IMG/VR virus record: IMGVR_UViG_3300031539_000008
Coordinates: 1 to 64,000 of that record
Length of the DNA: 64,000 bases
Reading direction: 5' to 3' (one strand)
From: a virus
Shown: in pieces, positions 1 through 64,000 of the stretch
Numbering within the stretch: position 1 is the stretch's first letter
Layout of the letters: every line of letters starts with the position of its first letter
Notes under the pieces: model-generated
What the model was told of the DNA's origin: nothing
The model's database searches: none
What the model saw: the letters and a program-made list of their open reading frames with translations, nothing else
Program-made: the position numbers and the translations under genes

Positions 1-36
1 GAATCCAGAAGCTCTGCCCCAGGAACAGCAGCATGG

Positions 37-819
37 TCAAAGGACGCTTGCGCCGTTGACCTTGAAATCGAGGATCTTCTTGCCAGATTTGGTGACGTTG
101 CCCGAGTCACCTGACACCAACAGGATGGCCGGAGTGATGGCGCCGGCCGGAAGTCCCCCGTCGCCGGTGAACACGTCGCGGAGCACTGCGCCAGGATTTG
201 CGGCGATCAGGTCGGTCCACTTGTAGCTGTTCTCCAGCGTGCCAGGGCCAACGGTCACGTTCGGCAGAACGCCGCCTGGGCCTGGCCCCGCTCCCGAGCC
301 GATGACGATGACGTTCTGTGTCGCCCCGCTCCACCCGTACGTCAGCACGTTGCTGCCGTTGTTGACGTAGGTGCCGATGCTGGCGGTGATCGCTCCCGGA
401 AGGGAATCATCGTTGGTGACTAACACCCTGATGTCTCCGGCCCCTAGCGGATCGAAGTCCACAATCAGGTTGATGTACGGCGTCTGCACGCTCGGGCCGC
501 CTGGCGGCAGGAAGAACGGTCCGCCTGGGCCGACCACGTTTTCCCAGACGTACTCCAGCGACAAGAGCGACGCGATAGGGAGTCCGTTGAATCCAAAAAC
601 GCCAGCGATCGACTTGTTGCCAGTGCCGCCTCCCGTGAAGGAGCCAGCCGCGTTTACGCGCGACCCGGTTCTCAGCACGATGCTGCCGTCGTCGTACCCG
701 CCGTCCACGTTGGCCGCGTTGACGGAAAAGTCGGCGGTGTTACCGCCCAAGCCTCCACCTCCGCCTCCCCCTGCTGCGTGTTGCTTCCATGATGCTTGGC
801 TTCCTTGTACTCGTGACAT
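37..819 (-). CDS. Putative virion spike/decoration protein with N-terminal RVQG...WK motif
   Basis: MSRVQGSQASWKQH, Gly linker, then beta-rich domain; motif shared with 832-1767, 20534-21055, 59822-60781. Confidence 0.55.
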   Translation of the reverse strand: MSRVQGSQASWKQHAAGGGGGGGLGGNTADFSVNAANVDGGYDDGSIVLRTGSRVNAAGSFTGGGTGNKSIAGVFGFNGLPIASLLSLEYVWENVVGPGGPFFLPPGGPSVQTPYINLIVDFDPLGAGDIRVLVTNDDSLPGAITASIGTYVNNGSNVLTYGWSGATQNVIVIGSGAGPGPGGVLPNVTVGPGTLENSYKWTDLIAANPGAVLRDVFTGDGGLPAGAITPAILLVSGDSGNVTKSGKKILDFKVNGASVL

Positions 820-831
820 GGGTTTCTCTCC

Positions 832-1767
832 TTACGGGACCAGATCGCCCTGGATGGTTTTTTGGGCCACGGTGACGCCGGCCGGGTTGAAGGTTTTTTG
901 CCACCAGTTTGTGTAGGAGTCGCAGTTGAAGGTGCCGGCGCCGCCCGTGTAGAGGCCGGCGAAGGACGTGAGCAGAATCCCGTTGGGGCGGATCCCGGCA
1001 AACCCGGTGCTTGCGATTGTCATGCCTGCGTTGATTCGGCACGACTGGAACAGGCTGTAGTTGTCCACGTTGATCAGCCCGTCGAACCGCGTGCGCTCCG
1101 CGACCTGGAACTGCCAGTTGATCCCGGTTAGACTGCCGCGCATTCGGCTGTGGTAGATATAGCTCTGGACGATGGCCGCCCCGGCGTCGATGGAGACCCC
1201 CGCGTCCCCGAAGATCTCGCAGATCAATCCGAGTTCGACCGAGCCGAAAGCGGCGCCGGTAAGGTCGATTTTCCCCGAGATCCTGGGTTTGGTCAGGTAC
1301 GACTCGTGGGTGGTCATGGCCTCGGTTACGGGTAGATTCGAGGCGATCACCAGGCCAGGCCGGATCCCGTCAATGTCGGGCCCCGCACCCGTCACCACGA
1401 CGTTCCGGGGAGGGCCGGAGGGCGCCCAGTCCACCCCGGCAAAGGTGCCAAGGTTCCAGGAGCCGGGGCCCGTGAGGACGATCCGGCGGCGGGAAATGTC
1501 GATGGCCAGATCCTCGTCGTAGTCTCCAGGGCTGATCTGGGCGACGAACACGTTGCGCGCGCTCGCGGAATCGACACCCTGGGGCACCGCGTCGATGAAT
1601 CCCTGGATCGTCCTGAACGGCCTCGGCGTCCCTATCGCCCCGGTCGCGTCGTTGCCGTCGTCGGGATCCACCAGGCCCACGTTGCGCTGCCCAAAGGCTC
1701 CACCTTGCCCGGGGAGGTGGTGCTTCCACTGGGAGCCTCCGCCGAATCCTTGTACTCGGTCTGTCAT
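832..1767 (-). CDS. Putative spike protein, beta-helix-like, N-terminal RVQG motif
   Basis: MTDRVQGFGGGSQWKHH; VDP..GNDATG...PFRTIQ...ISPGDYDE resembles the N-cap of right-handed beta-helix proteins. Confidence 0.6.
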   Translation of the reverse strand: MTDRVQGFGGGSQWKHHLPGQGGAFGQRNVGLVDPDDGNDATGAIGTPRPFRTIQGFIDAVPQGVDSASARNVFVAQISPGDYDEDLAIDISRRRIVLTGPGSWNLGTFAGVDWAPSGPPRNVVVTGAGPDIDGIRPGLVIASNLPVTEAMTTHESYLTKPRISGKIDLTGAAFGSVELGLICEIFGDAGVSIDAGAAIVQSYIYHSRMRGSLTGINWQFQVAERTRFDGLINVDNYSLFQSCRINAGMTIASTGFAGIRPNGILLTSFAGLYTGGAGTFNCDSYTNWWQKTFNPAGVTVAQKTIQGDLVP

Positions 1768-1776
1768 AGTCGTCTC

Positions 1777-2418
1777 CTACGCCTGCGCCTTCGCGCGGTC
1801 GATCCAGTCCCTGGCGTTCTTCCACACCCGCTGGCTGCTGCCGGTGTCGATATGAATGTTGCTGGCCGAGCCTGGTGAGCCGTAGACCCCCAGGCCCATG
1901 CGAATCCGAGTGCCTGACCGAATCCACAGGTCGGCAGCGATCAGCGCCTGCTTGTTGGCCATGCCAGAGGGGGCCACCATGTCCAGAGCCTCGAAAAACT
2001 GATGGCGTGATCCTTCCTCGCCGCCGACTGCCTCATTGTAATCGGCGGGCCTGTAGGCACTGGTGACCGTAATCGGACCCTTCAGCGCATTCCGGATCGG
2101 CTGAAACCCGTACACGATCGTGGCCGCCATCCTGGGCCAATACGACTTGGGCGGGATGGCGTGGTAGCCGTTGGTCTTGCGCATGACCGTCACTTCGGCC
2201 GCGTCTATCAGGTCCAGCTTGACGCCATAGGACCGAAACATCGCGTCCATCTGGGAGAGCAAAGTCTCCAACTCAGGGTCGCCTCGCTGACCAACGTGGA
2301 TGGGCTCAGGAGGGGTCTGGTCGCTCCACGGTCCGACAGGAGCAGCTCCACCGCCACGTCTGCCACCGAACGCCAGCGCGGCGAGGGGCAGAAGGATCAG
2401 GATGACGGGGAAGGCCAC
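1777..2418 (-). CDS. Peptidase M15 family (D-Ala-D-Ala carboxypeptidase-like endolysin) with N-terminal membrane anchor
   Basis: VTSAYR..YN.AVGG...SRH...ALD and IHIDT zinc motifs; hydrophobic N-terminus. Confidence 0.85.
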   Translation of the reverse strand: MAFPVILILLPLAALAFGGRRGGGAAPVGPWSDQTPPEPIHVGQRGDPELETLLSQMDAMFRSYGVKLDLIDAAEVTVMRKTNGYHAIPPKSYWPRMAATIVYGFQPIRNALKGPITVTSAYRPADYNEAVGGEEGSRHQFFEALDMVAPSGMANKQALIAADLWIRSGTRIRMGLGVYGSPGSASNIHIDTGSSQRVWKNARDWIDRAKAQA

Positions 2419-2529
2419 GACGAGACGATACCATAGCGCCCTCTCGCCAGCGCCGGTTGCTACACGACCCGTCCGACTTGATGGAATGGACGACCGGGGT
2501 GACGAAAGGGCAGCGGTATCGTACCGCGG

Positions 2530-3675
2530 CTAGGACGCCATGTACTTCTTGCTCTTGGTTGCCCCGTGGGCGACCACGAGCTTGGCGTCTACGAGGCGTG
2601 CCAGGCTCTTGCGGAGCTGGTTCGCGTTCACGCCACGGATCAGCGGGGCGATGTCACGCGAGGGGGTCCAGTCGTTCTTGGCCTTGAGCAAGGCGAGGAC
2701 GTGTTCATCCAGCGCGCCAGTGCCCGACGGCGCGGCGCCCTCGGCAGCACGCTGTGGAGCCTTGCGCTTCGCCGTCGGCTTGGCCTTGGGCTCCGGCTTG
2801 GGTGGGGGCGCCGCCGCCTTCGGCTTCGCTGCTGCCTTCTTCTTGGCCTTCGCTGGCTTGCGCTTGCGAGGTGATGGGGGCGGGCGGAAATCCCGACCGT
2901 TCGGCGGAAAGCCACCGGGCGCGTCGAAGGTCACCGTCTCCTCCTCTTCTTCCTCTTCATCGGACGCATCGCGTCCTAGCTGATACCCGCCGATGAATTC
3001 CTCCAGCATTGGCATCGCTGATTCGACGAGTTCCTCCACGGTCATGTGCTTGATCTGGGAGTAGATGGAAAACAAAACTGCCGGCCCAACGACCCGCAGC
3101 AGGGATGGTGGTTCTTCGTGTAGCATTCCGTCCATGGCAGTCCGTATCCTGCGCGGGGGATCTTCCAGTGTCAAGATGCTCCTCGGCGGAGTGATTACGG
3201 CCCCCAGTGAACTCCAAGCGCGCCGAAACCGCGCCACGTCACTCCCGTAATAGATTACCGCCTGGTCGTAGCGATTCCCCTTCTCGGGCACGCCGTCGTA
3301 CAAGAACGCCACCCGAGTCTCCAGGAAGCAGATGGCGGAAGCCTGCCCCCAGACGTAGCGGTGCCAGTACCGAGAGCCCGACTGCACGTTCACGATGGCG
3401 AGCGTCTCGGCCAGCCGGTAGCGCCAGTGAAGGGCCGCCCGCATCAGCCACATGGCCGGCTCGGAGTAGGGGCAGTTCAGCCAGACTCGTCCGCGCCATG
3501 GCAGGACCAGGCCGTCCTGGCCGCGTCTGATGTCGTAGTTCCGATGGGCGAGCGTCAGTCCGCTCTGGTCGTGGCACGGGTCCAGGTCGGCCAGACCTCC
3601 GAAGGTCCTGGCCATCCGCTTGGCGATGGGTATGGGGGTGCAGTAGCGGTCACGATCACGCTCGTTCTCTGGCAT
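2530..3675 (-). CDS. Phage-type N6-adenine DNA methyltransferase fused to a basic linker and C-terminal winged helix
   Basis: YCTP, DLDPC, DGL..PW.GRVWLNCPYS motifs; C-terminal wHTH-like segment; start reassigned to MPENE at 3675. Confidence 0.75.
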   Translation of the reverse strand: MPENERDRDRYCTPIPIAKRMARTFGGLADLDPCHDQSGLTLAHRNYDIRRGQDGLVLPWRGRVWLNCPYSEPAMWLMRAALHWRYRLAETLAIVNVQSGSRYWHRYVWGQASAICFLETRVAFLYDGVPEKGNRYDQAVIYYGSDVARFRRAWSSLGAVITPPRSILTLEDPPRRIRTAMDGMLHEEPPSLLRVVGPAVLFSIYSQIKHMTVEELVESAMPMLEEFIGGYQLGRDASDEEEEEEETVTFDAPGGFPPNGRDFRPPPSPRKRKPAKAKKKAAAKPKAAAPPPKPEPKAKPTAKRKAPQRAAEGAAPSGTGALDEHVLALLKAKNDWTPSRDIAPLIRGVNANQLRKSLARLVDAKLVVAHGATKSKKYMAS

Positions 3676-3745
3676 TCCGTTTCGTTCCGCCGCGGATGGT
3701 ACAGGGCGGAAGATCTGCGCGCAACCGCCGTGATAGGCTCGACGC

Positions 3746-5458
3746 ATGCCCAAGGTCAGCCTGGACACCGTGTTCGACGGAGTGAAACCGTTTGCCGAGT
3801 TCGCTGTAACGAGCGATTTCGAGTCTGACTTGCCAACTGAGGATACGTTTGCTGCCGCCAACGTGTCCGCTCTCTACAACATCACGCAGTACGAGCTGTC
3901 GGGCCTGAGTTTCAGCAACTGGGCTGACCTCTCGGTGCGATCCCTCTATAACATCGGAAGCTCCTTCGGCATAGAAGCGTACCAGATGGAGTCAGTGGGT
4001 GATTTTGCCAATCAGCTCCTCACGCTATGGCGCCAGCCCCCTGGAACTACGGGCACGGATATAATTGAAGGGACGCTCATCTCGGCACTAGATCTGTCGA
4101 TGTCAGCGATTGGCCAAATCCCAATCGTTGGATGGGTCGTCCAAATCGCCTACGAGCTGGCGATGATGATCTACGACGCCGTCAAGATGTTCAAGGACTC
4201 AAAGAAAGATGTCCCCATCAAGGCGCTGGCCTACAGCTCTGGACGCGACAACGACATGGTGAAGCGGGCCTTGAAGTTCACTAACGCGGTGGACTGGACC
4301 GAGGTGTTCTTACCGGCCACGTCTCCTTCATCGTTCAAGAGCAAGTCGATTTCCTTCGGAAATGACGACGACGGCGTGAATCTCTTGGGCTATCTTGTTA
4401 TGCCGGATCAGCACGAAATCCTCGGCGGGCTCGGAGTTCTCCCGGGACTTCCAAAAGTATTCGACAACTTTCAGCTCCCGCATTGGTACAAGGAGAGCAA
4501 GACGCCTCTGCCCGGAGAGAGCCCGTCTGGTTGGCCAGGCACTTCCTCGGGTCAGGACACTCCATTTTGCAGGGTTGGCTGGTACTCAGGCAACAAGCAC
4601 ATCCAGGCCAATCTCTGCAAGAACATCGGAGAGTTCCAGCCGACCATGCAGCAGTTCGGCTACAACCTGTGGAGCATGGTGCGGACGAATGGCGCCAATG
4701 CCTTCAAGATCGCACAGAACTATACCGCCGGGCACTGGGAAGACTATTTCGGAGCCCTGGTCGAGTACATCGAGAATCAGGCGGCAAACAGCGGAGACAA
4801 CAACGCGAGACAGCGCGCCTACGACACGGGGATGTCTTCCTCTGTCGGGTGGTACAACCCCTACACGGGTGACTACTACGCCTTCGGCGAGATTGGAAAC
4901 GTCCCTGGATTCGCCAAGTACCTACAAGATGAAGGGGACCGGAACGGAGCATTCATCAAGAACCCGCTGCGAGCCGGAGGGGCTCCCCCGGAGAACACTT
5001 ATCTGGTGACCTATGGAGCGCTGGTCAAGTTCTTGCTCAACGGGCAGCTTCGCGCCTGCTACCAGAACTTTCTCAAGACCATTACTGTCGCGTACGTCAA
5101 CGAGTCGTTTCCGGCCATCGGCGGCCCCGTCGTTGCCCCCAGTTTCAAGCAGCGGTGGTTCGACAACCGCAAGCTCCTCTTGAAATCCTCGGCGGTCCAT
5201 GACGTGGAGCTGGACTTGATCCCCGACAACGAGTACGCGGCTGCGGTCTCCCAGGCGCAGAAGCTCGGTGGCTTCCAGATCACTGCCGCGCCCATCCCTG
5301 GGATCATCGGGGACATCGCCCCTCCGCCTGACTACCCTGAGTACCCCCACCCTCCTCCGCTTGTTCCGCCGGGACGCGGCCGTGGGGGGAAAGGCGCTGG
5401 AGCGGTGCTCGCCATCGCTGCCATCGCCGGGCTCATCCTGCTCGGTAGGCGTAGGTAG
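3746..5458 (+). CDS. Hypothetical 570-aa protein with C-terminal transmembrane anchor (probable virion membrane protein)
   Basis: Long ORF; Pro-rich linker, then AVLAIAAIAGLILLGRRR. Confidence 0.7.
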   Translation: MPKVSLDTVFDGVKPFAEFAVTSDFESDLPTEDTFAAANVSALYNITQYELSGLSFSNWADLSVRSLYNIGSSFGIEAYQMESVGDFANQLLTLWRQPPGTTGTDIIEGTLISALDLSMSAIGQIPIVGWVVQIAYELAMMIYDAVKMFKDSKKDVPIKALAYSSGRDNDMVKRALKFTNAVDWTEVFLPATSPSSFKSKSISFGNDDDGVNLLGYLVMPDQHEILGGLGVLPGLPKVFDNFQLPHWYKESKTPLPGESPSGWPGTSSGQDTPFCRVGWYSGNKHIQANLCKNIGEFQPTMQQFGYNLWSMVRTNGANAFKIAQNYTAGHWEDYFGALVEYIENQAANSGDNNARQRAYDTGMSSSVGWYNPYTGDYYAFGEIGNVPGFAKYLQDEGDRNGAFIKNPLRAGGAPPENTYLVTYGALVKFLLNGQLRACYQNFLKTITVAYVNESFPAIGGPVVAPSFKQRWFDNRKLLLKSSAVHDVELDLIPDNEYAAAVSQAQKLGGFQITAAPIPGIIGDIAPPPDYPEYPHPPPLVPPGRGRGGKGAGAVLAIAAIAGLILLGRRR

Positions 5459-5482
5459 GCTCGGTGCTAGAATGCCACCTGG

Positions 5483-6154
5483 GTGTCAGAGTACAGCCAA
5501 GCCTATCCGGGCCATGACGTGGTGACGAAGCCAGGTCGTCCAGACATCGCCAAGGCCGGCGTGCCATCGCGCATAGCCACCGATCGTACTCCGGTCGACG
5601 GCACGCTCCCGAACTTGGACCGCACGCTTGAGCAGGTCAACAAGACCATGCAGCAGATGCAGGCGTCGCTGGCCACCATGGGTCCGTCGCCCGCCGACAG
5701 CGAGGAGCGGCTCAACAAGGTCGAGAAAGCCGTCAAGTGGTTCAGCCCATGGAAGGCGCTGCTCGGGCTCATCGCATTTCTGGTCGTCGGGGGAGTCGGC
5801 GTCTTCACGTCCCTACGCGACTACGCCGAAAATGCCGTGGTCGAAACGGTCAAGGCCGCACACGCCGACGTGGACAATCCCGTGGAGCCGTCGGTGCAGA
5901 CGGTGGAGGCCATGAAGAGTGACCTGAACAAGACCGCCGAGGGAGTCCAGACGCTCCTCAACGACCGAGAGCGTCAGAAAGCAATCAAAGTCGTCGAGGT
6001 CGAGCTGGATCTACACCAGCAGCAGTATCAGGGGCTCATCCAGGAATGGACGGCCAAAAAGGCAGCCCGGAGAAACGCGGGGGACAAGCCCACGAAAACC
6101 CCGGAACACATCAAGCTGGAGGCCCACTACAAAGGCCTCCTGGAAGGATCGTAG
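5483..6154 (+). CDS. Single-pass membrane coiled-coil protein
   Basis: Central TM segment ALLGLIAFLVVGGVGVF flanked by heptad-rich helices. Confidence 0.65.
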   Translation: MSEYSQAYPGHDVVTKPGRPDIAKAGVPSRIATDRTPVDGTLPNLDRTLEQVNKTMQQMQASLATMGPSPADSEERLNKVEKAVKWFSPWKALLGLIAFLVVGGVGVFTSLRDYAENAVVETVKAAHADVDNPVEPSVQTVEAMKSDLNKTAEGVQTLLNDRERQKAIKVVEVELDLHQQQYQGLIQEWTAKKAARRNAGDKPTKTPEHIKLEAHYKGLLEGS

Positions 6155-6156
6155 TC

Positions 6157-6585
6157 ATGGAAGACACCGGAATGCAGGTCTGGAACGCCACCTCACCCTG
6201 GATGGAGGCTGCCGCCAGCTTCATCTTCACCGTCGCGCTGCCGTTCATGCTGCGCGAGCTGTTCAAGTGGATGCGGTCCAAGTCGCACAGCGCCGCGTTC
6301 GCCTGCGCGATGGAGAAGGCAGAGAAGGCGGCGAAGTTGGGGCTGGAGGTGACCGAGCAGACGATGGTTGCCAAGCTCAAGGACGCGCGGTCCGACGGCA
6401 AGCTCACGCCCGAGGAGGCCGGTGACGCGATGACCTCGGCCATGAAGCACGCGGTGCAGTCCCTTGGCGAGCGTCAGCTCAAGGAGATGGAAGGATGCCT
6501 CGGCCTGGCCCGCGAGGAGGTCACAAGCCTTCTGGAGCGCCTCATCGAGTCCAAGCTCCACCAGAACAAGGTAGCCGCGGCCTAG
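6157..6585 (+). CDS. Holin-like membrane protein
   Basis: N-terminal TM, then VTEQTMV..LK....DGKLT.EEA pattern seen in phage holin-like proteins. Confidence 0.5.
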   Translation: MEDTGMQVWNATSPWMEAAASFIFTVALPFMLRELFKWMRSKSHSAAFACAMEKAEKAAKLGLEVTEQTMVAKLKDARSDGKLTPEEAGDAMTSAMKHAVQSLGERQLKEMEGCLGLAREEVTSLLERLIESKLHQNKVAAA

Positions 6586-7049
6586 CGGAAGCCCATGTGC
6601 TCGGCGGCAGCTACCAAATGAGTGCCCATCTGCTCGTCAGCCAGGCGGAGTAGCAGCTTGTTCGGGTACACGTACCTGCGCATGGGGAACTCCCGGGATA
6701 CCGACATCTCGCTCATCGCCCGGGTCTCATCTCCGGTGAGCAGGTAGTAGCCGATCGCGGTGATGGCGGCCGAGCGCGAGATTCCAGCCTCGCAGTGGAC
6801 GAGCGTAGGGCCCTCGCCTGCCTTCGTGTAGTGGTCCACCACCCTCCGGATGACATCGGCATCGGCGGTCTTGTAGCCCTTGCGGGACCTTGTCACATCG
6901 TCGAAGCGTAGGCGTAGGACATTGTCACCCTGGACTGCTGGACGTGGGCTGCTCGGGTCGGAGATCGAGATCACGCTCGGGAAGGCGTACTGCTGAGTCA
7001 GATCCTCAGCCTCAGACCGGCCCACGAAGAAGATGGGGCGAAAGTTCAC
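6582..7049 (-). CDS. Cys-based protein tyrosine/dual-specificity phosphatase-like protein
   Basis: VHCEAGISRSAA (HCX5R) and FDD acid loop; GTG start overlaps the SOD stop. Confidence 0.85.
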   Translation of the reverse strand: MNFRPIFFVGRSEAEDLTQQYAFPSVISISDPSSPRPAVQGDNVLRLRFDDVTRSRKGYKTADADVIRRVVDHYTKAGEGPTLVHCEAGISRSAAITAIGYYLLTGDETRAMSEMSVSREFPMRRYVYPNKLLLRLADEQMGTHLVAAAEHMGFR

Positions 7050-7648
7050 ATGGCCTCCAGGTTTGCCTCGGCGAATCTCCAGTTGACGAGGTGCTGCAAG
7101 AATGCCTGCGTGTACTCGTTCTTGCGCATGGGGTAGTCGAAGATGAAGGCGTGCTCCCACACGTCCATGACGAGCAGCGGCTCCATGCAGCCCATCTGCC
7201 AGGGCTGGTCGGAGTTGGGTGCGGACAGAATCTCCAGGTCGCCCGATTCTGGGTCGCATCCGAGCCACACCCATCCAGACCCGAACAGCCCCGCCGCGGC
7301 ACCGATCCACTCCTGGGCGAAGGCTCCGTAGTTCTGCCATCGCTCTCGGACTAGACCGGCCAAGTCCCCGACGGGGGACCCACCTCCGTTGGGCGCCATG
7401 CTCTCCCAATACAGCTCGTGATTCAGCGCCTGCTGGACGTTGTGAAGCAGCTCCAGGTCACCGGAGGTATTCACGGCGTAGTCCAGGGCGTCAGAGAGAG
7501 TGGCGGGGACAAATCTCGCAGCACGGAAAAAGTCGACCGTCCGCTGGATGTATCGCTGGTAGAGCTGGTAGTGCAGCGAAGTCGTCGCACACGAGATCCA
7601 TGGCTCCAAGGCATCGGCTCGGTAGGGGAGTGGGATCGGGGAGATCAT
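7046..7648 (-). CDS. sod: Fe/Mn superoxide dismutase
   Basis: LPY..DALEP, NHELYW, FGSGWVWL, DVWEHA signatures. Confidence 0.9.
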   Translation of the reverse strand: MISPIPLPYRADALEPWISCATTSLHYQLYQRYIQRTVDFFRAARFVPATLSDALDYAVNTSGDLELLHNVQQALNHELYWESMAPNGGGSPVGDLAGLVRERWQNYGAFAQEWIGAAAGLFGSGWVWLGCDPESGDLEILSAPNSDQPWQMGCMEPLLVMDVWEHAFIFDYPMRKNEYTQAFLQHLVNWRFAEANLEAM

Positions 7649-7825
7649 CCAACCGCTTCCTCGACCCTCATCGGACGGAAGCTGCCGCTGTGGTCCCGAC
7701 AAATCACCTCGACCTTCCCCGCGCAGACGCATAGCTCAACATGGCCTCCGCGCGGGATCGAGAAGACAGCCGCCCCCTTGGGCAGCCACCCTGTGACCTG
7801 GAAGACGGAACCGTCGTACTGGACC

Positions 7826-8329
7826 TCAACTCGCTTGGTCACCGCGGCACCGTACCACTGGAGGCTCGCCCTGGTGAAGGGACTCCTGGGGAACGAAGTA
7901 GGCGGGGCGCCCATCGCCGGGGTGCTGGAATCGCGCCTGCTTCCCTTCGCGCCCCGTGGTCCATCCCCGGATGTGAAACTCGGGGAGTCGACCGGTGACC
8001 AGCACGAACACTGCGTCGTCTGCGTCGCGGTCATGCAAGATCAGGCGCCCGTTATCGCGCGGCGTTGAGCGGACCTGGAGCGCCTGGAGACCGAACCCCA
8101 CATCGCCGTCCAGCTCCTTGGGCTCGCGTACCACCGGCGTCCAGAATAGGTTGAAGGACTTGGCGACCGCCATCTCCGCCGCCGCTCCCTCGATGTCTAC
8201 GCCCCATTCCGCGTGGACCTTCGTGTCGCCGTAGACGGGTACCCTGCCGAGCCTCAAGGCCTCGATGCGGCGGCGGGTCCCGGCCTGTGCGGCCAAAAAG
8301 CACTCCCTCCACGTCAGAATGATTTTCAC
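7826..8329 (-). CDS. Phage hypothetical protein, possible restriction-endonuclease-like fold
   Basis: GAAAEMAVAK...DGDVG...QVRST pattern; -10 box just upstream. Confidence 0.5.
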   Translation of the reverse strand: MKIILTWRECFLAAQAGTRRRIEALRLGRVPVYGDTKVHAEWGVDIEGAAAEMAVAKSFNLFWTPVVREPKELDGDVGFGLQALQVRSTPRDNGRLILHDRDADDAVFVLVTGRLPEFHIRGWTTGREGKQARFQHPGDGRPAYFVPQESLHQGEPPVVRCRGDQAS

Positions 8330-8374
8330 GCGCGGATTCTACCTGCCACCTCGGCGGTATGCTACAAGCGCGTC

Positions 8375-8701
8375 ATGCCCGACCCAGAGCTGCCCCAGGA
8401 CATCGCCGTGGACAAATCCCACTGCCAGCATGAGCCACTGGAGATCTTTCGGCCCGGATCGCAAAGCCCATGGTCAGATGACCCAATGGCGCTCATCGCC
8501 CTGCTTCGCGGAGGCGGCGCCGCCGTGCTCAAGGTTCGGGTGTGCCGTCACTGCCAGGTGGTCTACTCCACCGTGGAGAATTGGCCTACGCCAACGCACG
8601 AGCTAGAGGCAGAGAACGATCGACTGCGAGAGGAGCTGGATGCGCTCAAGTCAGCGGCGCAGCAGCCGGCGGAGACCGGAGCCTCCACCGACGCGTCGTG
8701 A
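8375..8701 (+). CDS. Small hypothetical protein (CxH/CxxC, coiled coil)
   Basis: ORF 6 nt after TGCTACAAG. Confidence 0.5.
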   Translation: MPDPELPQDIAVDKSHCQHEPLEIFRPGSQSPWSDDPMALIALLRGGGAAVLKVRVCRHCQVVYSTVENWPTPTHELEAENDRLREELDALKSAAQQPAETGASTDAS

Positions 8702-9910
8702 CCTGGCCGGGTTGGGCAGCGTCACGTTCTTGGGGTCGAGCAGGCCAGCCCTCGCCTGGTACTTGATGGCCTCGTCGATCATGTGCAGGCGGTCCTCCAG
8801 TGAGAGCGCATCGAACTTGCGGTAATACTCCGCATTCACGCCCGCAGGCAGAGGCAGGTGACCAGCGCGCGCCAGCTCGATCGCCCGCGCCACCGTGGAT
8901 CGGCTGATCTTCTCCCGGCCGCTGTCGAGCCGGTCGATGACGTGGTTGATCAGGTCATCTACGTGCCACAGGTCCCTGTCGTACACGTCGATGGTGTGGC
9001 GCGCATTTGCCAGCGCCTCCTGTTGGTCGTGCCCCCAGACACCTCGCTCCATGCCTTCTTCCGATGGCTCTTTCCACTCTGCCCGATAGTCACCGTTGGG
9101 TCGCTGGTGCACCCGAATCCGTCGGCCCTTGTACTCCCACTCGGTGTCAGCGGGGTAGCCCGCGAGAAACCTGGGAGGCTTAGCCTTGGTGTCGATGGGG
9201 TTTCCTGACGCGCCGTCATTCTCCAACTGCTTTCGGCCCTTGGCCGTGAGGAGGTAGCGTGGATCCTTGCGACGCGCATCCTTGCGGATGTACCCAAGGT
9301 GCTTGGCTGAGATGATGCTCGTGCCGTTGGCCAGCCCAGTGGTCACGTAGCCCTTCTTGCTGGCGATTCTGACGGCCTTCATGGCCAGGGCATGCAAGTC
9401 TGCACCCTTCTCCTCCAGGGCCCGTGCATGAGCCTCAGCGCTCAGCGGATCCGGCTTGGATGGATTGGCCGTGTGCAGGAGCCTGGCGTCGCCCATCGCG
9501 ATGGCTCCGCTCTCGATGCTGCCTTGGACTGGGTGGTCGCTAGGCAGCACAGCGAACTGGGGCTTGGACTTGAGGCGGTAGACGTAGTGGGGGTTCTTGG
9601 TCCGCAAGGCCCGACGGTCGGCATCGCGAGTGGCGGTGGCCAGATCCTTGAAGCGGCGGAGGCCAGGATTCGGCTTGGGCGCCCGCTCCAGGGCGCGAGC
9701 GATCTGAATCGAGAACTCTGCCGCGTTGTGGAACAGCGCTTTGTCGTTGGCGTCCGCGGCATCGGCCATCGCCTGACAGGCTTCGCAGTGCGCGGCGAGC
9801 AGAGCGCTCATGCCAACGGCGGATCCCTGGCCCGCTCCGTAGAGCATCTTGGCCATCGAGAGCCGCTTGTGGGCTCGGTCGATCCGGTCGGTGCGGCGAG
9901 CGCGTGCCAT
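8651..9910 (-). CDS. NP-segmented basic protein with C-terminal tag (LRRLLRR)
   Basis: Five NP motifs separate modules; tag at terminus. Confidence 0.7.
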   Translation of the reverse strand: MARARRTDRIDRAHKRLSMAKMLYGAGQGSAVGMSALLAAHCEACQAMADAADANDKALFHNAAEFSIQIARALERAPKPNPGLRRFKDLATATRDADRRALRTKNPHYVYRLKSKPQFAVLPSDHPVQGSIESGAIAMGDARLLHTANPSKPDPLSAEAHARALEEKGADLHALAMKAVRIASKKGYVTTGLANGTSIISAKHLGYIRKDARRKDPRYLLTAKGRKQLENDGASGNPIDTKAKPPRFLAGYPADTEWEYKGRRIRVHQRPNGDYRAEWKEPSEEGMERGVWGHDQQEALANARHTIDVYDRDLWHVDDLINHVIDRLDSGREKISRSTVARAIELARAGHLPLPAGVNAEYYRKFDALSLEDRLHMIDEAIKYQARAGLLDPKNVTLPNPARSRRVGGGSGLRRLLRR

Positions 9911-10011
9911 CAGCCCTTGGCCGAGTAGGCGAGCGCGACCAGTTGGAGGGCGAGCACTGCACCGAGCCCCATGATGAGCGTGCCCATCTTGCTGTTGTTC
10001 TTGGCAGCCAT
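9910..10011 (-). CDS. Small membrane peptide (33 aa)
   Basis: MAAKNNSKMGTLIMGLGAVLALQLVALAYSAKG; stop overlaps next start (TGATG). Confidence 0.45.
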   Translation of the reverse strand: MAAKNNSKMGTLIMGLGAVLALQLVALAYSAKG

Positions 10012-10072
10012 GTCCGGAGCTTATGCGGTTTTCTCGGAATATCCAAGGAACACGCCGGTCATGCAGTGCGGG

Positions 10073-10468
10073 CTACAACCGCATAATCCGGCGAAGCGCA
10101 TTGGGATTAGCCTTCTTTTTTGGGTTTCGCTTGGCCACTCTGAGTGCAGGGTGTGACACCACCCCAGTCCAGCCCATGCGCTCGTCCTCGGGAATCACGT
10201 CTCCAATGGCAGACTCAAGACGGTCGCGCAGGGCAATCACCGTATTGGCCTTCCGCTCACCCATGTATCCGTTCTCCCACTGTGCTCGCGCGTGCTCCAT
10301 CACGGCACCGTACAGGCTCGCCATGGCGTTCCGCGATCCAATCAGACGCGTACCTTCGATACGCGTCTCGGGGTGCGTCTCCTGCACACCTTCCAGGTGT
10401 CCCTCAAGCAGATGGTGGACCATCGCCTTGGTGATCGGAACCCGGACCTCCTTCGCATCGCTCGCCAT
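10073..10468 (-). CDS. Hypothetical protein with C-terminal tag (NPNALRRIMRL)
   Basis: Tag; upstream TGGTAGCAT box. Confidence 0.7.
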   Translation of the reverse strand: MASDAKEVRVPITKAMVHHLLEGHLEGVQETHPETRIEGTRLIGSRNAMASLYGAVMEHARAQWENGYMGERKANTVIALRDRLESAIGDVIPEDERMGWTGVVSHPALRVAKRNPKKKANPNALRRIMRL

Positions 10469-10514
10469 GCCCGCATGCTACCACGCGTCCATGCTGGACA
10501 ACATCACCGCAGGA

Positions 10515-11066
10515 CTACGTGTCCTGCGTGATGCCCAGGTCAGCCAGCTCCTGTGGCGTGAGCGGGTTGCCAGATACGGTCACCCGAGGCTTGGGTTCAA
10601 TTTGACCGGCTCGCTTGAAGCGCTCGGCGATGTCTTCCCAATCCTTCGCCGACACGGTCTTGCCAGCCTCCGTGATGTTCGACATGAGAAACCGATAGGC
10701 CCAATCCAGCACGTCGTTCATCTTGGAGATCTGGGCGCTCTCGCGGGACTGCATCATCGCGCTGATGCACGCGGCGAAAACTTGACCCTGGACGAGTGCA
10801 TCCCATGGATTCGGCGTGAGCACCGCCTTGCCACCACACTCGTCGCAAACGCCGGTGACATTCTCGTAGATGGTCCGCTTTTTCGTCCCTGAGCAGATGG
10901 CGCACGTGCCGTAGGAGGCCTGCCCTTGCTCATCGCAGTTATCGCAATCAACCTCGGTCGCAACCTGCTTGGTTCGTACCCCGGAATCACAGGCCCAACA
11001 TTCGGTCTCGAAAAGGCGGATGGCGTACTCGACATGGCCGTCGAGCATTTCCTCGGTCGTGGGCAT
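10515..11066 (-). CDS. DnaJ-type Cys-rich zinc-finger protein
   Basis: Four CxxC motifs, several in CxxCxGx context. Confidence 0.6.
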   Translation of the reverse strand: MPTTEEMLDGHVEYAIRLFETECWACDSGVRTKQVATEVDCDNCDEQGQASYGTCAICSGTKKRTIYENVTGVCDECGGKAVLTPNPWDALVQGQVFAACISAMMQSRESAQISKMNDVLDWAYRFLMSNITEAGKTVSAKDWEDIAERFKRAGQIEPKPRVTVSGNPLTPQELADLGITQDT

Positions 11067-11256
11067 CAGCTAGCCTTGCGCGTGGTTTTCTACGCGCACT
11101 TGTCCGTGGCCGCAAGCCGGGCACACGGGCGCCAGCCACTGCCACTGCATGGAGCAGCGGTCGCAGCAATAGACCACCACGGGCCACATGGGCCTACTGG
11201 TGGGGGCTGGCGGAGTGTGTTTCACCCTTTCAGCCTGCATCAGAAAAGATCCGGCG

Positions 11257-12627
11257 TCAAATTCGCATCAAGCGGTGGAATGCACTTTTGCGTCTTTTGG
11301 TCGCTTTTGTTTCAGGATTCGGCGTTTTGCTACCAGGAGCGTCCAGGTCCGCCCGGCGGAACAGGTCGTCGAACTTGCCGTCCAGGAACACGGCGTGACC
11401 TGGATCGGTGATGACCGTTATCTCGTGGTCCTCGCGTACAACCTGTCCGATGTTTCCGTAGTGAACGTCCGCCAGCACGATGCCGTGCTCCAGGTAGAAG
11501 CCGAATGTCCCTCCCACTGCGTCCGACCCGTAGCTGTGCTCCATCAACTCCGCCGAGATTCGGCACGCATCAAGAAGTGTGGACAGTCGGTGGATGCCCT
11601 TGAGGTGGCCGAGCATGTCTGCGCCTCGGTGCCACCGATTCACGAAGTCCACGGCGTCCTCGTAGTGGTCCAGCTTCTGAGCGTACTGGACGTTGTGCCG
11701 AAACTGCTCCCGACCCTTGCGCTTGCACCAATCACGGATTCGGCCAGCGGCTTCCTGCCACACGATCAGGTGCTTCTGAAACTCCTTCTCTGCTCTCCCC
11801 AGATACTGGGCCTCAGTGGTCCGCTTGCCCTGGACCCACTTGTCCGCACGCTCGCGGTCCCTGGCTGTAAGCAGGTCCCCCGTGCGCGTGGCCTCCTCGC
11901 GCCAAATCGCGTAAAGGGGGCGCCGTCGGTGCGTGCCAGGCAGGCGCATGATGTCGAAGTAGCGGACGATTCCCTCGGGTAGCTCCCCCAGTGAGAGCGC
12001 CGCCACGATGAATCTAGCCTCGGAGTCGTCCGAGGTGATCTTCATCACCACCCCTGGCGTGTGCGTGCGAAAGACCACGCCGTAGTGCCCCTCTCCAAGC
12101 TCCTGGTAGGGGTGGTCTAGGTAGCCCGGCTTCGGCGTGTAGTCCAGCGGCATCCACTTGGCCCCGACCTCCTTCACCATGGCCTCCCAGTTCTTCGCGA
12201 TGGCTTTGTCGGACCACGGTGGGTTGGGCGTCTGAGATTCACGGCGACCATTTGGCCAGTCGGTCACGCGCACGCCCGCCTTGGTGGTGACTCGATCCAT
12301 GGGCCCCGGTCCCCGGACAAAGGGGCGCTCCATGTCGCCCACCCGTCCGAGCTTCTCCTGGCCGGGCTGCTGCACGTAAGACGACGCGCCGCCGCGCCAG
12401 TCCCACTCGCCACCGTGCTCCTTGAGCTTGGCGCGGCGGTCGAGCTTCCGGCTGATGCTGTATCCCACCTTGGCGAGCTTGGCGTCGATGACATTACGGT
12501 CGGGCCTGTTCTCCCATTGGGGCGAGACCTGGAACTCGATCCGCCGGAACGGGTGATTCGGGTGCTTGACTGCGCCGTCCTCGGTCTCGTAGAGGCTCAG
12601 GCGCCACCAGTATTTCCGGCCAGCCAC
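11257..12627 (-). CDS. Protein-kinase-like fold protein with C-terminal tag (FHRLMRI)
   Basis: LGEGHYGVV Gly loop, VMKIT Lys, E helix, LADVHYGNI catalytic loop, TDPG; start uncertain (12627 or 12753). Confidence 0.75.
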   Translation of the reverse strand: MAGRKYWWRLSLYETEDGAVKHPNHPFRRIEFQVSPQWENRPDRNVIDAKLAKVGYSISRKLDRRAKLKEHGGEWDWRGGASSYVQQPGQEKLGRVGDMERPFVRGPGPMDRVTTKAGVRVTDWPNGRRESQTPNPPWSDKAIAKNWEAMVKEVGAKWMPLDYTPKPGYLDHPYQELGEGHYGVVFRTHTPGVVMKITSDDSEARFIVAALSLGELPEGIVRYFDIMRLPGTHRRRPLYAIWREEATRTGDLLTARDRERADKWVQGKRTTEAQYLGRAEKEFQKHLIVWQEAAGRIRDWCKRKGREQFRHNVQYAQKLDHYEDAVDFVNRWHRGADMLGHLKGIHRLSTLLDACRISAELMEHSYGSDAVGGTFGFYLEHGIVLADVHYGNIGQVVREDHEITVITDPGHAVFLDGKFDDLFRRADLDAPGSKTPNPETKATKRRKSAFHRLMRI

Positions 12628-12632
12628 GGCCC

Positions 12633-12642
12633 ATGCTACCAT
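12633..12642. promoter_or_regulatory. Bidirectional extended -10 element
   Basis: TGCTACCAT 6 nt before ATG 12649 (+); TGGTAGCAT 5 nt before GTG 12627 (-). Confidence 0.55.
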
Positions 12643-12648
12643 CGCTCC

Positions 12649-12825
12649 ATGAGCAAGCGGTTGGAGAAGAAACTCCAGTTCGTGGCCCGCGCTTTCGTCT
12701 GGGAGAACCGCTTTCAGAAGACACGCCAGGTCGTCAGACTCGTGCGTGGCCACGTCAACACGGCCAAGGACGCGAAGCAGGCTGTGAGCTTCTGGGCCCG
12801 GCTCCTGCTGCCCAAGACAGACTAG
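12649..12825 (+). CDS. Small basic hypothetical protein
   Basis: ATG 6 nt after TGCTACCAT; fills gap between flanking genes. Confidence 0.4.
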   Translation: MSKRLEKKLQFVARAFVWENRFQKTRQVVRLVRGHVNTAKDAKQAVSFWARLLLPKTD

Positions 12826-13949
12826 CTGAGCCCGAGTCGCCTGCGGAGAGCTGAGCGGGCTCGCTTGTGCGGGTTCTGCCCCGGTCCTCCGCCCGCCCGC
12901 TTCTTGGCCTCCTCCAGCGCCTTGATGGCCACGTCCATCTTCTTGCTCTCTTCGGCCAGCAGCTCCGCCTCCGCCTTGAGGTCCTCCATCGCCTCCTTTT
13001 GCTCCGGAGGGGACATCGTCATCAGCTTCTCGGGCGTGACGCTGACATCGGCACCGAGGCGCTCGTGGATGTCCTTTTGTAGCTTGGTGCGAGCCTTGGT
13101 CAGCGCGTCAGCCACGAGTTGGCGGTCGGCGAACCCGCCAACTACCTCCATGATCTTCGCAGCCGACATCTTCTCCATGTCTGCCAGGCGGACCAGCTCG
13201 CGGTTCTTCTCGGACAAGCTGTCCATGGCCGCCGCGACTGCGCGAGCGATACGGCGGGCACCGAGGCTGTACCCTGCCGTGCCCGTGGCGATTCCAGGAC
13301 TAATGCCAGCGATCTCCTCTTGAATCTTCGCGGTCGGCCTGACCGACTTGGCAAAACGGCCAAGGCGACGCGACCACTGCTTGCAGTTGTTGGTCACAAT
13401 CCTGTACAGCCAGGTGTAGAACTTCGATTTCCCTTGGAAGGAGCTGATCTTTTCGAGCGCGGTGAGGAAGGCGTTTTGCGTCAGATCCTTGGCATTCTGC
13501 TGGTCACCGATGGACCATCCTTTTCGTCCTGCACGCACGCAGTTGAGGGCGATTTGGTAGACCCTGTCGTAGTAGAGGGAGTAGAGCGCGCCAAATGCCT
13601 CCTGGTTGCCTGCCTGAGTTTGACTGACCAGCTCGACGATGGCCTCTTCATCCTCGCGGTCTGGCACTTTGGCCTTGGGATTCGTCCAGAGAATCGGGAC
13701 CGCCAGCATCTCCCGATCCGATCCCATGTCAGCGAGCACTCTGGACTGAAGCTGCGACGCCAATCCCACCGCCTCGTCGAGTAGGTGCACGTCTCCAGAA
13801 TACTGAGCATGCTCAGCAGCCGCGACCGCGTGCTCCAGGGCGTGAAGGCCAGCAGCCGGCGCGCGTAGGCGACTGAGCTTTCTGGCCGACTTGAGGTAGC
13901 TCTTGGCGACGTGCGCATGCACGGGCTGCGTCGGGTTGGTCCGAGCCAT
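12822..13949 (-). CDS. ECF-type sigma-70 factor with N-terminal helical module and C-terminal tag
   Basis: GNQEAFGALY..YYDRVY, DLTQNAF, SFQGKSKFYTWLYRIVTN (region 2); LSEKNRELV...MSAAKI (region 4); ends QNPHKRARSALRRRLGLS. Confidence 0.85.
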   Translation of the reverse strand: MARTNPTQPVHAHVAKSYLKSARKLSRLRAPAAGLHALEHAVAAAEHAQYSGDVHLLDEAVGLASQLQSRVLADMGSDREMLAVPILWTNPKAKVPDREDEEAIVELVSQTQAGNQEAFGALYSLYYDRVYQIALNCVRAGRKGWSIGDQQNAKDLTQNAFLTALEKISSFQGKSKFYTWLYRIVTNNCKQWSRRLGRFAKSVRPTAKIQEEIAGISPGIATGTAGYSLGARRIARAVAAAMDSLSEKNRELVRLADMEKMSAAKIMEVVGGFADRQLVADALTKARTKLQKDIHERLGADVSVTPEKLMTMSPPEQKEAMEDLKAEAELLAEESKKMDVAIKALEEAKKRAGGGPGQNPHKRARSALRRRLGLS

Positions 13950-13956
13950 CGGCGCC

Positions 13957-13966
13957 ATGGTAGCAT
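13957..13966. promoter_or_regulatory. Bidirectional extended -10 element
   Basis: TGGTAGCAT 7 nt before GTG 13974 (+); TGCTACCAT 7 nt before ATG 13949 (-). Confidence 0.6.
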
Positions 13967-13973
13967 CCACAAC

Positions 13974-14981
13974 GTGTTCCTGACGACAGACCAGCCGGAT
14001 GGGGCCCCTTCCGAGACCTACGACTTCGTGGGCAAGTACCGCGGGGGGCACTTCTACATCAAGCTAAAGTCCCCGCCGAACGCGACAACGGCGAGCTATC
14101 GCCTGGACTACAGCAAGGCGCGCAGGGGGAAATGGGGGAGCCACCTCGACTTCCACCTGTTCGCAGAGACCCTCGCACTGGCCATGCGCGAAATGAAGTG
14201 CAGGGCCGATTGGGAGCTGTGGCAGGACGAGTGGGTTGCTTCGGACAGTCTCATCCACCGGGTGGCCAAGAGCAACATCGCGTGGCACATCCACCAAGGA
14301 TACTCCATGGGCCCGTGGGGGTTGGTGGGCATGGCGGAGGAGGCTGACAAATGGTTCAAGCACCTGGAGGTGACCCGCGGCGCGAGCGTGGTCCAGGAGT
14401 GGTGGCGCGCCCTGACATTGGACCAAAAGAGCGCTTTTCTGCGGGACGTTTGGATTTGCGAGGGGAAGGAAGTCGAGGGGCCCGCCGAGCCGTCCCCGCC
14501 ACCGAAAAGGTCCAAGCCGGATTCCGGAAAAAAATCGAAGGCCAAGACGATGCGCCATCGTGTCCGCGTGAAGGCGTCCGACACCCCGATTGTCGACCGC
14601 CTATTCGGCCACTGCAAGAAATGCCGTGTCTGCCTGGCCTACGATGTGAGCCACGGCTGCTGCACGGTCTGCGGACGACAGCTCACCCCCAACCCCGAAG
14701 ATTGGTACAAGGAGTTCATCGGGGACTGGATTCTTTCCCTCTACCCCTGGGGAGGTGCATGGAGATTCGAGCTTTACAACGAGAAAATGGACCAGGAACT
14801 CACCGGCAGCGAGCCCACGCGCTCGCGTGCTCTGGCGGCTGCCCGCCGCATCGTGATGCGCTGGCGGGCGAAGGAGAATCCGCAGCGAAAGAAGGTGGTC
14901 AAGTCACGGAGGTCCCAGACGAAACGCAAGAGGACCGAGAAGGACCGCGCGGATGTCTTCCGAAGGATGATGAAGCTGTGA
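13974..14981 (+). CDS. Multi-module protein (Zn ribbon) with C-terminal tag (VFRRMMKL)
   Basis: CKKC..C/CCTVC; NP motifs; tag. Confidence 0.65.
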   Translation: MFLTTDQPDGAPSETYDFVGKYRGGHFYIKLKSPPNATTASYRLDYSKARRGKWGSHLDFHLFAETLALAMREMKCRADWELWQDEWVASDSLIHRVAKSNIAWHIHQGYSMGPWGLVGMAEEADKWFKHLEVTRGASVVQEWWRALTLDQKSAFLRDVWICEGKEVEGPAEPSPPPKRSKPDSGKKSKAKTMRHRVRVKASDTPIVDRLFGHCKKCRVCLAYDVSHGCCTVCGRQLTPNPEDWYKEFIGDWILSLYPWGGAWRFELYNEKMDQELTGSEPTRSRALAAARRIVMRWRAKENPQRKKVVKSRRSQTKRKRTEKDRADVFRRMMKL

Positions 14982-15535
14982 AGCTGTTTCACATCACCTA
15001 CGAGCGGAATCTGCCCGGCATCGCGCAGGATGGCCTTGTTCCCGGCCACACCTCGCTCTACCCATCCGGACTACACCACCACCTGCGCGGAGCGATCTTC
15101 CTGACCAGCCCAGATGGGGTGTTCTTCTGGTACACGAACTCCGAGGAGGCGATGATTCACGTCTCGGACGATCCGCAGGCAGATGGCTACACGCCAGTGG
15201 TGCTGCGCGTGCCCGAGCCAGAGCATGGCTGCGCGTACGACGAGTTGGGGACCGATGACGCTAACGCGCCTGCGTTTCGCTGTGTCACGTCCATCCCGGC
15301 CAGCAAGATCGAGCTGTGGGATGGTGAGCACTGGCTCCCGATCTCGCAGTACCAGCGTCTCGATACGTCATCGTCCTACGACGAGGACGGCTATTTCTCC
15401 GGGGACTATCCACTGCTGCCGGAGTGGAGGGATATGCAGAAGAAGGCGACGGCCAAACGGGACCAACATGCCAAGCGGTCATCTCCACGTCGAGTGAATC
15501 GCTCGGCAGCCCTGCGCAGAATGATGAAGCTGTGA
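14978..15535 (+). CDS. ADP-ribosyltransferase-like (H-x-T...IFLT) protein with C-terminal tag (ALRRMMKL)
   Basis: LFHITYERNLPGIAQDGLVPG, IFLT, VVLRV, IPASKI pattern of Tpt1/KptA-like ART folds. Confidence 0.6.
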   Translation: MKLFHITYERNLPGIAQDGLVPGHTSLYPSGLHHHLRGAIFLTSPDGVFFWYTNSEEAMIHVSDDPQADGYTPVVLRVPEPEHGCAYDELGTDDANAPAFRCVTSIPASKIELWDGEHWLPISQYQRLDTSSSYDEDGYFSGDYPLLPEWRDMQKKATAKRDQHAKRSSPRRVNRSAALRRMMKL

Positions 15536-16080
15536 GTAGCAAAAATCCATCCGGAAACTACGTCGACAGCGACAGCTACGCCATCCAGCTTTTCATCCCG
15601 CGCCACATCAAGAAGTGGAAGGGGGTGCCGAAGAAGTTTCCGCCTGCGGCACGACATCCAAACAACAAGCCGGCTGGCGCATTTTGGACCTCGACACTGG
15701 CCGGAAATACCTCCGACTGGGACGAGTGGATGAAGGGCGAGATGCCTGAGTGGCGCGGGTCGGAGGGTGTGGTCCTGGGCGTCAAGCCAGGCGCAAGGAT
15801 CAGGCACCTGCGCACCAAGCAACAGGCGGAGGACTTCCTGGACGAGTACGGCGTGGAGACACCGGACTTCCCCTCGCTCCGGTCTGGTGGCGGTGTCTGG
15901 ACCGGCCTGTTTGAGAAGGTCCCCGACTGGCCTCGGGTCTACCGCGACTACGACGCCATGCACATGGAGGGCGCAGCCCTGCGCCATCCTGCCTTCTACG
16001 GGTGGGACGCCGAGAGCACGGGGTGGTGGAACACCAAGCATCTCAAGGACATCGGCCGCGTCGTGTTGGAGGTAGACTGA
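15532..16080 (+). CDS. Phage hypothetical protein (KPxGxFWTS...GWDxES type)
   Basis: Trp-rich conserved-looking motifs; GTGA overlap. Confidence 0.6.
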   Translation: MSSKNPSGNYVDSDSYAIQLFIPRHIKKWKGVPKKFPPAARHPNNKPAGAFWTSTLAGNTSDWDEWMKGEMPEWRGSEGVVLGVKPGARIRHLRTKQQAEDFLDEYGVETPDFPSLRSGGGVWTGLFEKVPDWPRVYRDYDAMHMEGAALRHPAFYGWDAESTGWWNTKHLKDIGRVVLEVD

Positions 16081-16083
16081 ACC

Positions 16084-16257
16084 ATGGCCAACCGCAACGT
16101 GATCATCCTGCTGGCCCTGGCGGGCTTGGGGGCTGCCTCGTTCGGCGTGTCGGCCCTCGCGCAGTCCGAGAAGACGAGTCACGACGCCGCGATGGCCCGA
16201 GAGCTGGCCCTGCTCCGCATGCGCGCAGGCAGGACTCGACGGGCCTTGGGCGCTTAG
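16084..16257 (+). CDS. Small membrane peptide
   Basis: MANRNVIILLALAGLGAASF...RRALGA. Confidence 0.45.
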   Translation: MANRNVIILLALAGLGAASFGVSALAQSEKTSHDAAMARELALLRMRAGRTRRALGA

Positions 16258-16296
16258 GGGTGACAGGCCCCTGGTCGGGACTTACCATCCGCGACG

Positions 16297-16512
16297 ATGG
16301 AAAAGAAACGACCCTCCAGTGACTTCGGGCAGTATGTCTCGATGACCGCTGCCCTATTCATGTTCCGCAAGGAGAAAATCTCCAAGGAGACCGAGGCGGA
16401 GTTGACCGAGGCCCTCGACAGCGTCTGGCGCCGAATGTCCCCCGAGGAGCAGAAAGAGGCTGAGAAGTTTCTCCAGCAAAACGGGGTCTTTGCTCAGGAG
16501 CAGACGAAATGA
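16297..16512 (+). CDS. Hypothetical protein
   Basis: ORF after TACCAT box; ATGA overlap with next gene. Confidence 0.5.
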   Translation: MEKKRPSSDFGQYVSMTAALFMFRKEKISKETEAELTEALDSVWRRMSPEEQKEAEKFLQQNGVFAQEQTK

Positions 16513-17357
16513 AACGGATTTGGCTAGGAAGTCGGCGCATACGGCTCCGTGACGCGCAGAACTACCCATCTCCGGTATGCGACCTGTGCGGCGCGGTCAC
16601 CGAGGGCCTCCCCGTCGAGGGCATCACCCTTGGATACCGTTCGGCCGCGTACGTGCTGGACGGACGCGCGTGGGTCTGCGCGAGCCCGGACTGCATGGAT
16701 GCGTGGAGCGACGCTCTGGAAGCTGACGACGCTGATAGGGCCGCCAGGCGAGGCGCCGTTGACAGCGCGCCGACTGAGACCGAGAGTGCGCCAATGACGG
16801 ACACGCGGATCAGCGACATCAAGCACGACCTTCTATCCTTTGCCGGGGCGGCCACGCGGCGGACCCTGGAGAACGTCTGGACGGAGGGAGGTAGCGTGTA
16901 CGGCGTCGCCAGGAGCGTGGTGACCCGTACGGCATGGGGCGCGGTATGCGGAGCGGCTGGAGCGGGCCTGGGCGCCATGACTGGGTTCCTGATCGGGCCA
17001 CCAGGGCCGCGGGGAGAGATGGACCCCAAGGAGCGTCTGGTCCGCCAGGTGAAGTACAGCCAGATGGTCCGTGACGCGGCACCGATGATCGTGAGCGCCC
17101 TCTCCACCATCGAGTACGAGGCCCGCAAGAAGCTGGAGGAGATGGGCCACTACCCCTGCGAGGAGTGTGGCATCCCTCACGTCAAGGCTCAGCGCCATCA
17201 GATGCCTCCCGGTACCTACTGGGACGTTGAGCGCAACTGCTACCTTCGGCCAGACAATGCAGACTGGAAGCAGGCTGCCTACGAGGCCGCCGCGGAGGAC
17301 GACAGGTGGGAGCTGGAGGACGACGAGGACGACGACTCAGAGGAGCAGGTCCACTAG
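16509..17357 (+). CDS. Hypothetical protein with CxxC motifs and Gly zipper
   Basis: CDLC, CEEC, GAVCGAAGAGLGAMTG. Confidence 0.55.
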   Translation: MKRIWLGSRRIRLRDAQNYPSPVCDLCGAVTEGLPVEGITLGYRSAAYVLDGRAWVCASPDCMDAWSDALEADDADRAARRGAVDSAPTETESAPMTDTRISDIKHDLLSFAGAATRRTLENVWTEGGSVYGVARSVVTRTAWGAVCGAAGAGLGAMTGFLIGPPGPRGEMDPKERLVRQVKYSQMVRDAAPMIVSALSTIEYEARKKLEEMGHYPCEECGIPHVKAQRHQMPPGTYWDVERNCYLRPDNADWKQAAYEAAAEDDRWELEDDEDDDSEEQVH

Positions 17358-19057
17358 GCTGCCATCCCGCCGATTTGCCACTCGACCCAGAACATCCACC
17401 GCGACGCGTTCGTAGTCAGCGCGTTCGCCTCTACGAGTATCTGTGATCCAGATGGGGTGAGGGTCACGAAGACAGTGGGCGGCCAGCTCCCCGTGCCCTG
17501 TACGTTGTTCACGTGGGCAGTCATGGCCGTGGTCGTGGCCAGATTCCTGATGAACACTTGCTCGATAAGGTGGCCAAGTTGGTCAGCCGGATTCGAGGTG
17601 TCCACGGCCGTGGCCCACACCTTGATCTTCACATTCTGACCGTCCACAGTCGGACCCTGGATGGCTACCGCTGTCGAGGCCCCCGTGCCTCCCGAGATCG
17701 CCAGGCCCTTCGTGACTATGCGGTGGTCGCTGCCTGCGAAGCTGCCCGACTGCGTGTCCGTGGAGACGTGCGCCGCGTCGGAGGTCCCCGCACTTTGAGC
17801 GATGAGCTTGACCTTCCCCGTGCCGCCCGAGGCAAATCCAGCTTCCACGGTGGCGTCTCCAGCAAGACCCGTGTTGCTGTTGTTGCCGCCTTTGAGACGC
17901 GCCGTACCGCCGCCACCAGTGGCGTTCGGGTTTGCCGACGTGCCGCAAGCAATATCGATGTCGCCCGTTCCGCTGCCCGCCGAGCTAGTAGTCGAGGTCC
18001 GGTTGCCCGTGACAATCGACACTTTCCCGGTGCGCTCGTTGGTATCGTTGCTGCCGGTGTTCCCAGAGCCGATTGTAACGTCGCCGGTGATCCCGTCTGC
18101 GGCTGTACCCGACCTGAGAAATACGTCCCCGCTGAATCCAGAGACCGTCGCGGCTCCCGAACCAAGGGTCAGGTCTCCCGAGCCGGTGATATTCGAGGTC
18201 GAGTTCGAGTCCCCTGTGAGGACTTGGATCTCGCCGGTCTGCCGGTTGGTACCGGACAGACTTGTGGTGGTCATGAAGATTCGGCCGGTGCGGCCGTTGG
18301 CCGTGCCGCCAGGCTGGCCACCCTGGATAACCAAATCACCCGACGTGCCGCTGCCGCGAGCGTTGCCACCCCGGAGCGTGCAAGACCCGCCTGCGTCGTT
18401 GCCAGAGCCGCTAACGCAGTCTCCGCCGCGGAAGGTCGTGTCTCCGCCCTTGCCCGTAGCCGTGTTGTCGCCGCCGTGGCAGGTCAGGACACCGCCACTG
18501 TTGGCTGCGATGCCTTCACCACCCGCGACCTCGCATTCGCCGCCGATGCCGCCTGTGCCGCCTCGGAACGTGCCCTTCCCGCCCGTGGCGCCGGTGGCGG
18601 CAAGGTTGTCTCCACCCGCCGCAGTGAGTGCGCCGCCGGCTGCACCGTTGCTGGTGCTGACGTTGTTACCGCCCTGGACGAGTAGGGCTCCACCCGCAAA
18701 GCTGCCGGTGCCTGCCGTGTGGTTGCCCGCTCGGATCGTGTAGCTGCCCGCGTTCGCTCCCCCAACGTCGCCACCGATGATGGCGCGGCCGTCATCGATG
18801 ATGGGGTCGTTGGCGCCGGAGTTCGGCCCGGTCGCCAACACAGTCGCCCAGTTCGGCGTCCCGATGAGTCCATCCACGTAGAACTTGGTGGTGAAGTCGT
18901 CGGGCGCCGAAGGTGTGGCACCCTGCATCCGCGCGAACGCAGCCCCCGCGTTGTCCACGACCTGGAGGAAGGCTCCCCCAGTGTCGCGGACGCGGTTCCC
19001 GCCCTTCCCGTACTCCACGGAAGGGCCGATTCCCGAGAGGGTATAGTCGAACGGCAT
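17354..19057 (-). CDS. Gly-rich fibre/spike protein
   Basis: Repetitive GG-x-hydrophobic-x-hydrophobic-x-GG strands; DDFTTKFYVD fibre motif; N-terminus paralogous to 19070-20185. Confidence 0.75.
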   Translation of the reverse strand: MPFDYTLSGIGPSVEYGKGGNRVRDTGGAFLQVVDNAGAAFARMQGATPSAPDDFTTKFYVDGLIGTPNWATVLATGPNSGANDPIIDDGRAIIGGDVGGANAGSYTIRAGNHTAGTGSFAGGALLVQGGNNVSTSNGAAGGALTAAGGDNLAATGATGGKGTFRGGTGGIGGECEVAGGEGIAANSGGVLTCHGGDNTATGKGGDTTFRGGDCVSGSGNDAGGSCTLRGGNARGSGTSGDLVIQGGQPGGTANGRTGRIFMTTTSLSGTNRQTGEIQVLTGDSNSTSNITGSGDLTLGSGAATVSGFSGDVFLRSGTAADGITGDVTIGSGNTGSNDTNERTGKVSIVTGNRTSTTSSAGSGTGDIDIACGTSANPNATGGGGTARLKGGNNSNTGLAGDATVEAGFASGGTGKVKLIAQSAGTSDAAHVSTDTQSGSFAGSDHRIVTKGLAISGGTGASTAVAIQGPTVDGQNVKIKVWATAVDTSNPADQLGHLIEQVFIRNLATTTAMTAHVNNVQGTGSWPPTVFVTLTPSGSQILVEANALTTNASRWMFWVEWQIGGMAA

Positions 19058-19069
19058 GAGCGCTCAGGA

Positions 19070-20185
19070 CTAGGCGACGCGCGCCAGGTCCACCTTGAGT
19101 TCCGCGACGCCGACGGTTGGAGCCGCGGTGACGGTAGTGACGCGCGCGAGGAGGGCGGTGGCCCCGGCGTAGATGGAGGCCTTGCTGGACTGGTAGGTCC
19201 CCGTGGCCGCCAGGTCGTTCTCCGTCGCGGCGAATACGGCGTCGAGATCGGCCGCGACACCGATCTGCAAGGTCACCCCATTGTCGAACGCCGTGGTCAC
19301 CAGCACGACGCCGCCCTGGACAAAGGAGTTGGCGGGCATCGTAGCGCCGAGCGCGAGGTTGGTGGAACCCGGGGTACCCGGGAAGTCCGCGAAGGTGACC
19401 TGTAGGTAGCGGTACAGGACGGCGACGCCGGCGGCCAGCTTGCCCTCGGTGATGGTGCTGTTGGCGATCTTCGCTCCGGTGATGCCGAGCGCGACCACCG
19501 ACACCAGCACGTCGGTCCCCGAAAGCGACGCCACCAAGACGGTGGACTCGCCCAAGATTCCGCGAACCGTGGGAACCGGCGCCGCACCGCTCTCCAGCAC
19601 GGTGATGCCAGTGACGCCAGCAGCCGTGGCGATGCTGGTGACTCCGGCTGAAACCGAGGCAAACTGCAAGAACGTCAGCGGGTCGGTACCCACGATGGCC
19701 GGGTCACCCGTCTCCACGTAGGCTTGGTCAGCCTGCGTCGTGCCCTCGCTCACGAACATGGCGGCGTTGGTCGCATCCGATCCAGCGGCCATGTCTGTGG
19801 CACGCACCAGCGGCGTCGCGGCCGTGTCGAACACGTAGATGCCGTTCTCGATGGCCGCCGTCTGGTTCTTGAGCAGTACCCGGTCGCCGAGGACCAGCGC
19901 CACGCCGTCCAAGCTCGCGCCTGGCGCCGCGATCGTGACGTTCGCGGTCGAGGCAGCGCGGACGTACTCCTTCCAAGAGAGTCCCAGGATCGCAGCATCC
20001 AACTGGGACTTGATGACGAAATCGTTGGCCGCGACCGCTGCGGCGCCCGACATATTCACATCTGCCGCGTTCGCGTTGTCGCGCGCACGAAGCTGCGTGG
20101 CCGATGCTCCGACGATGGTGGCGTTGCCCTTGCCGAAGTTGACGACGGACGCGAGGCCCGCGAGGGTGAAGTTGTATGCTGCCAT
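19070..20185 (-). CDS. Phage fibre/decoration protein
   Basis: WKEYVRAASTANV...LDGV.L..GDRVLLKNQT...ENGIYV domain common in phage fibre proteins. Confidence 0.8.
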   Translation of the reverse strand: MAAYNFTLAGLASVVNFGKGNATIVGASATQLRARDNANAADVNMSGAAAVAANDFVIKSQLDAAILGLSWKEYVRAASTANVTIAAPGASLDGVALVLGDRVLLKNQTAAIENGIYVFDTAATPLVRATDMAAGSDATNAAMFVSEGTTQADQAYVETGDPAIVGTDPLTFLQFASVSAGVTSIATAAGVTGITVLESGAAPVPTVRGILGESTVLVASLSGTDVLVSVVALGITGAKIANSTITEGKLAAGVAVLYRYLQVTFADFPGTPGSTNLALGATMPANSFVQGGVVLVTTAFDNGVTLQIGVAADLDAVFAATENDLAATGTYQSSKASIYAGATALLARVTTVTAAPTVGVAELKVDLARVA

Positions 20186-20218
20186 GATGTGTTCTCTCTT
20201 CTGTGTGACCCGTGGCTA

Positions 20219-20524
20219 TCAGCCCGGTGGTGAAGCCTCGGATGAATCCTCGGCGAGTTGCTGTTGGTCCCTGATCTGCTTCATCTGGTCCTCGGACGTG
20301 ATGACGTATCCGAGAGAGGCGAAGGCGTTGCGAGTGAGCTGCGGGATGAGAGCGTCCAGGCTCGCCCCGTCGCGCGCCTCGGTGTCGATGAGCGTCCCGC
20401 AACGCATGCACCAGAGGACGGCCTCTTTGTCCACGACGGGCGCGATGAGCCCGTCGCGCTGGCCGCAACCGAGGCAGGGAATCTTGGTTTGAGGTTTTTC
20501 ACCCATGTCGGAGATGTCGTGCAT
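20219..20524 (-). CDS. Small Zn-ribbon protein
   Basis: CLGC and CMRC. Confidence 0.5.
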   Translation of the reverse strand: MHDISDMGEKPQTKIPCLGCGQRDGLIAPVVDKEAVLWCMRCGTLIDTEARDGASLDALIPQLTRNAFASLGYVITSEDQMKQIRDQQQLAEDSSEASPPG

Positions 20525-20533
20525 GGCGAAATC

Positions 20534-21055
20534 CTAAAAGGCTCTGATGATTGTGTCCACCACGCGGTAGTTGACCGTCGTGGCCACACCCCCGCCCGAT
20601 CCGGTCAGCCGCACAATGACCGAACCGGCAGAAAGCAGAACGGTCACGTCGATGTCGGTCAGCGGCGCATCGCTGTCGATGATGAGCGTGGAAATATCGA
20701 CCCCGGTACCCGACACAGCGATGTCAAGCCGAAATGAGGAAGACTCCCCATTCGCCTTGGAGATGTTCATTTCGACCGCGACCTGCCCCAGGGTGTCGGG
20801 CCCCACGTTCAGGTCCTGAGTGGCGCTGTCCAGGAAGCTCGCGGTCTGGAGCGGCGGGAGGGCCCCGCCGGGCACATCCACGTTGGCCTGGCCGGGCGGT
20901 CCAGGGGTGACCACGACGCCGGGTCCGGTGAAGTTCAGGGCTGTGGCCGCAGGTACGACAACGACGCCGTCGTCCTGCACCTCAATGTCGCCGCCGCCAC
21001 CGTCGGGGACGTGGTTTCTCCAGGCGGATGGGTTGCCCTGAACGCGTTGGACCAC
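20534..21055 (-). CDS. Putative structural protein with N-terminal RVQG...W motif
   Basis: MVQRVQGNPSAWRNH; VQDDG...ALNFTGPGV fibre-type strand motif. Confidence 0.6.
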   Translation of the reverse strand: MVQRVQGNPSAWRNHVPDGGGGDIEVQDDGVVVVPAATALNFTGPGVVVTPGPPGQANVDVPGGALPPLQTASFLDSATQDLNVGPDTLGQVAVEMNISKANGESSSFRLDIAVSGTGVDISTLIIDSDAPLTDIDVTVLLSAGSVIVRLTGSGGGVATTVNYRVVDTIIRAF

Positions 21056-21061
21056 GACGGG

Positions 21062-21090
21062 AGTATAACGTCCGCGTCGCCTGCTAGGAT
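21062..21090. promoter_or_regulatory. Divergent leaderless promoters
   Basis: TATACT 6 nt before GTG 21055 (-); TGCTAGGAT 6 nt before ATG 21097 (+). Confidence 0.6.
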
Positions 21091-21096
21091 GGAGGC

Positions 21097-24000
21097 ATGG
21101 CGCAGGTGCTGTACGACGCGGCGGGAGAGGTTTCGCGCGACCTGATGCGGCTGGCCGACGAGCTGCGGGCAGCGGGCAAGACCAGGGAGGCCGCCCGCTG
21201 CGACGCGATGAGCCAGCGGCTCAGCCGCGCACTTCACGATGCCCTGACGGAGACGCAGCCGCTGACGTTGCCCATCGAGAGGAAGAAGTGATGCCAGGAT
21301 ACACTCTCATCGTTCGCTGCTTGCTGTGCAAGGGCGAGCAGGTCGTCCAGCTCCCCGACCACACCGAAGAAGAAGCGCGCATGTTCGGGGCTCTACTGGA
21401 CGGCAGCTCGGACTTCTACGTGAAGTCTCCACGCGACTCCGATGACTCTACAATCGGCCGCTGCGTCCAGTGCGGAGGCCGGATCGACTGCGAGGTGGTC
21501 AAAACGTGAGCGAGGTCGCGCACTTCCAAGCGCAGCTCGTCCTGGGGGAGTCCGAAACGGCCGTCTTGTTTCTGTACGGCGACCGCGAGCTGGAGATCCC
21601 CAGGCAAAAACTCGTGGAGTTTGACGAAGATGGAAGATTCTCGCTTTCTGCCGATGACGCTAGGGCCCTGGGTCTGCTAGAAGGCTGACGTGGACGAAAC
21701 GGGACCGACGCACTGGAACCCCCAAGGTTGGGTGGATCCGGTCGAGAAGTACAAGCGACTCGTGCGCGAGATTCTCTCGGAGCGGGGCTTTCGCCTGATT
21801 CCGCCCGGCGAGGAGGCTCAACGCGCCCAGGAGCGAGCTGACATCTGGGACATCCTGCTCAAGCACCAGCAGCGCGAGCTGGAAGACTGGATCGAGCAGG
21901 AGCTGGAGAGACGGACATGAGCAAGAGAACTCACGCCTCGTTCAAGGTGGACAACGGCACCGCTATCGTCCAGAACATGGTCATCGGCGGAACGGAGGCG
22001 GAAGTCGCCAAGGTCTTTGCCGCTGAGGAGGCCGCCGCCCTACGCAAGGGGCACACGGTCATCCATGCGGACGGGCGAAGGGTGTGGAGGGATCGGATGC
22101 CGGAGATGACCGGCGGCGAGTTCACCTGGCACGCCGACGGCAACCGGGTGCGGGCCAAGCTGATGGAGTACACCCTGTATCCCGACGGCCGCAAGGAATC
22201 GCGCGTGATTCGGCGGTCGTGGGTGCACTACGACAACCTGGAGTGACCATGAGACGCCTTCGCCTACCGCCGATGATTCTGCACTTCCCCGTGTTCTTTC
22301 CCACTTTCCGTGATCTTCACGGGCAGCTCCGCTGTTGGTGGCACGACGCACACGAGTGGGTCGAGGATCCGAAGGAAGCCGGAACCTACAGAACCTGGAC
22401 ATGCAAACGATGTCGGAATCACGTGACAGTCTTCGGGGCAGACGGACATACCCTCCACCTGAAGGACCACGGGTACAAGCGTGTACTGGTGAGCTACCAA
22501 CGGGATCCGATGGATTTCACGTGCGAGTGATCGTGACCGGAGGTCGGGACTACCAGCCCACTTACCAGGACTTCTGCGTCCTACGGGACGCGCTGTGGGA
22601 GCTGCGCGCCATCTGCGTGGTTCACGGTGGCGCGTCTGGGGTGGACCAGTGGGCCGGGAAGTCAGCGAAGACCCTGGGATTCTGCGTGAGAGCGTTCTCG
22701 TATCGCGGAGACCTGGGACGCGCTGGAGGGCCGGCACGGAATCAGGAAATGGTCGACTACGCCGTCATCGGCGCGGGGAGGGGCGGCTGCATCCACCTGC
22801 CAGGCGGCGCGGGGACGGCTGACTGCGTACGCCGGGCGACCAAGGCGGGGCTGCGCATAGTGGCGCTGCATCCAGACACCTCACCGTCCCCACCCCAACA
22901 AACGGAGCTGTTTTGACGACCTACGAAATCACGAGCAAGAAGTACCGGGACATGATGATCTGGTACGGCCTCAAGCGGGCAGAAGAGGACAACGCCTCGG
23001 GCGGCCTCGTCATGCCCCACGAGGGGATCAACGAACTGTGCCTCGGCGAGACCGTCTCAGCGTCGAATCTCGGGAAGGACGACGCGTCATTCATCTACAG
23101 GGGCCGAACGTGCAAGTGGGAAGATGGGAGATGGAGGTGGACATGAGTGACGACATGCCACAGGTCACTCAGCGGCAGTTTGAGGCCGACTACGCCAAGA
23201 AGTCGGGCCGGTCGATCGAGGAGCTGCGTGCGGGCGGATTCCACTCACAGCGGCACCGCTGCGAGGAGGGCGGCTGCCAAGGGTGGGAGATGCTCTCGAC
23301 GCCGGCACGTACGCTTGAGGAGCGAATCAAATACTTCAAGGAGCGCTACATCCACGACGCCATCTCCAAGACCACCAGGGCGATGATGCTGGAGCAGATC
23401 GACGAGCTGGATTCTAAGTTGAAGGAGCAGAATGACCAAGCCACGAAGACCTCCTGATGTAGCCCTCTCCGAGCTGTTCTGCTGCGTGCAGCAGTGCGTG
23501 CTCAACGGCTCCCTCACCAGCATGGCGGTCGACGATGACCTGCTCGCGCGGGCGAAGGCAGCCTGCAACCTGGCCTATCAGCAGCACCCCTGGCTCGGTG
23601 ACGTAGTGATCGACACCGGGAACTACGATCCTGGCCATGGGGACAGCTACGATGCCTGAACGCTGCATTCACTGCAAACGGGTGGTAGCGCTACCCCTAC
23701 GCGACATTGGGAATCGCCCGGTCTGCGGGATCTGTGCGCTGAAACGTCTTGCTCTGATTCCGCTGGCGTTGGCGGCCTCTACGCGGGAGACTGTGGACGA
23801 TGGGACAGCGTCTCAATAACGGCCACGCGACTGATCTCGACCGCCTGCTCTACTTGGTGGCGCTGGCACGTGCGGGCGGCCTGGACGCACGCATCACCAT
23901 CGAGCGGACCAAGAATGGATATTTTCAGGCTGCGGCCTACTTCCCCAGGGATACGATGGCCGAGGTGCGGGATGAGCGATGATCCCGAGAACGTCATCGA

Positions 24001-24382
24001 ACTGTTCCCCGAGGTGAAGGGCCCACCTGTCCTAACCCGCGGACAAAACTACCGTGTCTGCAAGCACAGGAAAATTGAGATAGACGTGGAGGACCGCATC
24101 ATCGAGTGTTCGACCTGCGGAGCCGCTGTGGATGCCATCGAGTGGCTGGTGAGGAACACGCAGGCTTGGCGGAATGCCAATGCGGACTACAAGGCGACCA
24201 AGGATGAGGTTAGGCGACTGGAGCGCGACCAGGCGTCGCTCAAGCGCGAGGTGAAGAACCTCAAGGCGCAGGAGAAGCGTTGGCTGAGCAAGCTGGCGGC
24301 CCTGCATCGCGAGCACACGGTTGAGGAGCAACTACCCGCAAGCATCGAGCTGGCCAGGTCCAGGCAGAAGGGCGACGGTTAG
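21097..24382 (+). other. Operon of about 13 small coupled hypothetical genes (21097-21291, 21288-21509, 21506-21688, 21690-21920, 21917-22246, 22249-22530, 22521-22916, 22913-23146, 23143-23457, 23432-23659, 23652-23819, 23800-23982, 23972-24382)
   Basis: Consecutive start/stop overlaps after TGCTAGGAT box. Confidence 0.65.
22521..22916 (+). CDS. SLOG-family (YspA/DUF2493-like) protein
   Basis: RVIVTGGRDY, VHGGASGVD, AGGPARNQEM, GGAGTADC. Confidence 0.8.
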   Translation: MRVIVTGGRDYQPTYQDFCVLRDALWELRAICVVHGGASGVDQWAGKSAKTLGFCVRAFSYRGDLGRAGGPARNQEMVDYAVIGAGRGGCIHLPGGAGTADCVRRATKAGLRIVALHPDTSPSPPQQTELF

Positions 24383-24528
24383 CCGTCACCATCACCGTGT
24401 AAGCACTTGATATTATTGAGGAAATCGGTAGAAATGCGTGCGTAAAGGCACGTTCAACGTCGCCGTTAGAGTCCGAATTCGTACGTCTAAGGTGGGTTGA
24501 CGGGCTCCCTCACCGGCTTACTCTTGGA

Positions 24529-24555
24529 TGTCCGATAAGTGCGAGTTGTCGGTCA
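24529..24555. promoter_or_regulatory. Putative recombinase core site (lox-like imperfect inverted repeat)
   Basis: TGTCCGATAA-GTGCGAG-TTGTCGGTCA, arms 8/10 complementary, 7-bp spacer, just upstream of the probable recombinase start. Confidence 0.45.
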
Positions 24556-24587
24556 TCGTGGGGCGCAAGCGAAACAACAACACGGCC

Positions 24588-25859
24588 ATGGAGCTGTTGC
24601 CGAATGCGGCTGCGGCACTGCGCACCGAGGCACTGAAACGTCACCTGGAGCGTGGCGATGATCTGGCCAGCTACGCGCGGTCGGATCGGACGCAACAAGC
24701 CTACGAGTCGGACGTGCGCCAATGGCTCGACTACGCGAAGCGCCATGGCATTCCGCCGTACCCGATCTCTCCTTCCGCCCTGGTGGCGTACCTCGGGTAC
24801 ATGGACGAGCGCGACTACAAGGTGGCGACCGTCAAGCGCCGCCTGGCCGGTCTGGTGCAGTGGCACCAGAGCCGTGGCGATGCGCTTCCGATGGGCCCTA
24901 AGCTAAAGGAGCGCCTCAAGGGGCTCCGGCGGAAAAAGGGGGTGGCCCAGACTGCGAAGCGGGCATTCACCCTGGAGCAGATTGCCGAGATGCTCTTGCT
25001 GATGGGGGATAGCGATGTGGAGTGCCGCGACAAGGCCATGCTGCTCGTGGGGTTTCAGAGTTCTGCGCGCCGAAGCGAGCTGGCCGAGCTGACCTGGGAA
25101 GACGTAGAGGAGCACCAGACCTTCTGGCTTCTTCACATCCGCAGGTCGAAGACCGACCAAGAGGGCCTGGGTCAGGATGTTGTCCTACCGCAGGAGGGCG
25201 GCTTCAGTGCGCTTGCCGCCCTGAGAGACTGGCGAGAGCGACAGGGAACCGGCACTGGACCAGTCTTCGGCATCACAGATCGGACGATAGCCAGGCGCGC
25301 GCAGCACTGCGCGAAGATGATAGGCCTAGACCCCGGCGTCTACGGGGCTCACTCCTTGCGCAGCGGTTTCGCCACCGAGGCCGACCGCAAGGGCGCATCT
25401 GTGAGGGAGATTCAGGGGCAGACGCACCATAAGGATGCAAGGATGGTCGACAGGTACATTCAGAAGCGTGCGCAGGCCGAAAACAAGGCCGCGCGTCTGG
25501 TAGCCGAAGGGCTGAGCGAATTGACGCCGAAGAAGCCGCGAGGGTACGAGGTTGACCTCGGCGACTATCGCGTCTTGCTCGTCGACTCAAGCTCAGGAGA
25601 GCCCGTCGCGTGGGGCTTCCCGCTGCTCAAGTCGCTCGGCGAGGAACGCTTCTCCGCCCTCGGTCAACTGGGCGAGTTGGCGTGCCTGGATCACGTCAAC
25701 GGCGGCAAGTACGGCTTCGTGGTGCGCCGGCTGAACCATGCCGAGGCGATTCGCAAATACGGAGAAGTCACCGGGCGGGAGACTGGTCCGCGCGGCGGCT
25801 GGCGCTCGATCACGTACGGAAAGACACAGTTCCTGAGCAAGCTGGACGGGGACCAATGA
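24588..25859 (+). CDS. Tyrosine recombinase, Cre-like, with C-terminal extension
   Basis: SAM-like N-domain (T..AYESD...W), RDKAMLL..F.S.ARRSEL, RSKTDQ.G, GAHSLRSGF, H...M..RY. Confidence 0.92.
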   Translation: MELLPNAAAALRTEALKRHLERGDDLASYARSDRTQQAYESDVRQWLDYAKRHGIPPYPISPSALVAYLGYMDERDYKVATVKRRLAGLVQWHQSRGDALPMGPKLKERLKGLRRKKGVAQTAKRAFTLEQIAEMLLLMGDSDVECRDKAMLLVGFQSSARRSELAELTWEDVEEHQTFWLLHIRRSKTDQEGLGQDVVLPQEGGFSALAALRDWRERQGTGTGPVFGITDRTIARRAQHCAKMIGLDPGVYGAHSLRSGFATEADRKGASVREIQGQTHHKDARMVDRYIQKRAQAENKAARLVAEGLSELTPKKPRGYEVDLGDYRVLLVDSSSGEPVAWGFPLLKSLGEERFSALGQLGELACLDHVNGGKYGFVVRRLNHAEAIRKYGEVTGRETGPRGGWRSITYGKTQFLSKLDGDQ

Positions 25860-25889
25860 CCCGCCTGCGCTCCGTGATACCCTCCCATC

Positions 25890-26012
25890 ATGGCCAAGCC
25901 CTCCCGTCTCGCCTCGTTCGCCCTGGGCGGTGCCACCTTCCTGCTGGCGTCCTACATCCTCCACTGCGGCTACGGCATGGGCCCCTGGCGCTGCCAGAAA
26001 CGGTGCCCATGA
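25890..26012 (+). CDS. Small membrane peptide
   Basis: ATG 6 nt after TGATACCCT; TM segment; ATGA overlap. Confidence 0.45.
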   Translation: MAKPSRLASFALGGATFLLASYILHCGYGMGPWRCQKRCP

Positions 26013-26632
26013 CTCGCAAACTCCTCCCCATCCTCCTTCTCCTGGCTTGCAACGGGATCCACCCCGACGGCACGCAGGTCTACGTCGAGAATCAGCGCAC
26101 GGACGCCACCACCGTCTACGTCAGCTTTTCGGGGACATCGGTGCTCACCCCCGCTGACTGGACGTTCTGCGAGGGCACAGGACTGACCTGCTCCTTCCAG
26201 CTCGACGGAAAGACCACCAAGCAGCTCCCGAACAAGGCTCACGCCTACCTCAACGCCACGTTCAGCTTCGATGCACCCGTGGGCTGCGGCGCGACCAAGG
26301 CGGAGGTGAACGTCAACAACCCCGACTGGTACGACATTCTTGATGTGAGCCTGGTCGACGGCTACAACGAGAAGTTGGAGATCAGCGCCACGCCCACCGG
26401 CGGCAAGGCCGTGAAGATCGGCCCGCCAGTTGGCAAGGACGGTAATGAGGCGGTGTTCGGGGTGTTCCCCTACGGCTGCGACATCTGCGTGGCGCGCCAG
26501 GACCCTCCCTGCGACATCCCCACGGGCAAGTCGGGCTGCAAGAAGGGGACGCAGTACGACCCGGACGTGCCCTGTCAGTGGCAGGGTCCGGTCAAAGGCG
26601 GCGGCGGGGACGTTACGGTTTCCCTGCTGTAG
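26009..26632 (+). CDS. Lipoprotein with thaumatin-like domain
   Basis: Lipobox LLLAC; DVSLVDGYN thaumatin signature; multiple Cys. Confidence 0.65.
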   Translation: MTRKLLPILLLLACNGIHPDGTQVYVENQRTDATTVYVSFSGTSVLTPADWTFCEGTGLTCSFQLDGKTTKQLPNKAHAYLNATFSFDAPVGCGATKAEVNVNNPDWYDILDVSLVDGYNEKLEISATPTGGKAVKIGPPVGKDGNEAVFGVFPYGCDICVARQDPPCDIPTGKSGCKKGTQYDPDVPCQWQGPVKGGGGDVTVSLL

Positions 26633-26636
26633 AGAG

Positions 26637-27044
26637 ATGGTACCATCTGCCCATGCCTCGGAACCAAGGGATGCGTACCTCTGGGCCCTGGGCTCGGGCA
26701 CCTACGCGCAGAGCTTCCCGATCCGATCCTCTGGCCTGATGAAGATCGTGCAGCTCAGCGGGCGCATCGACTACCCCGCCTCGGGCGCCGAGAACGCGAG
26801 GATTCGGCTCTACCGCTACCGCAAGACCGCGCCGTTCGGCACCTTCAACTACACGCAGATCACCTCATTGTTCGACATCAACGCGGCGTTCCCATGGTCA
26901 TGGACCATGGATGAATCCGACAAGATCAACGCGTTCACGTTGGACCCCGTCACCGACAGCCTGGCCGTAAGTAACGTCTACACAGCAGGCGCGACGCCCA
27001 CCATGCGGGCCCTGCGAATCGACTTCATCCTCGGACCCGCGTAG
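26637..27044 (+). CDS. Hypothetical beta-rich protein (start uncertain)
   Basis: Protein-like composition; see finding on start-frame mismatch. Confidence 0.45.
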   Translation: MVPSAHASEPRDAYLWALGSGTYAQSFPIRSSGLMKIVQLSGRIDYPASGAENARIRLYRYRKTAPFGTFNYTQITSLFDINAAFPWSWTMDESDKINAFTLDPVTDSLAVSNVYTAGATPTMRALRIDFILGPA

Positions 27045-27117
27045 GAGACCGCCATGCCCGATCCAGAAGATCTGCCCCCAGTTTGGCCGCCCGTTCCGAC
27101 CGACGGAGAAGACCCGT

Positions 27118-27873
27118 AGTCACTCGGCCTGTTCGTCCTGGAGCGCGTGGCGACCTGCCGCGCACTGGCCGAGCAGCCATTTGACCTCCTCGGTGCTGAG
27201 GATGACGATGGCCTCGTTGTCCAGCGCCTTCCAGGCGATCTCACGCAGTCGCCGTTTGCTCGGGGCCTTCGCGCGTGTCATTTCGTGCGGTCCGTGGTCA
27301 GCGCGTTCTGCTGATGCTGGCTCACGAGCTTCCTCACCGCCTCTGCATAGCATTTGAAGCAGGCGCGTCGCTCCCAGTCCTCGCGCTCCCACTCCTCTAC
27401 CACCAAGAAGCAGATGAAGGGAACTTTGCCGTGGAGCGGGCACTCTCCCACAAGATCTGCGCTCAGTTTGACCTCGCTCACTTCATCATCCCTTCCAGCA
27501 GTGCCCGACCCTTGGCCAACGCGTCGCGCACATCGGGGTCCTCCAGCGCGTCCTGGCTGCATGAGAAGCGGAACTCGCCCTCACCAATCGGGAAGCTGAG
27601 AGTGATCTCGTCCCGTCGCCGGCGCAGCATGGTCGCGCTCGCGTCGGATACCGCCGACAGAGACTGCGCCGCATCGCGCATCATGGAGGTGAACGTGCCG
27701 TGCAGCTCCTCCGACTGGTGCTGGAGACGGTCGATCAGCATGTCCTTGTCGCGGTTGGACGAAAGACGCCGTTTCAGCCGCTGCCCCGCATCCCACAGCT
27801 CGCGCTTGGTCACGGTCTTGAGCTTCTCGTTGATCTGCTCCTCGGTCTCCGAGGTCTCGATTTCGTCGTGCAT
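27118..27873 (-). other. Short minus-strand operon of small hypothetical genes (incl. 27478-27873 and the gene ending at 27278)
   Basis: Coupled short ORFs divergent from 27953. Confidence 0.45.
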
Positions 27874-29211
27874 TTGACCCCTTTACCACGTGGTGCAGTC
27901 GTGCTACAAGCGCATTGGAACGGAGCGGCGCCGAATTGCGCCTGGAGGATGAATGAGCGTCAAGAACTGCCACCTGTGCCGAACGCTTGGCCCACCATCG
28001 GCTCGCAAGGTCCACGGCTTCCGTGTCGATGGCCTGGGCATGGTCGACTTTGCGTGCCCGACGAGCCAGGACGCCTACGAGCGTGATTTGGCCGCCTGCC
28101 GAGACATCGTGAATGGAATCAGTATGCAGGCCCAGGCGCTCCGTGAGATCGAACGCGCTGCGACCACCAAGAAGGAACCGGACGATGACTGACCCCACCC
28201 GCCCGGACGTATCCGCCATCAAGGCCCGCGCCATCCTGGGACGTGGTGCGCCGTGTGTCCACAACAGCGACGTGATAGCGCTGTGCGACCGCATCCTCCA
28301 CCTTGAGGACCGCGTGGTCGAGCAGGCGGACTCGTCCCGCCGCCTCCTGCTCAACCTCCTCGCCGTCATCCACCGGGACGGGGGCCAGCACACGGACTCG
28401 GTTGGGGTAAGCCGGTCCGCCGCTGATGCGCACGAGGCATGGGCGGCGCTTATGGTGATGCGGGACGAATGCCCGCGGTGTGGCGGTCTAATGAGCCACG
28501 ATGAGGCCGAGGCCGGAGAGTGTGCGCACCCTGACTGCAAATGGCGGTCGCGCCTCGCCGGGAGGGTGGCCGAACTGGAGACGGCTATCGAAAAGGTGCT
28601 CATCCTGCCGCCCGGGATGCTCAGCGCGGATGCGCGTCGGTGTCTTGATGCAGCCCTGCTCACCCCTACAGGAGACACGACCGATGAGTAAACCCAAAGC
28701 ACACTACTCAGACGGCACCCCCAAGAGCCGGTCGGTCAAACCTGGCTGGTGCTGCGAGGACCACGCGGCCGAACTCGCCGAAAAGTGCGCCCGCCTAGAG
28801 CGTGAGCGGGACGAGGCGCGGGCCCGGTGTGAGGCACTGGAGACGGCGCTGGAGTGTTCGAATTCCGCTGATGTGCGAAGGTTACGCGCCGACACTGACG
28901 CCCTGCTCACGGGACAAAACCCCGCCACATCCCCACAGGTGGAGACGCCGCCCACGGACGGGAACCCATGACCGCCGGTTGGATCGTCTACCTCATCCTG
29001 TGGCCACTTGCCCTGTACGACTGGATCTGTGACCGCCTATGACCGACGCCGAACTCATCGCCGCCATGATCGAGCGCAGGGTATCCGAACTCTGCGACCT
29101 CGCCGATTCCGCCAACATTCGGATGGAGGCTAACCGATTCGAGACTAAGGCTGCCGAGGCCGAGGCTCTCGCATCGGCCGTGCGACGCGGAGGGTGGAGA
29201 CTACGATAACC

Positions 29212-29388
29212 ATGTCGACCGAAGAACCGACCTGCACCTGCCGCTTCAACCCCTCCGACCGCGATGCCAAGGGCCACCCGGGCGTTGCTCCGCACAAGTG
29301 CCCCTACTCCGAGGAAATCTGCGACGACAGCGAGACCCTCTGCACCTGTTGCTCCTTCAAGGAGCACGAATGCTTGATGGATATATGA
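29212..29388 (+). CDS. Cys-rich metal-binding peptide (paralog of 38637-38798)
   Basis: HKCPYSEEICDDSETLCTCC. Confidence 0.6.
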   Translation: MSTEEPTCTCRFNPSDRDAKGHPGVAPHKCPYSEEICDDSETLCTCCSFKEHECLMDI

Positions 29389-30316
29389 GCGACAACGACA
29401 AGTGTGAACACGGATGGCTCCACCCGCACGAGCACTGCATCCCGTGCCTCAAGGCCGAGGTCCAGCGTCTGAGCGAATCAACCGCTGAGTGGAAGGGGCA
29501 CGCCGAACGCATGCGCAGCTACTACGCGCGCGTCTGCGTCAGCCTGGAAGATGCAGAGGCTGAGATCAACCGGCTCAGCGGAGCGCATGTCTGCGTCGCG
29601 TGCGGCCACATGGGCCCCGAGGCTCCACCATCCGGCCGAGAGCTTCCCATCGTCAAGGGCGCGCTGGATGCCCAGGCGGACGCGGAGAAGAGGCTAATCG
29701 AGGTGCTGGCGGAGGTGGCCCTGTTGCGCGAAGCGCTCGCGGATCCAGGCAACGCGCCGCTTCCCCACGCCCTGGCGATGAGCCAGGCGAACCTGATCAA
29801 GCGTCGGGAGTCTGAGCGTGACCAGGCCCGCAAGATCGCCGCCGATCTTCGGGCTCAAAATGAACGGCCCGGCGGGTACTGGAAGCCATTTCCATGGGAG
29901 GACAAATGATGGATAACGAAGAAGAATCCGAAAAGCTGATGGCCATGATCGAAGGCAAGTATCCAGCGGAGCGCTGTTCCCTGGCCGAATACCGCGATGT
30001 ACTGCACGAACTTGCGTGCGCCCTCCGCGAACGTGTGAGCCAGCTCGACGAGGAGATCGGAGATGGCTGACGTGCTCAGTGGACCGGAAATGAAGGAGCG
30101 GCTCACCCGGAACATGGCGTACTCTACTCAGCACGCGATCGGTCAGACACGCAAGAATGCCGAGGCGGCTCTCCAGTCAAAGGTGATCACGGATGGCTGG
30201 ACCGTGACCTTCCACGATGAACAGGACCACGACGCCTACTGCCTCGCGGAAGTCCGCGGTGGCGAGCTGGTGGTACTCTGCAAGACTTACGGCGAGCTGG
30301 CCATGGAGTCCCACTG

Positions 30317-30529
30317 ATGCACCCACAAACCGAGAAAATCCTGGGCTACTTCAAGCACGACCACCTACCCGAGCCACTGTATTCGGCAGCGGCAGCGTTC
30401 TCGGATTTGGCTTACGCCATCGCTACACAGACAAGCGGCCCGGAGACCCAGGTTTGCCTGCGCAAGCTGCTGGAGGCCAAGGACGCCGGGGTACGTGCGA
30501 TGATGGACGAGAAGGTGGCAGGAACATGA
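30317..30529 (+). CDS. Small phage helical-hairpin protein (F.H.HLP...LRKLLEAKD..VRA)
   Basis: Recognisable widespread phage family; weak resemblance to Tad1/Acb2-type hairpins. Confidence 0.65.
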   Translation: MHPQTEKILGYFKHDHLPEPLYSAAAAFSDLAYAIATQTSGPETQVCLRKLLEAKDAGVRAMMDEKVAGT

Positions 30530-30809
30530 GGAGCAGGATCCGAAACTTTCTGGAGCCTCTGCGCCTGGAGATTGTGACAGTCTTCCTCTCTGATGCGACC
30601 GTGGATATAGGACGACCATTTTGGAAGCAGAACGTCGGTCTCGGACCGGACTACGATCGCCTCGCTGACATGATCGCCGCGAAGTCAGCCCGCTATTCCG
30701 TCGCTCGGCTCGATGTCATCCTGCTCAGTGGGATACGGCGCACGATGCTACTGCTGAACCCCGAGGCCCAGGATGAGTTCGTGTGCGAAGACACTGAAGG
30801 GTAGAAGTA

Positions 30810-31121
30810 ATGATCCGCGACATCACCGAGCCTATCCTTCTGTCCCTACTGCGCAGCGATCCACTGGTCCTGGTGAAGATTGGTGCACCCTGGTGTGGCG
30901 CATGCAAGCAACTTGAGCCGCATCTATCTCGTTTCGCTAGCCAGCATCCGAATGTGGCAGTGGTCAGTCTGAACGCCGACCACGCCCAATGGACGGTCAA
31001 AAGCTACGGAATTCAGGCGCTACCCACCCTGCTTGTCTTTCGCATGGGGGAGCCCACAAACCAGGCCGTGGCTGGCGGATTTACCGCCCGCGACATCGAA
31101 GCCCTGTTTTCAGTCCGCTGA
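30810..31121 (+). CDS. trx: Thioredoxin
   Basis: APWCGACK active site; YGIQALPTLLVF. Confidence 0.9.
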   Translation: MIRDITEPILLSLLRSDPLVLVKIGAPWCGACKQLEPHLSRFASQHPNVAVVSLNADHAQWTVKSYGIQALPTLLVFRMGEPTNQAVAGGFTARDIEALFSVR

Positions 31122-31584
31122 TTTCCGTTGACGCTCTCTTACCGGCTGTGCTATGCCGGGGATGGAACGAAACGGAGGCGGAATGGACCCGCGATTCATC
31201 GAGCAATTGTACGAGGAGGTCGCCGACAGCTTGTCGGACAAGCAAGAGGCGTTCGTGGTGGGCTTTCTTTCTGCCCTCCGGTCAATCGAGAGCGGCTGTC
31301 TCGGTATCCGTGAGGAGCTGGAGCAGGCATTCGGCGTTGAGCTGGTCGAGCGCGATCCCGGGCTGATGAACATTTTGGCCCGCGACAACGAGGAGGACGA
31401 GGATGGCTGACCTGAAGAAGTGGGCCTACGTCCACCTGTGGGGCGTGATGACAGCCGACGGTGACCTCTGGGCGGTCTTTGCCGACAAGGACGACGCCGA
31501 GGCGTACGCCAACGGAGGCACGTTCGGAGAATCCGACAAGCCAGAGGTGATCGTGATCAACCACGCTGATCTGGAGGAGATCCA

Positions 31585-32331
31585 ATGATCGAACACGTCG
31601 TCACCGTCGAGAGCGCCCGTGGATGTGGGTACCGCAAGCCAGGAGCATCTGGAGTCGGAATCTACCTGATGGGGCCAGACGCCCGCGTTCACTGCGGTCG
31701 GCTCCCTTTCCCTCTCAGCGTCTGCCCGTGTTGCGGCGCTGGAATCAAGCCGGCTCGTAGTTGGGCCTGGATTGAGCCGAGTTCACTATTCGCTCCGAGC
31801 GTGGAGCCTCACTGCGACGCAACACTGCTTCAGCGTCGTTACCCGGACCTTGGCATGGCTCCGGCACGGCTGTGTGCATCGTGCCCACTTGGCGGAGGCG
31901 TACCGTCAGGAAGGCACGGCCTAATTTGGATCGGTGGCAAGTTCTACGCGACCACCACCGACTTCATGCGTGAGGCCGACGTGATGGGAGTCAGCCGAAA
32001 GATCGGCGCTCTCCCGCGCGGATTTGTCCTGGGAGAGACCTACGTGTACCTGGCGCACCGGAAGGCCGTCCCCATCTATGACGAGGAGGACCCACGCATG
32101 GAACCCGGCGTGTTCACGGTTTTTCGGCCGACGAGAATCGACTTGGTGGTGGACGACATTGAGAACGTGCCGGAGAGGGCAGATAACCTGGCTCATCAGA
32201 TTCAGAAAACAGCGGCGGACTCCGAGGCCGCAAACAGTGCCCCCAGTCTCGTACGCATCGTACAAGTGACGCGGGAGAAGCAAACTGACATCGAGGACGA
32301 GCGAGACGATGAAACTGACGAAGATTCTTGA
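31585..32331 (+). CDS. Phage hypothetical protein (RGCGYRKPG motif)
   Basis: Long ORF with Cys motifs. Confidence 0.6.
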   Translation: MIEHVVTVESARGCGYRKPGASGVGIYLMGPDARVHCGRLPFPLSVCPCCGAGIKPARSWAWIEPSSLFAPSVEPHCDATLLQRRYPDLGMAPARLCASCPLGGGVPSGRHGLIWIGGKFYATTTDFMREADVMGVSRKIGALPRGFVLGETYVYLAHRKAVPIYDEEDPRMEPGVFTVFRPTRIDLVVDDIENVPERADNLAHQIQKTAADSEAANSAPSLVRIVQVTREKQTDIEDERDDETDEDS

Positions 32332-32634
32332 GGTGTTCATCTCCGACGACAAGCAGATCGCCGTACACGTCAACCCCATGCCCATCGTCGAGAGTCGTGG
32401 CCCGGATCCGGCAGTCTGGTGCGGCATCGTGGCCTTGATCATCGAGACGATCGCCGTGGAGCACTCGGAGTGCCTGGTCAACGCAGAGACCGGGGAGAGC
32501 CCGGAGCGCGCTCACGTCCGCGCGCGCCTAATCTCGATGCTCGACGAGGCTCTGGAAAAGACCGACGGCCAGGATCCGTCAGCTTCGATTCTCCGAGGCG
32601 ACATGGAAAATGGACATGACGAGCCAGAGGAGGA

Positions 32635-33138
32635 GTGATGCAGTTCGACAGACAGATCGAGGGCATCGACAAGGCCGAGTGGGGTAACGGCCCCTGGCAC
32701 TCTGAGCCCGACCTGGCTGAATGGCGGGACGAGGCGACCGGCTTACCATGTCTCGCTCTGCGCCACCCTCGTAACGGGCACTGGTGCGGGTACATCGCGG
32801 TGGCAGCCGATCACCCATGGACCATGGAGGACTGGAGCGACTACGAGGCCGGCGTCGAGGTTCACGGCGGGATCACGTTCGGGCCGGCGCGGTGCCAACC
32901 TGAGCGTGAGGGCGACAAAATGCCCTGGCATCGCGTCTGCCACGTGCCCCGGGCGGACGAGAGCGAGGACGTGCGATGGTTTGGTTTCGACTGTGGCCAC
33001 AGCGGCTATCACGACGCCGACCTGGAGCCCGGGGGCGACCCATGCTGGCACAAGAATGCGACCTACCGAGATCTGGACTTCGTGGTGGAACAGTGCGCGC
33101 TTTTGGCCAAGCAGGCGAAGGAGGCTTCCAGTGGATGA
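32635..33138 (+). CDS. Phage hypothetical protein (WCGY...VHGGITF...GFDCGH type)
   Basis: Motifs of a widespread phage family. Confidence 0.7.
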   Translation: MMQFDRQIEGIDKAEWGNGPWHSEPDLAEWRDEATGLPCLALRHPRNGHWCGYIAVAADHPWTMEDWSDYEAGVEVHGGITFGPARCQPEREGDKMPWHRVCHVPRADESEDVRWFGFDCGHSGYHDADLEPGGDPCWHKNATYRDLDFVVEQCALLAKQAKEASSG

Positions 33139-33366
33139 GCCGTACATCGTCGACCCGGAGCGTAAGCGAGAGTGCAAAGGTGACACCGGCATCTACGTGC
33201 GCGCGCAGCAGGAGGATGGGAAGTGGGTTGCGGCGGACATCCTCCACCTCACCACCGAGAGCCTGCTGCGGTGGCTGCGTAGCCGCGGCGGTGAGAACAA
33301 GATGGCCGAGGACGTGGTCGGGATCCTGCTCGGTCACGGCCACCTGCACGAGCACGTGGAGGCGCC

Positions 33367-33897
33367 GTGAGCCGCAGCCCGAACAAGCGCTACGACTGGC
33401 GCTGGAAGCAGTGGCCGCTCTACGCGGTGTTCTGGATCGTGGGCCTGGTGATTCGGGACCGTGGCGTGGCCGACTTCTACAGGAAAGGTCCATGGTGCGC
33501 CAAGTGCGGTAGGCTCTGGACCGACCAGGGCCGTCCGGAAAAGCGTCTGTCCTGCTCAGGCTGTGGGCTCTCCGACCCCGTCGCCCAGGATGAGTTTGAG
33601 CGCGCGCAGTGCCTTCCATCGGGGAGCACGTCTAGCCTGCTCGGTCTGCCTCTCTGGGCACTCTACTTCGCCGTAGCGGCGAGGATGCTGTCTGCCATGC
33701 CCAAGCGGTCAGCATCCGACCCGTGGTGGCGTCATCTGGGACTCCAGCACCGACCGGATACCGCTGAGGAAGCTCGTGTGGCCTACCGGCTGGCCCTCTC
33801 CCAGGCACACCCAGACCACGGAGGCAGCCGCGAGCAAATGGAGAAGGTCCGCAAGGCGTGGGAGAGTGCAGAGCGCCACTACAGGAGAGTGTCCTGA
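33367..33897 (+). CDS. Membrane protein with C-terminal J-domain
   Basis: W..LGL...AYR.....HPDHGG. Confidence 0.65.
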   Translation: MSRSPNKRYDWRWKQWPLYAVFWIVGLVIRDRGVADFYRKGPWCAKCGRLWTDQGRPEKRLSCSGCGLSDPVAQDEFERAQCLPSGSTSSLLGLPLWALYFAVAARMLSAMPKRSASDPWWRHLGLQHRPDTAEEARVAYRLALSQAHPDHGGSREQMEKVRKAWESAERHYRRVS

Positions 33898-33898
33898 C

Positions 33899-34426
33899 AT
33901 GGCTGCCGACCTGACTCCCGTGCGCTACTTCCTCGATACCGAATTCGTGGAGGACGGTGAGACCATCATGCCAATCAGCCTCGCGCTCGTTCAGGAGACT
34001 GCCGTTGGGGTTCATCGGGAGCTGTACCTGGAGTACCAGTTCGACGAAGAGAAGGCTGAGGCTCACGACTTCGTGCGCGAGAACGTCCTCCCGCACCTTC
34101 GTGGCCAGGAACGCTACACGCGCGCCCAGGCGGCGGAGCGCATCCAACACTTCACTCTGCGCCCGGGAGAACAGCCTGAGTTCTGGGCCTACTTCGCTAG
34201 CTACGACTGGGTCCTGCTCTGCCAGACATTCGGAACCATGCTTGGGATGCCGCACGGCATGCCTCACCTGTGCATGGACCTGATGCAGTTCTGGATGCTG
34301 CGCGGACGACCGTGCCCGAGGCCCCCGATGCCGGAGAACGCCCACGACGCGCTGGCCGACGCCAGGTGGAACCTCGATTTTTTCCGTCAGATCCAGGCGT
34401 CCCTGCCTCCTGAACTGCGCATCTAA
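33899..34426 (+). CDS. DEDDh 3'-5' exonuclease (Rv2179c-like)
   Basis: FLDTEF, WAYFASYDWV, HDALADARWN. Confidence 0.85.
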   Translation: MAADLTPVRYFLDTEFVEDGETIMPISLALVQETAVGVHRELYLEYQFDEEKAEAHDFVRENVLPHLRGQERYTRAQAAERIQHFTLRPGEQPEFWAYFASYDWVLLCQTFGTMLGMPHGMPHLCMDLMQFWMLRGRPCPRPPMPENAHDALADARWNLDFFRQIQASLPPELRI

Positions 34427-34951
34427 TGTCCGACGAATCCAACGAGCTGGCCGTCACCGTCCACCACAACAACGAGGTGACGGTCAAAGACGAGCGCGGG
34501 TACCCGAACGTGTGCAGGGACTGCCGGCACTCAGGGTGGCTGACCGAGTACGAGCGCCAACACAGCGGAGAGCCCATCACATGCCTTCTGTACTCGGGAG
34601 GAGCGGACCCGATGGAGGGTGACCGCGTAATCTTCGACCACATCCGCAAGACTGGGTACGCGAGCGGGCGTTCCAGGCACAACGAGGCCGTGAAGCACTG
34701 GCGAGGGAGCTTCCCCGCGTGCTGGTCAAAGAACCAGGATGGCAAGTGCGCGGACTTCGTCCGGGCCAAGCCGCTGCCATGGATCGGAAACTTCTGGCGA
34801 AAACTATTCGGCCGCGAGTGGCGGACGAGGAGGATGAGACTGTGACCTTGGTAACCATCACCTTCATCATTGTTTCCCCGCTGACGGGCTTTGCAGGTGT
34901 TCTGTTGGGATACCGGATCGGATCGGGGCGTTGGCCGTGGGAGGAGAGCCC

Positions 34952-35746
34952 GTGAGCACGATGGATCTACAAGCTGCGCTGCAAAAGCGCTTCTCCCCGC
35001 CCGAGCACGCCCTGTTTTTCGAGGTCGCGCCGGGAACAGGGGCCGCTGCACGCTACGCCGATGCGGTGGCCATGAACCTGTGGCCGTCGAGGGGCCTGCG
35101 TATCTCCGGTTTCGAGCTGAAGGTCGACCGGCGAGACTGGCTGCGCGAGCTGAAGAACCCGGCCAAGGCCGAGGCTATCGCCAAGCTGTGCGACGAGTGG
35201 TGGCTGGTGACGACCGCGGGTGTCGTCCGAGACATCGACGAGATCCCCACACCCTGGGGCTGGATGGAGTTGGGCGGAAAGAAATCCAAGGCCCTGCGCA
35301 TCAAGAAGAAGCCCGAGGTTCGGCCGGGACCAGAGCTGAACGGGCAGGTTGTGCTTCCTCGTGCCTTCGCCGCGTCCATCATCCGCCGCGCGCATGAATT
35401 CTCTCAGCGCCGCACCGAGCTGAATTTGGAGCGCGATAAGGCCTACAAGGACGGCCTGAAGGAAGGTGGGTCCAAGACTGAGTGGGCCACCGAAAAGTCG
35501 GTGCTGGATTCGGAGATCCGTTTCCTCAAGGAGCAGCTCAAGTGTCACGAGGGGGCCCAGTCCGCGGCGGGGTTGGGAGAGTATCGCTCCTGGGAGCTAG
35601 CCTCGATAGCCCGAGAGGTGGCCCTGGTACGGCGCATTAGCCCTGGGCGAATCGTCACGAGCTATCAAAACGCTCTACGAATGTTGCAAGCCACAAACGA
35701 GCAGCTTGAAACCGCGCTGACCCAGTTTCAGGAAGAGACGAAATGA
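34952..35746 (+). CDS. PD-(D/E)xK nuclease-like protein (MmcB-like)
   Basis: FEV...ADA...GFELKVDRRDWLREL. Confidence 0.75.
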   Translation: MSTMDLQAALQKRFSPPEHALFFEVAPGTGAAARYADAVAMNLWPSRGLRISGFELKVDRRDWLRELKNPAKAEAIAKLCDEWWLVTTAGVVRDIDEIPTPWGWMELGGKKSKALRIKKKPEVRPGPELNGQVVLPRAFAASIIRRAHEFSQRRTELNLERDKAYKDGLKEGGSKTEWATEKSVLDSEIRFLKEQLKCHEGAQSAAGLGEYRSWELASIAREVALVRRISPGRIVTSYQNALRMLQATNEQLETALTQFQEETK

Positions 35747-36012
35747 CCGAGCAAGAGCAGAAAACGCTCTACGCCCTCGCCCTGAGTCGGTGGGGGACAG
35801 AATCCCAGTGGAGAATGCTCCAGGAGGAGTGTGCCGAGCTGATTGCGGCGATCAATCAGATGGAGCGTTGCCGGGTCCCCATCGAGGACGTGGCCGAGGA
35901 GCTGGCCGACGTGGAGATCATGCTCGGACAGGCTCGCTTGATGGTCGGTGACCTTGTAGATGTCGCCAAGCAGAAGAAGCTGAAGCGCCTGGGCGAGCGA
36001 CTCAAACAATGA
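35743..36012 (+). CDS. MazG-like nucleotide pyrophosphohydrolase
   Basis: EECAELI and EELADV motifs. Confidence 0.8.
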   Translation: MTEQEQKTLYALALSRWGTESQWRMLQEECAELIAAINQMERCRVPIEDVAEELADVEIMLGQARLMVGDLVDVAKQKKLKRLGERLKQ

Positions 36013-37422
36013 CCGGGGCAGCATGGCGCAGTGACACTGAGTTCCGCCGCGTGGCCAAGCGCCGCTGGAGGCACGACTACGCACGCGCGACCAAGGGCGG
36101 CTACGACGGAGGCGCCGCGCAACGCCTCACCTACCGATACCAGGGATGGACAGCATGCAAACCAGCGAAATCGTGAGAAGGATCCGCAGCTTTCGAGCCC
36201 GCTTCGGCGCTACTCACCGCGCCGCTCCGGCCATCCTCATCGGCGAGCAGAGCTACGGACCTCCGGGCAAGCGCTACGACACGATCCAGGATGTCTACGT
36301 CCACCGATGCACCGAGTGCGGTGACATCGACATCGAGGACTCACTGGAAGTGATGCGTGGGATTGGCCCTAACGTCATGGAGACCATCTGCGCGGTCCCT
36401 CTCGGACGCGACATGACCGCCGAGGAGATGGAGGGCCGGATGGATGACGCGCGCACCCTGGCGGAATTGTTCGACTGCTTGGACCAAGTCGAAAAAGTCC
36501 TATGCGAGCGCGGCTGAAACCGTTACAAAGACCTCGGAACGAAAGGTGCACCCGATGGGATATGAAGTCGAAGAGAACCTGGAGAAGGTTTTGTCCGAGG
36601 TTCAGCAGGAGCTGGACGAGGCCAATGAGGAGCTGGAGAGGATTCGGGTTTTCGCCTCGCAGGCCTACCCGGATTTCGCTCGCGGCAGAACCCAGAGCCT
36701 GTCGAGCTGGATCTCCAGCCTACTCAAGCACAAGGTGAGATTCACCACGGGCGACCAAATCTTTGAGGCGCTGCGTTCAGCCGAGGCGATCCGCGAGCTG
36801 GCCGAGAAGCTGGAGGTCGAGCTGACCGACAAAGCCGTGGCGGACTACCTGCGCGTGGGCGCCGATGCGACAGACTTCGACGAAGAGAAGCGACTGCTTC
36901 GGGCAGCCGCTGACGCACTGGAGGACCCGCTATGAAGTTCCCCGACGATCCGACGAGCGGCAACATCTTCGGCCCCGCCATGGAAATTACGGACCAGGCG
37001 GAGGCCGACGCATGGTTTGGAATGATCGTGGACTTCGTGATGAAGGACAGGCCGTGCGACCGTGCTACCGCGGAGTCCATCACCCTCCAGAACCTGGGGT
37101 ACTACTCCGGCTACTACGGGGTAGAGACGCAGCGGCGCGTGGAAAAGCTGTTCCGCACCTCTCATCCCATCTTCGGGACCGTTGATGGCGGCAGGAACCT
37201 TACGGCGAATCAGGCCTTACGCCTCGGCGGTGACCTCGCCGAAGGCAAGCCTTTGGAGCGGTCGTTGGCGGAGCTGGATGCTCGGCCAAAGCTGAGCGTC
37301 AGCTTTCGTGGATACGATCCCGACCGGCGCCCCGAGTTCTACGCTACCGTGCACTCCGATCTCACCAGAGAATATGTGCTCACGCTGCTGCGTGAGGGCG
37401 GATTCAACGTGGAGGAAATCAA

Positions 37423-38079
37423 GTGATCCCCGAGGTCTACCCCCTGGACTGGCCTGGCCACTGGGCTCGTACTCCTGGCTACAAGCGCAAGCCGAGCCGG
37501 TTCGGCAAGCACGGATTCGGCCAGATCCGCGACAACCTATTCGACGAGCTACGCCGACTCGGCGCTCGTAACGTCGTGCTGTCCACGGACATTCCCGTGA
37601 GGCTGGACGGCCTGCCCTACGCGAACCGTGCCGAGTCGGGTGATCCCGGCGCCGCCGTCTACTTCCAGTGGCGTGGCAAGCCGTTCGTGATCGCCGCTGA
37701 CTCCTACAGGCGTACCTGGGAGAATGTGAAGGCCATCGCCAAGACTATCGAGGCGATGCGCGCCATCGAACGACACGGAGCCAGTCAGATCCTGGAGCGC
37801 GCCGTGGCCGGATTCACGGCGCTTCCGCCTGGTTCGGGTGCCGCCCCGGAAGAAGCACCCTCGCGTCCCTGGTGGGAGGTACTCGGGATTCCCAAGCTGG
37901 AGGGCCTGGAGTGGACCGACCTGGACAGCACCAACCCGTTCGCCTCAGCGCTGCTCAAGTTGGCGGAGGCCCAGTACCGCAAGAAGGTGCCCGAGGCGCA
38001 CCCGGATCGCGGAGGCAGCAACGAGAAGATGCGGGAGCTGAGCCTGGCGGTCGAGCAGGCGCGTGAGGTATTGGGATGA
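37423..38079 (+). CDS. Phage J-domain protein
   Basis: YPLDWP N-domain; WWEVLG...YRKK....HPDRGG. Confidence 0.8.
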   Translation: MIPEVYPLDWPGHWARTPGYKRKPSRFGKHGFGQIRDNLFDELRRLGARNVVLSTDIPVRLDGLPYANRAESGDPGAAVYFQWRGKPFVIAADSYRRTWENVKAIAKTIEAMRAIERHGASQILERAVAGFTALPPGSGAAPEEAPSRPWWEVLGIPKLEGLEWTDLDSTNPFASALLKLAEAQYRKKVPEAHPDRGGSNEKMRELSLAVEQAREVLG

Positions 38080-38636
38080 GGCGCACCCAAGATCCGTTCA
38101 GCGTGATGGCAGGACTCTCAGGGTCTCTCTTTCTAGCTGCGCTCATCGCCAGCGTTCAGTCCGCGGGATTTCTGCCGTGGCTGAGCCAGTCCTCTCCATG
38201 GGCCATCATCCTCGGGGCAAGTCTCATCACGTTTTTTTACTCATTCGGAAGGGTGAAGTGATGCGCGGAGAAGACCCGGTCATCTGCGACTCCATGATCC
38301 TTCAAGCCAACGTCCCCCCGGGCCACGCTGTGCACGTGGGATCAGCCGACAACGAAATTTGGACCGACGGCGTTTCCTCTTTCTTCCCACGCCGACTCGT
38401 CTACATAGGTTCGTCTGGCATGTGGCTCTCTGCCATGGTGGACGGTTCTTACTGTGACCTAACGCGCTGGCTTCCGCTGGACTCCTACGTCCCGGGTTGC
38501 CCCCAGGATGTCAACTGGACGGCATTTAGCCCAGAGCGCCCGCTGATGTTCTCCGTGCAAAACCGGACCGACAAACCTGGACATTTTTTGGTGAGACTGG
38601 CTGGCGAGATTCATCGCCGGCCCTGGACGATGCCGT

Positions 38637-38798
38637 ATGAACGACAAGGATGACGACAAGTGCACCTCCGGCTTCCACTGTGGGAACCAGGCCACCGAGC
38701 CTCACCCGTGCCCATACCGTGAGGAGATCAACGATGACAGCGAAACGCTGTGCACCTGCTGCCAAGAATGCGCGCAAGAGTGCGCCAACGACATCTAG
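38637..38798 (+). CDS. Cys-rich metal-binding peptide (paralog of 29212-29388)
   Basis: HPCPYREEINDDSETLCTCCQEC; below ORF-track cutoff. Confidence 0.6.
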   Translation: MNDKDDDKCTSGFHCGNQATEPHPCPYREEINDDSETLCTCCQECAQECANDI

Positions 38799-39376
38799 GA
38801 GCCAGTGATGGAAGAGTGGTTCCAGAAGATGCAGGACTGGCACGAGAGCCTGTGCAAGAGCCCGAGGGTTCACCGAATCAACGGCAAGGACACGACCCTG
38901 CTCTGCATGCGCGAGAAGGGGCACGACGGAGACTGCATGGAAGCGCTCGCGGAGCCGGAGGATACCGATGACTGACGCCTACCGGACCCAATCTCCGCAG
39001 CACCAAGAAGCGTGGGACTGGGACGTAATCGTGTACCCAGACGGCTCCATCCGCGTGCTGTGCATCGCGAGCGAGTGCGTGCACAAGTGCAGCTACTCGT
39101 GTGACTGCGCGTCCAAGCCTCGGATTTCGTCACCCATCGTGGACGAGTACGAGAGACCATTGGTCGAGACGCCCTACGCCAACGTGTCGACTGGCGATGC
39201 GCGCCATCTGCTGACGACGAGATCCGGCTCGCTGATCTCGGTAATGTCTGGCAAGACCTACCGCCTGCATGGACCCCGGGTCGTTCACCAAGACTTCGCG
39301 AGCACGTCGATCTGGGCGATTTACAGAGATCCGGAGCCACACCCTACGTGGATCCAACGCGTCACGGGGTGGCTGC

Positions 39377-39685
39377 ATGCGTGAGCTGCCCATCGGAGCG
39401 ACCGGGGGCGCCTGCTACCCCGCCGAGCGCTTTCAGATCCGAGAAGGCTGGCAACTGGAGGTGACTCCGCTCACCCTCGGCCGCGCGCGCATCATCCACA
39501 CGGACGGCGTGTCCGTGGACGACTTCTGGTGAATGCCATCCATGGAGGCCGCGGTCGTGGCCTTGGCGGAGTTCATGCTGAACGCTACGATGCTGGAACC
39601 CGAGGGCTGGAACCGATCCAGCTACGGCGCGTGGACACGCAGGCGCCCGAACCTGCTGCGTGAAGAGGAGTACGTCGCACCATGA
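39377..39685 (+). CDS. Candidate selenoprotein / UGA-readthrough gene (in-frame TGA 39530-39532)
   Basis: DDFW-UGA-MPS...EPEGW.R...RRRP reads as one protein; SECIS-like hairpin follows the UGA. Confidence 0.6.
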
Positions 39686-39915
39686 AACAATTTCTCAGTA
39701 GTGGATTCTCTGGAGCCATGGCCGGTTTTGCCGTCGTCATCTTCGCCGCATTCATCATGTTTCCAAGTGAGGCTCCAAGACGCCCAGATCCAGAGCGCGC
39801 TCGCTTCATGCTGGAGTGCGTCTCCGACCACCAGTACGCTCCGTCGACCTGTGCGGCGATCTGGGAGGGAGAGGACCCCCCTCAGATGGCGAACGGCGTC
39901 AAGCCTGGCTGCTGA
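39682..39915 (+). CDS. Small membrane protein
   Basis: N-terminal TM; ATGA overlap with the readthrough stop at 39685. Confidence 0.55.
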   Translation: MKQFLSSGFSGAMAGFAVVIFAAFIMFPSEAPRRPDPERARFMLECVSDHQYAPSTCAAIWEGEDPPQMANGVKPGC

Positions 39916-39943
39916 GCTGTCACTGCGTCGGATCTGCCGCGAG

Positions 39944-42379
39944 CTACGCCCTCATCATCCGCGATAGCCGCCGCCGCTCACCGGCGCGTCGATCATCGCG
40001 ACGGGCACTCTTGCTGCTCCGGCGTTTGCGCGACACGAACCCACCGCCGGTCGCCAGGGCCATGTTGACCCGAGCAAACAGCCTGGTCCCCCAGGCGGAG
40101 GGGTTCTTGAGCCACCCCTCTCGTCGCGCGATAGCCTCTCGCTCCGCCTCGCCCGCCAGCTCGATGCCGCCGAATCCCATGACCGGCGGGGGCTCCGTCG
40201 GCGAGCGCGGCGACTCCTGCCACCGCGGCTTTCCCTCCCACCGCGTCGCGATGGCTTTGATTTGGGCCGCAGAGATGGGGACCCCGATGGCGTCAGCCAC
40301 CATGTCGACCACCTTCTTGGTGATTTTCGTGGCGCCAGTTGCGTCCAGCGCATCCAGAAGCGTCCACTCGAAAGACCTGAGCGCGCTCTCGGCTATCCGA
40401 TCGCTCACTCCCTCCATGGAGGCCGCCTCGGAGAGCGTGTAGCCGCCCAGGACGGCTTCCACGATTCGGAAGTCACGATGCTCCCGTTTGGCTCGGGCGC
40501 GCTCAGAGAGCACGTCTCGCCCCTTGGGCTCAGGTGGGACTGGCGGCCTACGCGCCATAATCCGCATCATCTCCTGGAACTCGCCCTTGCCGAGAGGCGT
40601 GTGCTTCCTCGGCTTCTTCAGCTTGGGTCGCTTGGCGTACCCAAAGGCTGGAGGAGGAGGGGCGACCGGAGCAAAGGTAGATGGCGGAGCCATCGCAGGA
40701 AACTTTCCACGCGGAAGCAAGCGCCTCCCTGGCTTGACGAGTTTCTCCTTGGGCCCACGGATCGGCTCGGTGACCCCCATGAGCTTGAGGGTCTCAGCCA
40801 TCAGCTCCTCAGTGGGCTCCATGCCCTCCGCCGTGGCCAAGGTGCGCACCATCTTGCGGGTCCGCCGGTATTCCGCCAGCTCCGGATCCATTGGACCGCC
40901 CTTGCGCGCCTCGATCGCGTACCGAATCTCCTGGGGCATCCCGCGGCGCTTACGCGTGTACTTGCGCGTTCTCAGGATCCTGGGCGGCTCCGTCTCCCCG
41001 GCAGCGATGGCGGTGAAGACGGCGTCGCGTTCCTTGTCTGTGCCGAGGGCGGCAAACACTGCGTCATTGAAGCGGGCCTGAGCGAGAGCCGCAGCGCGCC
41101 CTTGCCGCTTGTCGATCCTTTGCTGGCGGAAACGTAGCTCGGACCAGAAATCGTGCACGTCGTGGGCCAGGAGGTCGGCCAGGAGCGCTGAGTCCATGGC
41201 CTGACGCGATGCCTCGGTCCCGAGCAGCTCCCACAGCGCAGTACGCAGGCGCTGCTCGGACCAACTGGTCATCTTCCCGGGTTCGCGCCCCTCCTTCCGC
41301 ATCTCCTCACGCAGCTCCATCACCTTCGCCATGAAGGCATCTGGATCACTGCGGAGTAGGTTTTTCAGGTGCTCGACCAGTTTCAGCTCGGCCGTGACTG
41401 CGGCATCCGAATGAGACTTGCTGCTCGCCCCCGCCGCGTCCTTCACTCGGGTGATCTCTTCGGCGAGCGCCGCCTCGGACACCGTGCGTGAGGTCCCCGT
41501 TGGCAGCGCCGCCTGCATGGTGGCCAGGGTCACGAAGTCGGCGATCTGCTCGGCCTCGATGGGCGCCTGGTCGGCAGCCACCTTCTCGCCGTACTTCATC
41601 ATCGCCTTGACACCGCCCTTGCGATAGTGACCGATGTACTCCTTGGGCTCCGCCCCACGCATCATTTGCATGGCGAATGAGGCTACGTCGTTCAGCTCCT
41701 TGACGAGGTTGCGCCCGTCCAGCACTGGTAGGCGCCTGGTCCTGGTGAGTTCTCGCTCTCCTCGTGTCAGCTCCTGATGCAGCCTCTTGACCCTCTGGTC
41801 GTAGGGAGCGTCCATCCCAGGCGTAAGCAGCATCTTGGTAGCGGCGATGGCCCAGGTGAACTCGGCAGAATCCTTTGCCGCCTCGACGACCACCTTCTTC
41901 ACCTCTTCGACGGTCTCTGGCTGTATCTCCTGCTGCTCGATACGCCTGGTGATCCGCTCCTCCATCGGCACCTTGAGCGGACCAGCGCGCTTGATGATCT
42001 TTGCGACGCCAACATGGGTGATCCCCACGATGCGCGCGATCTCGCGGTTGCTCATTCCTTCCGCGCTGAGCGCCAGGATCTTCTCTTGAGTCTCCCTGGG
42101 AGTCTCTCGTCCTTTCGTCGTTCCGCGTCCCTTTTTGGTCAGGAGTTTGCGAATCGTGTCCGGCTTGAGCCCGGTCGCCTTTGAGATTTCTCCGTGCTTC
42201 CGACCATCATCGTGCATCTTGAGGATCAGCGCGGTTGTCCTCTCGTCCGGGTTGGCCATGGCCATGCTGGCCACTGCCGTGCTCAGCCCTAGCAGTTCCC
42301 CACGCGTCGGCGACCGCGCGGCGGACCAGTAGGTGGTGCGCGCGACTCGGCACTTCGATGGTTTCTTGGCCTTTGCCAC
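39944..42379 (-). CDS. Large multi-HTH DNA-binding protein with C-terminal tag (LSRMMRA)
   Basis: Two N-terminal HTHs (HGEISKATG, SNREIARIVG), a third near TLSEAASMEGVS; NP motifs. Confidence 0.7.
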   Translation of the reverse strand: MAKAKKPSKCRVARTTYWSAARSPTRGELLGLSTAVASMAMANPDERTTALILKMHDDGRKHGEISKATGLKPDTIRKLLTKKGRGTTKGRETPRETQEKILALSAEGMSNREIARIVGITHVGVAKIIKRAGPLKVPMEERITRRIEQQEIQPETVEEVKKVVVEAAKDSAEFTWAIAATKMLLTPGMDAPYDQRVKRLHQELTRGERELTRTRRLPVLDGRNLVKELNDVASFAMQMMRGAEPKEYIGHYRKGGVKAMMKYGEKVAADQAPIEAEQIADFVTLATMQAALPTGTSRTVSEAALAEEITRVKDAAGASSKSHSDAAVTAELKLVEHLKNLLRSDPDAFMAKVMELREEMRKEGREPGKMTSWSEQRLRTALWELLGTEASRQAMDSALLADLLAHDVHDFWSELRFRQQRIDKRQGRAAALAQARFNDAVFAALGTDKERDAVFTAIAAGETEPPRILRTRKYTRKRRGMPQEIRYAIEARKGGPMDPELAEYRRTRKMVRTLATAEGMEPTEELMAETLKLMGVTEPIRGPKEKLVKPGRRLLPRGKFPAMAPPSTFAPVAPPPPAFGYAKRPKLKKPRKHTPLGKGEFQEMMRIMARRPPVPPEPKGRDVLSERARAKREHRDFRIVEAVLGGYTLSEAASMEGVSDRIAESALRSFEWTLLDALDATGATKITKKVVDMVADAIGVPISAAQIKAIATRWEGKPRWQESPRSPTEPPPVMGFGGIELAGEAEREAIARREGWLKNPSAWGTRLFARVNMALATGGGFVSRKRRSSKSARRDDRRAGERRRLSRMMRA

Positions 42380-42404
42380 GGTTCAGTGTCGCATGCTCAG
42401 GCGG

Positions 42405-43946
42405 CTAGGTCCCCCGCATGGCCTTGCGGAGAATGTCCCTGGCCACGGGGTTCTTCTTGGCCTTCTTCTTGGCGGTTTTGACGCCCAGATACCCACCAGC
42501 GATGGCGCCGACAGGGCCGAGCAGGAGGGCACCGGCACCGCCGCCAATCGCCGCACGCTCTGCGCGCGATGGATTCTTCTTGGTCCGCTTCTTGGCCTTC
42601 TTCGCCGGCTTCTTCTTGGCTACGCCAGAGCGCCCCTTCGCCTTGCGCAGTGAGGCGCGGATCAGATCGACGGACTTCTTGCTCACTCCGCCGATGTCCC
42701 ATTTCTTGTTCTGTTTGAGGTAGCGCTCGATGTCCGCCTTGGTGAGCGTCTCCGCGGTCTTGCCCCATTCATCTGGCGCGTAGACGATCCCCTTGAAGTC
42801 GGACACGAAGGCCAAGGTTCCGTCTGGAAACTGGACCCACCACTCGACGGTCAGCTTCTCGCCCACATCCTCCGGGCCAAGGGCCAGCGTTGGCTTGCCA
42901 AACGTCTTGACCAAATCTCCGTAGCTGGCGGTGATTTTACCCTTTTGACTGGTCCCATCCAGCAGCTCAAAGTCCACTTCGGACTCGGCGAGGGTGCGGT
43001 GGGGTCCGATTGGCGCAGCGGCACGCACAGGCGCAGCTTCAGCGCCCTTCAGCGCGACATAGGCCGAGGATGCGCGCGACTTCACCGAGGCCGCACGCGA
43101 CTTCACGGTGTCCCAGAACGATGGGTTGTCCAACGCCTTGCGGAACTCGGGATTCGTCTTGACCTGGCAGGCCTCGCACCCGCAGATCTCTGGGACCAGC
43201 GTGAACTTGTCCGGGTTGGCCTGCGGACCGAAGCTGCCCTCGCCGCCGTAGTCCTTGACCAGAAACTTGCGCAGCATCGCGAGCGTGCGTCCGTGGCCGG
43301 CTCGCACCGACGGGACCCGCTCCAGGATCATCACGCTGCCCAAGCAGGATCGGTAGCCGTAGTGGTCCACACACTTGCGCAGGATCTTCTTCTGCGTGTC
43401 GCGCGGCTTGGAGAGAAATCCCTTGCCGCCGAGCTTGCCGGGTCGGGTGATAGCCTTGGCCATCCACTTCGCCTTGGGAGGCGTACCCTTGTTCAGTCGT
43501 GGGTTCGTCTTCATTTCCTTGTTGGCCCACTCAGTGGCCCGACGCACCGCATCGCTGATGGATTTGGCCTGGTGGGTCAGCTCGCGCTGCCTGGTACGGC
43601 CTTCGTCCTGGACGACGGAGTAGTAGTTGCCCGGAACGAACGGATCAAGGCCGACCGTGAGAAATAGAGCACCCTTGGTGAGTGCGGCGGTCTCGTTGAC
43701 GTGGTCGATGGCCTCCAGCATCCAGCCGTTGACGGGATTCTTCACGGCCCCTCGTCTCGCCTTGCTCCTGGCGCCCGGCGGGTAGTAGGTCACCGGACCG
43801 ACCCCCATCATGTGTCCGCCGATGCCTGACGTGGGCACCAGCTCCCCAAGCAAGTAGCTCTCGGGCACCGGGCCCGGCGGCATCCTCTTGATCTTGTGCC
43901 CCTTGGGCACCGATGACTTCCGTTTGGGAGGATTTTTCTTGGCCAT
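42405..43946 (-). CDS. NP-segmented basic protein with Gly zipper and C-terminal tag (ILRKAMRGT)
   Basis: Eight NP motifs; AAIGGGAGALLLGPVGAIAGG. Confidence 0.75.
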   Translation of the reverse strand: MAKKNPPKRKSSVPKGHKIKRMPPGPVPESYLLGELVPTSGIGGHMMGVGPVTYYPPGARSKARRGAVKNPVNGWMLEAIDHVNETAALTKGALFLTVGLDPFVPGNYYSVVQDEGRTRQRELTHQAKSISDAVRRATEWANKEMKTNPRLNKGTPPKAKWMAKAITRPGKLGGKGFLSKPRDTQKKILRKCVDHYGYRSCLGSVMILERVPSVRAGHGRTLAMLRKFLVKDYGGEGSFGPQANPDKFTLVPEICGCEACQVKTNPEFRKALDNPSFWDTVKSRAASVKSRASSAYVALKGAEAAPVRAAAPIGPHRTLAESEVDFELLDGTSQKGKITASYGDLVKTFGKPTLALGPEDVGEKLTVEWWVQFPDGTLAFVSDFKGIVYAPDEWGKTAETLTKADIERYLKQNKKWDIGGVSKKSVDLIRASLRKAKGRSGVAKKKPAKKAKKRTKKNPSRAERAAIGGGAGALLLGPVGAIAGGYLGVKTAKKKAKKNPVARDILRKAMRGT

Positions 43947-43949
43947 GAC

Positions 43950-44228
43950 TCAGCGTCTTCCGCGACCCTTGAGCGTGAGCCCGATGGCACCACGGCCCAC
44001 GATGGCGTTGTTTTCTTGTGGCCAGCGGCCGGCGATCGGACCGATAATTCCTGCGCGCTCTGGGTTGCCCATGCCACGCGGAAGGACCTGCGCGCTCATG
44101 TGGCGCCCATCGCCCTGGAGCGGTCCGTAGCTCTTGTTGGGCTTGTAGGTGGAAACCAGGACGCTGCGTCCGTCCAGTCCGCCGATGCCAGCTCCCAGAT
44201 CTGTGTCGCTCATTGATGGGTTGTGCAT
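43950..44228 (-). CDS. Small NPSM-leader protein
   Basis: MHNPSMSDTDLGAGIGGL leader shared with 44881-45324. Confidence 0.6.
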   Translation of the reverse strand: MHNPSMSDTDLGAGIGGLDGRSVLVSTYKPNKSYGPLQGDGRHMSAQVLPRGMGNPERAGIIGPIAGRWPQENNAIVGRGAIGLTLKGRGRR

Positions 44229-44260
44229 GCCCTTGGTCTCTTTCTCTCGTGCAGACTGTC

Positions 44261-44512
44261 CTAGAATTTCGAGCAAAAGGGCGGCAGGTAGTCTCCGAGG
44301 TAGTGATTGCAACATTCGCAATTGAACTGGTTGCCCTGGTCGTCGACAGCGCACCGCTTGTAGTCTCCCTCTCCCGAACACGAGCGTGTGCTACCTGGGC
44401 TAGAGGTGATACGACCGCGACCACGCCGACGCGCGGGCTTCTGGTAGGCGGCACGGGTGGAGGCCGCAGATCCGCGTTTGCTTCTACTGGATGCCATGGA
44501 TGGGTTGTTCAT
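44261..44512 (-). CDS. Leader + Cys-rich core peptide (6 Cys)
   Basis: First 32 aa identical to 44598-44846. Confidence 0.7.
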   Translation of the reverse strand: MNNPSMASSRSKRGSAASTRAAYQKPARRRGRGRITSSPGSTRSCSGEGDYKRCAVDDQGNQFNCECCNHYLGDYLPPFCSKF

Positions 44513-44874
44513 CTTCGTTTCCTTTCAGTCCCTGACTCGGTTGCTAAGTGAAAGCCGCGATGGAGGGCCATCACCTGGACGACCCTCTCCACCCACCTCA
44601 CATATTCACGCACCAAGGAGGCAGGTATCCGCCCAACACGCGAGTGCAACACTGACCCTTGCCAGAATGCCAGTAGTAATCACTCCCGTGACTCTTCTTG
44701 CAGTCTGCGTCCTTGCCCAGATTCGATCCTCCAGGGACGCCGAGTGTCGCTCGTCCGCGCCTGCGCGCGGGCTTCTGGTAGGCGGCACGGGTGGAGGCCG
44801 CAGATCCTCGTTTGCTTCTACTGGATGCCATGGATGGGTTGTTCATCTTCGTTTCCTTTCAGTTCCTGACTCGG
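44431..44874. repeat. About 110-bp direct repeat (44431-44540 / 44765-44874), 2 mismatches
   Basis: Covers RBS region and leader of two peptide genes, offset 334. Confidence 0.95.
44598..44846 (-). CDS. Leader + Cys-rich core peptide (4 Cys)
   Basis: Shared leader; ends CC...LGGYLPPWC. Confidence 0.7.
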   Translation of the reverse strand: MNNPSMASSRSKRGSAASTRAAYQKPARRRGRATLGVPGGSNLGKDADCKKSHGSDYYWHSGKGQCCTRVLGGYLPPWCVNM

Positions 44875-44880
44875 GTTTGG

Positions 44881-45324
44881 TTATCGGAACACGTTTTTCA
44901 CTTTACACATGCCCTTGCAGACCTTGAGCTTGTACTCAGCTCCGCCACCATGCTTGGAGATGCAGTCCGCCTCGCAGCGGTTGGATCCGCCGCCACGGGG
45001 AGACATGCCACCGCGAGCGCTGACGGCCTTCAGTGTCCCTCGCGTGCGACGACGCCCCATGCCCAACGTCTTGGGTGCCTGGGTCGAGACCGCGCCACGG
45101 TAGTAGTCGTCACCACGCTCTCCGTCGACCTGGAAGTGGTTGCCGAACACGCGGTTGGCGTAGGAATTGCCATCCGTATTCACCGTGGCTCGAAAGTGAC
45201 CTGGCTGAACCTGCTGGAGGTCCACCGAGAACTCGCTTCCGAACACGCGTTGGGCGTAGGAAGGTGCGCCCAGTCCGCCGATGCCAGCTCCCAGATCTGT
45301 GTCGCTCATTGATGGGTTGCGCAT
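44881..45324 (-). CDS. NPSM-leader protein with internal repeat and Cys-rich tail
   Basis: SYA.RVFG..F.VD twice; GMG; 4-Cys tail. Confidence 0.65.
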   Translation of the reverse strand: MRNPSMSDTDLGAGIGGLGAPSYAQRVFGSEFSVDLQQVQPGHFRATVNTDGNSYANRVFGNHFQVDGERGDDYYRGAVSTQAPKTLGMGRRRTRGTLKAVSARGGMSPRGGGSNRCEADCISKHGGGAEYKLKVCKGMCKVKNVFR

Positions 45325-45342
45325 GTCCTTGCTCTCCTTCTC

Positions 45343-45636
45343 TCAGCGATTCGTATGGTACGCGAGCCTACAGACTCCCTGGCAGCAGACCCACAGGCCC
45401 TTGTGGTCAACCCTTGCCTTACAGCCGCGCGGGATCCTGGGTCGACTCGCTCGCTTGGTCGCTCCCACGCCACGGCGACATCCAGAGGACACCGGGGTTC
45501 CGACGGGTAGCATGGTCTGCGCGGCGCATCCACCGATGCCGGGAAACCACAGCCCCATCATCGCTGGCTGTATGGCCGCTAGGTTCTCCAGCGCCATGGT
45601 CTCGCTGTCAGCTTCGGCTCTGCACGGGTTGAACAT
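45343..45636 (-). CDS. Small GVG-motif Cys-rich protein
   Basis: MFNPC...RRGVGA...WVCCQGVC. Confidence 0.55.
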   Translation of the reverse strand: MFNPCRAEADSETMALENLAAIQPAMMGLWFPGIGGCAAQTMLPVGTPVSSGCRRGVGATKRASRPRIPRGCKARVDHKGLWVCCQGVCRLAYHTNR

Positions 45637-46067
45637 CAGACGATCCGCACGATGGTTGCGCCGCGCACGGTCGGCACCTCGGTCGGGACAACTTGATTCT
45701 GGTCGGAGATGTCGACCTGGACCGCGCCAGGCGCAGCGGCCTCCAGGATGAAGCGATGGATGTACGGCGCGCCCGGCATGGCCTCCTCGGGCTCCTCGAC
45801 CTCCTCGGTGACGATCAGCGTGGGGTCACCCTCGACGGCTTCCGTGAAGATCGTCCACTCGTAGGCCGTGCCGCTGGCATGAGGCAGCTCGATGGTCAGC
45901 ACGTCTCCGAGGTTCAGCTCAACCTCGGTGGGCAGCTCGGACAGCTCGGTGATGAGTACCTGCTCCGGAGGCTGCCCGCCGTTTCCGTCCTTGACTTTGT
46001 CGCCCTTGCTCTTGGCGAGCAGAATGACGGCTCCGACGATGAGAACTGGTACAAGTGGAAATGGCAT
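45636..46067 (-). CDS. Membrane-anchored chagasin/I42-like Ig-fold protein
   Basis: N-terminal anchor; IELPHASGTAYEW and PGAP..HRF.L.A..PG match the chagasin loop pattern. Confidence 0.55.
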   Translation of the reverse strand: MPFPLVPVLIVGAVILLAKSKGDKVKDGNGGQPPEQVLITELSELPTEVELNLGDVLTIELPHASGTAYEWTIFTEAVEGDPTLIVTEEVEEPEEAMPGAPYIHRFILEAAAPGAVQVDISDQNQVVPTEVPTVRGATIVRIV

Positions 46068-46083
46068 CTGTGTCCTCGGTCTT

Positions 46084-46458
46084 TCACCCGCAGATCGGGT
46101 ACCAGCTCGTGCCGCTTTGATGAGCGACGAGCGCGTAGTTTGCTTTGACTTCCAGGACCGTCCCTGGGTAGCTCAGTCCGCCGCAGAAGATCGTTCCGTT
46201 GGTGATGTCGACGCAGCAGCTCGCGTAGGAGCCGTAGTGTCGGGGGTAGTAGCCGGCCCACCACGCCCACCAGTTGCCCCACCATCCGCTGCCCCCGCTG
46301 CCCCCGCTGCCACCTCGGCCGCGCCAAGGGTGGCCTGGGCGCCAACCTCCGCCGCCGCCGCCACCACCTCGACCTCGGCGGGCACGTCCTGCACGTCCTC
46401 CGCCGCGCTGTCCTACGCCGCGACGACTTCGATGAATGGTGAGTTTGACTTCTCCCAC
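46084..46458 (-). CDS. Gly/Arg/Trp-rich small protein with GVG motif
   Basis: RRGVGQ; RGG-rich; WWGNWWAWW. Confidence 0.55.
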   Translation of the reverse strand: MGEVKLTIHRSRRGVGQRGGGRAGRARRGRGGGGGGGGWRPGHPWRGRGGSGGSGGSGWWGNWWAWWAGYYPRHYGSYASCCVDITNGTIFCGGLSYPGTVLEVKANYALVAHQSGTSWYPICG

Positions 46459-46463
46459 GTGAG

Positions 46464-46787
46464 CTACCTGTCGTAGATCGAGCGAAATTGGTCTCTGACC
46501 AACTGATTGACGAGCTGCTTCTTGGTCACGCGACCGTACCGCTTGAGCACAGGCTTTTTTTTTGCCTTCTTGCGGCGGCGCTTGGGGTTGTGTGACTCGA
46601 TGGTGGCCAGCTTCTTGTAGTAGGCCTTGTCTTCGGTCAGGTGATCCATGGCGATCTCGACGGCCACCATGAAGTCGCTGGTGTGCTCCGTCTCAACCAG
46701 CGCTCCGCGAGCGAGTTCCACGGCGTTGAAGTCAGAGGGGGACTTCCCCACTGACAGACCGCCGGGTATGCGCTCGCGCCACGTCAC
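46464..46787 (-). CDS. DUF5661-like protein with NP-basic tail
   Basis: G..VE.EHT......EIAMDHL.ED..YYKKL. Confidence 0.7.
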   Translation of the reverse strand: MTWRERIPGGLSVGKSPSDFNAVELARGALVETEHTSDFMVAVEIAMDHLTEDKAYYKKLATIESHNPKRRRKKAKKKPVLKRYGRVTKKQLVNQLVRDQFRSIYDR

Positions 46788-47467
46788 GGAATCCGTAGCT
46801 TTCGCTTCCTCTTCGGAGTCTTCTTCTTCGCCACCTTCTTCTTGGCCTTCTTCTTGGCCTTCTTCTTTTTTCCTCCGCGTGGAACCTGTGTCCACTCGCC
46901 GGATGCACGCATCTCCACGTCCGATGGAGCGTACCGCTCGGTCCACTCGCCAGAGGAGATCATTTCGCGTGACTTCTTGTGCGCCGCCTTGTAGCCGGCG
47001 TCTGGATTGCTGGCCGTGCCAGAGAGCAGGACCGACTCGGTATGCGGGTCGATCAGGCCCCACTGGATCTGACTCTTGGCGCCGGGGTTGGGCACCCAGA
47101 CATATGCCAGCTCGGACGGGTTCTTGGTGAACCGCGTGAGACTGCCAGGCGTGCCCATCACGATCCCCTTCCAGTAACCGAGCAACGCATGCGAGCGCTT
47201 GTCTCCCATGCCCTTGGGCCCACAGCTCATGCGTGGGCTGGCCGCGTATCCGCGAGCCATCGCGGCGTTGGCCCCGGCCGAGCACGAGGTCAGATCGTAC
47301 TTGCTGGCCCCCATTTTTCCCTTCGCGCTCCGGCTGCGAATCGGGACGTAGTAGGCACCGCGCGCCTCGCTCCAGCGGATGCGCGCCTGTCCTCCGGCGA
47401 CGCCGCGGCCCTCCTTGCGAACTGCGGCAAGCGCCTTGGCGAAACTGACTTTCTGCTTTTTGGCCAT
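46784..47467 (-). CDS. Basic NP-motif protein
   Basis: KKKAKKKAKKK tail; NP and GMG motifs. Confidence 0.65.
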   Translation of the reverse strand: MAKKQKVSFAKALAAVRKEGRGVAGGQARIRWSEARGAYYVPIRSRSAKGKMGASKYDLTSCSAGANAAMARGYAASPRMSCGPKGMGDKRSHALLGYWKGIVMGTPGSLTRFTKNPSELAYVWVPNPGAKSQIQWGLIDPHTESVLLSGTASNPDAGYKAAHKKSREMISSGEWTERYAPSDVEMRASGEWTQVPRGGKKKKAKKKAKKKVAKKKTPKRKRKLRIP

Positions 47468-47475
47468 GACTGATC

Positions 47476-48840
47476 CTAGATCTTGCTGAACTTGCGCAGA
47501 ATCGTCGCCTTCTCACGGGCACTCATCTGCTTGTTCGCCTTGGGTCCACTCGGCTTGACCGAGCGGGGGGTTTTGGCCGCGACAGCGCGAGCCTTGCGCG
47601 ACTTCTTGCTCTTGAACTGCGCAAACAGCCCCTCGTGTCCCCGAATAGGCTCCAGGGGGTTGAGCTGTAGGTAACCACGCGAGGAGAGCTGCATGCGGCG
47701 ACCCGAGGCCGTTGCGCCACGTCCCGCGCCGGAGCCTGGACCGTCGCCGGAGAACCGGCTCATGTTGCGACCGGCCACAGAGAGGCGATGAATCGCCTGC
47801 TCCACCGTCATCTGCGGAGGCACGCCGGCGAACCCTGGGCGCGGCACGTTGCTCGGCCACGGCGCGACGCGCGTGGGCGCTCGCTTGGCCACCTTGCGCT
47901 TCGTGGCCTTGCGCTTGGCGACCTTCCGCTTTCCGGTCGTCTTCCGCTTTCCGGTCGTCTTCCGCTTGGCCACCTTCTTCTTGGCGGTCTTGCGCTTGGC
48001 GACCTTCTTCTTCGTGGCCTTCTTCTTCGTGGCCTTCTTCTTGGCTGGCTTGCGCTTGGCTGTGCTCAGCTTCTTGGAGCACAACTCCAGCCGCATGGAG
48101 CAGCCTTTCAGGGAGTCCTTGAGAGCCTCCTCCTGCTTCTTGGTCAGGTCTCCCCGATGCTTGGCCTTTTTCAGGCGCGTCTCCAGGGACTTGATGTGTG
48201 CCTTGAGCGAGGCGATTTCCTTGCTGTCCTTGCGCTTGGCGGCGGCGATGCGCTTGGTCTCCTGGCGTGCCGCATCGAATCCCTCCATCAGGTCGGACAC
48301 CACGTCGGCTGAAACCATTTCTTCGGTCAACTTGGCCAGCGCAGCCTTGCCCTTGGTGATTTTGGCAATCTTGGCCTTGGACGGAATCGAACCCTGGGCC
48401 ATTCCCCATTGTTTCTTCGTCAGACCGTGCTTGCGTACCTTGCTTGGCGTACCAGACGGGCTGGCGGGGCCGGCGGCAATCCCGACAGCTTTCTTCTTCT
48501 TCGACCGCTTCTTCGTGGCCTTCTTCTTGGCCGGCTTGCTCTTGGTCGCTTTCTTCTTCGCAGTTTTCGCCACCTTTTTCTTGGCCACCTTTTTCTTGGC
48601 CTTTTTCTTGGCTGGCTTTTTCTTCGCCACCTTCTTCTTCTTGGTCGCCTTCTTCTTGGTCGCCTTCTTCTTGGTCGCCTTCTTCTTGGTCGCCTTCTTC
48701 TTGGTCGCCTTCTTCTTGGTCGCCTTCTTCTTCTTGGCGGCGTTGCGCTTTGGCGACTTGCGCTTCGCGGCACGCTTCTTCGCCTTCTTGGCGCGCTTCT
48801 TCTTTCGAGGATTGACGACGTTGACGGTGTAGGTGGCCAT
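47476..48840 (-). CDS. Histone H1-like Lys/Ala-rich DNA-condensing protein with C-terminal tag (ILRKFSKI)
   Basis: KKATK/KKVAK repeats, central coiled coil. Confidence 0.8.
   Translation of the reverse strand: MATYTVNVVNPRKKKRAKKAKKRAAKRKSPKRNAAKKKKATKKKATKKKATKKKATKKKATKKKATKKKKVAKKKPAKKKAKKKVAKKKVAKTAKKKATKSKPAKKKATKKRSKKKKAVGIAAGPASPSGTPSKVRKHGLTKKQWGMAQGSIPSKAKIAKITKGKAALAKLTEEMVSADVVSDLMEGFDAARQETKRIAAAKRKDSKEIASLKAHIKSLETRLKKAKHRGDLTKKQEEALKDSLKGCSMRLELCSKKLSTAKRKPAKKKATKKKATKKKVAKRKTAKKKVAKRKTTGKRKTTGKRKVAKRKATKRKVAKRAPTRVAPWPSNVPRPGFAGVPPQMTVEQAIHRLSVAGRNMSRFSGDGPGSGAGRGATASGRRMQLSSRGYLQLNPLEPIRGHEGLFAQFKSKKSRKARAVAAKTPRSVKPSGPKANKQMSAREKATILRKFSKI
48641..48730. repeat. 15-bp tandem repeat x6 (KKATK)
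   Basis: ttggtcgccttcttc repeated six times. Confidence 0.95.
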
Positions 48841-49007
48841 GGTGGTGTTCTCCTGAGTTTGGACGCCCTTCGCGGGCAGGCGAGGTGGGCGTCAGCGCCC
48901 TCGCGGAAGTTTCGTGATGCTGAGAGTACCTGCTAACAGGGAAAACGAAAAGAGAACCAACCCGACGTGCACGGCAGCGGTGGCAAGAGTGGGTTTCTTC
49001 GGTCCGT

Positions 49008-49181
49008 TCATCGCCCCTTGCCGAAGTAGAACGCGGTGCCGACGAGTGCAAGCATCGCGGCCCACAACGGGACCTTCCTGCCGTTCTCATCGTCGCCGGC
49101 ACCCACGCCACGGCGTCCGCGAGTACGGACGATACGACGAGGGAGACGCGGACGACGTGTCTTGTACTTGGGTCGTCTCAT
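49008..49181 (-). CDS. Small basic-GVG-TM protein
   Basis: RRGVGAGD...VPLWAAML TM; paralog of 49178-49345. Confidence 0.6.
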   Translation of the reverse strand: MRRPKYKTRRPRLPRRIVRTRGRRGVGAGDDENGRKVPLWAAMLALVGTAFYFGKGR

Positions 49182-49345
49182 TTTACCGCCTTGATGATGC
49201 CGTAGGATGCGAGTCCTCCGAGGATCAGTGCGGCCCACACGGGTACGCACAGATCGGTGGTGTCACCGTTGGCCCCCATGCCGCGACGACCGCGAGACCT
49301 CGCCTTCTTCTTGCGCTTGTTGGTACGTGGACTGAACTTCGCCAT
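49178..49345 (-). CDS. Small basic-GMG-TM protein
   Basis: RRGMGANGD...VPVWAALI TM. Confidence 0.6.
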   Translation of the reverse strand: MAKFSPRTNKRKKKARSRGRRGMGANGDTTDLCVPVWAALILGGLASYGIIKAVK

Positions 49346-49356
49346 CTTCTTCTCCT

Positions 49357-50058
49357 TCAGATCCTCATCAGTCTGCGCAGCGTTTTCCGCTGCTCGGGTT
49401 TCAGCTTTTTCTTCGGCATGCGTATTCCGCCGCCGACCGATTCGCCCGCGCGTTGGGCGAGCCAGTTGCAAAGGCCGCCGGGGGATTCGACATCTGGACG
49501 TGCCTCCATGATGGCGAGACAGGCGCTCATACTGCCGCCTGGAATGTCGACAGGATTCCCCTCGTAGGGTCCGACGCCGTATCTGGCGGTAATCTTCTGA
49601 GCCACACGAAGCAGGCTCCGAGCTTCCGTGACTCCGTTTTGTCCAAGTTTGCGGGCTGGCCCAGGGTCGTCTCCAGAGTGTTCCGCTTCGCCCACGGCCA
49701 CCGCTGCGTATTTGATGGTGTCCAGGGCTCCGTTGAAAGCCACTGTGAAATCTTCCACCCGCTGAGCCTTCTCGAAAGCCTTGGCGGCGAGACGCATCGC
49801 CTTGCGGTACCGATCCGCGTGTTCACTGCGTCCTGGGTTGGCTAGCTGCGGATCGAACCCGTACCTCCGCATGATCGAGAGGTTGTTCTTCACCGCCCGC
49901 CAGTCGCTCGGCGTCTGCGACATGAACACCGAGCCCTTCCCGCCCGGGGACGATAGCTTCCAATGACCAGCCTTGCGCAGCGTGGCTGTCCATCCCTGCG
50001 CCTTGGCCTGCTCGATCACCTCGCGCATGCGCCTGGAAAGGTCTGACTTGCGGGACAT
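49357..50058 (-). CDS. HicA-like N-domain + helical module + C-terminal tag (LRRLMRI)
   Basis: GW......GHWKL.SP......TPSDWR; NP boundaries. Confidence 0.65.
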   Translation of the reverse strand: MSRKSDLSRRMREVIEQAKAQGWTATLRKAGHWKLSSPGGKGSVFMSQTPSDWRAVKNNLSIMRRYGFDPQLANPGRSEHADRYRKAMRLAAKAFEKAQRVEDFTVAFNGALDTIKYAAVAVGEAEHSGDDPGPARKLGQNGVTEARSLLRVAQKITARYGVGPYEGNPVDIPGGSMSACLAIMEARPDVESPGGLCNWLAQRAGESVGGGIRMPKKKLKPEQRKTLRRLMRI

Positions 50059-50066
50059 GGATGGGG

Positions 50067-50402
50067 CTACCGAGCGAAGACCTCGGCGCGTGTGTGAAGT
50101 CGGCCTTCATCGAACTCGATGTGGTCGCGTTCAACCTGATCTACCAACTCGGCCGGGCAATACCTGCGGAACGGAAGCATCTCCCGTGCCGCGTGCTCTG
50201 CGACGAGGTCTGGCGGAAAGCCAAGGTTCCGCAGCATCCGATGCTCACGGCGCAACTTGTGTTGTTGAGCGTTGGGCAGATACGGAAACAGCGAATCCTC
50301 CTCAAATGCGAAGTGGCATTCCAAACAGCACGCCACATCCATGCGGCAACTATTCATCTTGTCTTTGCAGGCTCCGCAACATGGTGGCTTGACTGGCATC
50401 AC
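50067..50402 (-). CDS. Hemerythrin-like (HHE) small protein
   Basis: HFAFEEDSLFP, EH, HAARE, DH. Confidence 0.5.
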   Translation of the reverse strand: MMPVKPPCCGACKDKMNSCRMDVACCLECHFAFEEDSLFPYLPNAQQHKLRREHRMLRNLGFPPDLVAEHAAREMLPFRRYCPAELVDQVERDHIEFDEGRLHTRAEVFAR

Positions 50403-51127
50403 GTACCTCTCATGGCCTTCTCCAGGATACCCCTGGTTTTCTTGCTACTCGTGCGATTCTTCCTGGATTTCGTCCTCTTCTTCGTCGGGTTCGGGATGAG
50501 ACCCTCTGCCGCCAGTGAGGTAAAGTTACGTGGAGAGACCACCACGTGATCCAACACCGGGATTCCAGTCATCCTGCCGACCTTGACCATGCGTTGTGTC
50601 AGATCGATGTCAGCCTCGCTTGGCGAGGAGTCGCCAGTGGGATGGTTGTGTGCGATGACCACGCTGTGAGCCTGCCGACGGATCGCCTCCCGAAACAACT
50701 CTCTGGGGTGCACCTCCACCGCCGACAGGCTGCCAATGGCGATTCCGAGCACGTCGATCACTTGCTGGCGTGCGTCGAGCAACACGACGACGAAATACTC
50801 CTGCGGCTTCTTGCCGATGACCCTACGCACGAGTTCTGCTACCTCGGATGGCTGCCTGACAGTCCCCGCGCGGTCCTGACAGGCCGCGTCACACAAGCCA
50901 GCAACCGCAAATACAGCAATCACCTTCTTGGCCTGGGCAGTGGGAACCCCAAGATGGGTGAGCGCACTCATGCTCGCGTCGGAGAGTCCACGCCCGTCGG
51001 GGAAGTTCTCGGCCAGGATGGCTGCGCTTTTCTTGGTCAGCCCCAACTCACGCAGGCGGTCCACGAGCTTGCCTCGCTCCCGAATCTCCAGGAGTAGATC
51101 GTTGTGTATCGGTCGACCTCTCGGCAT
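50399..51127 (-). CDS. radC: RadC-like JAB-domain protein with C-terminal tag (ILEKAMRGT)
   Basis: QEYF...LD, VHPRELFREAI, AHNHPTGD..PS.AD, LDHVV. Confidence 0.9.
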   Translation of the reverse strand: MPRGRPIHNDLLLEIRERGKLVDRLRELGLTKKSAAILAENFPDGRGLSDASMSALTHLGVPTAQAKKVIAVFAVAGLCDAACQDRAGTVRQPSEVAELVRRVIGKKPQEYFVVVLLDARQQVIDVLGIAIGSLSAVEVHPRELFREAIRRQAHSVVIAHNHPTGDSSPSEADIDLTQRMVKVGRMTGIPVLDHVVVSPRNFTSLAAEGLIPNPTKKRTKSRKNRTSSKKTRGILEKAMRGT

Positions 51128-51540
51128 CAGGTTCCTCGCATCGCTTTACGCAGGATCGCGCGGGCGTCTGGATTATTCTTCGCATTTTTCTTGGCGGTCT
51201 TTTTGGCCTTACTGGGCTCTTGGGCGATACGCCCTTCCGCCAGCTCGATCATGCTATCCTTCTCACCGGCCCGCTCATCCAGACGATCCTGGTCGCGCGC
51301 GGCCGTGTACGCCTGGATGTAGAAGCTGTACTCGACCTTGTAGATGTGGCCGTTGACCTTCGTGTAGAGGCCGGGGATGACTCGGTCGTTCAGGCTGTCC
51401 CACAGCTCATGCCACTGGTAGTCGTCTGGGCCGTAGTCTGGCAGCGCCTGCTGTTGCTTGCGGGGGTCTGGGATTCTGGCGCTGCGTCGGTCGAACGACG
51501 ACATCTCCCGATACGGCGATGTGACAACCGGAGCCATCAC
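51127..51540 (-). CDS. Hypothetical protein with C-terminal tag (NPDARAILRKAMRGT)
   Basis: Tag; coupled ORF. Confidence 0.7.
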   Translation of the reverse strand: MMAPVVTSPYREMSSFDRRSARIPDPRKQQQALPDYGPDDYQWHELWDSLNDRVIPGLYTKVNGHIYKVEYSFYIQAYTAARDQDRLDERAGEKDSMIELAEGRIAQEPSKAKKTAKKNAKNNPDARAILRKAMRGT

Positions 51541-52331
51541 GTCCCTCGCATCGCCTTGCGCAAGATCGTCTTGGCGTCGGGGTTCTTCTTGGCCACCTTC
51601 TTCTTCGCCTTCTTCTTCGCTTCTTTCCTCGCTGGCTTCCCCCAGTTGAGTTCATCCACCAGCGAGATGGCCTTGTCGAAAGCGTCGGCACCACGAAAAG
51701 TCTCGTAGATCTTCGTCTTGTCGCGCACCGCGTATACGCCATGCGGGAGCACGTCAATCCGTACCATCGGGGATGCAGCCTTGGCCCTGGGGTTCTTCAC
51801 CCTCTTCTTGGCGCGCTTGCGCGAGGCTTTGCTCGCGGGGTTGCTGCGCAGTTTCAGCATGTCCTCCACCTCGGAGGATATGGAGCTGGCGCCGTCCATG
51901 ATGGAGTAATCGTCGGCGTGGTGTCCCTCGTTCCAAGCGGCGTGCGCATCTTCCAGGGCTAGGATGGCCAGGACTTTGCGATGTGACCCGTCTGTGGTTT
52001 CACGGGCCTTTTCAAGCGTCTTTTCAGCTTGCTTGAGGTGAGCCTTCGCCAGCCTGGCATGGGTCTTCTTGGCGGGGTTCGATGTCTTTTTGCGCGGGTT
52101 CTCGTACCCCTCGCCCTCCACGCCCCCGGCCTCGCCCCACCCAGACTCGCCGCCCGGCCACTCGTCCGAGAGCTTGGCCCCGAGCCTGGATGCCTTGCGG
52201 TCGCCGCCCTTGGGCTCGAATCCTCCACCCCGTCGCCACTCCCAGTACGCCTCCAGGTGTTCGCCGGCGGCGTGGTAGTCCTTGCGCTTGAGGGCGCTGG
52301 TGGCCATGTCGAGTGCTGCCTGCGGGTCCAT
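51537..52331 (-). CDS. NP-segmented protein with C-terminal tag (NPDAKTILRKAMRGT)
   Basis: Five NP motifs; shared helical module. Confidence 0.75.
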   Translation of the reverse strand: MDPQAALDMATSALKRKDYHAAGEHLEAYWEWRRGGGFEPKGGDRKASRLGAKLSDEWPGGESGWGEAGGVEGEGYENPRKKTSNPAKKTHARLAKAHLKQAEKTLEKARETTDGSHRKVLAILALEDAHAAWNEGHHADDYSIMDGASSISSEVEDMLKLRSNPASKASRKRAKKRVKNPRAKAASPMVRIDVLPHGVYAVRDKTKIYETFRGADAFDKAISLVDELNWGKPARKEAKKKAKKKVAKKNPDAKTILRKAMRGT

Positions 52332-52891
52332 CAGTACACCAGTCCTCTCTCCGTCACGGTTAGCCGACCGCCGCTGATGGCGATGGCCTTGGGCGGGCTT
52401 CCAGGCGACATCGCGATGCGCACGTTCTTGCCCAGGGTGTGGATGTAGTCGTCCGTCATTCCGTCCGACTTCCATTTGGAGCTGCGGTACACGATGTGAA
52501 CCGCGCGACCGTACGGCTTGAGCTGGTAGTCTTGGAGCTTGAGTTCGCCCATCTGCACGGGGTCACGCGCCGCCCATCGACGAAATAGCTTGGCCGACTT
52601 CTCCGCGCCGGCCGCCTTGAACAGCTCCTGGTCCGGACCGAGATGGCCGACCCATCGCACGTGCTTCCCAGGGAAGATCAGCAACGTCTTCAGCGTCGGG
52701 CTCCAATAGAGGTTGGGGCCCTCCCCCGTGAACTTGTGGACCTCTTCCTGCCCGTCGCTGTCGCGCTCGACCTTGATCTCCAGGGCAGTGCCAAGCAGTG
52801 CCACGTCGCCTGGATTCGGCAGGCGTGACGGCTTAGGGCCGGGGTTCCCCGCAAGTAGCAGGCACGGTAGGCAGGGGTTTTGGCGTGGCAT
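52331..52891 (-). CDS. Hypothetical protein with N-terminal NP repeats
   Basis: QNP, GNP, PNP, then globular domain. Confidence 0.65.
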   Translation of the reverse strand: MPRQNPCLPCLLLAGNPGPKPSRLPNPGDVALLGTALEIKVERDSDGQEEVHKFTGEGPNLYWSPTLKTLLIFPGKHVRWVGHLGPDQELFKAAGAEKSAKLFRRWAARDPVQMGELKLQDYQLKPYGRAVHIVYRSSKWKSDGMTDDYIHTLGKNVRIAMSPGSPPKAIAISGGRLTVTERGLVY

Positions 52892-52900
52892 CTTCGTTTC

Positions 52901-53101
52901 TCAGCGTCGTCGGGATCCCTTTTTCGGCCGCGACCGCGGCCCACCGGAATACCGTCAGCCAATCCCCGGGCCGCATGACGCGTCCCCCACTCCCCTGAAG
53001 TCGTGGAAGGACTGTGGTGCGATTTGTGGTGCGATTTGTAGCGTGGAGACGGTCGCCGCGTTGGCGCGGTCCACATCGGCTTTGCTTGGTTGAGTAGCCA
53101 T
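52901..53101 (-). CDS. Candidate small selenoprotein (in-frame TGA 52957-52955)
   Basis: MATQPSK...RGVGDASCGPGIG-UGA-RYSGGPRSRPKKGSRRR; perfect GGCCGC-GGTC-GCGGCC hairpin downstream of the UGA. Confidence 0.55.
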
Positions 53102-53664
53102 CAGGGGCGGCTTGTATCCTCATATTGTACGGGGAGCTGCGGGTCGCCGGAGCCAGGACCTGGCCCGGTGTGCTTCGTGCACACCCAGATGCCTTTGACG
53201 TACGCGAACTGCTCGCAGTCACCTGCGTCTATAGGCGTTGATCTTCCGGCTGATAGGGAACGCGAACGAGAGCGCGAACGAGAGCGCCGACGCCCAACCC
53301 CGATCCTTGGGCCCGGTGCTGTTGGTCCATGGGGGAACAGGCATCCGGTAATCATGGACCCTTGGCACTCAGCCAAATCGTGAGCACTCAGCTTGCTCGC
53401 CATCCACTGTTTCTTACACCAGGCTAGACCACTGGAGATGCACTTGCCGCGGGGGCGGCTAGGCGTGGATCCTCCGCGTGAGCCCGCCCTCCCCTTGCCC
53501 CGAGCGCCGACTCCACGGTGCAGAGTCATCTTGACCGGTGCCCCCATGCCTCGCGGCACGATCGGGATGCGGACGTGTCCATCTTGGATGTGAGAACGAG
53601 CCGCGTCGGTGTCCCATGCTCCGAGGCCGACTTGACGCTGATACAGAGTGGGGTTGTTGGCCAT
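53101..53664 (-). CDS. Multi-GxG-motif Cys-rich basic protein
   Basis: GLGA, GMGA, GVGA, GVG; RS repeat. Confidence 0.6.
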   Translation of the reverse strand: MANNPTLYQRQVGLGAWDTDAARSHIQDGHVRIPIVPRGMGAPVKMTLHRGVGARGKGRAGSRGGSTPSRPRGKCISSGLAWCKKQWMASKLSAHDLAECQGSMITGCLFPHGPTAPGPRIGVGRRRSRSRSRSRSLSAGRSTPIDAGDCEQFAYVKGIWVCTKHTGPGPGSGDPQLPVQYEDTSRP

Positions 53665-53665
53665 C

Positions 53666-54097
53666 TCAGTACCTCCCCGTCGCCCGGTACTGACGCTTGG
53701 CGGTCAGACTGATGGGCCGGCGGTTCTTCCCACCTAGCCGGCGGGTGCCGGCTCCCTTGAAGGTGAGAGACATGCCAGATGCAGGCTCGTACCACCCGCC
53801 CCGGCTCGCGCCCAGGCCCTCGGGTTCGTCCGTGTACTGGTTGTTGTTGGCGTCCACGCCGCCGTCGTCTGGATAGCCAACGGTGTCGTTGTAGTCATCC
53901 ATGCCGCCAGATGGCTGGCCATCCGGAGCGCAGTCCACGTCTGGCTGATGCGGGTAGGGCGTCTTCCCGCAGTGGCAGTAGTGGTGGTGGTGGTGGTGAA
54001 CATCCTGGTGTTCATGCTGCGGCGCACAGCCGGTGTGGCAGCCAGCCACCCCTTGCTGTTTCCCTCGCTGCTTTCGATAGCTTCGTCGTTGAGCCAT
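53666..54097 (-). CDS. His/Cys-rich GLG-motif protein
   Basis: HHHHHHYCHC; acidic segment, then GLGA, then basic tail. Confidence 0.55.
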   Translation of the reverse strand: MAQRRSYRKQRGKQQGVAGCHTGCAPQHEHQDVHHHHHHYCHCGKTPYPHQPDVDCAPDGQPSGGMDDYNDTVGYPDDGGVDANNNQYTDEPEGLGASRGGWYEPASGMSLTFKGAGTRRLGGKNRRPISLTAKRQYRATGRY

Positions 54098-54102
54098 TTT
54101 TC

Positions 54103-54876
54103 TTACCTCCGTTGTTTTCCGCGCAAAGTCAGGCCGCGCTTACCGATTCCGCCCTGGTCGCATCCCGCATCGATCCAGTAGGGCATGCTCCTGGTGGGGC
54201 ATCCAGCAAATGGCTCGGCGTAGAACTGCGCGCTCTGCCCGATCCAGTACGGCTGTTGCCCGATAGGATAGGGCACCCGTCGCTGTCGCCTTTTTCGTCC
54301 TCGACGAAATCCATAATACAGGCCGACCGGATTGGTGGTGGGTGCGCAGCCGATGTCCCCGGGATTTGGCCCGATGTACGGGTTGCATGCCGCGCCATAC
54401 CCTGGTCCTGGAGGCACCGGTGGCCGAAGAGGCCGGCGACGCGCGGGAATGGGAGTGGCAGCGGGCGGTGCAGCGGAGGTCTGTCCGACGCCAGGGCTCG
54501 TGCAGTCGCCTGTGCAGTCGCCTCCGCACTCACACTCGTGTCCAGATGCGCAGGACTCACAGCAGTACCCTTCCCACCATGGCTGGTGATGGTCCACCGC
54601 AGGGGGGCAGTCTGAGTGACCGCCGCATGGCCGCTCAGGCAGACAGATGGGAAGCGCGCCGCGAATCGAGTAGGGCGTGTAGATTCCACTCTCCATCGCC
54701 AAATAGCTGCGCTGGAGACCCGGATGCTGGACAGGCTGGCAACCGGGCCGATACGCCGGATAGGCGGGCATTTCGGTATCTCCGCTCCAGGTCCCGTGAG
54801 GCGCGCCCATTCCGCGGCGGTAGGTCAGGGGGATTCTGCGCATCGTCTTGTTCTTCCACTTGTCTCCACAGGGCAT
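54103..54876 (-). CDS. Cys/Pro-rich GxG-motif protein
   Basis: CCESCASGHECECGGDC; RRGMGA. Confidence 0.6.
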   Translation of the reverse strand: MPCGDKWKNKTMRRIPLTYRRGMGAPHGTWSGDTEMPAYPAYRPGCQPVQHPGLQRSYLAMESGIYTPYSIRGALPICLPERPCGGHSDCPPAVDHHQPWWEGYCCESCASGHECECGGDCTGDCTSPGVGQTSAAPPAATPIPARRRPLRPPVPPGPGYGAACNPYIGPNPGDIGCAPTTNPVGLYYGFRRGRKRRQRRVPYPIGQQPYWIGQSAQFYAEPFAGCPTRSMPYWIDAGCDQGGIGKRGLTLRGKQRR

Positions 54877-54880
54877 TTTT

Positions 54881-55219
54881 CTACCTCTTCGGCTTCGCGA
54901 GCGGGCGATCGTTGTAACAAACCCACCGATAGCCGTTGAAGTGTGGCGTGAACCCGGGGAGGCAGGTCACCCCCCTGGTGGTAGCGGACGCGGCGATGCG
55001 GCGACTGGGAGGCGCTGGCAGTCTGGCGCCCACGCCGTACTGCGTTGGGTGCATGAACACCTGCGGGCGGTAGGGGACTGCGTAGTCGATCACGGTATCG
55101 GTCCACGGGTCGTAGCTCGCACCGACGCCGCGGGTGCTCCCTCCGCCGAGCAGACGCTTGGCAGACTCGACTTCGCGCAGCATGCGACCGCGCCCTTTGT
55201 CACCGCTTGGGTTGTTCAT
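54881..55219 (-). CDS. MNNPS-leader GVG-motif peptide with Cys tail
   Basis: MNNPS; two GVGA; C...WVC. Confidence 0.6.
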   Translation of the reverse strand: MNNPSGDKGRGRMLREVESAKRLLGGGSTRGVGASYDPWTDTVIDYAVPYRPQVFMHPTQYGVGARLPAPPSRRIAASATTRGVTCLPGFTPHFNGYRWVCYNDRPLAKPKR

Positions 55220-55261
55220 GGGAACTCCTGGTCCCGATGCTACCGCGGCGGAGCTGTACCC

Positions 55262-56218
55262 TCAAATGTTCATCATGCGACGCATGAACGAGCCACGCGT
55301 TGCCTTCTTCGGGGCGCTCGCAGCTCGTTCCTTCGCGGTCTTCTCTACGAGCGCACACGCGGATGCAAGCGCACGCCGGGCTCCCCACGCTGTGTAGCTC
55401 CCAAGAGCCGTCTCGTCTGGGCCGATCACCGTCGCCATCGCCATGCCGTCATGCTCTGCGATGTCTCCGCCTTCGTACGCGCCAAGCGGTTGCACGTCGA
55501 TGGTGTAGCTGCGGCAGGCGAACAAGCCGCCGTTGCCCTTCACGGTACGCATGCGCACGCCAGCGGGAACTGGTGGCTGCGGTGGAACACGTTTGCGGCT
55601 GCGGTGTTTCGCCTGCTCGTGCATCAGGTCGATCACTGCCAGCGCCTCCAGGTGGGGGAACGGCTGGTCCGAGGACCATTCTGCCAACACGGCACCGGGT
55701 CCGTCTTTGATCTGGCGCGCAATCTGGACGTTTGGCCCCTGCACAAGTATATGACGGCCTCTGTACTTGTAGATGGTTCCGTTTTCGTCCTTCTGGACGG
55801 TGAGCGGAGTCTTGTTCTCGCGGAATCCTCCGTAGAGCAGGTCGTCTTCGGCGGCCTCCCCTGGATTCTTTTGGACCTTCTCCCAGAACCCCCACTCGAT
55901 TGTTCCGTCGGGCATCTTTCGCCCGCTGAAGTAGTGATGTGCCGGAGCCGTCTTTTGCAGCCCGGAGGTGATGTGGTCGAAAAGGGTATCAGCCTGGCGC
56001 TGCCAATCGCGCGGAGCCTCCTCGTACCACTCATCCCCGTCTCCACGCGCATCGGCCTCGGTGATGTAGAGATAGACGCTGCCAAGCTGTCCGCGTAGGG
56101 CACGATCTGCGTCCGGGTCAAGATGGCGCAGCGTCCCCATCAGCTCGACGATCGCCTCACCCCGAGGCCCGTCTGGCATCTGGATGAACACGGGTCCGGG
56201 CTTGGCTCGCTTACGCAT
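55262..56218 (-). CDS. Multi-module protein with C-terminal tag (FMRRMMNI)
   Basis: KNP boundary; tag. Confidence 0.7.
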   Translation of the reverse strand: MRKRAKPGPVFIQMPDGPRGEAIVELMGTLRHLDPDADRALRGQLGSVYLYITEADARGDGDEWYEEAPRDWQRQADTLFDHITSGLQKTAPAHHYFSGRKMPDGTIEWGFWEKVQKNPGEAAEDDLLYGGFRENKTPLTVQKDENGTIYKYRGRHILVQGPNVQIARQIKDGPGAVLAEWSSDQPFPHLEALAVIDLMHEQAKHRSRKRVPPQPPVPAGVRMRTVKGNGGLFACRSYTIDVQPLGAYEGGDIAEHDGMAMATVIGPDETALGSYTAWGARRALASACALVEKTAKERAASAPKKATRGSFMRRMMNI

Positions 56219-56219
56219 T

Positions 56220-56921
56220 TCACATCCTGGTCAGAACACTGGGCAGGCGTCCACGGGATTTGGCGGCTTTCTTGCCGCCGTTGACCTGTGGCTTGGGAGC
56301 ATAGTAGCGCTGTTCCCACTGCTTTGCAGCGCGCTTGGCCGCACTTATGGCGGTCTGCTCGCTGCGGTAGGGCTTGGAGGACGTGGCGGCGAGCTTGCTC
56401 TTTCGGTTGTCTTGCACCCAGAAGTGCCAGACGGTTCCGTCTCCGTCGACAGTGATGGAGAAGTCTTGCTCCGCCTCTGGATTGCGTCGTCTTCCAAGTC
56501 CACGCACAGACCAGTAGATCGGGTATCGGGCTCGTGAGTCGGCCCTGATGCGTCCACAGACTCGTGCAGCCCGGACAGAATCTCCGTGCCGCTTCGTTTG
56601 GTCGTCCACACACTGGTACCAGGGATAGGTGCCTGGCCCGCGTCGAGCCTTGTCTACCTTGCGACGTGCGGGGATGGTTTTCTGCTTCCTGGCCAGCTCG
56701 CCCGCAGCGCGCTGCAAGGTCTCTGACATGGCGAAGTCACCCGCGTTTTCCGCCTCGTAGATCAGGTCCGAAAGCCGGTCATGGTAGGCGACATAGCTCT
56801 CACCTTTCTTTCTGCGCGGGACGGCGGGACCACGTGGAATCAGCGCGGTTATTCGGCGCCTGGCAACCTTCTTGGTCGCCTTCTTTCTGCCCTTGCTAAC
56901 CTTTTTCTTGGATCGGGCCAC
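56220..56921 (-). CDS. Basic multi-module protein (RRNP; degenerate tag SVLTRM)
   Basis: RGLGRRRNP; beta3-alpha module. Confidence 0.6.
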   Translation of the reverse strand: MARSKKKVSKGRKKATKKVARRRITALIPRGPAVPRRKKGESYVAYHDRLSDLIYEAENAGDFAMSETLQRAAGELARKQKTIPARRKVDKARRGPGTYPWYQCVDDQTKRHGDSVRAARVCGRIRADSRARYPIYWSVRGLGRRRNPEAEQDFSITVDGDGTVWHFWVQDNRKSKLAATSSKPYRSEQTAISAAKRAAKQWEQRYYAPKPQVNGGKKAAKSRGRLPSVLTRM

Positions 56922-56922
56922 G

Positions 56923-57546
56923 CTACCCCTTCGGCCACTGTGATGGTGGAAGGGATAACTTCTCCTCCGCATCGAGAGACGCCCAGTTGGTACGATCGAA
57001 CTCCTTGGCCATCTTGCTCAGCCAGGCGATGGCCGAACTCAGCGTCTTGGAGTCTCTTCGGGCCAGATATTCTCCCTCCGCCAAGATGATCGCCTCGTAG
57101 TGCTTGCTTCCCCACCGGTAGACGATCAGCTTGAACGGCCCCGTTGAGGCAGCGTAGTCCTGCTCGTAGACGTTCTCTGGGCTACCGTGGCGATCGGCCA
57201 AGCTACGGTAGTAGTCGTACGCGGCCCCCTGAACCCCCTTGGACCCAGTGCCCCACATCAGGCGGTGGATGGATTCCTCGGTCTCCGTGCCTTCTGGATC
57301 GAGATGCTCGTTGCCTTGCACAAGGTCGTCAGCCCACTCGGTGTTGCCGACGTACAGGTAGTACCTACGATCCCAGGGGAACAGATGCTCTCCGGGCCCG
57401 GAAGTTTGCGTCGGCTCTCCGCGCTCGATCTGGTACTTCCAGTCTGGGAAGCCAGGCACCCTGAATGAGCTGCGGTCCTTCTTCTGGCGAAGACCAATCG
57501 CCATCGCACCAACGATGGCCATGCCCCAGATCAGTGGAAGTGGCAT
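56923..57546 (-). CDS. N-terminally anchored membrane protein
   Basis: MPLPLIWGMAIVGAMAIGLRQKK. Confidence 0.6.
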   Translation of the reverse strand: MPLPLIWGMAIVGAMAIGLRQKKDRSSFRVPGFPDWKYQIERGEPTQTSGPGEHLFPWDRRYYLYVGNTEWADDLVQGNEHLDPEGTETEESIHRLMWGTGSKGVQGAAYDYYRSLADRHGSPENVYEQDYAASTGPFKLIVYRWGSKHYEAIILAEGEYLARRDSKTLSSAIAWLSKMAKEFDRTNWASLDAEEKLSLPPSQWPKG

Positions 57547-57902
57547 CAGTCCTCCATGTCCTCGACCATCTCCTCGATGACCGTACGCTTGACAACGGGC
57601 GGCTTGGGTGCCAACGCCGGAACCGCTATCGTTCCGGCACCAGTCGTCGCGTTGAGCATGAGGCGCTGCGCAGCCTCCCCGGTCACAACGACCCCTTCGG
57701 CCTCGTTCTTCTTCTTGAACATGCGCTCCAGGACGCGGATGGCGAAGAATCCACCCGTCGCCGTGGCGGCGCCCATGAGGGCTCCGGCCCAGAAGGAGCT
57801 GCGGTCTCGCGATGTCTTGGCTGCGGTCTCACCTACACCGCGCGCCTGTCTCCGTTCTTCACGGCGCTTGCGCTGTTCTGGAGTGGAGTAGAGCGATGCC
57901 AT
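57546..57902 (-). CDS. Small membrane protein with GVG motif
   Basis: RGVGE; FWAGALMGAATATGGFFAI. Confidence 0.6.
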   Translation of the reverse strand: MASLYSTPEQRKRREERRQARGVGETAAKTSRDRSSFWAGALMGAATATGGFFAIRVLERMFKKKNEAEGVVVTGEAAQRLMLNATTGAGTIAVPALAPKPPVVKRTVIEEMVEDMED

Positions 57903-57911
57903 GGTCCTCGC

Positions 57912-58112
57912 CTATTCTGGGTCCCGCCCGAGTAGACCTCGGCCGATTTCTCGGCGCTCTTGGATGCGGTTGATCATGTCCCTGCCGACACCTGATGGGC
58001 TCGCCAGGCGCTTCTGGATCTCCTCAGTGGATAGCCCTTGGTCAACCCACTTGAGGATCTGGTTCACGAGTTCCAGTGCAGGATACACGATGGGGGCGAG
58101 TGGGGTGGTCAT
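57912..58112 (-). CDS. Small hypothetical protein
   Basis: ATGA-coupled ORF. Confidence 0.5.
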   Translation of the reverse strand: MTTPLAPIVYPALELVNQILKWVDQGLSTEEIQKRLASPSGVGRDMINRIQERREIGRGLLGRDPE

Positions 58113-59215
58113 GCGGCTTCCTTTGCAGTCTTTGCGAGGCAGAACGCCAGGTTGGTCTCGATGCGCGGTCGCTGCAAGGCAGGGAGGCCATCGTTGGCCA
58201 GGAGTGCCTCGTTGGCCTGCCGTGCTTCCGCGTACCTACCGACCCAATATGCGGAAATCGCGTAGGCGTCCAACGCCATCCAGGTGTAGGCGGCATCCTC
58301 GACGTACAGGAGGTCTCGCTTCGGATAGGGGAGGTCGCGTGCAGCGCAGGCGTACACGTGTGCCATCGCGTATGCCTTGCTTTGTCGACACAGGGCAGAG
58401 AGTGCGACGAGCGGTTCTGACCGCTGCGGATTAGAGCGGTAAGCGGACAGGTATGAGGCGGCGACCACTTCATCCGTCGCTCCCGACCGGGCCTGGAGGA
58501 CGCCGATCTGGTAGAGCGAGAACCACACCTCCTCGTACCATCCTACCATTTCGGCGCGCCTCCGATACCAGACGATGGCGCTTTCCAAGTCGCCGATGTC
58601 ACGGTAGCTCTGCGCGAGATAGAACGTCGCCCGACTGTTTAGCGGATTTTCCTCAAGCTCGGCATGAAAATTGGAGATGTCGGCCTGATACTTCCTTTTT
58701 GGATCCGCGCTCCGTCGGCGCGCTCCGTCGGACGGATGGCTGATTCTGATGCCGTCGATGTTTTCGCTACGAAATCCCTCGCGGCAGTTCAGCGCGCTGT
58801 GGCTTTTCGACCGGTAGAACCATGGCTTATCCGCTCGGATGAGGGTCGGCATCCTCCATGAACTTCCGCTCATGGTGATCCTGGCGAAGTACGCGTCCTC
58901 TGAGAGGTCAGGCAGCGCGAAGCCATCGTCGATCTCCCAGACGTAGGCGGCGTCTGAGAACAGCAGAAAGTCAGCGTGCGGTCTGGCCAGCTCCAGGGCC
59001 TCAGTACGGTTGGACCCGAAGTCGCGCCATGGGCGCTCGTGCAGCTCGCCGGGAATGTGCCCCAGGATGGCCTGGATCTTCTCCTTCGTGTCGTCCGTGG
59101 AGCCCGTGTCCACGATGCACCAGGAGTCGATGAGGTGCTTGATGGGCCCAAGGCAGCGCTCGATGACAGCGCCCTCGTCCTTCACGATCATGTTTAGGCA
59201 GATCGTCGTCCTCAT
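58109..59215 (-). CDS. GT2 glycosyltransferase with TPR repeats
   Basis: ICLNMIVKDE, VDTGSTD, DFGSNR; TPR FYLAQSYRD; DxD appears as DAA. Confidence 0.9.
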   Translation of the reverse strand: MRTTICLNMIVKDEGAVIERCLGPIKHLIDSWCIVDTGSTDDTKEKIQAILGHIPGELHERPWRDFGSNRTEALELARPHADFLLFSDAAYVWEIDDGFALPDLSEDAYFARITMSGSSWRMPTLIRADKPWFYRSKSHSALNCREGFRSENIDGIRISHPSDGARRRSADPKRKYQADISNFHAELEENPLNSRATFYLAQSYRDIGDLESAIVWYRRRAEMVGWYEEVWFSLYQIGVLQARSGATDEVVAASYLSAYRSNPQRSEPLVALSALCRQSKAYAMAHVYACAARDLPYPKRDLLYVEDAAYTWMALDAYAISAYWVGRYAEARQANEALLANDGLPALQRPRIETNLAFCLAKTAKEAA

Positions 59216-59814
59216 GTCCTGCCCACTCCAATCCAGTATCCGTACTGGGTCTGCAACCGTCTCACCCAAATGACCGTGAGTTCCTGGAAGCATGGTTGGT
59301 ACCACCTGGCTGCGTCTGAATACCCAGAGAAATAGCGCACGTGTGCGGGGTCGTCAAAGTTGGGGACCGAGAAGATAACCAGCTTCCCACTTGGGATTCG
59401 ACGGATGAACCCTTGGTCGTCGTCGATGTGCTCAAATACCTCGGTGGCGATCACGGTATCGAAATCCCGGTCGAATACTTCACCGTCGCGCATGTCTGCG
59501 ACGGCAAACGCCTCGGCTGGAATCTTTCCGGCATTCTTCCGACGTGCGATTTCGATTGCCTTCGGGGAAAAGTCGATTCCCGCGTAGGCGATCTTCGGCA
59601 AGTGTTGATTCAGGCAGCCCGCGAGCTGCCCAGGCCCGCATCCTATCTCGTAGATGGAGCTGGCGTTGTTAGCCGCCAACACATCCACAATTCGCATCCA
59701 TACTGGGAGGTAGGGCGAGCCCTGCCACGGGTGCGAGTACCAGGAACTCTGTTCGTACATCCGGTCGTAGTACGAGTCGTCGAGCGCCTGGCTAGCCGTC
59801 CCTGCCTTCGGCAT
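59212..59814 (-). CDS. Class I SAM-dependent methyltransferase
   Basis: EIGCGPG, GIDFS, EVFEHI, SVPN. Confidence 0.9.
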   Translation of the reverse strand: MPKAGTASQALDDSYYDRMYEQSSWYSHPWQGSPYLPVWMRIVDVLAANNASSIYEIGCGPGQLAGCLNQHLPKIAYAGIDFSPKAIEIARRKNAGKIPAEAFAVADMRDGEVFDRDFDTVIATEVFEHIDDDQGFIRRIPSGKLVIFSVPNFDDPAHVRYFSGYSDAARWYQPCFQELTVIWVRRLQTQYGYWIGVGRT

Positions 59815-59821
59815 CGGTGAG

Positions 59822-60781
59822 CTACAACTCCCAGAGACCGGTTGCGCGCCACTGAAGGGTTGACCCTGTGATTCCGGATCCGACGCCTGGACGAACCTGG
59901 AGGCCGAGCAGATCTCCAACCCCGAAAATCGCGGAGATAGGTGAGAATGCGAACAACACGGGCACGCCCTCAACCATGGGGAAGGGTCCGCTCGTGGAGA
60001 TCACCAGTAGCGGAGGAACGGCCACCGGCAAGTGCGCGAACGCACCTGGCTGCACAGGGGCCACGTTTGGTGGGACGAGATCGAGCAGGTCAATGCTGAC
60101 TCCGCTGAAGCTCCCGGCACCAGGGAGATTTTGCGCGAAGGACATGATGACGGCAACAAGGCGTCCAGCGCGATCGGGGATCCACTCCCAGATCGGCCCT
60201 GGCGGCGCAGTGGGCAGCGCTCCTGGGACCCCCAAGTTCCAGTCCGTGCCGAAGGTGAGGCGGAACGGGTCGGGGATTCCTTCTCCGGCCGCGTCGTTGG
60301 AGTTGGTGTGATGCGTGCGGTGCTCTTGGATAATCGGCCCGGTTGGCCCTGTTGGTCCGACACCGCCAGTGCTGCCAGCAGGCCCTGTTGGTCCGACACC
60401 GCCAGTGCTGCCAGCAGGCCCTGTTGGTCCGACACCGCCAGTGCTGCCAGCAGGCCCTGTTGGGCCGACACCGCCAGTGCTGCCAGCAGGCCCTGTTGGG
60501 CCGGTGACCCCTGTTCCGGTTGGTCCCGTTGGTCCCGCGACGCCGGTGCTGCCAGCAGGCCCTGTTGGGCCGGTTGGTCCGACGGGACCAGGACCTGTTG
60601 GTCCGGTCGGACCAACGCTGCCTGTTCCGCCGGTTCCGCCGGTCGGGCCTGTTGGTCCTGTTCCGCCGGTGACGCCCATGGGTCCGGTTGGTCCCTCTGG
60701 TCCGGTTGGTCCGGTTCCGCCGGTATCAACCCACTGCTTCCACGGAGGGCCACCACCAAATCCTTTGACTCTTTGTACCAT
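59822..60781 (-). CDS. Collagen-like (GPT) spike protein with N-terminal RVKG...WK motif
   Basis: About 43 G-x-y triplets rich in Thr; C-terminal beta domain. Confidence 0.9.
60345..60503. repeat. 36-bp tandem repeat x4+ within the collagen gene
   Basis: ggccctgttggtccgacaccgccagtgctgccagca. Confidence 0.95.
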
Positions 60782-60805
60782 CGTCCTTGCGCCTCTCGTG
60801 GCGAG

Positions 60806-61210
60806 CTAGGGAACACCCTTGACTCGCGCGAAATACTGCCCCGCTTCCGGCGGCAGGTCGTCGACTATTTTCTGAACCTCACGCATCAGCTCGGCGAAAT
60901 CCGGGTCCTTCCCAGTGGCGCGTGCCAGCCAGTACGTCCGCAGCAAAGCCACCGCGGACTGGACCGCTTCGGCCACCTTCGCGTCCGCGTCGTAGGTTGA
61001 GCCAAAACACTCCTCCATTTCGGGGGTCTTAGGCTCGTATCGGCTCTCGCACCTTTCCGCTTCAGATCGGTAGTAGCCGTCCCACGTCGTTTCGGCCGCT
61101 CGCAAGCCCTCTTCCGTGTAGACCACGGCCTTGTTGGCGGAATGAGCGCATCCCATGGTCAGCAAGATGCTGACCATGGCGCACTGTAACCGTGTGGTGC
61201 ACCAACTCAT
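60806..61210 (-). CDS. Putative lipoprotein
   Basis: ILLTMGC lipobox-like; helical body. Confidence 0.55.
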   Translation of the reverse strand: MSWCTTRLQCAMVSILLTMGCAHSANKAVVYTEEGLRAAETTWDGYYRSEAERCESRYEPKTPEMEECFGSTYDADAKVAEAVQSAVALLRTYWLARATGKDPDFAELMREVQKIVDDLPPEAGQYFARVKGVP

Positions 61211-61226
61211 GGCAGCGCGGACCGGA

Positions 61227-61409
61227 TTAGGACGATGGACAGTTCAGCTTCCACTGCTGACCGCCGCCCCAACCTTGGAGCCGGCTTTCGCCCGACTGCG
61301 TGTGCATCTTCCACTGGCGACCCGCGCCCCATCCGGCGGTGGGCACCGTGGCGAGCGGCGTGCACAGCACCTTGTATGTGCTTGATCCGAAACCTTTTGC
61401 GATTGGCAT
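61227..61409 (-). CDS. Small protein with three G(F/W)G...(W/Y)K repeats
   Basis: KGFGSSTYK, AGWGAGRQWK, RLQGWGGGQQWK. Confidence 0.65.
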   Translation of the reverse strand: MPIAKGFGSSTYKVLCTPLATVPTAGWGAGRQWKMHTQSGESRLQGWGGGQQWKLNCPSS

Positions 61410-61460
61410 TTGGGAGTTCTCCTCGCTTGAGTCTACGCGGCCAGGCGCCGCGGGTACAGG

Positions 61461-61658
61461 CTAGTCCTGACCTCCGCAAAAGAGCTTCCACTGCGGTCCG
61501 CCGCCGATTCCCTGAAGTCGGTTACTTGGTCCGCCGCCGATGTGAAACATCTTCCATGGCCTACCCGCGCCCCACCCTCGGGCTCTCACGCCGAGGCTGT
61601 CGTCGCAGTACGTCTTCCAGGTTCCGGGTCCCCATCCTTGTACGATGATCAGCGCCAT
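61461..61658 (-). CDS. Small protein with three G(W/I)G...WK repeats (paralog of 61227-61409)
   Basis: VQGWGPGTWK, RGWGAGRPWK, RLQGIGGGPQWK. Confidence 0.65.
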   Translation of the reverse strand: MALIIVQGWGPGTWKTYCDDSLGVRARGWGAGRPWKMFHIGGGPSNRLQGIGGGPQWKLFCGGQD

Positions 61659-61695
61659 GGTCCTTGCTTCCTTTTCTCGGGTTGGTGATTGAAGT

Positions 61696-62478
61696 CTACG
61701 CGGCCTCGCTGTTGTCGTACAGCCAGTCGAGCAAATGGGTTGCGCCGGGGTAGTCGCCCTCTTCTGCGCGTTCCCACATGAAGTCCGGGTCGGTGCCCGT
61801 CTCGGCGAGGGCGCGGTCGAACCGCTCACGTGTCCCTGGGGATCGCTCATGCTCCTCGTTGTAGTCGTCGATGAGCGAGGACGCGGCCATGCCACGACGC
61901 ACTGCCAGCCAGTTCTGATGCACAGGCGGCATCGCCTTGAACACGGGATTGCGGATCACTCGCTTCACGAAGTCGGCCAGCATCACCACCGACTCCAGCG
62001 GCTCAAACACGAGATGAGGAGACTGATCGGCGAACGGTCCGTGCACCCCTCCCGCCGAGAGACCGGTAGCCGGAAGGAAGCCGAACCATCCACCTGATCC
62101 GAAACACCAGTAGCGCCAGTCGTATGGGTTGTCGCCGTAATAGCCGCGACCGACGGCGCCCTTCCACAAGTTGCATGCCGCCTTGGCCTCGTTGTCAGCG
62201 CCCTTGGTCCCGGTGCGCAGCTTCACGTTGGGCGGCATCGCGCCGTAGTCGATTCCAAGTCCGACTAGATTCTTTCCTCCAGATTCCGTGTATGCCACGG
62301 CGGGCGCGAAGGCTGAAAAGCCGGGAAGGGCACCTGTGGCCTCGACCCATTCGGCCCAGGCCTGCGCATCTTTGAGCCCCCCGCTCAAAGATGCAGTAGA
62401 CACCTTACTCTTGCTGCCGCGGCGGCGCCCTCCCCCTGCAAAGAGCAGGGCGGCGCCGCCGAGAAGCAGGAGTGGCAT
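61696..62478 (-). CDS. Membrane-anchored protein, possible lysozyme/lytic transglycosylase-like fold
   Basis: N-anchor + RRR; AVAYTESGG resembles the catalytic ES motif. Confidence 0.5.
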   Translation of the reverse strand: MPLLLLGGAALLFAGGGRRRGSKSKVSTASLSGGLKDAQAWAEWVEATGALPGFSAFAPAVAYTESGGKNLVGLGIDYGAMPPNVKLRTGTKGADNEAKAACNLWKGAVGRGYYGDNPYDWRYWCFGSGGWFGFLPATGLSAGGVHGPFADQSPHLVFEPLESVVMLADFVKRVIRNPVFKAMPPVHQNWLAVRRGMAASSLIDDYNEEHERSPGTRERFDRALAETGTDPDFMWERAEEGDYPGATHLLDWLYDNSEAA

Positions 62479-62482
62479 GGCG

Positions 62483-62866
62483 CTAGCCACTGTCACCCTC
62501 GGAGGCGGGCGTTGTCTTGCGCTTGCGCTTCTTTCCCCGGAAGCTGGCGCGTTGCAGGCCGCCTAGCAGTCCCTGGACTGCGCGGCCGGCGAAGGCCGCC
62601 ACGAGATCGTCGGGGTCCTCGTACTCATCGTCTCCGTCTCCGTCTCCGTCGTCATCCTCATCGGCCTCAGCGCGGCGAGATGTCTTCGTCTTCGTCTTCG
62701 TCTTCGGTCCCGGCTCGACTTCCATGGTCGGTATGTTCGGGTCGCTGGCGAGGCCCTTGACTGTCTCCCACAGCTCCTCCGCGGAGGAGCATATGTGGAC
62801 ATCCCCACCTGGGTCAGTCACGACCATGGTTTCGCCGTTTTTGGATTGGCGGATGTCGATCAGCAT
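62483..62866 (-). CDS. Hypothetical protein with acidic tract
   Basis: Coupled ORF. Confidence 0.5.
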   Translation of the reverse strand: MLIDIRQSKNGETMVVTDPGGDVHICSSAEELWETVKGLASDPNIPTMEVEPGPKTKTKTKTSRRAEADEDDDGDGDGDDEYEDPDDLVAAFAGRAVQGLLGGLQRASFRGKKRKRKTTPASEGDSG

Positions 62867-62919
62867 CGGACACCCCCGATTCGATTGGCGTTGTCGAGTA
62901 GCATGGCCGGGATTCTACC

Positions 62920-63585
62920 CTACCCGCCCGGCTGCTGCTGAAACTTCACCCAGGGGAATGGGCCGTCTGGCGAATAGAGGCCGTAGTAGGCCATCGAGGC
63001 GGCGATGCTCGCGTCGCTGACGGTGGCAGACTCGAAAATTACCTCGCCGCTGTCCTCGTCGATCACGCGCGAGAAGTATCCGCCGAGGTCGTCGTCTGGC
63101 AGGACGCACCAGCGGCGTCCGGGCTCCATGACCTCAAGCGGATCCAGCGTGTCGTCGATGGACTCCCACTGCTCAGTGGCCTCGTTGTAGGCCAGCCAGT
63201 CGAAGGGGCCCGGCTCCGCGTCATCGCACGCGCCCGCGGGCGGCTGGAACTGCGTCTGCGGATCCATGCTGTCCGCCATCTCCTCCAGAGCCGTCAGGAC
63301 CTCCTCCATCGAGTTGGCCATCGGCCCGGATGTCCAGTTGCCGTCGAGAAGCAGCTCCCCCACGTACTTGGCGGTGCCGCTCGGTGTCGACCAGACTCGG
63401 TACTGGTAGGCCGTTCCGCCCTCGGACTCGATCTCACCCTCATCGACGATTTGGTCCTGATCCGCGGATCCGTTTCCTGATCCGGTCTGATCCGTGGATC
63501 CGTTTTGCGCACCGTAGCCGCGCTTCTTGCGTCCGAGGGCCATCAACACGATTGCGCCGATAGCGAGTGGGATGACAGCGTTCAT
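62920..63585 (-). CDS. N-terminally anchored acidic protein
   Basis: MNAVIPLAIGAIVLMALGRKKRGYGA. Confidence 0.6.
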   Translation of the reverse strand: MNAVIPLAIGAIVLMALGRKKRGYGAQNGSTDQTGSGNGSADQDQIVDEGEIESEGGTAYQYRVWSTPSGTAKYVGELLLDGNWTSGPMANSMEEVLTALEEMADSMDPQTQFQPPAGACDDAEPGPFDWLAYNEATEQWESIDDTLDPLEVMEPGRRWCVLPDDDLGGYFSRVIDEDSGEVIFESATVSDASIAASMAYYGLYSPDGPFPWVKFQQQPGG

Positions 63586-64000
63586 CGGATCATCCTCGCG
63601 AGCAGCCCCTCTGGGAGAGACCTGGGAAGTGTGGTTGACGCATATTGTACGCCCATGTCGTACCCATGCTGCATGGCCATCTGCATGGCCGTTTCTGAAA
63701 ACGTCTGCTCGGAGAATATCATGGCGGCTGCCGGCCATGGGTCGCCCAGAGAACACCTGGGATCCGTCGCCAGCCTGGTTACTTCTTCGGCGTAAGCGCG
63801 TGCGAAGTCGATGTTGTCAGCCATGACCCCTGGGGCCGGGCCAAGTGCCTTGCGCAACACAACCAGCGTGGAATCTGGCGACGCCGCTTCCTCCGGGGTC
63901 ATGGGGAACCCAAGATTGGTCATCCCCTTCGCCGCCAACTGGGCCACCCTGGCAAGCAAGCGGATGGCCTCCTGCTGTGTCTGCGGTGTGTACTGGATGG
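63582..64000 (-). CDS. Hypothetical protein, 5' end probably outside window
   Basis: Stop overlaps the start at 63585. Confidence 0.45.
   Translation of the reverse strand, partial: IQYTPQTQQEAIRLLARVAQLAAKGMTNLGFPMTPEEAASPDSTLVVLRKALGPAPGVMADNIDFARAYAEEVTRLATDPRCSLGDPWPAAAMIFSEQTFSETAMQMAMQHGYDMGVQYASTTLPRSLPEGLLARMIR

Follow-up and report, generated by a model that had tools for sequence, protein, structure and literature searches.

The window, i.e., the whole stretch of DNA analyzed here, comprises 64,000 nucleotides (positions 1 to 64,000) of IMG/VR record IMGVR_UViG_3300031539_000008. The record is linear, with 102,604 bp and 141 predicted proteins, and comes from an uncultivated virus of ~100 kb; its CheckV completeness is about 71%, and the host is bacterial. 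Four genes in the window encode proteins that begin with a similar peptide of ~15 residues, hereafter the tag, and two tandem genes encode miniproteins that carry tag-like repeats (Table 1).

Table 1. Tagged genes, miniprotein genes, and their neighbors in the window
Feature	Position	Strand	Description
Tagged protein 1, 260 aa	37..819	-	Tag at residues 1-14, Gly run, family 1 body
Tagged protein 2, 311 aa	832..1767	-	Tag at residues 4-17, family 0 body, weak PHROG tail-protein match
M15 peptidase, endolysin-type	1777..2418	-	Adjoins tagged proteins 1 and 2
Gene with PHROG head-decoration, virion-structural, and tail-fiber matches	19070..20185	-	Downstream of tagged protein 3
Tagged protein 3, 173 aa, GTG start	20534..21055	-	Tag at residues 1-15, four Gly, body modeled as homotrimer
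Tagged protein 4, 319 aa	59822..60781	-	Tag at residues 1-17, collagen triple-helix repeats, C-terminal domain
Miniprotein 1, 60 aa	61227..61409	-	Three tag-like repeats, two Cys
Miniprotein 2, 65 aa	61461..61658	-	Three tag-like repeats, two Cys; tandem paralogue of miniprotein 1
Membrane-anchored protein	61696..62496	-	Immediately upstream of the miniproteins

The tag consists of a hydrophobic or basic strand, a Gly turn, and then Trp-Lys, often with His; in every case it occupies the extreme N-terminus, ahead of a Gly run. We searched protein N-termini with the pattern R-V-[QK]-G-x(4-6)-W-[KR], which matched four of the 141 predicted proteins but nothing in 2000 shuffled proteomes. A six-frame scan of all 102,604 bp with the same pattern placed the motif at the four N-termini and at five internal sites in two small ORFs; the other four matches were arginine-rich, off-frame, and due to chance. 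No additional tagged genes emerged from a looser motif scan of the record. An earlier, sequence-only reading had claimed a shared N-terminal motif on four unrelated bodies, and this holds: translation confirms the minus-strand starts at 819, 1767, 21055 (GTG), and 60781, and the bodies have no BLAST similarity to one another. The collagen body that it had assigned to the gene starting at 60781 is likewise recovered, as G-X-Y repeats of PF01391 (35.5 bits, E = 8.4e-9; Pfam cut-off 27.2).

PHROG tail-fiber or tail-protein matches, together with the endolysin neighbor, provide a structural context for the tagged genes. The gene at 19070..20185 is syntenic in two related contigs, L008 and L017. 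In relatives, a conserved module encoding membrane-anchored and jelly-roll proteins is followed directly by the array of tagged genes, and the L017 homologue of the membrane-anchored protein in Table 1 directly precedes such an array. Here, the structural module lies at genome position 61.7-73.2 kb. Lysis-type and lipoprotein-like genes are also found among the neighbors.

Triple-tag miniproteins

Both miniprotein ORFs have ribosome-binding sites and a GC3 of 0.70-0.74, as in other genes here. The start at 61658, giving 65 codons, is correct because homologues are 60-67 aa long. The family has at least 10 clusters, with all three repeats retained in the nine further clusters (60-80 aa). Between the two paralogues, 32 residues are identical, of which 13 are encoded by different codons. 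No matches to the family were found among Pfam and PDB sequences, and no triple-tag protein was seen in the loci of other tag classes, which are partial. A 12-nt repeat upstream of both genes was considered as a genome-wide signal and rejected; it is a duplication scar.

We built an HMM from the miniprotein repeats alone and searched 283 targets with it. Spike tags took the top ranks, namely residues 3-17 of protein 2 (E = 1.7e-7), an L006 homologue of protein 1 (E = 2e-7), and protein 4 (E = 9.5e-5); matches to the tags of proteins 1 (E = 1.3) and 3 (E = 0.09) were weak. By sequence, the miniprotein repeats and the spike tag are the same motif. The sequence-only reading's description of the 60- and 65-aa genes as three motif copies is upheld, and these genes are conserved. 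An AlphaFold model of the miniprotein (pLDDT 57), to be taken as a lead only, has one hairpin per repeat and three in all.

Tag classes in related contigs

We compared the locus with related metagenome contigs (L006-L009, L014-L017, L025, and L028). In each related genome, between two and nine unrelated bodies begin with one short peptide followed by a glycine run, and at least six peptide classes occur among these contigs, some with only 8-9 residues. Class A tags are found on three tandem genes in L014 and on two each in L006/L007 and L008/L009, and class C tags on five genes in L015/L016 and nine in L017; further peptides are carried by three genes in L028 and at least five in L025. Two sub-variants of class A coexist in L006, so that one site would need to take both.

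The tag is also exchanged between genomes. Homologues of protein 1 have the class A tag in L006/L014 and the class C tag in L015/L017, and the 49 homologues of protein 2 have a conserved body behind N-termini of classes A, B, C, D, and F. At least two classes are found with each of the body families to which proteins 1, 2, and 3 belong. On the tree of family-0 bodies, at least six tag changes are needed for four classes, and a single clade (SH-aLRT 100) contains tags A, B, and D. The tags mark the exact boundary where bodies are swapped. Loss of the motif in homologues would have spoken against the sequence-only reading; close homologues keep it, and distant ones carry other short peptides.

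Tags residing in the same genome have the same residues but synonymous codons that differ throughout, which indicates selection at the peptide level; between proteins 1 and 2, four tag codons are identical. IMG/VR scans with proteins 1 and 2, the miniprotein alignment, the jelly-roll alignment, and two tag DNA patterns as queries returned 0 relatives, and a scan of genome contigs matched a single 5-kb MAG contig that gives no clue to the host.

Trimer model and candidate docking site

Trimer modeling, a check proposed earlier, gave a homotrimer for protein 3: three copies scored 0.82, against 0.00 for the best of three controls. In calibration, 20 of 30 proteins solved as pairs and 1 of 23 solved as single chains attained 0.82; these counts hold only roughly for the present model, which unlike the calibration used its own 4-row alignment and three copies. 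At least 75% of the contacts agree between runs, with a partner pLDDT of 83 or higher. The interface is confident from residue 21-22 onward, past the Gly run, and the tag is not named in it. This model and the collagen repeats of protein 4 suggest that these two spikes are trimeric.

The sequence-only reading had proposed a plug-in attachment peptide for one capsid site. The portable peptide module stands, given unrelated bodies of structural type, a peptide that is conserved or replaced in homologues, and one trimer model with a free tag. The capsid or penton site stays hypothetical: in the ~71% complete record, no penton gene, double jelly-roll capsid gene, or packaging ATPase gene was found, and Pfam, PHROGs, and PDB-sequence searches recognized no terminase, portal, capsid, or tail genes among its large ORFs. 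Because the record is ~71% complete, the absence of recognized tail genes does not establish a tailless virus. A T4gp10-like branching domain had no match when ~70 proteins from the same incomplete record (~71%) were compared with the general profiles of PHROGs and Pfam.

A protein encoded at 71855-72622 of the genome has a jelly-roll C-domain. Its best Z-scores in VIA are 7.6-6.3, below 8, and include the capsid proteins of HCIV-1, PBCV-1, and P23-77; in BFVD it matches collagen-like, minor-tail, and coat proteins at low TM. Both a capsid protein and a fiber head are possible identities for it. Two beta-rich proteins searched in the ESM Atlas matched only unnamed viral clusters.

Interpretation and known docking peptides

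The tag is probably a genome-specific docking peptide for interchangeable, mostly trimeric receptor-binding proteins (RBPs), and the miniproteins may fill or bridge the docking site. The ~15-residue peptide would act as an address tag specific to its genome and, on a flexible glycine linker, would dock spikes or RBPs at a single shared position on the virion, allowing bodies to be exchanged while attachment stays unchanged. With three tag units in one chain, the miniproteins would most likely sit at such a site as bodiless caps or placeholders, or else serve as an adaptor bridging the site. It is conceivable but rather doubtful that the tag forms a beta-hairpin on a three-fold site and that the clade runs mutually exclusive peptide address codes co-evolving with their sites. 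The miniproteins would then be single-chain surrogates of a spike's three tags, which might cap vacant sites, hold sites during assembly, or pair hairpin-to-hairpin with spike tags as a hub.

Sharing of a terminal peptide might instead reflect folding. The T4 fibritin foldon is a ~27-residue beta-hairpin with Trp, three of which form a trimer, and the tag might similarly trimerize or fold chains by three beta-hairpins, for example to set the register of a collagen helix, with no docking; the miniprotein would be a free-standing version of the domain. The hairpins of the low-confidence AlphaFold model, a collagen-like tagged body that requires registration, and three repeats per miniprotein chain that mirror three chains are all compatible with such a nucleus. 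We nevertheless consider it improbable, since a nucleus need not match across unrelated proteins, where sharing risks mixed trimers, and since the confident interface of protein 3 starts beyond the tag and other tag classes are very short. The foldon itself is a C-terminal folding nucleus and no shared address. A feature of the DNA is quite unlikely as well. The shared 5' sequence would be a homology patch for cassette exchange or a product of recent gene conversion, encoding a functionless peptide, and both its position at the body-exchange boundary and the four codons identical between proteins 1 and 2 fit this; yet coresident tags keep their residues in spite of different synonymous codons, 12-15 codons is a short patch for homologous recombination, and a separate protein family retains the motif as three repeats.

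Two other addresses for the peptide seem very improbable. As a capsid-targeting sequence in the style of T4 internal proteins, it would load cargo into the procapsid and then be cleaved. A short N-terminal peptide common to unrelated proteins would suit this role, as would other shared terminal tags that the genome may have according to the sequence-only reading, but the four tags lack Glu, and hence a cleavage site of the [LI]-x-E type, and collagen-like, fiber-like, trimeric bodies with tail-fiber-type matches are atypical of internal cargo. Alternatively, the tag would send proteins to the host envelope for display or export during infection. Such a non-virion address has the nearby lysis-type and lipoprotein-like genes in its favor, but the tag resembles neither a signal peptide nor a transmembrane segment, and variable arrays of fiber-type genes beside a structural module are typical of RBPs.

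The principle of a docking peptide is already known from K1-5/SP6, Klebsiella phages, and adenovirus; the peptide itself, the exchange of tags, and the triple-tag miniprotein are new. Short docking peptides make RBPs exchangeable and are already used for re-targeting phages. The clade is a natural experiment of this kind, in which uncultivated viruses of ~100-125 kb with almost no annotated genes carry at least six classes of interchangeable peptide on the same bodies. The tag marks the set of host-recognition genes and the boundaries of their modules, and the miniprotein, being small, conserved, and testable, could show what geometry the docking site has.

Conserved N-terminal docking peptides occur in the RBP systems of K1E/K1-5/SP6 and in branched Klebsiella-phage systems (PMC6872550), and the docking peptides of such RBPs were tested experimentally (PMC13352976). 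As here, tailspikes that are otherwise unrelated start with a common peptide, 7 to ~20 residues long, which varies from one phage group to the next. Several exchangeable RBPs can thereby be carried on one virion, as would hold for the present tag. Our genomes likewise have the same extreme N-terminal peptide on at least two unrelated RBP-type bodies, and a group-specific peptide with exchanged bodies (six tag classes). Those phages, however, are tailed and dock the peptide on an adaptor protein or a T4gp10-like branching domain, whereas no such domain, adaptor, or tail was found here in the ~71% complete record; the present peptide is unrelated and shared by up to nine genes, and no triple-peptide miniprotein is described there.

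In adenovirus, the N-terminal tail of the fiber binds the penton base, also in species with two fiber genes. There, a flexible stretch carries a short N-terminal peptide that attaches a trimeric fiber, as would the tag here, and different fibers may share the tail; the present motif, however, is unrelated, the host is bacterial, and no penton base was found in the ~71% record. Spike P5 of PRD1, anchored in penton P31, is trimeric, partly collagen-like, and fixed N-terminally in a virus with membrane proteins, but its anchor is a domain rather than a 15-residue peptide. In BclA-type collagen-like proteins, a short N-terminal motif targets the Bacillus exosporium. BclA serves as an anchoring motif (PMC3850424). 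Several collagen-like trimers with variable bodies carry this N-terminal address peptide, which resembles the present arrangement, but its target is a structure of a cellular spore, its sequence is unrelated to the tag, and the N-terminus undergoes processing upon attachment.

N-terminal tags in the record

Translation reproduced the N-termini that the sequence-only reading had claimed for four minus-strand genes (tagged proteins 1 to 4). Beginning no more than four residues from the start, each carries the tag pattern R-V-[QK]-G, four to six residues, and W-[KR], usually with a His, and a glycine-rich stretch follows. Scanned in six frames, the complete record (102,604 bp, 63% GC, linear, IMG/VR; CheckV completeness 71%), whose first 64 kb are the window, gave the pattern at these four N-termini and five times inside two small ORFs, the remaining matches being four arginine-rich, off-frame chance ones. 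The N-terminal pattern was present in 4 of 141 predicted proteins and in none of 2000 shuffled proteomes, and a looser pattern yielded no extra tagged member in the record. The bodies, i.e., the parts after tag and linker, are unrelated, as had been proposed: no BLAST similarity was found among the four. In all four genes the tag codons are rich in A-ending triplets (CGA, GTA, CAA, GGA, GCA, TCA), in contrast to the GC3 of 0.70-0.91 in the called genes of the record; a possible cause is selection that keeps the mRNA weakly structured near the start.

Features of the record and of related contig loci
Feature	Position	Strand	Tag codons
Tagged protein 1	37-819	minus	775-819
Tagged protein 2	832-1767	minus	1717-1767
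Tagged protein 3 (173 aa)	20534-21055	minus	21011-21055
Integrase	24528-25859		
Tandem duplication (~337 bp)	44261-44846		
Small ORFs in the duplication (examples)	44261-44512, 44598-44846		
GT2 glycosyltransferase	58109-59305		
Tagged protein 4 (collagen-like)	59822-60781	minus	60731-60781
Lipoprotein-like gene	60806-61210		
Miniprotein 1 (60 aa)	61227-61409		
12-nt repeat, first copy	61430-61441		
Miniprotein 2 (65 aa)	61461-61658		
12-nt repeat, second copy	61693-61704		
Conserved module	genome 61.7-73.2 kb		
Five acidic proteins (window edge)	genome 64109-67820 (L001:2109-5820)	minus	
Jelly-roll protein	genome 71855-72622		
Lipoprotein-like gene, distant relative	L028:8481-8720		
P-loop kinase-like genes, related 98-kb contig	L030:10953-11468, 13070-13564		

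Tag classes on homologous bodies

The body of tagged protein 2 has 49 metagenomic homologues (31-84% identity), 31 of which were aligned. The body is conserved starting with the first post-linker residue, and the initial 12-16 residues sort into discrete classes: class A is the motif of this record, and three different short peptides make up classes B, C, and D. A few homologues carry longer N-terminal domains in place of the short peptide.

We examined 35 metagenome loci and one MAG locus, in which each genome's peptide is common to its adjacent, unrelated genes. Class A occurs on two genes in L006/L007 and likewise in L008/L009, and one of its sub-variants on three tandem genes in L014; class C is on five genes in L015/L016 and on nine in L017; another peptide is on three genes in L028, and yet another on at least five in L025. 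Overall, 12 body families and six tag classes were distinguished. Each of the three body families common to this record and its relatives carries at least two tag classes. On the tree of the protein 2 body, the distribution of four tag classes takes six or more changes, and tags A, B, and D fall inside one clade (SH-aLRT 100); tags and bodies have therefore recombined repeatedly.

In a MAFFT alignment the tags of classes A and C line up in every column, the common pattern being hydrophobic-x-V, a turn, an aromatic residue followed by Lys/Arg, and finally a run of Gly; the classes could be divergent forms of a single structural element. Two tagged-body families are combined in the metagenomic protein P0043, a natural chimera that joins a long N-terminal domain and a segment resembling the beginning of the protein 1 body to the C-terminal half of the protein 2 body.

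A family of triple-repeat miniproteins

Each miniprotein ORF has a ribosome-binding site and a GC3 in the normal range. An exhaustive search over 1.84 billion representatives returned nine further clusters (60-80 aa, E = 5e-13 to 1e-4), and no relatives of the family were found in Pfam or PDB. All members retain three units of hydrophobic-x-x-G-[WF]-G-x-G-x-x-[WY]-[KR], usually with two Cys, and unit 1 lies at the extreme N-terminus, as spike tags do. The two paralogues of this record have 32 identical residues, 13 of them with different codons. An exact 12-nt repeat lies 5′ of each gene; since the stop codon of the gene before it falls within the second copy, the repeat marks the tandem duplication that made the second miniprotein.

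The earlier claim that these repeats and the spike tags are the same motif held: an HMM built from 30 miniprotein repeat units alone, searched against 283 targets, recovered the tags, with top matches at E = 1.7e-7 to 9.5e-5. Residues 3-17 of tagged protein 2 ranked first (E = 1.7e-7), the top group also including an L006 homologue of protein 1 (E = 2e-7) and the collagen-like protein (E = 9.5e-5); the 173-aa protein (E = 0.09) and protein 1 (E = 1.3) scored lower, with the position correct in both. AlphaFold modeled one β-hairpin per repeat (pLDDT 57), a predicted fold that we take only as a lead.

Proposed docking role of the tag and its alternatives

We infer that the tagged proteins are virion parts, and their composition and matches are of fibre type. 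The collagen-like protein scored 35.5 bits against Pfam collagen (cut-off 27.2) with many PHROG tail-fibre matches, and protein 2 has a weak PHROG tail-protein match. An M15 endolysin gene adjoins two tagged genes; a third adjoins a protein with PHROG head-decoration, virion-structural, and tail-fibre matches, an arrangement with synteny in L008 and L017. The tagged array of L016/L017 is found immediately downstream of homologues of the conserved module; in this record the module codes for two β-rich proteins and for many that carry a membrane helix at the N-terminus.

On balance we favor the tag as a genome-specific docking peptide, which the flexible glycine linker would carry and which would attach interchangeable, mostly trimeric, receptor-binding proteins at one common virion site. 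Under this hypothesis the miniproteins, with three tags per chain, might occupy that site as a cap or placeholder that lacks a body, or serve as an adaptor. Reading the tag as a non-virion address sits poorly with the arrays of variable fibre-type genes beside a structural module. Were the tag a DNA homology patch, its conservation would lie in the nucleotides; co-resident tags have the same residues in different synonymous codons. It is the peptide that is conserved, and not a patch of DNA. A less favored reading makes the tag a nucleus for trimerization. Three copies of the 173-aa protein folded together scored 0.82 (best of three controls, 0.00), a mark reached by 20 of 30 proteins solved as pairs and one of 23 solved as single chains, counts that are rough for this model, which has three copies and its own 4-row alignment, unlike the calibration. 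At least 75% of contacts agree between runs, with partner pLDDT ≥ 83. The confident interface starts at residue 21-22, directly after four glycines. As the residues named there do not include the tag, it is at least not required for the modeled trimer.

A capsid-targeting signal is a further, less likely reading. The jelly-roll protein has 26 homologues and a C-domain modeled confidently as a jelly-roll. Among its top matches in VIA, all below Z = 8, are the capsid proteins of HCIV-1 (Z = 7.4), PBCV-1, and P23-77; Foldseek against PDB gave nothing significant, and the BFVD matches, at low TM, were to collagen-like and minor-tail proteins and to coat proteins of RNA viruses. Because this protein could, on its model, serve in the capsid or as the head of a fibre, docking at one capsid site and the proposed likeness to a penton stand as candidates only. 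In the ~71%-complete record we recognized no gene for a terminase, portal, HK97 capsid, A32-type ATPase, or tail, which is not evidence for a tailless virus since roughly 29% of the genome may be missing.

Adenovirus fibre tails follow the same docking principle. Docking by N-terminal peptides is established in K1E/K1-5/SP6 and in the branched RBP systems of Klebsiella phages; in all of these the conserved peptides have at least seven residues and differ between phage groups (PMC6872550), and docking has been put to experimental test (PMC13352976). Three elements are new here: the sequence of the tag, the exchange, as documented above, of six or more tag classes among orthologous bodies, and a conserved family of triple-tag miniproteins.

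Almost all of the ~70 proteins scanned from the record lack a Pfam/PHROG family; the recognizable genes, besides those tabulated, are an M15 peptidase and DnaB-like, RecE/RecT-like, and AAA ATPase genes. The five acidic proteins, which had no family matches, each have one N-terminal membrane helix and then a Gly/Lys-rich stretch, and have the look of structural paralogues anchored in a membrane. A small lipoprotein-like gene (a signal-like helix then Cys) lies just upstream of a tagged gene in this record and again in the distant relative L028; it could serve in lysis as a spanin-type gene or encode a structural lipoprotein. In L030, two paralogous small P-loop kinase-like genes stand beside a homologue of the protein 2 body. 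The ~337-bp tandem duplication yields two near-identical small ORFs per strand.

Follow-up and report, generated by a model that had tools for sequence, protein, structure and literature searches.

Why should a sigma factor, a RadC-like protein and a histone-H1-like protein of one virus end in the same short basic peptide? The question arises from a window of 64,000 bp, bases 1-64000 of the linear 102,604 bp IMG/VR virus record IMGVR_UViG_3300031539_000008 (completeness 71% by CheckV), which comes from an uncultured bacterial virus of ∼ 100 kb. An earlier note had proposed that about 15 unrelated proteins share a C-terminal tag that loads them into the virion. We called 198 genes in the record with our own codon-usage model; motif counts refer to the resulting protein set (31,167 residues from 102.6 kb).

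A strictly C-terminal motif

All the endings listed in the earlier note are found at the gene ends concerned, the SVLTRM of one protein being weak. A strict expression, [LFMI][RH][RK][LIMAFV][ML][RK], matches nine times in the 31,167 residues, and all nine matches are located 1-2 residues before the stop codon; there are no internal matches, although modules are shuffled at Asn-Pro (NP) junctions. A looser expression gives 18 matches, 14 of them C-terminal. In 2,000 within-protein shuffles the mean number of C-terminal strict matches was 0.0065 (maximum 1). Sequence, coordinates and statistics all bear out the observation. Including looser variants, 15 proteins are tagged. As the note had supposed, the carriers are unrelated: BLASTP among the 15 proteins without their last 30 residues finds no mutual similarity except one ∼ 70-residue module. 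The four copies of ILRKAMRGT/ILEKAMRGT differ in synonymous codons, and thus selection acts on the tag at the protein level. The association with NP also holds (37 NP in tagged proteins versus 6.3 expected; 65 versus 43 in untagged proteins). The tag is real, far above chance, strictly C-terminal, selected as protein, portable and flavoured by virus lineage.

The tail often starts with Asn-Pro, followed by a Lys-rich tract and an 8-residue amphipathic helix, A-Φ-Φ-R-x-Φ-M-R, which terminates in L/I or GT. Basic residues are frequent after NP (NPKKK, NPRKK, NPTKKR). The net charge is +8.5 over 26 residues, and the helical hydrophobic moment of the last nine residues is 0.80, compared with 0.31 in other proteins. 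I, L, A and M make up a small hydrophobic face, and the mean hydrophobicity is negative. Of the 31 distinct tags, 28 have Arg at position 3, 23 have Met at position 6, and at position 7 there are 25 with Arg but only three with Lys. That Arg and Met are nearly fixed beside a Lys-rich tract favours a single, specific reader. Several tagged proteins also have polybasic N-termini.

Carriers, gene blocks and relatives

The tagged genes form two blocks, at 8.6-15.6 kb (6 of 10 genes) and 39.9-57 kb (9 of 28), and are on the minus strand unless stated. The first block begins with 8651-9910 (419 aa, no family match, five NP junctions), whose last nine residues, SGLRRLLRR (8654-8680), are preceded by NPARSRR. 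It continues with 10073-10468 (131 aa; NALRRIMRL at 10076-10102, following KRNPKKKANP) and 11257-12642 (461 aa, kinase-like motifs by eye only; SAFHRLMRI at 11260-11286). The ECF-type sigma factor 12822-13970 (382 aa) has N- and C-terminal extensions around a sigma domain at residues ∼ 106-308 and ends in a variant tag, ALRRRLGLS (12825-12851), following GQNPHKRAR. Two plus-strand genes complete the block: 13911-14981 (∼ 356 aa, start uncertain, missed by our own gene caller; DVFRRMMKL at 14952-14978) and 14978-15535 (185 aa, ART-like by eye, its sole match, to DUF7002, being weak at E 0.006; AALRRMMKL at 15506-15532).

The second block contains 39944-42379 (811 aa, two N-terminal HTH domains; RLSRMMRA at 39947-39973) and the modular protein 42405-43946 (513 aa, conserved helical core domain at residues ∼ 146-245, eight NP junctions; DILRKAMRGT at 42408-42434). 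The linker-histone-like protein 47476-48840 (454 aa, 35% Lys+Arg, AKKK repeats) has the variant tag TILRKFSKI (47479-47505), and 49357-50028 (223 aa, no family match) ends in KTLRRLMRI (49360-49386). In the RadC-like JAB protein 50399-51127 (242 aa), the domain (91-210) is followed by 32 residues comprising NP, a basic tract and GILEKAMRGT (50402-50428); here, as in the sigma factor, the tail is added beyond a complete domain. The adjacent 51127-51537 (136 aa; tail ...KNNPDARAILRKAMRGT, tag at 51130-51156) and 51537-52331 (264 aa, five NP junctions; tail ...KKNPDAKTILRKAMRGT, tag at 51540-51566) both end in ILRKAMRGT. The latter and the sigma factor, in its N-terminal extension, share the ∼ 70-residue module, which 49357 shows weakly. 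Last come 55262-56218 (318 aa; SFMRRMMNI at 55265-55291) and 56220-56921 (233 aa, basic), whose end, PSVLTRM (56223-56249), is degenerate. Two neighbours have no tag: 46784-47467 (227 aa) ends in a polybasic tract only (net +17 over 26 aa), and 52331-52891 (186 aa) ends in GGRLTVTERGLVY. The ECF sigma, RadC and HTH assignments of the earlier note are upheld; for its labels 'kinase', 'ART-like' and 'HicA-like', searches of Pfam, NCBIfam and PDB sequences gave nothing significant, and these are by-eye motifs only.

The blocks have as neighbours spike, fibre and collagen-like genes and a series of proteins anchored in the membrane by their N-termini. The tag is absent, as already noted, from the small genes at 21-39.9 kb (0 of 54) and from the fibres of this virus, and also from its spikes. 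It is likewise absent beyond 57 kb (0 of 25 genes at 57-73 kb, 0 of 63 at 73-102.6 kb). In at least 8-11 proteins of the virus, Lys/Arg follows an N-terminal membrane helix; all of these lack the tag. The tag is restricted to gene blocks that hold virion-type genes. A promoter k-mer search gave nothing clear and yielded no expression timing.

Related metagenomic viruses have lineage-specific versions of the tag. This virus (G000) uses ILRKAMRGT and xLRRxMRL, while L018 and L019 carry AIMRSFMRL on six adjacent genes. Homologues of 42405 in metagenomes bear tag variants; in its core-domain family, at least 23 of 152 representatives end in the same type of tag and 16 of 152 in a related ...LKNRLLR, which we take to look especially like the end of the P22 scaffold. 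Orthologues of 39944 in L013 and L023 end in DAFRRLMRL, that of 49357 in L012 ends in LLRKAMRI, and the family members of 56220 in L018 and L019 have the canonical lineage tag (AAAIMRSFERL). The untagged 46784 has an L012 orthologue (2368-3052) with a full tag, ...NPDARAILRNAMRGT, and the orthologue P0044 of the ART-like protein 14978 (53% identical) has an acidic end without the tail. A homologue of the untagged 52331 lies directly upstream of the tagged cluster in L019 too, and another is present in the untagged relative L034. The tail is portable, being gained or lost between orthologues. The more distant relatives L029, L034 and L046 have a polybasic tail only, so the basic tract may be the ancestral functional part.

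Proposed docking into the particle and rival readings

We tentatively favour, as the best reading, that the tail is a portable C-terminal docking module which recruits its carriers into the virus particle. Asn-Pro would be a likely helix or turn cap, and the Lys-rich tract would be flexible and contribute unspecific affinity for DNA or acidic surfaces. A single partner, shared by all the tails, would bind the two-turn amphipathic helix, which would have to end the chain (last residue L/I, or GT). This partner is most likely encoded by the virus and part of the particle during assembly; the inside of the shell, a scaffold-like protein and a protein at the inner membrane are candidates. Any soluble protein that acquires the tail would thereby enter the particle or its DNA-protein core and travel with the genome to the next cell; the carriers include the sigma factor, HTH proteins, RadC and the histone-H1-like protein. 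We infer three things: that there is a single reader, that it is part of the virion, and that packaging and injection of the cargo take place.

The position of the tagged genes, solely beside genes for spikes, fibres and membrane proteins, speaks for loading. RadC, ART and kinase domains are characteristic of proteins whose injection along with phage DNA is known or predicted (PMC5512222), and the carriers include such domain types: RadC and, by eye only, kinase-like and ART-like. Of the earlier interpretation, the portable protein-level signal on unrelated proteins stands, and the loading into particles is consistent with the data but unproven. Scans of ∼ 125 proteins from the 102.6 kb recognised no gene for a capsid, scaffold, portal, terminase or prohead protease, no HK97-type coat protein was found in the record, and no reader of the tag emerged. 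Among jelly-roll proteins the best conserved, at 71855-72553, is a possible capsid protein or fibre head; its VIA Z-scores are ≤ 7.6 and mixed, and its BFVD matches are collagen-like fibre proteins.

Against docking, a polybasic tract plus an amphipathic helix is also the make-up of a generic binder of anionic lipids or DNA. The tract and helix might bind anionic phospholipids directly and so bring the proteins to the membrane of host or virus; a particle that contains membrane could take them up as a consequence. The pattern Φ-Φ-+-+-Φ-Φ resembles the membrane-targeting sequence of MinD. The high hydrophobic moment and net charge fit such an anchor, as does the mutual exclusion of the tag and N-terminal membrane helices. 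We nevertheless consider it unlikely. The near-fixed Arg at two positions, the Met at position 6 and the lineage flavours exceed the demands of lipid binding, the tag has a small hydrophobic face and a negative mean hydrophobicity, and a membrane-held sigma factor or DNA-condensing protein would be hard to understand unless it were being packaged. The MinD sequence is a transplantable C-terminal lipid-binding helix; a lone MinD helix binds too weakly by itself (PMC8155659).

Somewhat more doubtful is a nucleic-acid tether, in which linker-histone-like tails would keep proteins that act on DNA attached to the chromosome of virus or host; the NP-K-K turns are reminiscent of SPKK turns, and bridging or oligomerising the carriers would fall to the terminal helix. 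The Lys-rich tracts with basic residues often after NP, the H1-like carrier 47476, the many carriers that act on nucleic acids (sigma factor, HTH protein, RadC) and the retention of the polybasic tail alone in distant relatives are in line with it. It leaves unexplained the obligate position at the chain end, the hydrophobic face and the fixed Met. Moreover, since several N-termini are polybasic too, DNA affinity does not need a terminal helix.

Degrons usually combine a strictly C-terminal position with a flexible stretch of 15-30 residues. The tail could accordingly be a signal for an AAA+ machine, with the motif and the unstructured initiation tract read by a host ClpX-type unfoldase (compare the MuA-like basic C-terminal degrons) or a viral Cdc48/PAN-like ATPase so that removal, uncoating or translocation is timed. 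A single-domain AAA+ ATPase of the classic clade is encoded at 90281-91720 (best PDB matches p97, Cdc48 and AFG2 D2 domains, E 1e-36; NCBIfam CDC48, PAN), and in L019 an AAA gene lies 1.4 kb from the tagged cluster. In G000 the AAA gene is 34 kb away from the nearest tagged gene, however, and the two AAA proteins are 25% identical in the ATPase core with no similarity in the N-domain. ClpP, Lon and FtsH-type proteases were not found in the 102.6 kb, and destroying abundant proteins that condense DNA or belong to the late block is no obvious strategy. We regard this explanation as improbable.

A secretion signal of, for example, the positively charged type IV kind is very improbable: some type IV substrates do have a C-terminal, Arg-rich signal like the tag, but no scan of the record gave a secretion-system gene, the carriers are DNA-binding, cytoplasmic-type proteins, and the flavour of the tag tracks virus lineage.

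Comparison with known systems

The P22 scaffold gp8 is one of the closest known systems; like the tag, it places a basic amphipathic helix at the extreme C-terminus. The gp8 helix (R293, K296) docks on acidic residues of the coat N-arm, and removal of the 11 C-terminal residues abolishes coat binding (PMC9965877). The same helix is also used for loading foreign cargo into P22 shells. In P22 it belongs to a helix-turn-helix on one dedicated scaffold protein that exits the head, whereas the tag is a single two-turn helix on ∼ 15 unrelated proteins, and its binding to a coat is putative.

Encapsulin cargo proteins are likewise steered into a protein shell, although unrelated, by short C-terminal loading peptides on flexible linkers (PMC8346489). 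These peptides are Gly/Leu-rich and non-basic with a motif unlike the tag, and the HK97-fold shell is encoded beside one or few cargo genes; no such shell gene is seen here. The T4 capsid-targeting sequence (IPI-III, Alt) is also one short peptide common to unrelated proteins, which are packed into the head and injected, including the host-modifying enzyme Alt (PMC5512222). It is N-terminal, acts via the scaffolding core and is removed by the prohead protease, whereas the tag is C-terminal and no prohead protease was found.

With helices of the MinD/FtsA type the tag shares a short, transplantable C-terminal amphipathic helix with basic residues (PMC8155659), and its hydrophobic moment is high. 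It differs in its smaller hydrophobic face, in its residue-specific conservation (Arg, Met) and virus-lineage flavours, and in its presence on many unrelated proteins of one virus. Finally, RadC, ART-like, kinase-like and DNA-binding modules also occur together in the polyvalent proteins of phages and conjugative elements, which are modular, recombine and are predicted to reach the host together with DNA (Iyer et al. 2017; PMC5512222). A MuF or zincin peptidase domain was not found in this virus. Here the modules reside mostly in separate genes, each with the same tail, and not in one giant polypeptide.

The C-terminal tag and its carriers

The earlier note claimed that about 15 otherwise unrelated proteins of the virus under study (G000) end in a shared basic tract and amphipathic terminus, and every one of the endings it listed was found at the end of its gene in our gene calls. 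These comprise 198 genes called by codon usage, the model having been trained on this record, to which 13911-14981 (plus strand, missed by the model) was added. The 102,604-bp IMG/VR record (G+C ~63%, CheckV completeness 71%) is linear and has no end repeats; no tRNA genes were found in the window, which covers the first 64 kb of it. The strict pattern [LFMI][RH][RK][LIMAFV][ML][RK] occurs nine times in 31,167 residues and all nine matches end one or two residues before the stop codon, while 14 of the 18 matches to a looser pattern are C-terminal. The enrichment over shuffled controls that the note had anticipated is pronounced: 2,000 shuffles per protein gave a mean of 0.0065 strict C-terminal matches, with a maximum of one. 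The four ILRKAMRGT/ILEKAMRGT copies differ in their synonymous codons, in agreement with the proposed conservation at the protein level. Because the codons differ and the protein bodies are unrelated, recent duplication or gene conversion is ruled out as the origin of the tag.

Over the last 26 residues the mean net charge is +8.5 in tagged proteins versus −0.4 in the others, and the helical hydrophobic moment of the last nine residues is 0.80 versus 0.31. In 31 distinct tags collected from G000 and related viruses, the successive core positions are A; I, A or V; L, M or F; R (in 28 tags); R, S or K; A, M, F or L; M (in 23); and R (in 25, with K in only 3), after which the chain ends in L or I, or in GT (consensus A-Φ-Φ-R-x-Φ-M-R). 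Arg is favoured in the helix although the neighbouring tract is Lys-rich, which points to a residue-specific constraint rather than to composition.

Not all of the protein labels proposed in the note were sustained. Family searches identified an ECF sigma factor (12822-13970, domain ~106-308 of 382 residues), a RadC/JAB protein (50399-51127, domain 91-210 of 242 residues) and an 811-residue protein with two HTH domains (39944-42379); in these confirmed carriers the tail is appended beyond a complete domain. The 'kinase' (11257), 'ART-like' (14978) and 'HicA-like' (49357) labels were motifs judged by eye: searches of Pfam, NCBIfam and PDB sequences gave nothing significant for these proteins, the sole match being to DUF7002 (E 0.006). 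A 454-residue tagged protein contains AKKK repeats and 35% Lys+Arg.

Asn-Pro, module shuffling and occurrence in relatives

In 9 of the 15 carriers an Asn-Pro (NP) dipeptide precedes the C-terminus by 11-34 residues. Tagged proteins contain 37 NP where 6.3 are expected (~6-fold), one Asn in three preceding a Pro; the untagged proteins contain 65 versus 43 expected. Seven different hexamers encode NP and a flanking DNA consensus is absent, so that NP too appears to be selected at the protein level; for the same reasons a DNA-level recombination site is ruled out. NP marks the junctions between shuffled modules in the tagged proteins (8651-56921) and may act as a helix or turn cap, as a cleavage point or as an SPKK-like DNA turn. 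Trimmed of their last 30 residues, the 15 carriers show no similarity to one another by BLASTP, except for one NP-bounded helical module of ~70 residues. It is common to three otherwise unrelated tagged proteins: the sigma factor, where it is part of the N-terminal extension (residues 11-75 of 12822-13970), 51537-52331 (residues 84-156) and, weakly, 49357-50028 (residues 61-120). This module constitutes direct evidence of module shuffling.

The 513-residue tagged protein (42405-43946) contains a conserved helical core domain of ~90 residues (43122-43511, minus strand; ITRxGKLGGxGFLSK...YGYRSCLGS...YGGxGSFGP), also found in loci L006-L049. It belongs to no Pfam family, and Foldseek retrieved no PDB fold similar to its model, a small helical bundle (pLDDT 67). 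An exhaustive profile search yielded 283 database representatives of the family, on contigs ranging from high-GC and phage-like to low-GC and giant-virus-like (one named GVMAG). Endings were surveyed in 152 proteins of the family (150 listed matches of the 283, plus earlier homologues) with explicit patterns, a generic rule for amphipathic basic ends being too crude. Among the matches listed, at least 23 of the 152 end in the G000 type of tag, and 16 of the 152 have the related ending ...[IL]K(N/R)(R/K)(L/V)(L/M)R, commonly a few residues past an NP.

Metagenome homologues of the 513-residue protein end in VLRRAMRGT, AVLRNAMRGT, SFRRMMRL, GLRSMMRL or SLLRGT, and high-GC metagenome contigs (L012, L013, L015, L023) each carry several different tagged genes. 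In a more distant pair, L018 and L019 (the latter from an 80-kb contig), six adjacent genes have ...KNPxxAKAIMRSFMRL endings or close variants, a lineage-specific flavour of the tag. Still more distant contigs with the core domain (L029, L034, L046) have polybasic tracts alone as endings, and the tag is absent from the low-GC, giant-virus-like contigs with the core domain in the viral_contigs collection, where a back-translated ILRKAMRGT pattern also gave no match. The tag is portable. The L012 orthologue of the untagged, polybasic 46784-47467 has a full tag, relatives of the weakly tagged 56220-56921 from its own family bear the canonical tag in L018 and L019, and a 53%-identical orthologue of 14978-15535 has an acidic end and no tail. 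The protein 52331-52891, which ends in GGRLTVTERGLVY, precedes the tagged cluster in both G000 and L019; since the untagged L034 has it too, it is not tag-specific. An ESM Atlas search with it gave nothing above noise.

GenBank phages gave no DNA match to the record and only one weak, partial match to the 513-residue protein, and the virus appears to have no cultured or GenBank phage relatives. In the literature library searched, no paper contains the tag strings. The motif and the virus group are undescribed, although terminal docking peptides, the kind of element that the tag probably represents, are already known; the observation itself is strong.

Gene neighbourhood and the particle

Tagged genes make up 6 of 10 at 8.6-15.6 kb and 9 of 28 at 39.9-57 kb. 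The tag is absent from all 54 small genes at 21-39.9 kb, as the earlier note had observed, and likewise from the 25 at 57-73 kb and the 63 at 73-102.6 kb. A k-mer promoter search of 45 intergenic gaps revealed no common motif. The tagged blocks adjoin virion-type genes, further spike-like genes among them. A fibre or head-decoration-like protein is encoded at 19070-20185 (PHROG E 3e-29) and a collagen-like (GPTGPx) fibre of 319 residues at 59822-60781 (minus strand; the codon-usage caller's version is shorter), the N-terminal motif of which matches the one earlier reported on the spikes. The blocks also adjoin a run of eleven consecutive or near-consecutive proteins, extending from 56923 to 64000 and on to record position 70445 (L004:1-6445, in a later stretch of the record), that have one N-terminal membrane helix and, directly after it, a Lys/Arg cluster (at least eight by rule, eleven by eye). 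The rest of each is an unrelated, often acidic domain, and none has the C-terminal tag. This run suggests a membrane-containing particle. Terminase, portal, HK97 capsid, prohead protease and FtsK-type packaging ATPase were all absent from ~125 proteins searched against Pfam, PHROGs or NCBIfam, in a genome of which ~29% may be missing.

The best-conserved late protein (record 71855-72553, L004:7855-8553) has 26 homologues at 47-82% identity, and no match in GenBank phages or in the viral_contigs and genome_contigs collections. Its model has conserved N-terminal helices, a Gly-rich disordered stretch and a C-terminal jelly roll (pLDDT ~80). Foldseek gave no PDB match at E ≤ 0.001; in VIA-wide (Z ≤ 7.6) capsid proteins of membrane-containing viruses are mixed with unrelated β-sandwiches, and in VIA-align the capsid proteins of HCIV-1, HHIV-2, P23-77 (VP16 and VP17), SPV1 and PBCV-1 reach Z 5.8-7.4, scores equalled by unrelated β-sandwiches. 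BFVD matches are collagen-like fibre proteins with low TM-scores. In view of these comparisons we dropped the label 'major capsid protein'; the protein may form part of the capsid or the head of a fibre. Co-folding of this protein (A3) with the tail (A1, residues 480-513) scored 0.00, which is not evidence either way.

Some further features of the region are recorded here. The jelly-roll protein shares an R-G-[MV]-G-[AQN] motif after a basic leader with several small Cys-rich proteins (43950-44381, 46084-46458, 53101-53664, 54103-54876), three of which have similar endings (GLTL[RK]G[KR]xRR or alike); motif and endings may represent a second shared signal. A chagasin-family (I42) cysteine-peptidase inhibitor is encoded within a tagged block (45636-46067, minus strand), and a 152-residue protein with a Cys...His...Asp pattern, seen by eye and without a family match, beside the jelly-roll genes (L004:6442-6900, minus strand); the two may form an inhibitor/protease pair. 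The products of adjoining genes at 6582-7648 (minus strand) are an Fe/Mn superoxide dismutase and a protein resembling dual-specificity or tyrosine phosphatases, and a thioredoxin (Pfam match) is encoded elsewhere in the record.

Possible function and known systems

That the tag sits strictly at the chain end, is conserved at specific residues, has lineage flavours and is portable is evidence for one specific reader co-evolving with it. Because tags are limited to virion-type gene blocks, and given the nature of the carriers, we favour recruitment of the carriers into the particle as the best reading, at a little short of an even chance. Proteins injected with phage DNA typically have RadC and similar domains (PMC5512222).

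The anatomy of the tail also fits a lipid-binding helix like that of MinD, whose membrane-targeting sequence is likewise a basic, C-terminal amphipathic helix of 8-12 residues, but such a helix binds weakly as a single copy (PMC8155659). It fits a DNA tether of the linker-histone type as well. Both partly overlap with particle recruitment, since membrane or DNA binding could be the route of entry. A third reading that the anatomy allows is a recognition signal for an AAA+ unfoldase: ClpX-type degrons combine a C-terminal motif with an unstructured initiation region, to which the tail could correspond. The motif is not LAA-like and presumably differs from the MuA class of ClpX degrons, and family scans of the record found no viral ClpX or ClpP. 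G000 encodes a single-domain, classic-clade Cdc48/PAN-like AAA+ ATPase, unusual in a bacterial virus (record 90281-91720, L005:6281-7720, minus strand; E 1e-36 to the D2 domains of p97, Cdc48 and AFG2 in the PDB), with a 190-residue N-terminal region without assignment. This ATPase is a candidate reader of the tag. An AAA gene also lies beside the L019 tagged cluster, but the two proteins are only 25% identical in the ATPase core.

Particle recruitment may be extended to a general 'zip-code' for virion cargo, although we consider this rather unlikely. Large bacterial viruses of an uncultured lineage, with many membrane-anchored structural proteins and no recognizable HK97 head genes, would dock and inject any soluble protein that acquires an NP-polybasic-ΦΦRxΦMR tail; sigma factors, DNA-condensing proteins and enzymes that modify DNA or proteins could be exchanged through module shuffling. 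In a bolder variant, the virus's own Cdc48-like ATPase would read the tail and thread cargo into preformed particles. If the tag is a loading signal, it marks proteins that are delivered to the cell before any gene expression, and engineers would gain a naturally evolved tag of 25-30 residues with which arbitrary proteins could be packed into virus particles. C-terminal docking peptides, of which the examples so far are on single scaffold proteins, on proteases and on encapsulin cargo, would then include a system with many cargoes, found in viruses that have neither a cultured member nor recognizable head genes. Should the reader instead be a membrane, DNA or an unfoldase, the ~15 proteins, most without a family assignment, would still form a co-regulated functional class defined by the tag.

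Among known systems, the T4 capsid-targeting sequence is N-terminal on its cargo, whereas all copies of the G000 tag are at the extreme C-terminus; the T4 signal is cut off by the prohead protease, a family with no member among the ~125 proteins searched in the 71%-complete record. Polyvalent proteins combine at least two disparate effector domains per polypeptide, usually with MuF or a zincin peptidase, whereas tagged proteins have at most one recognized domain and no MuF or zincin peptidase match in Pfam and other family scans. Encapsulin cargo carries loading peptides (PMC8346489) that are, like the tag, short C-terminal peptides on a flexible linker, but of Gly/Leu type rather than A-Φ-Φ-R-x-Φ-M-R, and G000 has no HK97 or encapsulin match (Pfam, PHROGs), with the caveat that a shell gene may lie in the missing ~29% of the genome. 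A C-terminal basic helix of the P22 scaffolding protein docks on acidic residues in the N-arm of the coat protein (PMC9965877), and the G000 tag is also a C-terminal basic amphipathic helix, with a moment of 0.80 and Arg as its third and seventh residues. The P22 scaffold helix and the encapsulin cargo-loading peptides are the nearest precedents of the tag.

Follow-up and report, generated by a model that had tools for sequence, protein, structure and literature searches.

Asn-Pro dipeptides at the joints between exchangeable modules in the C-terminally tagged proteins of a bacterial virus

The basic, C-terminally tagged proteins of this bacterial virus are strongly and specifically enriched in the dipeptide Asn-Pro (NP). 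The enrichment recurs in independent relatives, and the dipeptide is found at the breakpoints of homology between them. Comparison of the sequences gives good support for placing NP at nearly every joint between the exchangeable modules of these proteins.

The class studied comprises 15 basic proteins of 130-810 residues, each with one to four modules and a shared C-terminal tag of 13 residues (Table 1). The window, a stretch of 64,000 nucleotides, is part of a contig of 102.6 kb (~103 kb) that is ~71% complete and carries bacterial host markers (M15 cell-wall peptidase, sigma-70 and RecT/YqaJ). The gene block of the tagged proteins also holds a GT2+TPR (glycosyltransferase) protein and a methyltransferase (58109-59814), and a basic core-protein domain of this virus group is also present in giant eukaryotic viruses. 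All relatives are metagenomic, namely L009, L010, L012 and L016 together with a second lineage (L036, L042, L035 and L047). Queries with the DNA and with the 42405-43946 protein found no close relatives in phage GenBank records or IMG/VR, and a search with the back-translated tag pattern returned one chance match.

Table 1. Tagged and related proteins, with their Asn-Pro sites given as residue:codons
Coordinates	Strand	Length (aa)	Protein	NP sites	Relation of NP to modules
8651-9910	-	419	tagged	81:9665-9670, 106:9590-9595, 149:9461-9466, 237:9197-9202, 400:8708-8713	inserted module (residues 150-236) between NP149 and NP237
10073-10468	-	131	tagged	10121-10126, 10103-10108 (codons)	two NP six residues apart, just before tag
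11257-12753	-	498	kinase-like, tagged	177:12220-12225, 479:11314-11319	both sites TP-NP
12822-13970	-	382	sigma-70 region 2	12:13932-13937, 97:13677-13682, 366:12870-12875	WT-NP at 97 and GQ-NP at 366 flank Sigma70_r2 (129-205)
13974-14981	+	335	tagged	240, 302	
14978-15535	+	185	tagged	none	
39944-42379	-	811	tagged, HTH	43:42248-42253, 759:40100-40105	NP43 before HTH; NP759 ahead of C-terminal segment
42405-43946	-	513	tagged	5:43929-43934, 70:43734-43739, 148:43500-43505, 244:43212-43217, 265:43149-43154, 274:43122-43127, 458:42570-42575, 499:42447-42452	conserved core ~160-243 between NP148 and NP244; Gly-rich hydrophobic module between NP458 and NP499; 13-residue tag behind NP499
47476-48840	-	454	hyperbasic, KKKAT repeats, tag-like end	10, 394	NP10 behind conserved 9-residue leader
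49357-50058	-	233	tagged	74, 168	
50399-51127	-	242	RadC-like JAB	213:50486-50491	Pfam RadC 91-210; NP213 three residues past domain end, then basic linker and tag
51127-51537	-	136	tagged	one	14 residues from end, directly before tag
51537-52331	-	264	tagged	78:52095-52100, 85:52074-52079, 164:51837-51842, 180:51789-51794, 250:51579-51584	
55262-56218	-	318	tagged	118	
56220-56921	-	233	tagged	147:56478-56483	conserved core 34-140, then NP147

Size, specificity and context of the Asn-Pro excess

The 15 tagged proteins contain 37 NP against 6.3 expected (z ~12), and the count for the set never exceeded 16 in 5000 within-protein shuffles. NP is the most over-represented dipeptide in these proteins, in which Pro follows one third of all Asn residues. 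Untagged proteins hold 48 NP against 38.5 expected, a 1.25-fold excess; this contrast was one that the first-pass annotation had proposed to examine, and it came out in favour of its idea. The three NP-rich proteins that it had singled out do carry exactly eight (42405-43946), five (8651-9910) and five (51537-52331) sites, where 0.98, 0.73 and 0.29 are expected; these counts were matched in 0, 7 and 0 of 20,000 shuffles, respectively. Relatives show the same pattern. In L009, L010, L012 and L016 the tagged proteins hold 42 NP against 6.2 expected and the remaining proteins 27 against 15.6, and in the second lineage the observed and expected numbers are 52 and 9.2 (L036), 20 and 2.9 (L042), 11 and 1.9 (L035) and 20 and 3.9 (L047). 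For the 56220-56921 family, 33 representatives contain 73 NP where 13 are expected.

The excess is confined to Asn-Pro. SP, TP and DP occur in the tagged proteins at ~0.9-1.1 times expectation (0.7-1.2 at the widest), without enrichment, and a generic helix cap or linker composition is therefore insufficient to account for the NP excess. At NP sites, Asn is written with either of its two codons and Pro with any of its four, which means that selection acts on the protein and not on the DNA. A motif at the DNA level is ruled out by these varied codons together with the lack of any DNA repeat at the module insert of the 8651-9910 gene. An excess of AAT before Pro is also present in untagged genes.

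The surroundings of NP are constrained mainly on the upstream side. Among 94 sites, no acidic residue occurs at -3 and one at -2, hydrophobic residues are found at -1 in five cases, and K is enriched 2.7-2.8-fold at -1 and -2. Downstream residues are diverse, with D, E or S next at several sites. Orthologues keep NP but shift it by 1-5 residues relative to both flanks, and pairs of sites 3-10 residues apart occur. As far as these alignments indicate, such shifting, retention and exclusion of acidic residues is the behaviour expected of a short motif that is recognised within a flexible linker.

In nine of the 15 tagged proteins, and likewise in relatives, an NP lies 10-33 residues from the C-terminus, most often at 14, within a recurring terminal unit (..KK-NP-x-A-x-x-I-L-R-K-A-M-R-G-T) that looks homologous between proteins. 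Five of the other six have NP only 52-200 residues from the end and the sixth, 14978-15535, is free of NP; the tag thus does not require the dipeptide. Several small untagged proteins have NP 2-7 residues after the start Met. Two further candidates were rejected. A by-eye impression of an internal tag copy before each NP was unsupported by a position matrix built from true tags (no significant excess in this lineage; 6% versus 2.7%, p=0.17, in the second). The motif G[MVL]G[AQN], considered as the real cleavage motif, is not enriched in the gene set studied (11 versus 7.2 +/- 2.7) and is absent from tagged proteins.

Asn-Pro at the borders of modules

In five families (42405-43946, 8651-9910, 51537-52331, 56220-56921 and 39944-42379) homology starts or stops at NP, and modules are gained, lost, swapped or present as free genes exactly there. 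This gives good support to the proposal that NP divides the tagged proteins into swappable modules. In the 42405-43946 family, N244-P245 is nearly invariant right behind the core (alignment A1) and differing modules are inserted between NP sites. Free forms of this core terminate at ..GSFGPRK-stop, while fused forms continue to an NP no more than 25 residues further on in 23 of 28 cases, and no more than 12 in 15. The 8651-9910 protein carries an 88-residue insert between two NPs where two homologues have a single NP. For the 51537-52331 family, NP78 is invariant in all four homologues and homology stops at it. Among the 14 motif-bearing representatives in the 56220-56921 family, 13 have an NP behind the core, and both halves of this family also occur as separate genes. 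Orthologues of the HTH protein have NP immediately before the HTH domain in 4/4 cases, behind leaders of 6-46 residues. Retention is also seen in smaller sets: the L009 orthologue of the hyperbasic protein keeps NP10 and NP394, and its L016 homologue has NP at matching places; the L009 orthologue of 49357-50058 keeps NP168, with the first NP shifted by a few residues.

Domain matches allowed us to revisit individual borders. The first-pass annotation had placed NP on both sides of a sigma domain, on both sides of a kinase domain, and behind RadC, HicA-like and DUF5661-like domains. The sites around Sigma70_r2 and behind RadC are where it put them. Those of the kinase-like protein are present too, but the kinase call comes solely from motifs recognised by eye, with no Pfam kinase match, and the HicA-like and DUF5661-like labels likewise found no Pfam match.

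A mapping of NP onto boundaries and disorder had been suggested as well, and the comparative evidence above supplies most of it. A crude composition-shift index for NP boundary placement (p ~0.01-0.02) and two AlphaFold models agree. Four of five NPs in the 8651-9910 model and five of eight in the 42405-43946 model lie in low-confidence linkers or at a linker edge. In the former protein, NP106 falls in a predicted turn inside a folded domain and lacks conservation. Profile searches against PDB sequences gave no match, and fold searches from the two models, which are of low confidence, gave no informative match.

Possible roles of the dipeptide

The first-pass annotation had offered two roles, a maturation-protease site that would free the modules from the tag or a binding motif, on the assumption that tagged proteins are packaged into virions. 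We tentatively favour, with a probability of about 40%, the reading of NP as a maturation-cleavage signal for an endopeptidase. On this view NP would be a short linear motif under positive selection, placed in flexible linkers at every joint between the leader, the independently folding modules and the tag of proteins that are modular, basic and mostly tagged at the C-terminus. The endopeptidase, which could be the host's own or a viral enzyme whose gene lies in the missing ~29% of the genome, would cut the precursors at or beside NP after assembly, and the cuts would free leaders, modules and, where NP is 10-30 residues from the end, the terminal tag. The tagged proteins may be virion cargo, as their clustering with structural-looking genes and with the hyperbasic protein suggests. 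The closest analogy would be the prohead protease that trims targeting peptides off phage internal proteins, a removal established in T4 and giant phages. Proteolytic processing has also been proposed for the packaged, multi-domain 'polyvalent' proteins of phages (kinase, RadC and similar; PMC5512222).

Several observations count against cleavage: the lack of a detected protease in the contig, the six tagged proteins without NP near the tag, and the position of Pro itself, as most endopeptidases cut bonds beside Pro poorly. Cutting beside the start Met of small untagged proteins would make little sense, three NPs of the 42405-43946 protein are simply the residues ahead of predicted helices, and NP106 of the 8651-9910 protein, in its turn, is not at a joint.

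Pfam and PHROG scans of ~90 proteins of the contig gave no protease candidate for NP. This agrees with the earlier statement that no protease is recognisable in the window, and the hope of finding one in the rest of the contig was disappointed. Peptidase_S78, ClpP and Peptidase_C1 had no match across the 102.6 kb, an absence unproven for a genome that is ~71% complete. The only peptidase-related Pfam matches were the M15 cell-wall peptidase and a chagasin-like inhibitor domain. A zincin search for HExxH yielded no protein with credible context, and the tagged proteins themselves have neither a peptidase Pfam domain nor a credible HExxH. Neither Pfam nor ESM Atlas gave a lead for the conserved neighbour gene at 52331-52804, and this contig contains no homologue of a membrane-anchored alpha/beta hydrolase that adjoins the tagged genes of L016.

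A possible but doubtful alternative is that NP acts as an uncleaved structural delimiter, an Asx-Pro turn, helix N-cap or hinge, with the chain left intact and the modules and tag helix folding or docking independently. In the 42405-43946 model, helices 266-273, 275-297 and 500-510 (the tag) begin at the Pro of NP265, NP274 and NP499. NP adjoins the first HTH helix in the 39944-42379 family even with a 6-residue leader, the D, E or S after several sites is as at helix N-termini, and the M-x-NP-S starts of small proteins suit capping better than cleavage. However, helix caps account for three of the 13 modelled sites and for none in the 8651-9910 protein, and the equally good caps Ser-, Thr- and Asp-Pro lack the enrichment expected of an N-capping box (S/T/D/N-P). 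The shift of orthologous NPs relative to conserved flanking elements also speaks against a delimiter, as does the depletion of hydrophobics at -1, which is opposite to the hydrophobic staple predicted for a capping box.

It is rather unlikely that NP and its basic upstream context form a docking or modification motif for a non-proteolytic reader, with multivalent contacts used for loading. Such a reader would be a packaging adaptor, a capsid or membrane protein, or the TPR-glycosyltransferase or methyltransferase of the same gene block, whose presence would suit this reading. Linear-motif traits (shifting position, duplicates, excluded flanking residues) and the restriction of the excess to one protein class fit docking, but docking offers no reason why a motif should occupy each joint between modules or coincide with the ends of free domain versions. 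The hyperbasic, DNA-binding-like protein of 454 residues has two NPs only, and no partner was identified.

Quite improbable is an enzyme-free self-cleavage, in which the Asn side chain would attack its own carbonyl to form a succinimide and break the chain, as in asparagine-lyase chemistry, slowly or when triggered in the particle. Asn-Pro cannot deamidate through the backbone route, and cleavage is its characteristic spontaneous reaction. This mechanism would explain both the selection for Asn-Pro only and the missing protease. Non-enzymatic cleavage C-terminal to Asn has been treated (PMC8582265), and Asn self-cleavage occurs in noda-, tetra-, picorna- and reovirus virions and at Asn|Pro-Thr-His of FlhB/YscU (PMC3207474). 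Against it, the known Asn lyases require a specific fold around the Asn (PMC3207474), whereas the NP sites lie in diverse, mostly disordered basic linkers with no common flanking catalytic residue. Uncatalysed Asn-Pro cleavage is also very slow. By the same chemistry, with equally slim prospects, NP would be a generic 'tear here' code at which packaged strings of modules break in the particle or after delivery without a protease, perhaps sped by the DNA-rich basic environment.

Least credible is a functionless NP, a compositional by-product or a passive remnant of a basic linker-plus-tag cassette spread with modules by recombination: the last NP is mostly 14 residues from the end inside the homologous-looking terminal unit, and the low-complexity DNA of K-rich linkers could promote illegitimate recombination, but codons differ between sites, the 8651-9910 insert lacks a repeat, orthologues at 35-60% identity keep NP in otherwise diverged linkers, and composition-preserving shuffles never came near the observed count.

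Should NP be a processing signal, it would represent a new cleavage specificity with a simple grammar, leader-NP-module-NP-...-NP-tag, for effector loading and release in uncultured large bacterial viruses, with a sigma factor, a kinase-like enzyme, RadC and DNA-binding modules as cargo. With a two-residue joint and a 13-residue tag, foreign proteins could be loaded into particles by very compact means. The NP rule makes module borders legible from sequence alone in proteins without database matches. Even if the chain stays uncut, we found no described precedent for a protein class whose domain joints are nearly all marked, in several lineages, by one and the same dipeptide, and the pattern calls for an explanation.

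Comparison with known systems

Other systems use short motifs at joints. The 2A 'StopGo' sequence of eukaryotic RNA viruses (..D-x-E-x-NPG|P) is likewise an NP-containing motif that splits the modules of one reading frame. It needs the full NPGP, its upstream context and a eukaryotic ribosome, whereas the host here is bacterial and NPGP occurs at a handful of sites without the upstream consensus D(V/I)ExNPGP. A sortase B signal (NPxTN / NPKTG), which would read NP-[QK]-[TS]-[NGS] ahead of a hydrophobic segment and a basic tail, was rejected, given the diverse residues after NP and a hydrophobic segment following it in the 42405-43946 family only.

The asparagine peptide lyases N6 (FlhB/YscU, Asn|Pro-Thr-His) and N7 (reovirus mu1, Asn42) share the Asn position, with Pro as the next residue in N6, and viral Asn lyase families cleave within assembled particles (PMC3207474). 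Those families have a single site in one conserved fold, while here ~100 sites lie in unrelated, mostly disordered contexts; we found no Pfam match for N6/N7 homology around the Asn and no NPTH motif among the NP sites.

Adenovirus, poxviruses and African swine fever virus resemble the present system in their basic, DNA-associated core proteins, which there are processed at short motifs once the particle has assembled. One C-terminal precursor peptide set free in adenovirus has its own function. The motifs in these viruses are Gly-based ((M/I/L)xGx-G, A-G-x, G-G-x) and are cut by known cysteine proteases; here the host is bacterial and searches gave no protease of this kind.

Polyvalent proteins (Iyer et al. 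2017, PMC5512222) are similarly modular and quickly shuffled, carry kinase, RadC or HTH-like effector domains, and are encoded beside virion genes; both delivery together with the DNA and processing have been proposed for them (PMC5512222). The tagged proteins have comparably variable effector architectures (sigma region 2, HTH, RadC), with modules that swap between homologues. Polyvalent proteins, however, are giant polypeptides of 2-15 domains, often with an embedded metallopeptidase, and neither a shared junction dipeptide nor a shared terminal tag has been reported for them. The tagged proteins are smaller than is typical, have a uniform NP joint and a tag, and contain no embedded processing peptidase (MPTase or similar), RadC/JAB being regarded as a nucleic-acid enzyme rather than a peptidase (PMC5512222).

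The internal proteins of T4, whose capsid-targeting sequences are removed by the prohead protease gp21, and the head/ejection proteins of the giant phages phiKZ and SPN3US (gp245), which undergo propeptide processing, differ in carrying their peptide at the N-terminus, with L/I-x-E or S/A/G-x-E as motifs, whereas here the peptide is C-terminal, the motif is Asn-Pro, and internal modules are delimited as well. They have a known protease gene and cleavage established by mass spectrometry, while here NP is read from sequence and no prohead or maturation protease gene was found on the contig. What the two share is a short terminal peptide common to unrelated proteins and a short degenerate motif, recurring in many head proteins there and near the end of nine of the 15 tagged proteins here, where that peptide meets the functional part.

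Asn-Pro excess in the virus and its relatives

The window covers the initial 64 kb of an IMG/VR virus record that is linear, 102,604 bp long and 63% G+C, with an estimated completeness of ~71% (CheckV). Among 50,697 phage records none matches it at the DNA level, and Pfam or PHROGs matches exist for few of its proteins. A bacterial host is indicated by the genes that can be recognised (M15 cell-wall peptidase, Dam methylase, tyrosine integrase, DnaB, HNH, YqaJ and RecT, with a sigma-70 region-2 protein and an ATPase common to N4-like and other phages). Our own gene calls, from a codon-usage model that had this contig as its training set, comprise 174 genes with approximate start codons. The 15 tagged proteins were picked by eye from their C-terminal tails, which are short, basic and amphipathic (..ILRKAMRGT or ..LRRxMR[LI] type). 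They lie in two clusters, 8651-15535 and 39944-56921, and are assumed to be associated with the virion.

The dipeptide Asn-Pro (NP) occurs 37 times in these proteins, where their own composition predicts 6.3 (z ~12), making it the top over-represented of all dipeptides; none of 5000 within-protein shuffles of the set exceeded 16. The first-pass annotation had counted NP exactly, and in the three proteins it named the excess is significant in each alone. The comparison it proposed with untagged proteins gave 48 NP against 38.5 expected in the other 155 proteins, and 14 against 11.1, without enrichment, in the membrane-anchored structural-looking block. One third of the Asn residues in tagged proteins precede Pro, and Ser-Pro, Thr-Pro and Asp-Pro stay at expectation there. 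The NP sites use 22 AAC and 15 AAT codons with all four Pro codons, and this variation places the signal in the protein rather than in the DNA. Across the whole contig, AAT makes up 36-41% of Asn codons before a Pro codon versus 17% elsewhere; because tagged and untagged genes both show this (Fisher p ~7e-6), it is a codon-pair bias avoiding AAC-CCN.

Homologues of the 42405-43946 protein were found in metagenomes only, where a scan of contigs with its family alignment returned 52 loci, the longest related contigs being covered in part. High-G+C loci (L009, L010, L012, L015/L016, L022) hold clusters of proteins with the same tag or variants of it (..AILRNAMRGT, ..FRRMMRL, ..AIMRSFMRL). The tagged proteins of four non-redundant loci contain 42 NP versus 6.2 expected, and the remaining proteins 27 versus 15.6. 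A second lineage (L036, L042, L035, L047) is more distant; most of its proteins have no terminal tag, and NP is still 5-7-fold above expectation cluster-wide (52 versus 9.2 in L036). A profile of the 56220-56921 family recovered 33 diverse representatives from a 1.8-billion-protein library, jointly with 73 NP versus 13 expected. Since the excess recurs in relatives, it is a lineage trait rather than an accident of one contig. Several proteins of the second lineage end in ..MARRARG-NP-.. plus a short extension, and there NP comes after the tag-like helix, not before it.

Asn-Pro at module joints

The placement of NP at module joints, seen by sequence comparison in five families, is our strongest result, and it establishes the joint-marking role of the dipeptide that the first-pass annotation had proposed when it described NP as segmenting the tagged proteins into modules.

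Asn-Pro joints in five protein families, and other features of the window and of related loci (L-numbers)
Feature	Position (strand)	Description
42405-43946 family	42405-43946 (-)	Conserved helical core between NP148 and NP244; no other part is modelled with confidence
Core of this family	within 42405-43946 (-)	ITRPGKLGG..GYRSCLGS..YGGPGSFGPRK; residues about 160-243
Free cores	L003:9915-10325; L006:8329-8757	Low-G+C contigs, among them an IMG/VR giant-virus bin
8651-9910 family	8651-9910	NP149, 88-residue insert, NP237; single NP there in two homologues
51537-52331 family	51537-52331	N-terminal 77 residues conserved in four proteins; N78-P79 invariant; everything downstream unrelated
56220-56921 family	56220-56921	NP after core in 5/5 aligned members and 13/14 motif-bearing representatives, at variable distance
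39944-42379 family	39944-42379	NP directly before HTH domain in four orthologues; leaders of 6 to 46 residues
Tag-like end	34426-34845 (+); L012:5059-5454	..REWRTRRMRL in an early/replication-module protein; window gene outside tagged clusters
Inhibitor domain	45636-46067 (-)	Membrane-anchored; Pfam chagasin-like inhibitor I42, E 4e-8, above cut-off
Hyperbasic protein	47476-48840 (-)	454 aa, about 40% K+R, KKKAT-type repeats; highest codon-usage score of the genome; orthologues in L009, L015/L016, L036, L047
NP-rich leader	52331-52891 (-)	In its long form the ORF would gain a 29-residue leader with three NPs, one NPGP; conserved part begins at 52804; homologues adjoin tagged clusters in L016 and L036
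GT2-plus-TPR protein	58109-59814 (-)	Weak Pfam matches; with a class I methyltransferase, in structural-looking block
Collagen-repeat ORF	59822-60781 (-)	Triple-helix repeats, Pfam E 8e-9; missed by codon model
Alpha/beta hydrolase	L016:7696-8415	Membrane-anchored; Abhydrolase_2, E 1.6e-10, GHSQG nucleophile elbow; between the 52331-52804 homologue and a run of tagged genes; no homologue in this contig
Repeat protein	L036:2-1252 and neighbours; L047:3576-4809	~40-residue repeat ..ALRLG-NP-SPEN..

In the 42405-43946 family, N244-P245 is nearly invariant across 15 sequences, and relatives carry differing extra modules, each flanked by NP. The core, for which there is neither a Pfam family nor a PDB relative, also occurs as a free basic protein of 97-146 residues in low-G+C contigs. 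The free forms end in ..GSFGPRK, and at precisely this point the fused forms go on with NP; among 28 distinct proteins that extend past the core, NP follows within 25 residues in 23 and within 12 in 15. In one free-core contig, an NCLDV-type major capsid gene (PF04451/PF16903) lies ~2.5 kb away from the core. A bacterial virus lineage thus has a basic protein domain in common with giant eukaryotic viruses.

The extra module of the 8651-9910 protein has NP at both edges and no DNA repeat at them; in that family NP81 is invariant and the last NP is retained with a shift of one or two residues. The halves of the 56220-56921 protein exist as separate genes among library proteins, with the core alone in P0046 and the downstream module alone in P0052, P0055 and P0056. 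The reported NPs beside the RadC domain (Pfam end 210, NP at 213) and before the sigma domain (NP97, with Pfam sigma region 2 beginning about 30 residues later) are likewise in place. By a crude index, sequence composition changes modestly more at NP than at other places (p ~0.01-0.02).

Two other genes of the window deserve mention. The hyperbasic protein looks, by its composition and repeats, like a histone-H1-like DNA-condensing protein, which to our knowledge is unusual in a bacterial virus, and the collagen-repeat ORF may be a fibre.

Possible readings of the motif

Flanks were compared over 94 NP sites, drawn from this virus and from related loci. Position -3 never carries an acidic residue and -2 hardly ever does, hydrophobic residues occupy -1 at only 5 of the sites, Lys is 2.7-2.8-fold enriched at -1 and -2, and Pro is mostly followed by a small or charged residue. 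NP stands most often 14 residues from the C-terminus, with the 13-residue tag directly behind it, and pairs 3-10 residues apart are common. Orthologues keep NP, but its place relative to the two flanks drifts by a few residues. In two AlphaFold models of low confidence (mean pLDDT 50 and 65), three NPs stand immediately ahead of a helix (the tag helix included), one lies in a turn within a domain, and the other nine fall in low-confidence linkers or at a linker edge. Taken together, these are the features of a short linear motif that lies in accessible linkers and is selected for being present, less for where exactly it sits; a fixed structural element would look different.

We rank proteolytic processing first, with a probability of about 0.4. 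A protease would read NP at every joint, in the manner of a polyprotein. The first-pass annotation had inferred a maturation-protease site or a binding motif at the module boundaries; the boundaries stand, and the reader of the motif we infer. Four lines of reasoning favour processing. First, a polyprotein follows just this logic, with one fixed short motif marking each joint, also those that arose through module insertion or gene fusion. Second, the only precedents we know of for unrelated virion proteins sharing a motif-joined terminal peptide are the protease-processed targeting peptides of T4 and giant phages. Third, the upstream exclusion of acidic and hydrophobic residues resembles a subsite preference. 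Fourth, processing has been proposed for modular packaged 'polyvalent' proteins, whose domains are of the same kinds (PMC5512222).

The evidence against processing is substantial. NP lies near the start Met in small untagged proteins and some tagged proteins have no nearby NP, neither of which fits simple release from the tag. Most proteases cut poorly next to Pro. Neither the window, as originally stated, nor the remainder of the contig yielded a protease: Peptidase_C1, S78 and ClpP searches of the whole contig, and Pfam or PHROGs searches of about 90 contig proteins, found none. This absence is weak evidence because the genome is incomplete. The only protease-related items are the chagasin-like inhibitor domain (45636-46067) and RadC/JAB, a nucleic-acid enzyme according to its describers (PMC5512222). 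A papain-like protease (PF00112) is absent from the contig.

Among the alternatives, an uncleaved Asx-Pro hinge or cap is the best placed, with a chance of roughly one in four. Docking or modification is improbable. The GT2-plus-TPR protein and its neighbouring methyltransferase could possibly modify virion components. Self-cleavage at Asn-Pro without an enzyme has both chemistry and viral precedents (PMC3207474, PMC8582265), and we consider it very unlikely here. Slightly less likely again is that NP is a passive leftover from a linker cassette which these proteins share.

Comparison with known systems

We found no description of an Asn-Pro junction code in the literature. By its membership tests the NP system is outside each family considered: polyvalent proteins often embed a peptidase and the NP proteins have none that we found, homology to Asn lyases is lacking, the 2A consensus is absent at NP sites, and the NP proteins carry no sortase-B signal. 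With no protease found in the contig and cleavage putative, the NP system appears to work like targeting-peptide and polyprotein processing.

Follow-up and report, generated by a model that had tools for sequence, protein, structure and literature searches.

Computational evidence for a probable bacterial-type selenoprotein gene, marked by an in-frame UGA and a covarying SECIS-like hairpin, in a family of phage proteins

We analysed a 64-kb window of DNA (64,000 nucleotides; G+C 63%), which is the first part of a 102.6-kb viral contig from IMG/VR (IMGVR_UViG_3300031539_000008) with a completeness of 71% as estimated by CheckV. PHROG matches identified an integrase, an RNA polymerase sigma factor, a DNA methyltransferase and a head-decoration or virion-structural domain (Table 1), and most of the other large ORFs (570, 567, 513, 498 and 454 aa) were without a PHROG match. 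It is probably a temperate phage, and a very poorly charted one. A search of the contig for tRNA genes found none encoded, and hence no tRNA-Sec. The gene under study is a small gene that runs for 51 codons to ...VDDFW, meets a TGA, and then continues in the same frame through MPSMEAAVVALAEF...EPEGWNRS...RRRP. Its start ATG overlaps the stop of an upstream 138-codon gene (ATGCGTGA), and its terminal TGA, at 39683-39685, overlaps the ATG of the next gene (ATGA). An earlier note, made from the letters alone, had described a frame that passes the TGA at 39530 and reaches a stop overlapping the next ATG, and the sequence bears this out to the exact coordinate. The start at 39377 is further supported by a close relative, L246, in which the protein likewise starts there, with MRDLPP... 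The C-terminal half is translated only with readthrough of the UGA. The genes on either side are also small and tightly coupled, through ATGA and ATGCGTGA overlaps. Two small Cys-rich ORFs on the plus strand (38637-38798 and 38805-38975; 53 and 56 aa) belong to this tightly coupled cluster of mini-genes and lie directly upstream of the gene; they contain several CxxC-like spacings and may be zinc-binding or redox proteins.

Table 1 Features of the window and of the gene with the in-frame UGA
Feature	Position	Strand	Description
DNA methyltransferase	2530-3861	-	PHROG match
RNA polymerase sigma factor	12822-14051	-	PHROG match
Head-decoration or virion-structural domain	19070-20185	-	PHROG match
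Integrase	24528-25859	+	PHROG match
Whole gene	39377-39685	+	102 codons including the in-frame UGA (codon 52), plus the terminal TGA
N-terminal half	39377-39529	+	51 codons, ...LTLGRARIIHTDGVSVDDFW; beta strands 1-4 of the predicted domain
In-frame TGA, proposed selenocysteine codon	39530-39532	+	Residue 52
C-terminal half	39533-39682	+	50 codons: ...EAAVVALAEF...LEPEGWNRS...RRRPNLLREEEYVAP
SECIS-like hairpin	39545-39564	+	8 bp, 39545-39552 with 39557-39564; GGUC loop 39553-39556

Searches of GenBank phages by megablast and tblastn with the window's own sequence were without a match, Pfam and PHROGs searches with the window's protein and with its halves returned nothing, and word and peptide-pattern searches with the single window protein found no relatives. 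Relatives, 39 in all, came from an exhaustive search of 1.84 billion representatives with phmmer. Of these, 20 are full-length and span the UGA site, 16 had been called as proteins of 41-53 aa that end exactly at the Trp preceding the site, and 3 start a few residues past it. Splitting at the site in this way is how gene callers treat selenoprotein genes. Further members were collected with two DNA patterns. The main pattern (Trp, any T-starting codon, a gap, EPxGWxR, a gap and RRRP), which is able to match TAA, TAG, TGA, TGY or TGG at the site, was run on IMG/VR and matched 108 stretches, 102 of them family members after filtering. The second pattern consisted of the N-terminal half of the window's subgroup and the first T of the site codon, and recovered 10 loci from JGI metagenomes; the window groups with this metagenome subgroup in the family tree. 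The family motif is W-[U/C]-[YF]-[DE]...A.A.AL...EPxGWxR...RRRP, and its members come from phage contigs of soil, sediment and aquatic habitats (about 70 with UGA at the site and more than 40 with Cys). Bacterial genomes rarely carry the family, with 2 positives among 401 sampled genomes in a profile search of the phylum of the metagenome-assembled genome G001, and the ESM Atlas places it in unnamed clusters that are mostly from viruses and Pseudomonadota. A neighbourhood comparison found no gene neighbour that is conserved across the W-[U/C]-[YF] family.

The Cys forms include proteins of cultured phages: the Caulobacter jumbo phages BL47 (gp271c), CcrBL9, CcrSC, C1, C2 and others, Brevundimonas jumbo phages, Sinorhizobium phage Phosso, and members of phrog_24748. 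These homologs, of ~95-102 residues and annotated as hypothetical proteins, share ...DRWCYE...EPxGWHRHPxTxRRR... and are roughly 30-40% identical to the window's protein. They differ from it in having TGC or TGT at the site and a single uninterrupted ORF, and the wider Cys group is without the hairpin described below. The earlier note had described similar phage proteins as reading DD.WCY...EP.GW.R...RRRP, which would put Cys at the position of the UGA, and the relatives match this motif.

At the site itself, the 20 full-length database relatives have Cys in 12 cases, Asp in 4, Gln in 2, and Trp and Gly in 1 each. The codons of the 102 IMG/VR members are TGA (60), TGC (27), TGT (14) and TTA (1), with no TAA and no TAG, and all 10 of the JGI metagenome loci have TGA. 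The combined 112 relatives thus have TGA in 70 cases, TGC or TGT in 41 and TTA in 1, and the Trp before the site is invariant. TAA and TAG are absent, against 70 occurrences of TGA, under patterns that admit all three stops; the terminal stops of the same 102-member set are TGA in 64 cases, TAA in 19 and TAG in 18 (63%, 19% and 18%). On a tree of the 102 members calculated with the site masked, the site state (Sec, Cys and one Leu) changed at least 7 times, compared to about 31 times with shuffled labels, indicating that Sec and Cys have been exchanged repeatedly. Homologs that are consistently split in two had been named beforehand as an outcome that would speak against a selenoprotein. They are not: Cys occupies the site in 41 viral relatives and in 12 of the 20 full-length ones from databases, and the homologs that are split are split always at TGA and never at TAA or TAG, with no start codon behind. 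Nor is Trp or some other residue consistently found at the site, which had been named as a second such outcome: the residue is mostly Cys, and D, Q, W, G or L in some relatives. The Leu belongs to L010 (IMGVR_UViG_3300005253_001115; codon TTA), the sole such member in IMG/VR. Together with the Asp, Gln, Trp and Gly of some database relatives, it implies that some lineages can dispense with the site residue, an unusual property for a catalytic Sec or Cys.

The in-frame TGA itself, and nothing more, might suggest a genome-wide change of code, with TGA a sense codon in the phage or its host. Against this, TGA terminates the gene itself, the genes around it and 64 of 101 family members, the long ORFs are open under table 11 at a GC content of 63%, and the contig carries no tRNA. 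We regard the probability of a changed code as negligible.

The window has an ATG immediately behind the TGA, so that separate initiation is conceivable for this copy. Taken alone, a TGA-ATG junction in a run of coupled mini-genes looks like two genes, and the small size and tight coupling of the neighbours (through ATGA and ATGCGTGA overlaps) fit such an arrangement, in which two genes of 51 and 50 codons would be coupled via TGA-ATG and the hairpin would be a GC-rich stem that arose by chance where an Ala-rich helix is encoded. The relatives argue otherwise. The residue that follows the internal TGA in the 60 UGA forms from IMG/VR is Tyr in 54, Phe in 5 and Met in 1, the last being the window, and in 8 of the 10 JGI loci it is Phe, Tyr or Leu, with Met only in L243. 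An ATG right behind the TGA is therefore confined to the window and L243, and its absence from the other relatives identifies the window's ATG as a peculiarity of its lineage and not as a conserved start. Past the TGA the relatives read Tyr/Phe-Asp. No conserved start codon for a separate second ORF was found among the relatives; 59 of the 60 IMG/VR UGA forms, and the window's closest relatives, are without a start after the TGA. In addition, the Cys homologs in cultured Caulobacter and Sinorhizobium phages are single ORFs. We consider a pair of coupled genes very improbable, and conclude that 39377-39685 is one gene of 102 codons and not two genes of 50 codons. L243 (metagenome contig SDBU01128326.1, site 920, minus strand) retains the TGA and the GGUC hairpin, with an ATG behind the TGA as in the window; its C-terminal part is short (24 residues) and unrelated, and it may be a decaying or rearranged copy.

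Sequence conservation continues past the UGA. In 9 of the 10 JGI loci, which had been found by the N-terminal half alone, a C-terminal half of the window type follows in frame (LEPxGWNRSxYG...RRRPNL..EE[FY]VA). We compared codon positions in the 8 codons after RRRP, a stretch outside every search pattern. The mean pairwise differences at positions 1, 2 and 3 are 0.29, 0.25 and 0.59 among the UGA forms and 0.31, 0.27 and 0.57 among the Cys forms, and third codon positions thus vary most downstream of the UGA. To judge from this codon pattern, the region past the UGA is translated in frame and is under purifying selection. The same results bear on whether a TGY-to-TGA nonsense mutation has inactivated the gene, or whether the TGA arose through faulty sequencing or assembly. 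A single base change separates TGA from the Cys codons and the contig is a metagenome assembly, both of which would suit such an origin. Nevertheless, the same TGA recurs in about 70 diverged contigs in which the C-terminal half is conserved under codon-level constraint, and assemblies from Logan, JGI and ENA have ORF calls of their own for the window's C-terminal piece. With the TGA in about 70 independent contigs and the C-terminal ORF in independent assemblies, the sequencing error that the earlier note had wished to see checked is ruled against, and a broken gene or an artefact has next to no probability.

The fold of the RNA agrees with the proposal that a stem with a GGUC apical loop lies 12 nt after the UGA (Table 1). 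Counted from the U of the UGA, the loop occupies nt 24-27, which places its central G and U at positions 25 and 26. On its own, the window's hairpin has a folding z-score of -1.3, and 16 of 200 shuffled sequences fold at least as well. A z-score of this size speaks for the chance stem supposed by a two-gene arrangement. The 102.6-kb genome contains 8 hairpins with a GGUC tetraloop, compared to 3.8 +/- 2.1 in shuffles, and a search for Rfam families in 39300-39800 gave no match. Thus, the hairpin by itself is not beyond chance, and its significance comes from the comparison with relatives.

For this comparison we scored the window's 8-bp helix in an ungapped alignment (A4) of 58 distinct UGA forms. 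Paired cells amount to 77.8%, compared to 63.3 +/- 1.4% after shuffling (0 of 500 shuffles reach the observed value), and changes on both sides of a pair were seen in 80 cells, compared to 31 in shuffles. The covariation score is 0.438 against 0.203 for shuffled alignments (0 of 500), and registers slid along the alignment score 0.20 or less. Columns 24-39 and 27-36 display up to six pair types each, wobble to wobble; they join third codon positions, and amino-acid conservation therefore cannot explain the variety of pairs. The same columns in 37 Cys forms (A5) are paired in 43.9% of cells compared to 43.5% when shuffled, with covariation scores of 0.136 and 0.140, and thus the Cys forms show no covariation above shuffles. 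A stem of at least 5 bp is present at the site in 62 of 67 distinct UGA forms versus 3 of 37 Cys forms. The GGUC loop at nt 24-27 is found in 48 of the 67 UGA forms and is absent from the three Cys-form loops listed, and G25-U26 is present in 63 of the 67 versus 2 of the 37. Further loops among the UGA forms include AGUU and CGUGC. The SECIS-like hairpin that had been proposed from a single sequence is therefore a structure that covaries in the family and is specific to its UGA forms. Covariation among UGA forms, and absence from Cys forms, are at odds with a chance stem between two genes.

Several members appear to have switched recently. L079, L064, L071 and L031 are Cys forms nested among UGA forms, and L073, L078, L088 and L092 are UGA forms nested among Cys forms. 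L079 has a decaying hairpin, in which the GGUC is kept and stem pairs are lost, while L078 and L092 have differently built hairpins with CGUGU or CGUGC loops. In these members the RNA element looks to have been lost and gained independently.

The readthrough product was modelled with AlphaFold2 from a 77-row alignment. The model is one compact domain (mean pLDDT 85.7, pTM 0.74), with pLDDT values of 93-98 across residues 21-100, including the site, in which four strands are followed by a helix (56-68) and then by another three strands. Both halves of the gene contribute to this single predicted domain, which is a further argument against two genes. Two genes, a changed code, and a TGA owed to gene decay or misassembly are each effectively excluded by the evidence as a whole. 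Residue 52 lies at the end of strand 47-53, just ahead of helix 56-68, so that a selenocysteine there would stand at the N terminus of the single long helix. The N-terminal end of a helix is a typical position for a reactive Cys or Sec nucleophile, and we infer redox or nucleophile chemistry for the protein. Sequence databases gave little to compare: none of 77 family members has a meaningful match in Pfam, phrog_24748, which has no assigned function, matches 15 of the 77, and a PDB sequence search with the family found no match. Fold searches (Foldseek against the PDB, VIA wide and BFVD) gave a best Foldseek E-value of 0.15 and a best VIA Z-score of 4.5. The weak top matches, a PUR repeat and the DddI immunity protein (Z 4.5), were not trusted, and neither these searches nor the ESM Atlas pointed to a function.

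The gene thus shows all the computational hallmarks of a gene for a bacterial-type selenoprotein: Sec/Cys pairs among the homologs, UGA as the only stop codon at the site, coding constraint past the UGA, and a covarying, UGA-specific hairpin with a conserved loop. Since a UGA stands where other relatives have Cys, and a hairpin has co-evolved with it, the gene most likely encodes a selenoprotein. On the strength of these sequence comparisons, we consider it very probable that the UGA at codon 52 is decoded as selenocysteine by the SelB-tRNA(Sec) system of the host. In the mechanism that we propose, a ribosome would arrive at the UGA, and the hairpin 12 nt downstream would offer its apical GGUC loop (G25, U26) to SelB-GTP-Sec-tRNA(Sec). 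SelB would then bring Sec in competition with release factor 2. Termination would leave a 51-residue fragment, and recoding would yield the full single-domain protein of ~102 residues. Dependence on SelB and the incorporation of selenium at the UGA are accordingly features of the proposal, as is the supply of SelA, SelB and tRNA-Sec by the host. Two tRNA-rich phage records with UGA forms contain no tRNA-Sec: the tRNA arrays around their best matches to the tRNA-Sec model contain no UCA anticodon, and their near-threshold matches proved to be tRNA-Tyr and tRNA-Ser. As the phages have no tRNA-Sec, any Sec machinery must come from the host. Among the matches listed from a pattern scan of genome contigs, nearly all of them chance matches in GC-rich genomes, one bacterial bin has a true UGA copy (L176). 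The bin is the proteobacterial G001, and the copy is close to a portal gene on a contig of phage-like character. In G001 we found no selA, and no selB or tRNA-Sec over the cut-off, a caveat to Sec decoding that is weakened by the unknown completeness of the bin and by the possibility that the contig is mis-binned.

The main rival to Sec decoding is UGA readthrough of another kind, in which the hairpin delays the ribosome or impedes the release factor, a standard residue is inserted by some other factor or by a near-cognate tRNA (Trp or Cys), and products of 51 and 102 residues are made in a fixed ratio. Programmed UGA readthrough occurs for the A1 protein of phage Q-beta, where part of the ribosomes pass a UGA to give a short and a long product. 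The Q-beta readthrough inserts Trp, and is not known to need a loop-specific hairpin or to involve alternation of Cys and UGA, whereas in the present family the loop sequence is conserved and UGA alternates with Cys. Such a mechanism would suit the search of G001, where no sel genes were found despite its UGA form, the Trp at the site in one database relative, and the lack of the bulged U that is found in E. coli. A roadblock hairpin, however, needs no conserved loop, yet G25-U26 is kept in 63 of the 67 UGA forms and the stems covary. Furthermore, UGA alternates specifically with Cys codons, through at least 7 switches, UAG and UAA are never used at the site, and no suppressor tRNA was found on the contig or in the tRNA arrays of two related records. 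We therefore hold readthrough with a standard residue to be unlikely, and decoding of codon 52 as Sec to be the better account.

We compared the phage hairpin with the prototype of the bacterial elements. In the SECIS of E. coli fdhF, G23 and U24 of the apical loop and a bulged U17 are conserved, U17 and G23 are given as contacts of SelB, and a stem-loop of 17 nt, the minimal one, begins 11 nt past the UGA (PMC8659212). As in fdhF-type genes, the phage UGA is in frame and aligns to Cys in homologs, and the stem-loop follows the UGA directly on its 3' side, within the coding sequence. The GGUC apical loop, the conserved G-U, the variable and covarying stems and the fixed distance from the UGA are also shared. 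Unlike fdhF, the phage hairpin is without a bulged U in its 5' arm, its loop is at nt 24-27 instead of 22-25, 2 nt further downstream, and its stem begins 12 nt past the UGA instead of 11 nt. It therefore falls outside a strict fdhF-type SECIS definition (U17 bulge, G23/U24, 11 nt). A second difference is that the phage hairpin is in a gene of a bacterial virus, from a family without cellular annotation, where the role of SelB is putative.

Virus-encoded selenoproteins are a textbook rarity. A review names only two, both poxvirus glutathione peroxidases, those of molluscum contagiosum virus and fowlpox virus, and the fowlpox SECIS is in the coding region (PMC8310308). Like these, the phage gene is a virus gene for which we propose that UGA is read as Sec via host machinery. 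The poxvirus proteins belong to eukaryotic viruses, rely on a eukaryotic SECIS and SBP2, and derive from a captured cellular gene of known function, whereas the phage family has a bacterial-type signal, is phage-specific and has no assigned function. A literature search, with most subscription journals outside its reach, found no report of a selenoprotein of a bacterial virus, and as far as searched this is the first report of a probable phage selenoprotein. Because gene callers divide each UGA form into a pair of "hypothetical" mini-ORFs, database annotation of the family is systematically wrong. A SECIS of 20 nt and a 100-residue domain with a single Sec make a compact natural test case for recognition by SelB, and the Cys-form phages already in culture offer a handle on the role of the protein. 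The gene also raises the question of whether phages depend on, or sense, the selenium metabolism of their hosts. It is possible, although we hold this only tentatively, that the proteins form a widespread, phage-specific selenoprotein family, with a fold that has no match in the PDB, in which the Sec or Cys state tracks the Sec-decoding ability of the host. If true, the UGA and its SECIS would act as a gate set by selenium supply and by the host, with the 102-residue protein produced only in Sec-competent, selenium-replete cells and the 51-residue fragment produced otherwise. Sec decoding would then be a resource exploited by bacterial viruses, and possibly a determinant of productive host range.

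Two further hairpins of this kind were observed on the contig. A second candidate gene in the window, at 52904-53101 on the minus strand, begins at a TGATG overlap and has an in-frame TGA at 52955-52957. Its hairpin, at 52926-52941, has a perfect 6-bp GGCCGC/GCGGCC stem and a GGUC loop at nt 23-26, in a geometry near-identical to that at 39545-39564, and falls in what is otherwise a 65-nt intergenic spacer. The extension past the UGA consists of only 16 basic residues, and a homolog search with this candidate found none besides itself. The third GGUC-tetraloop hairpin is outside the window, at ~100349 on the minus strand, and has an 8-bp stem, a TGA upstream and a loop that starts from nt 29.
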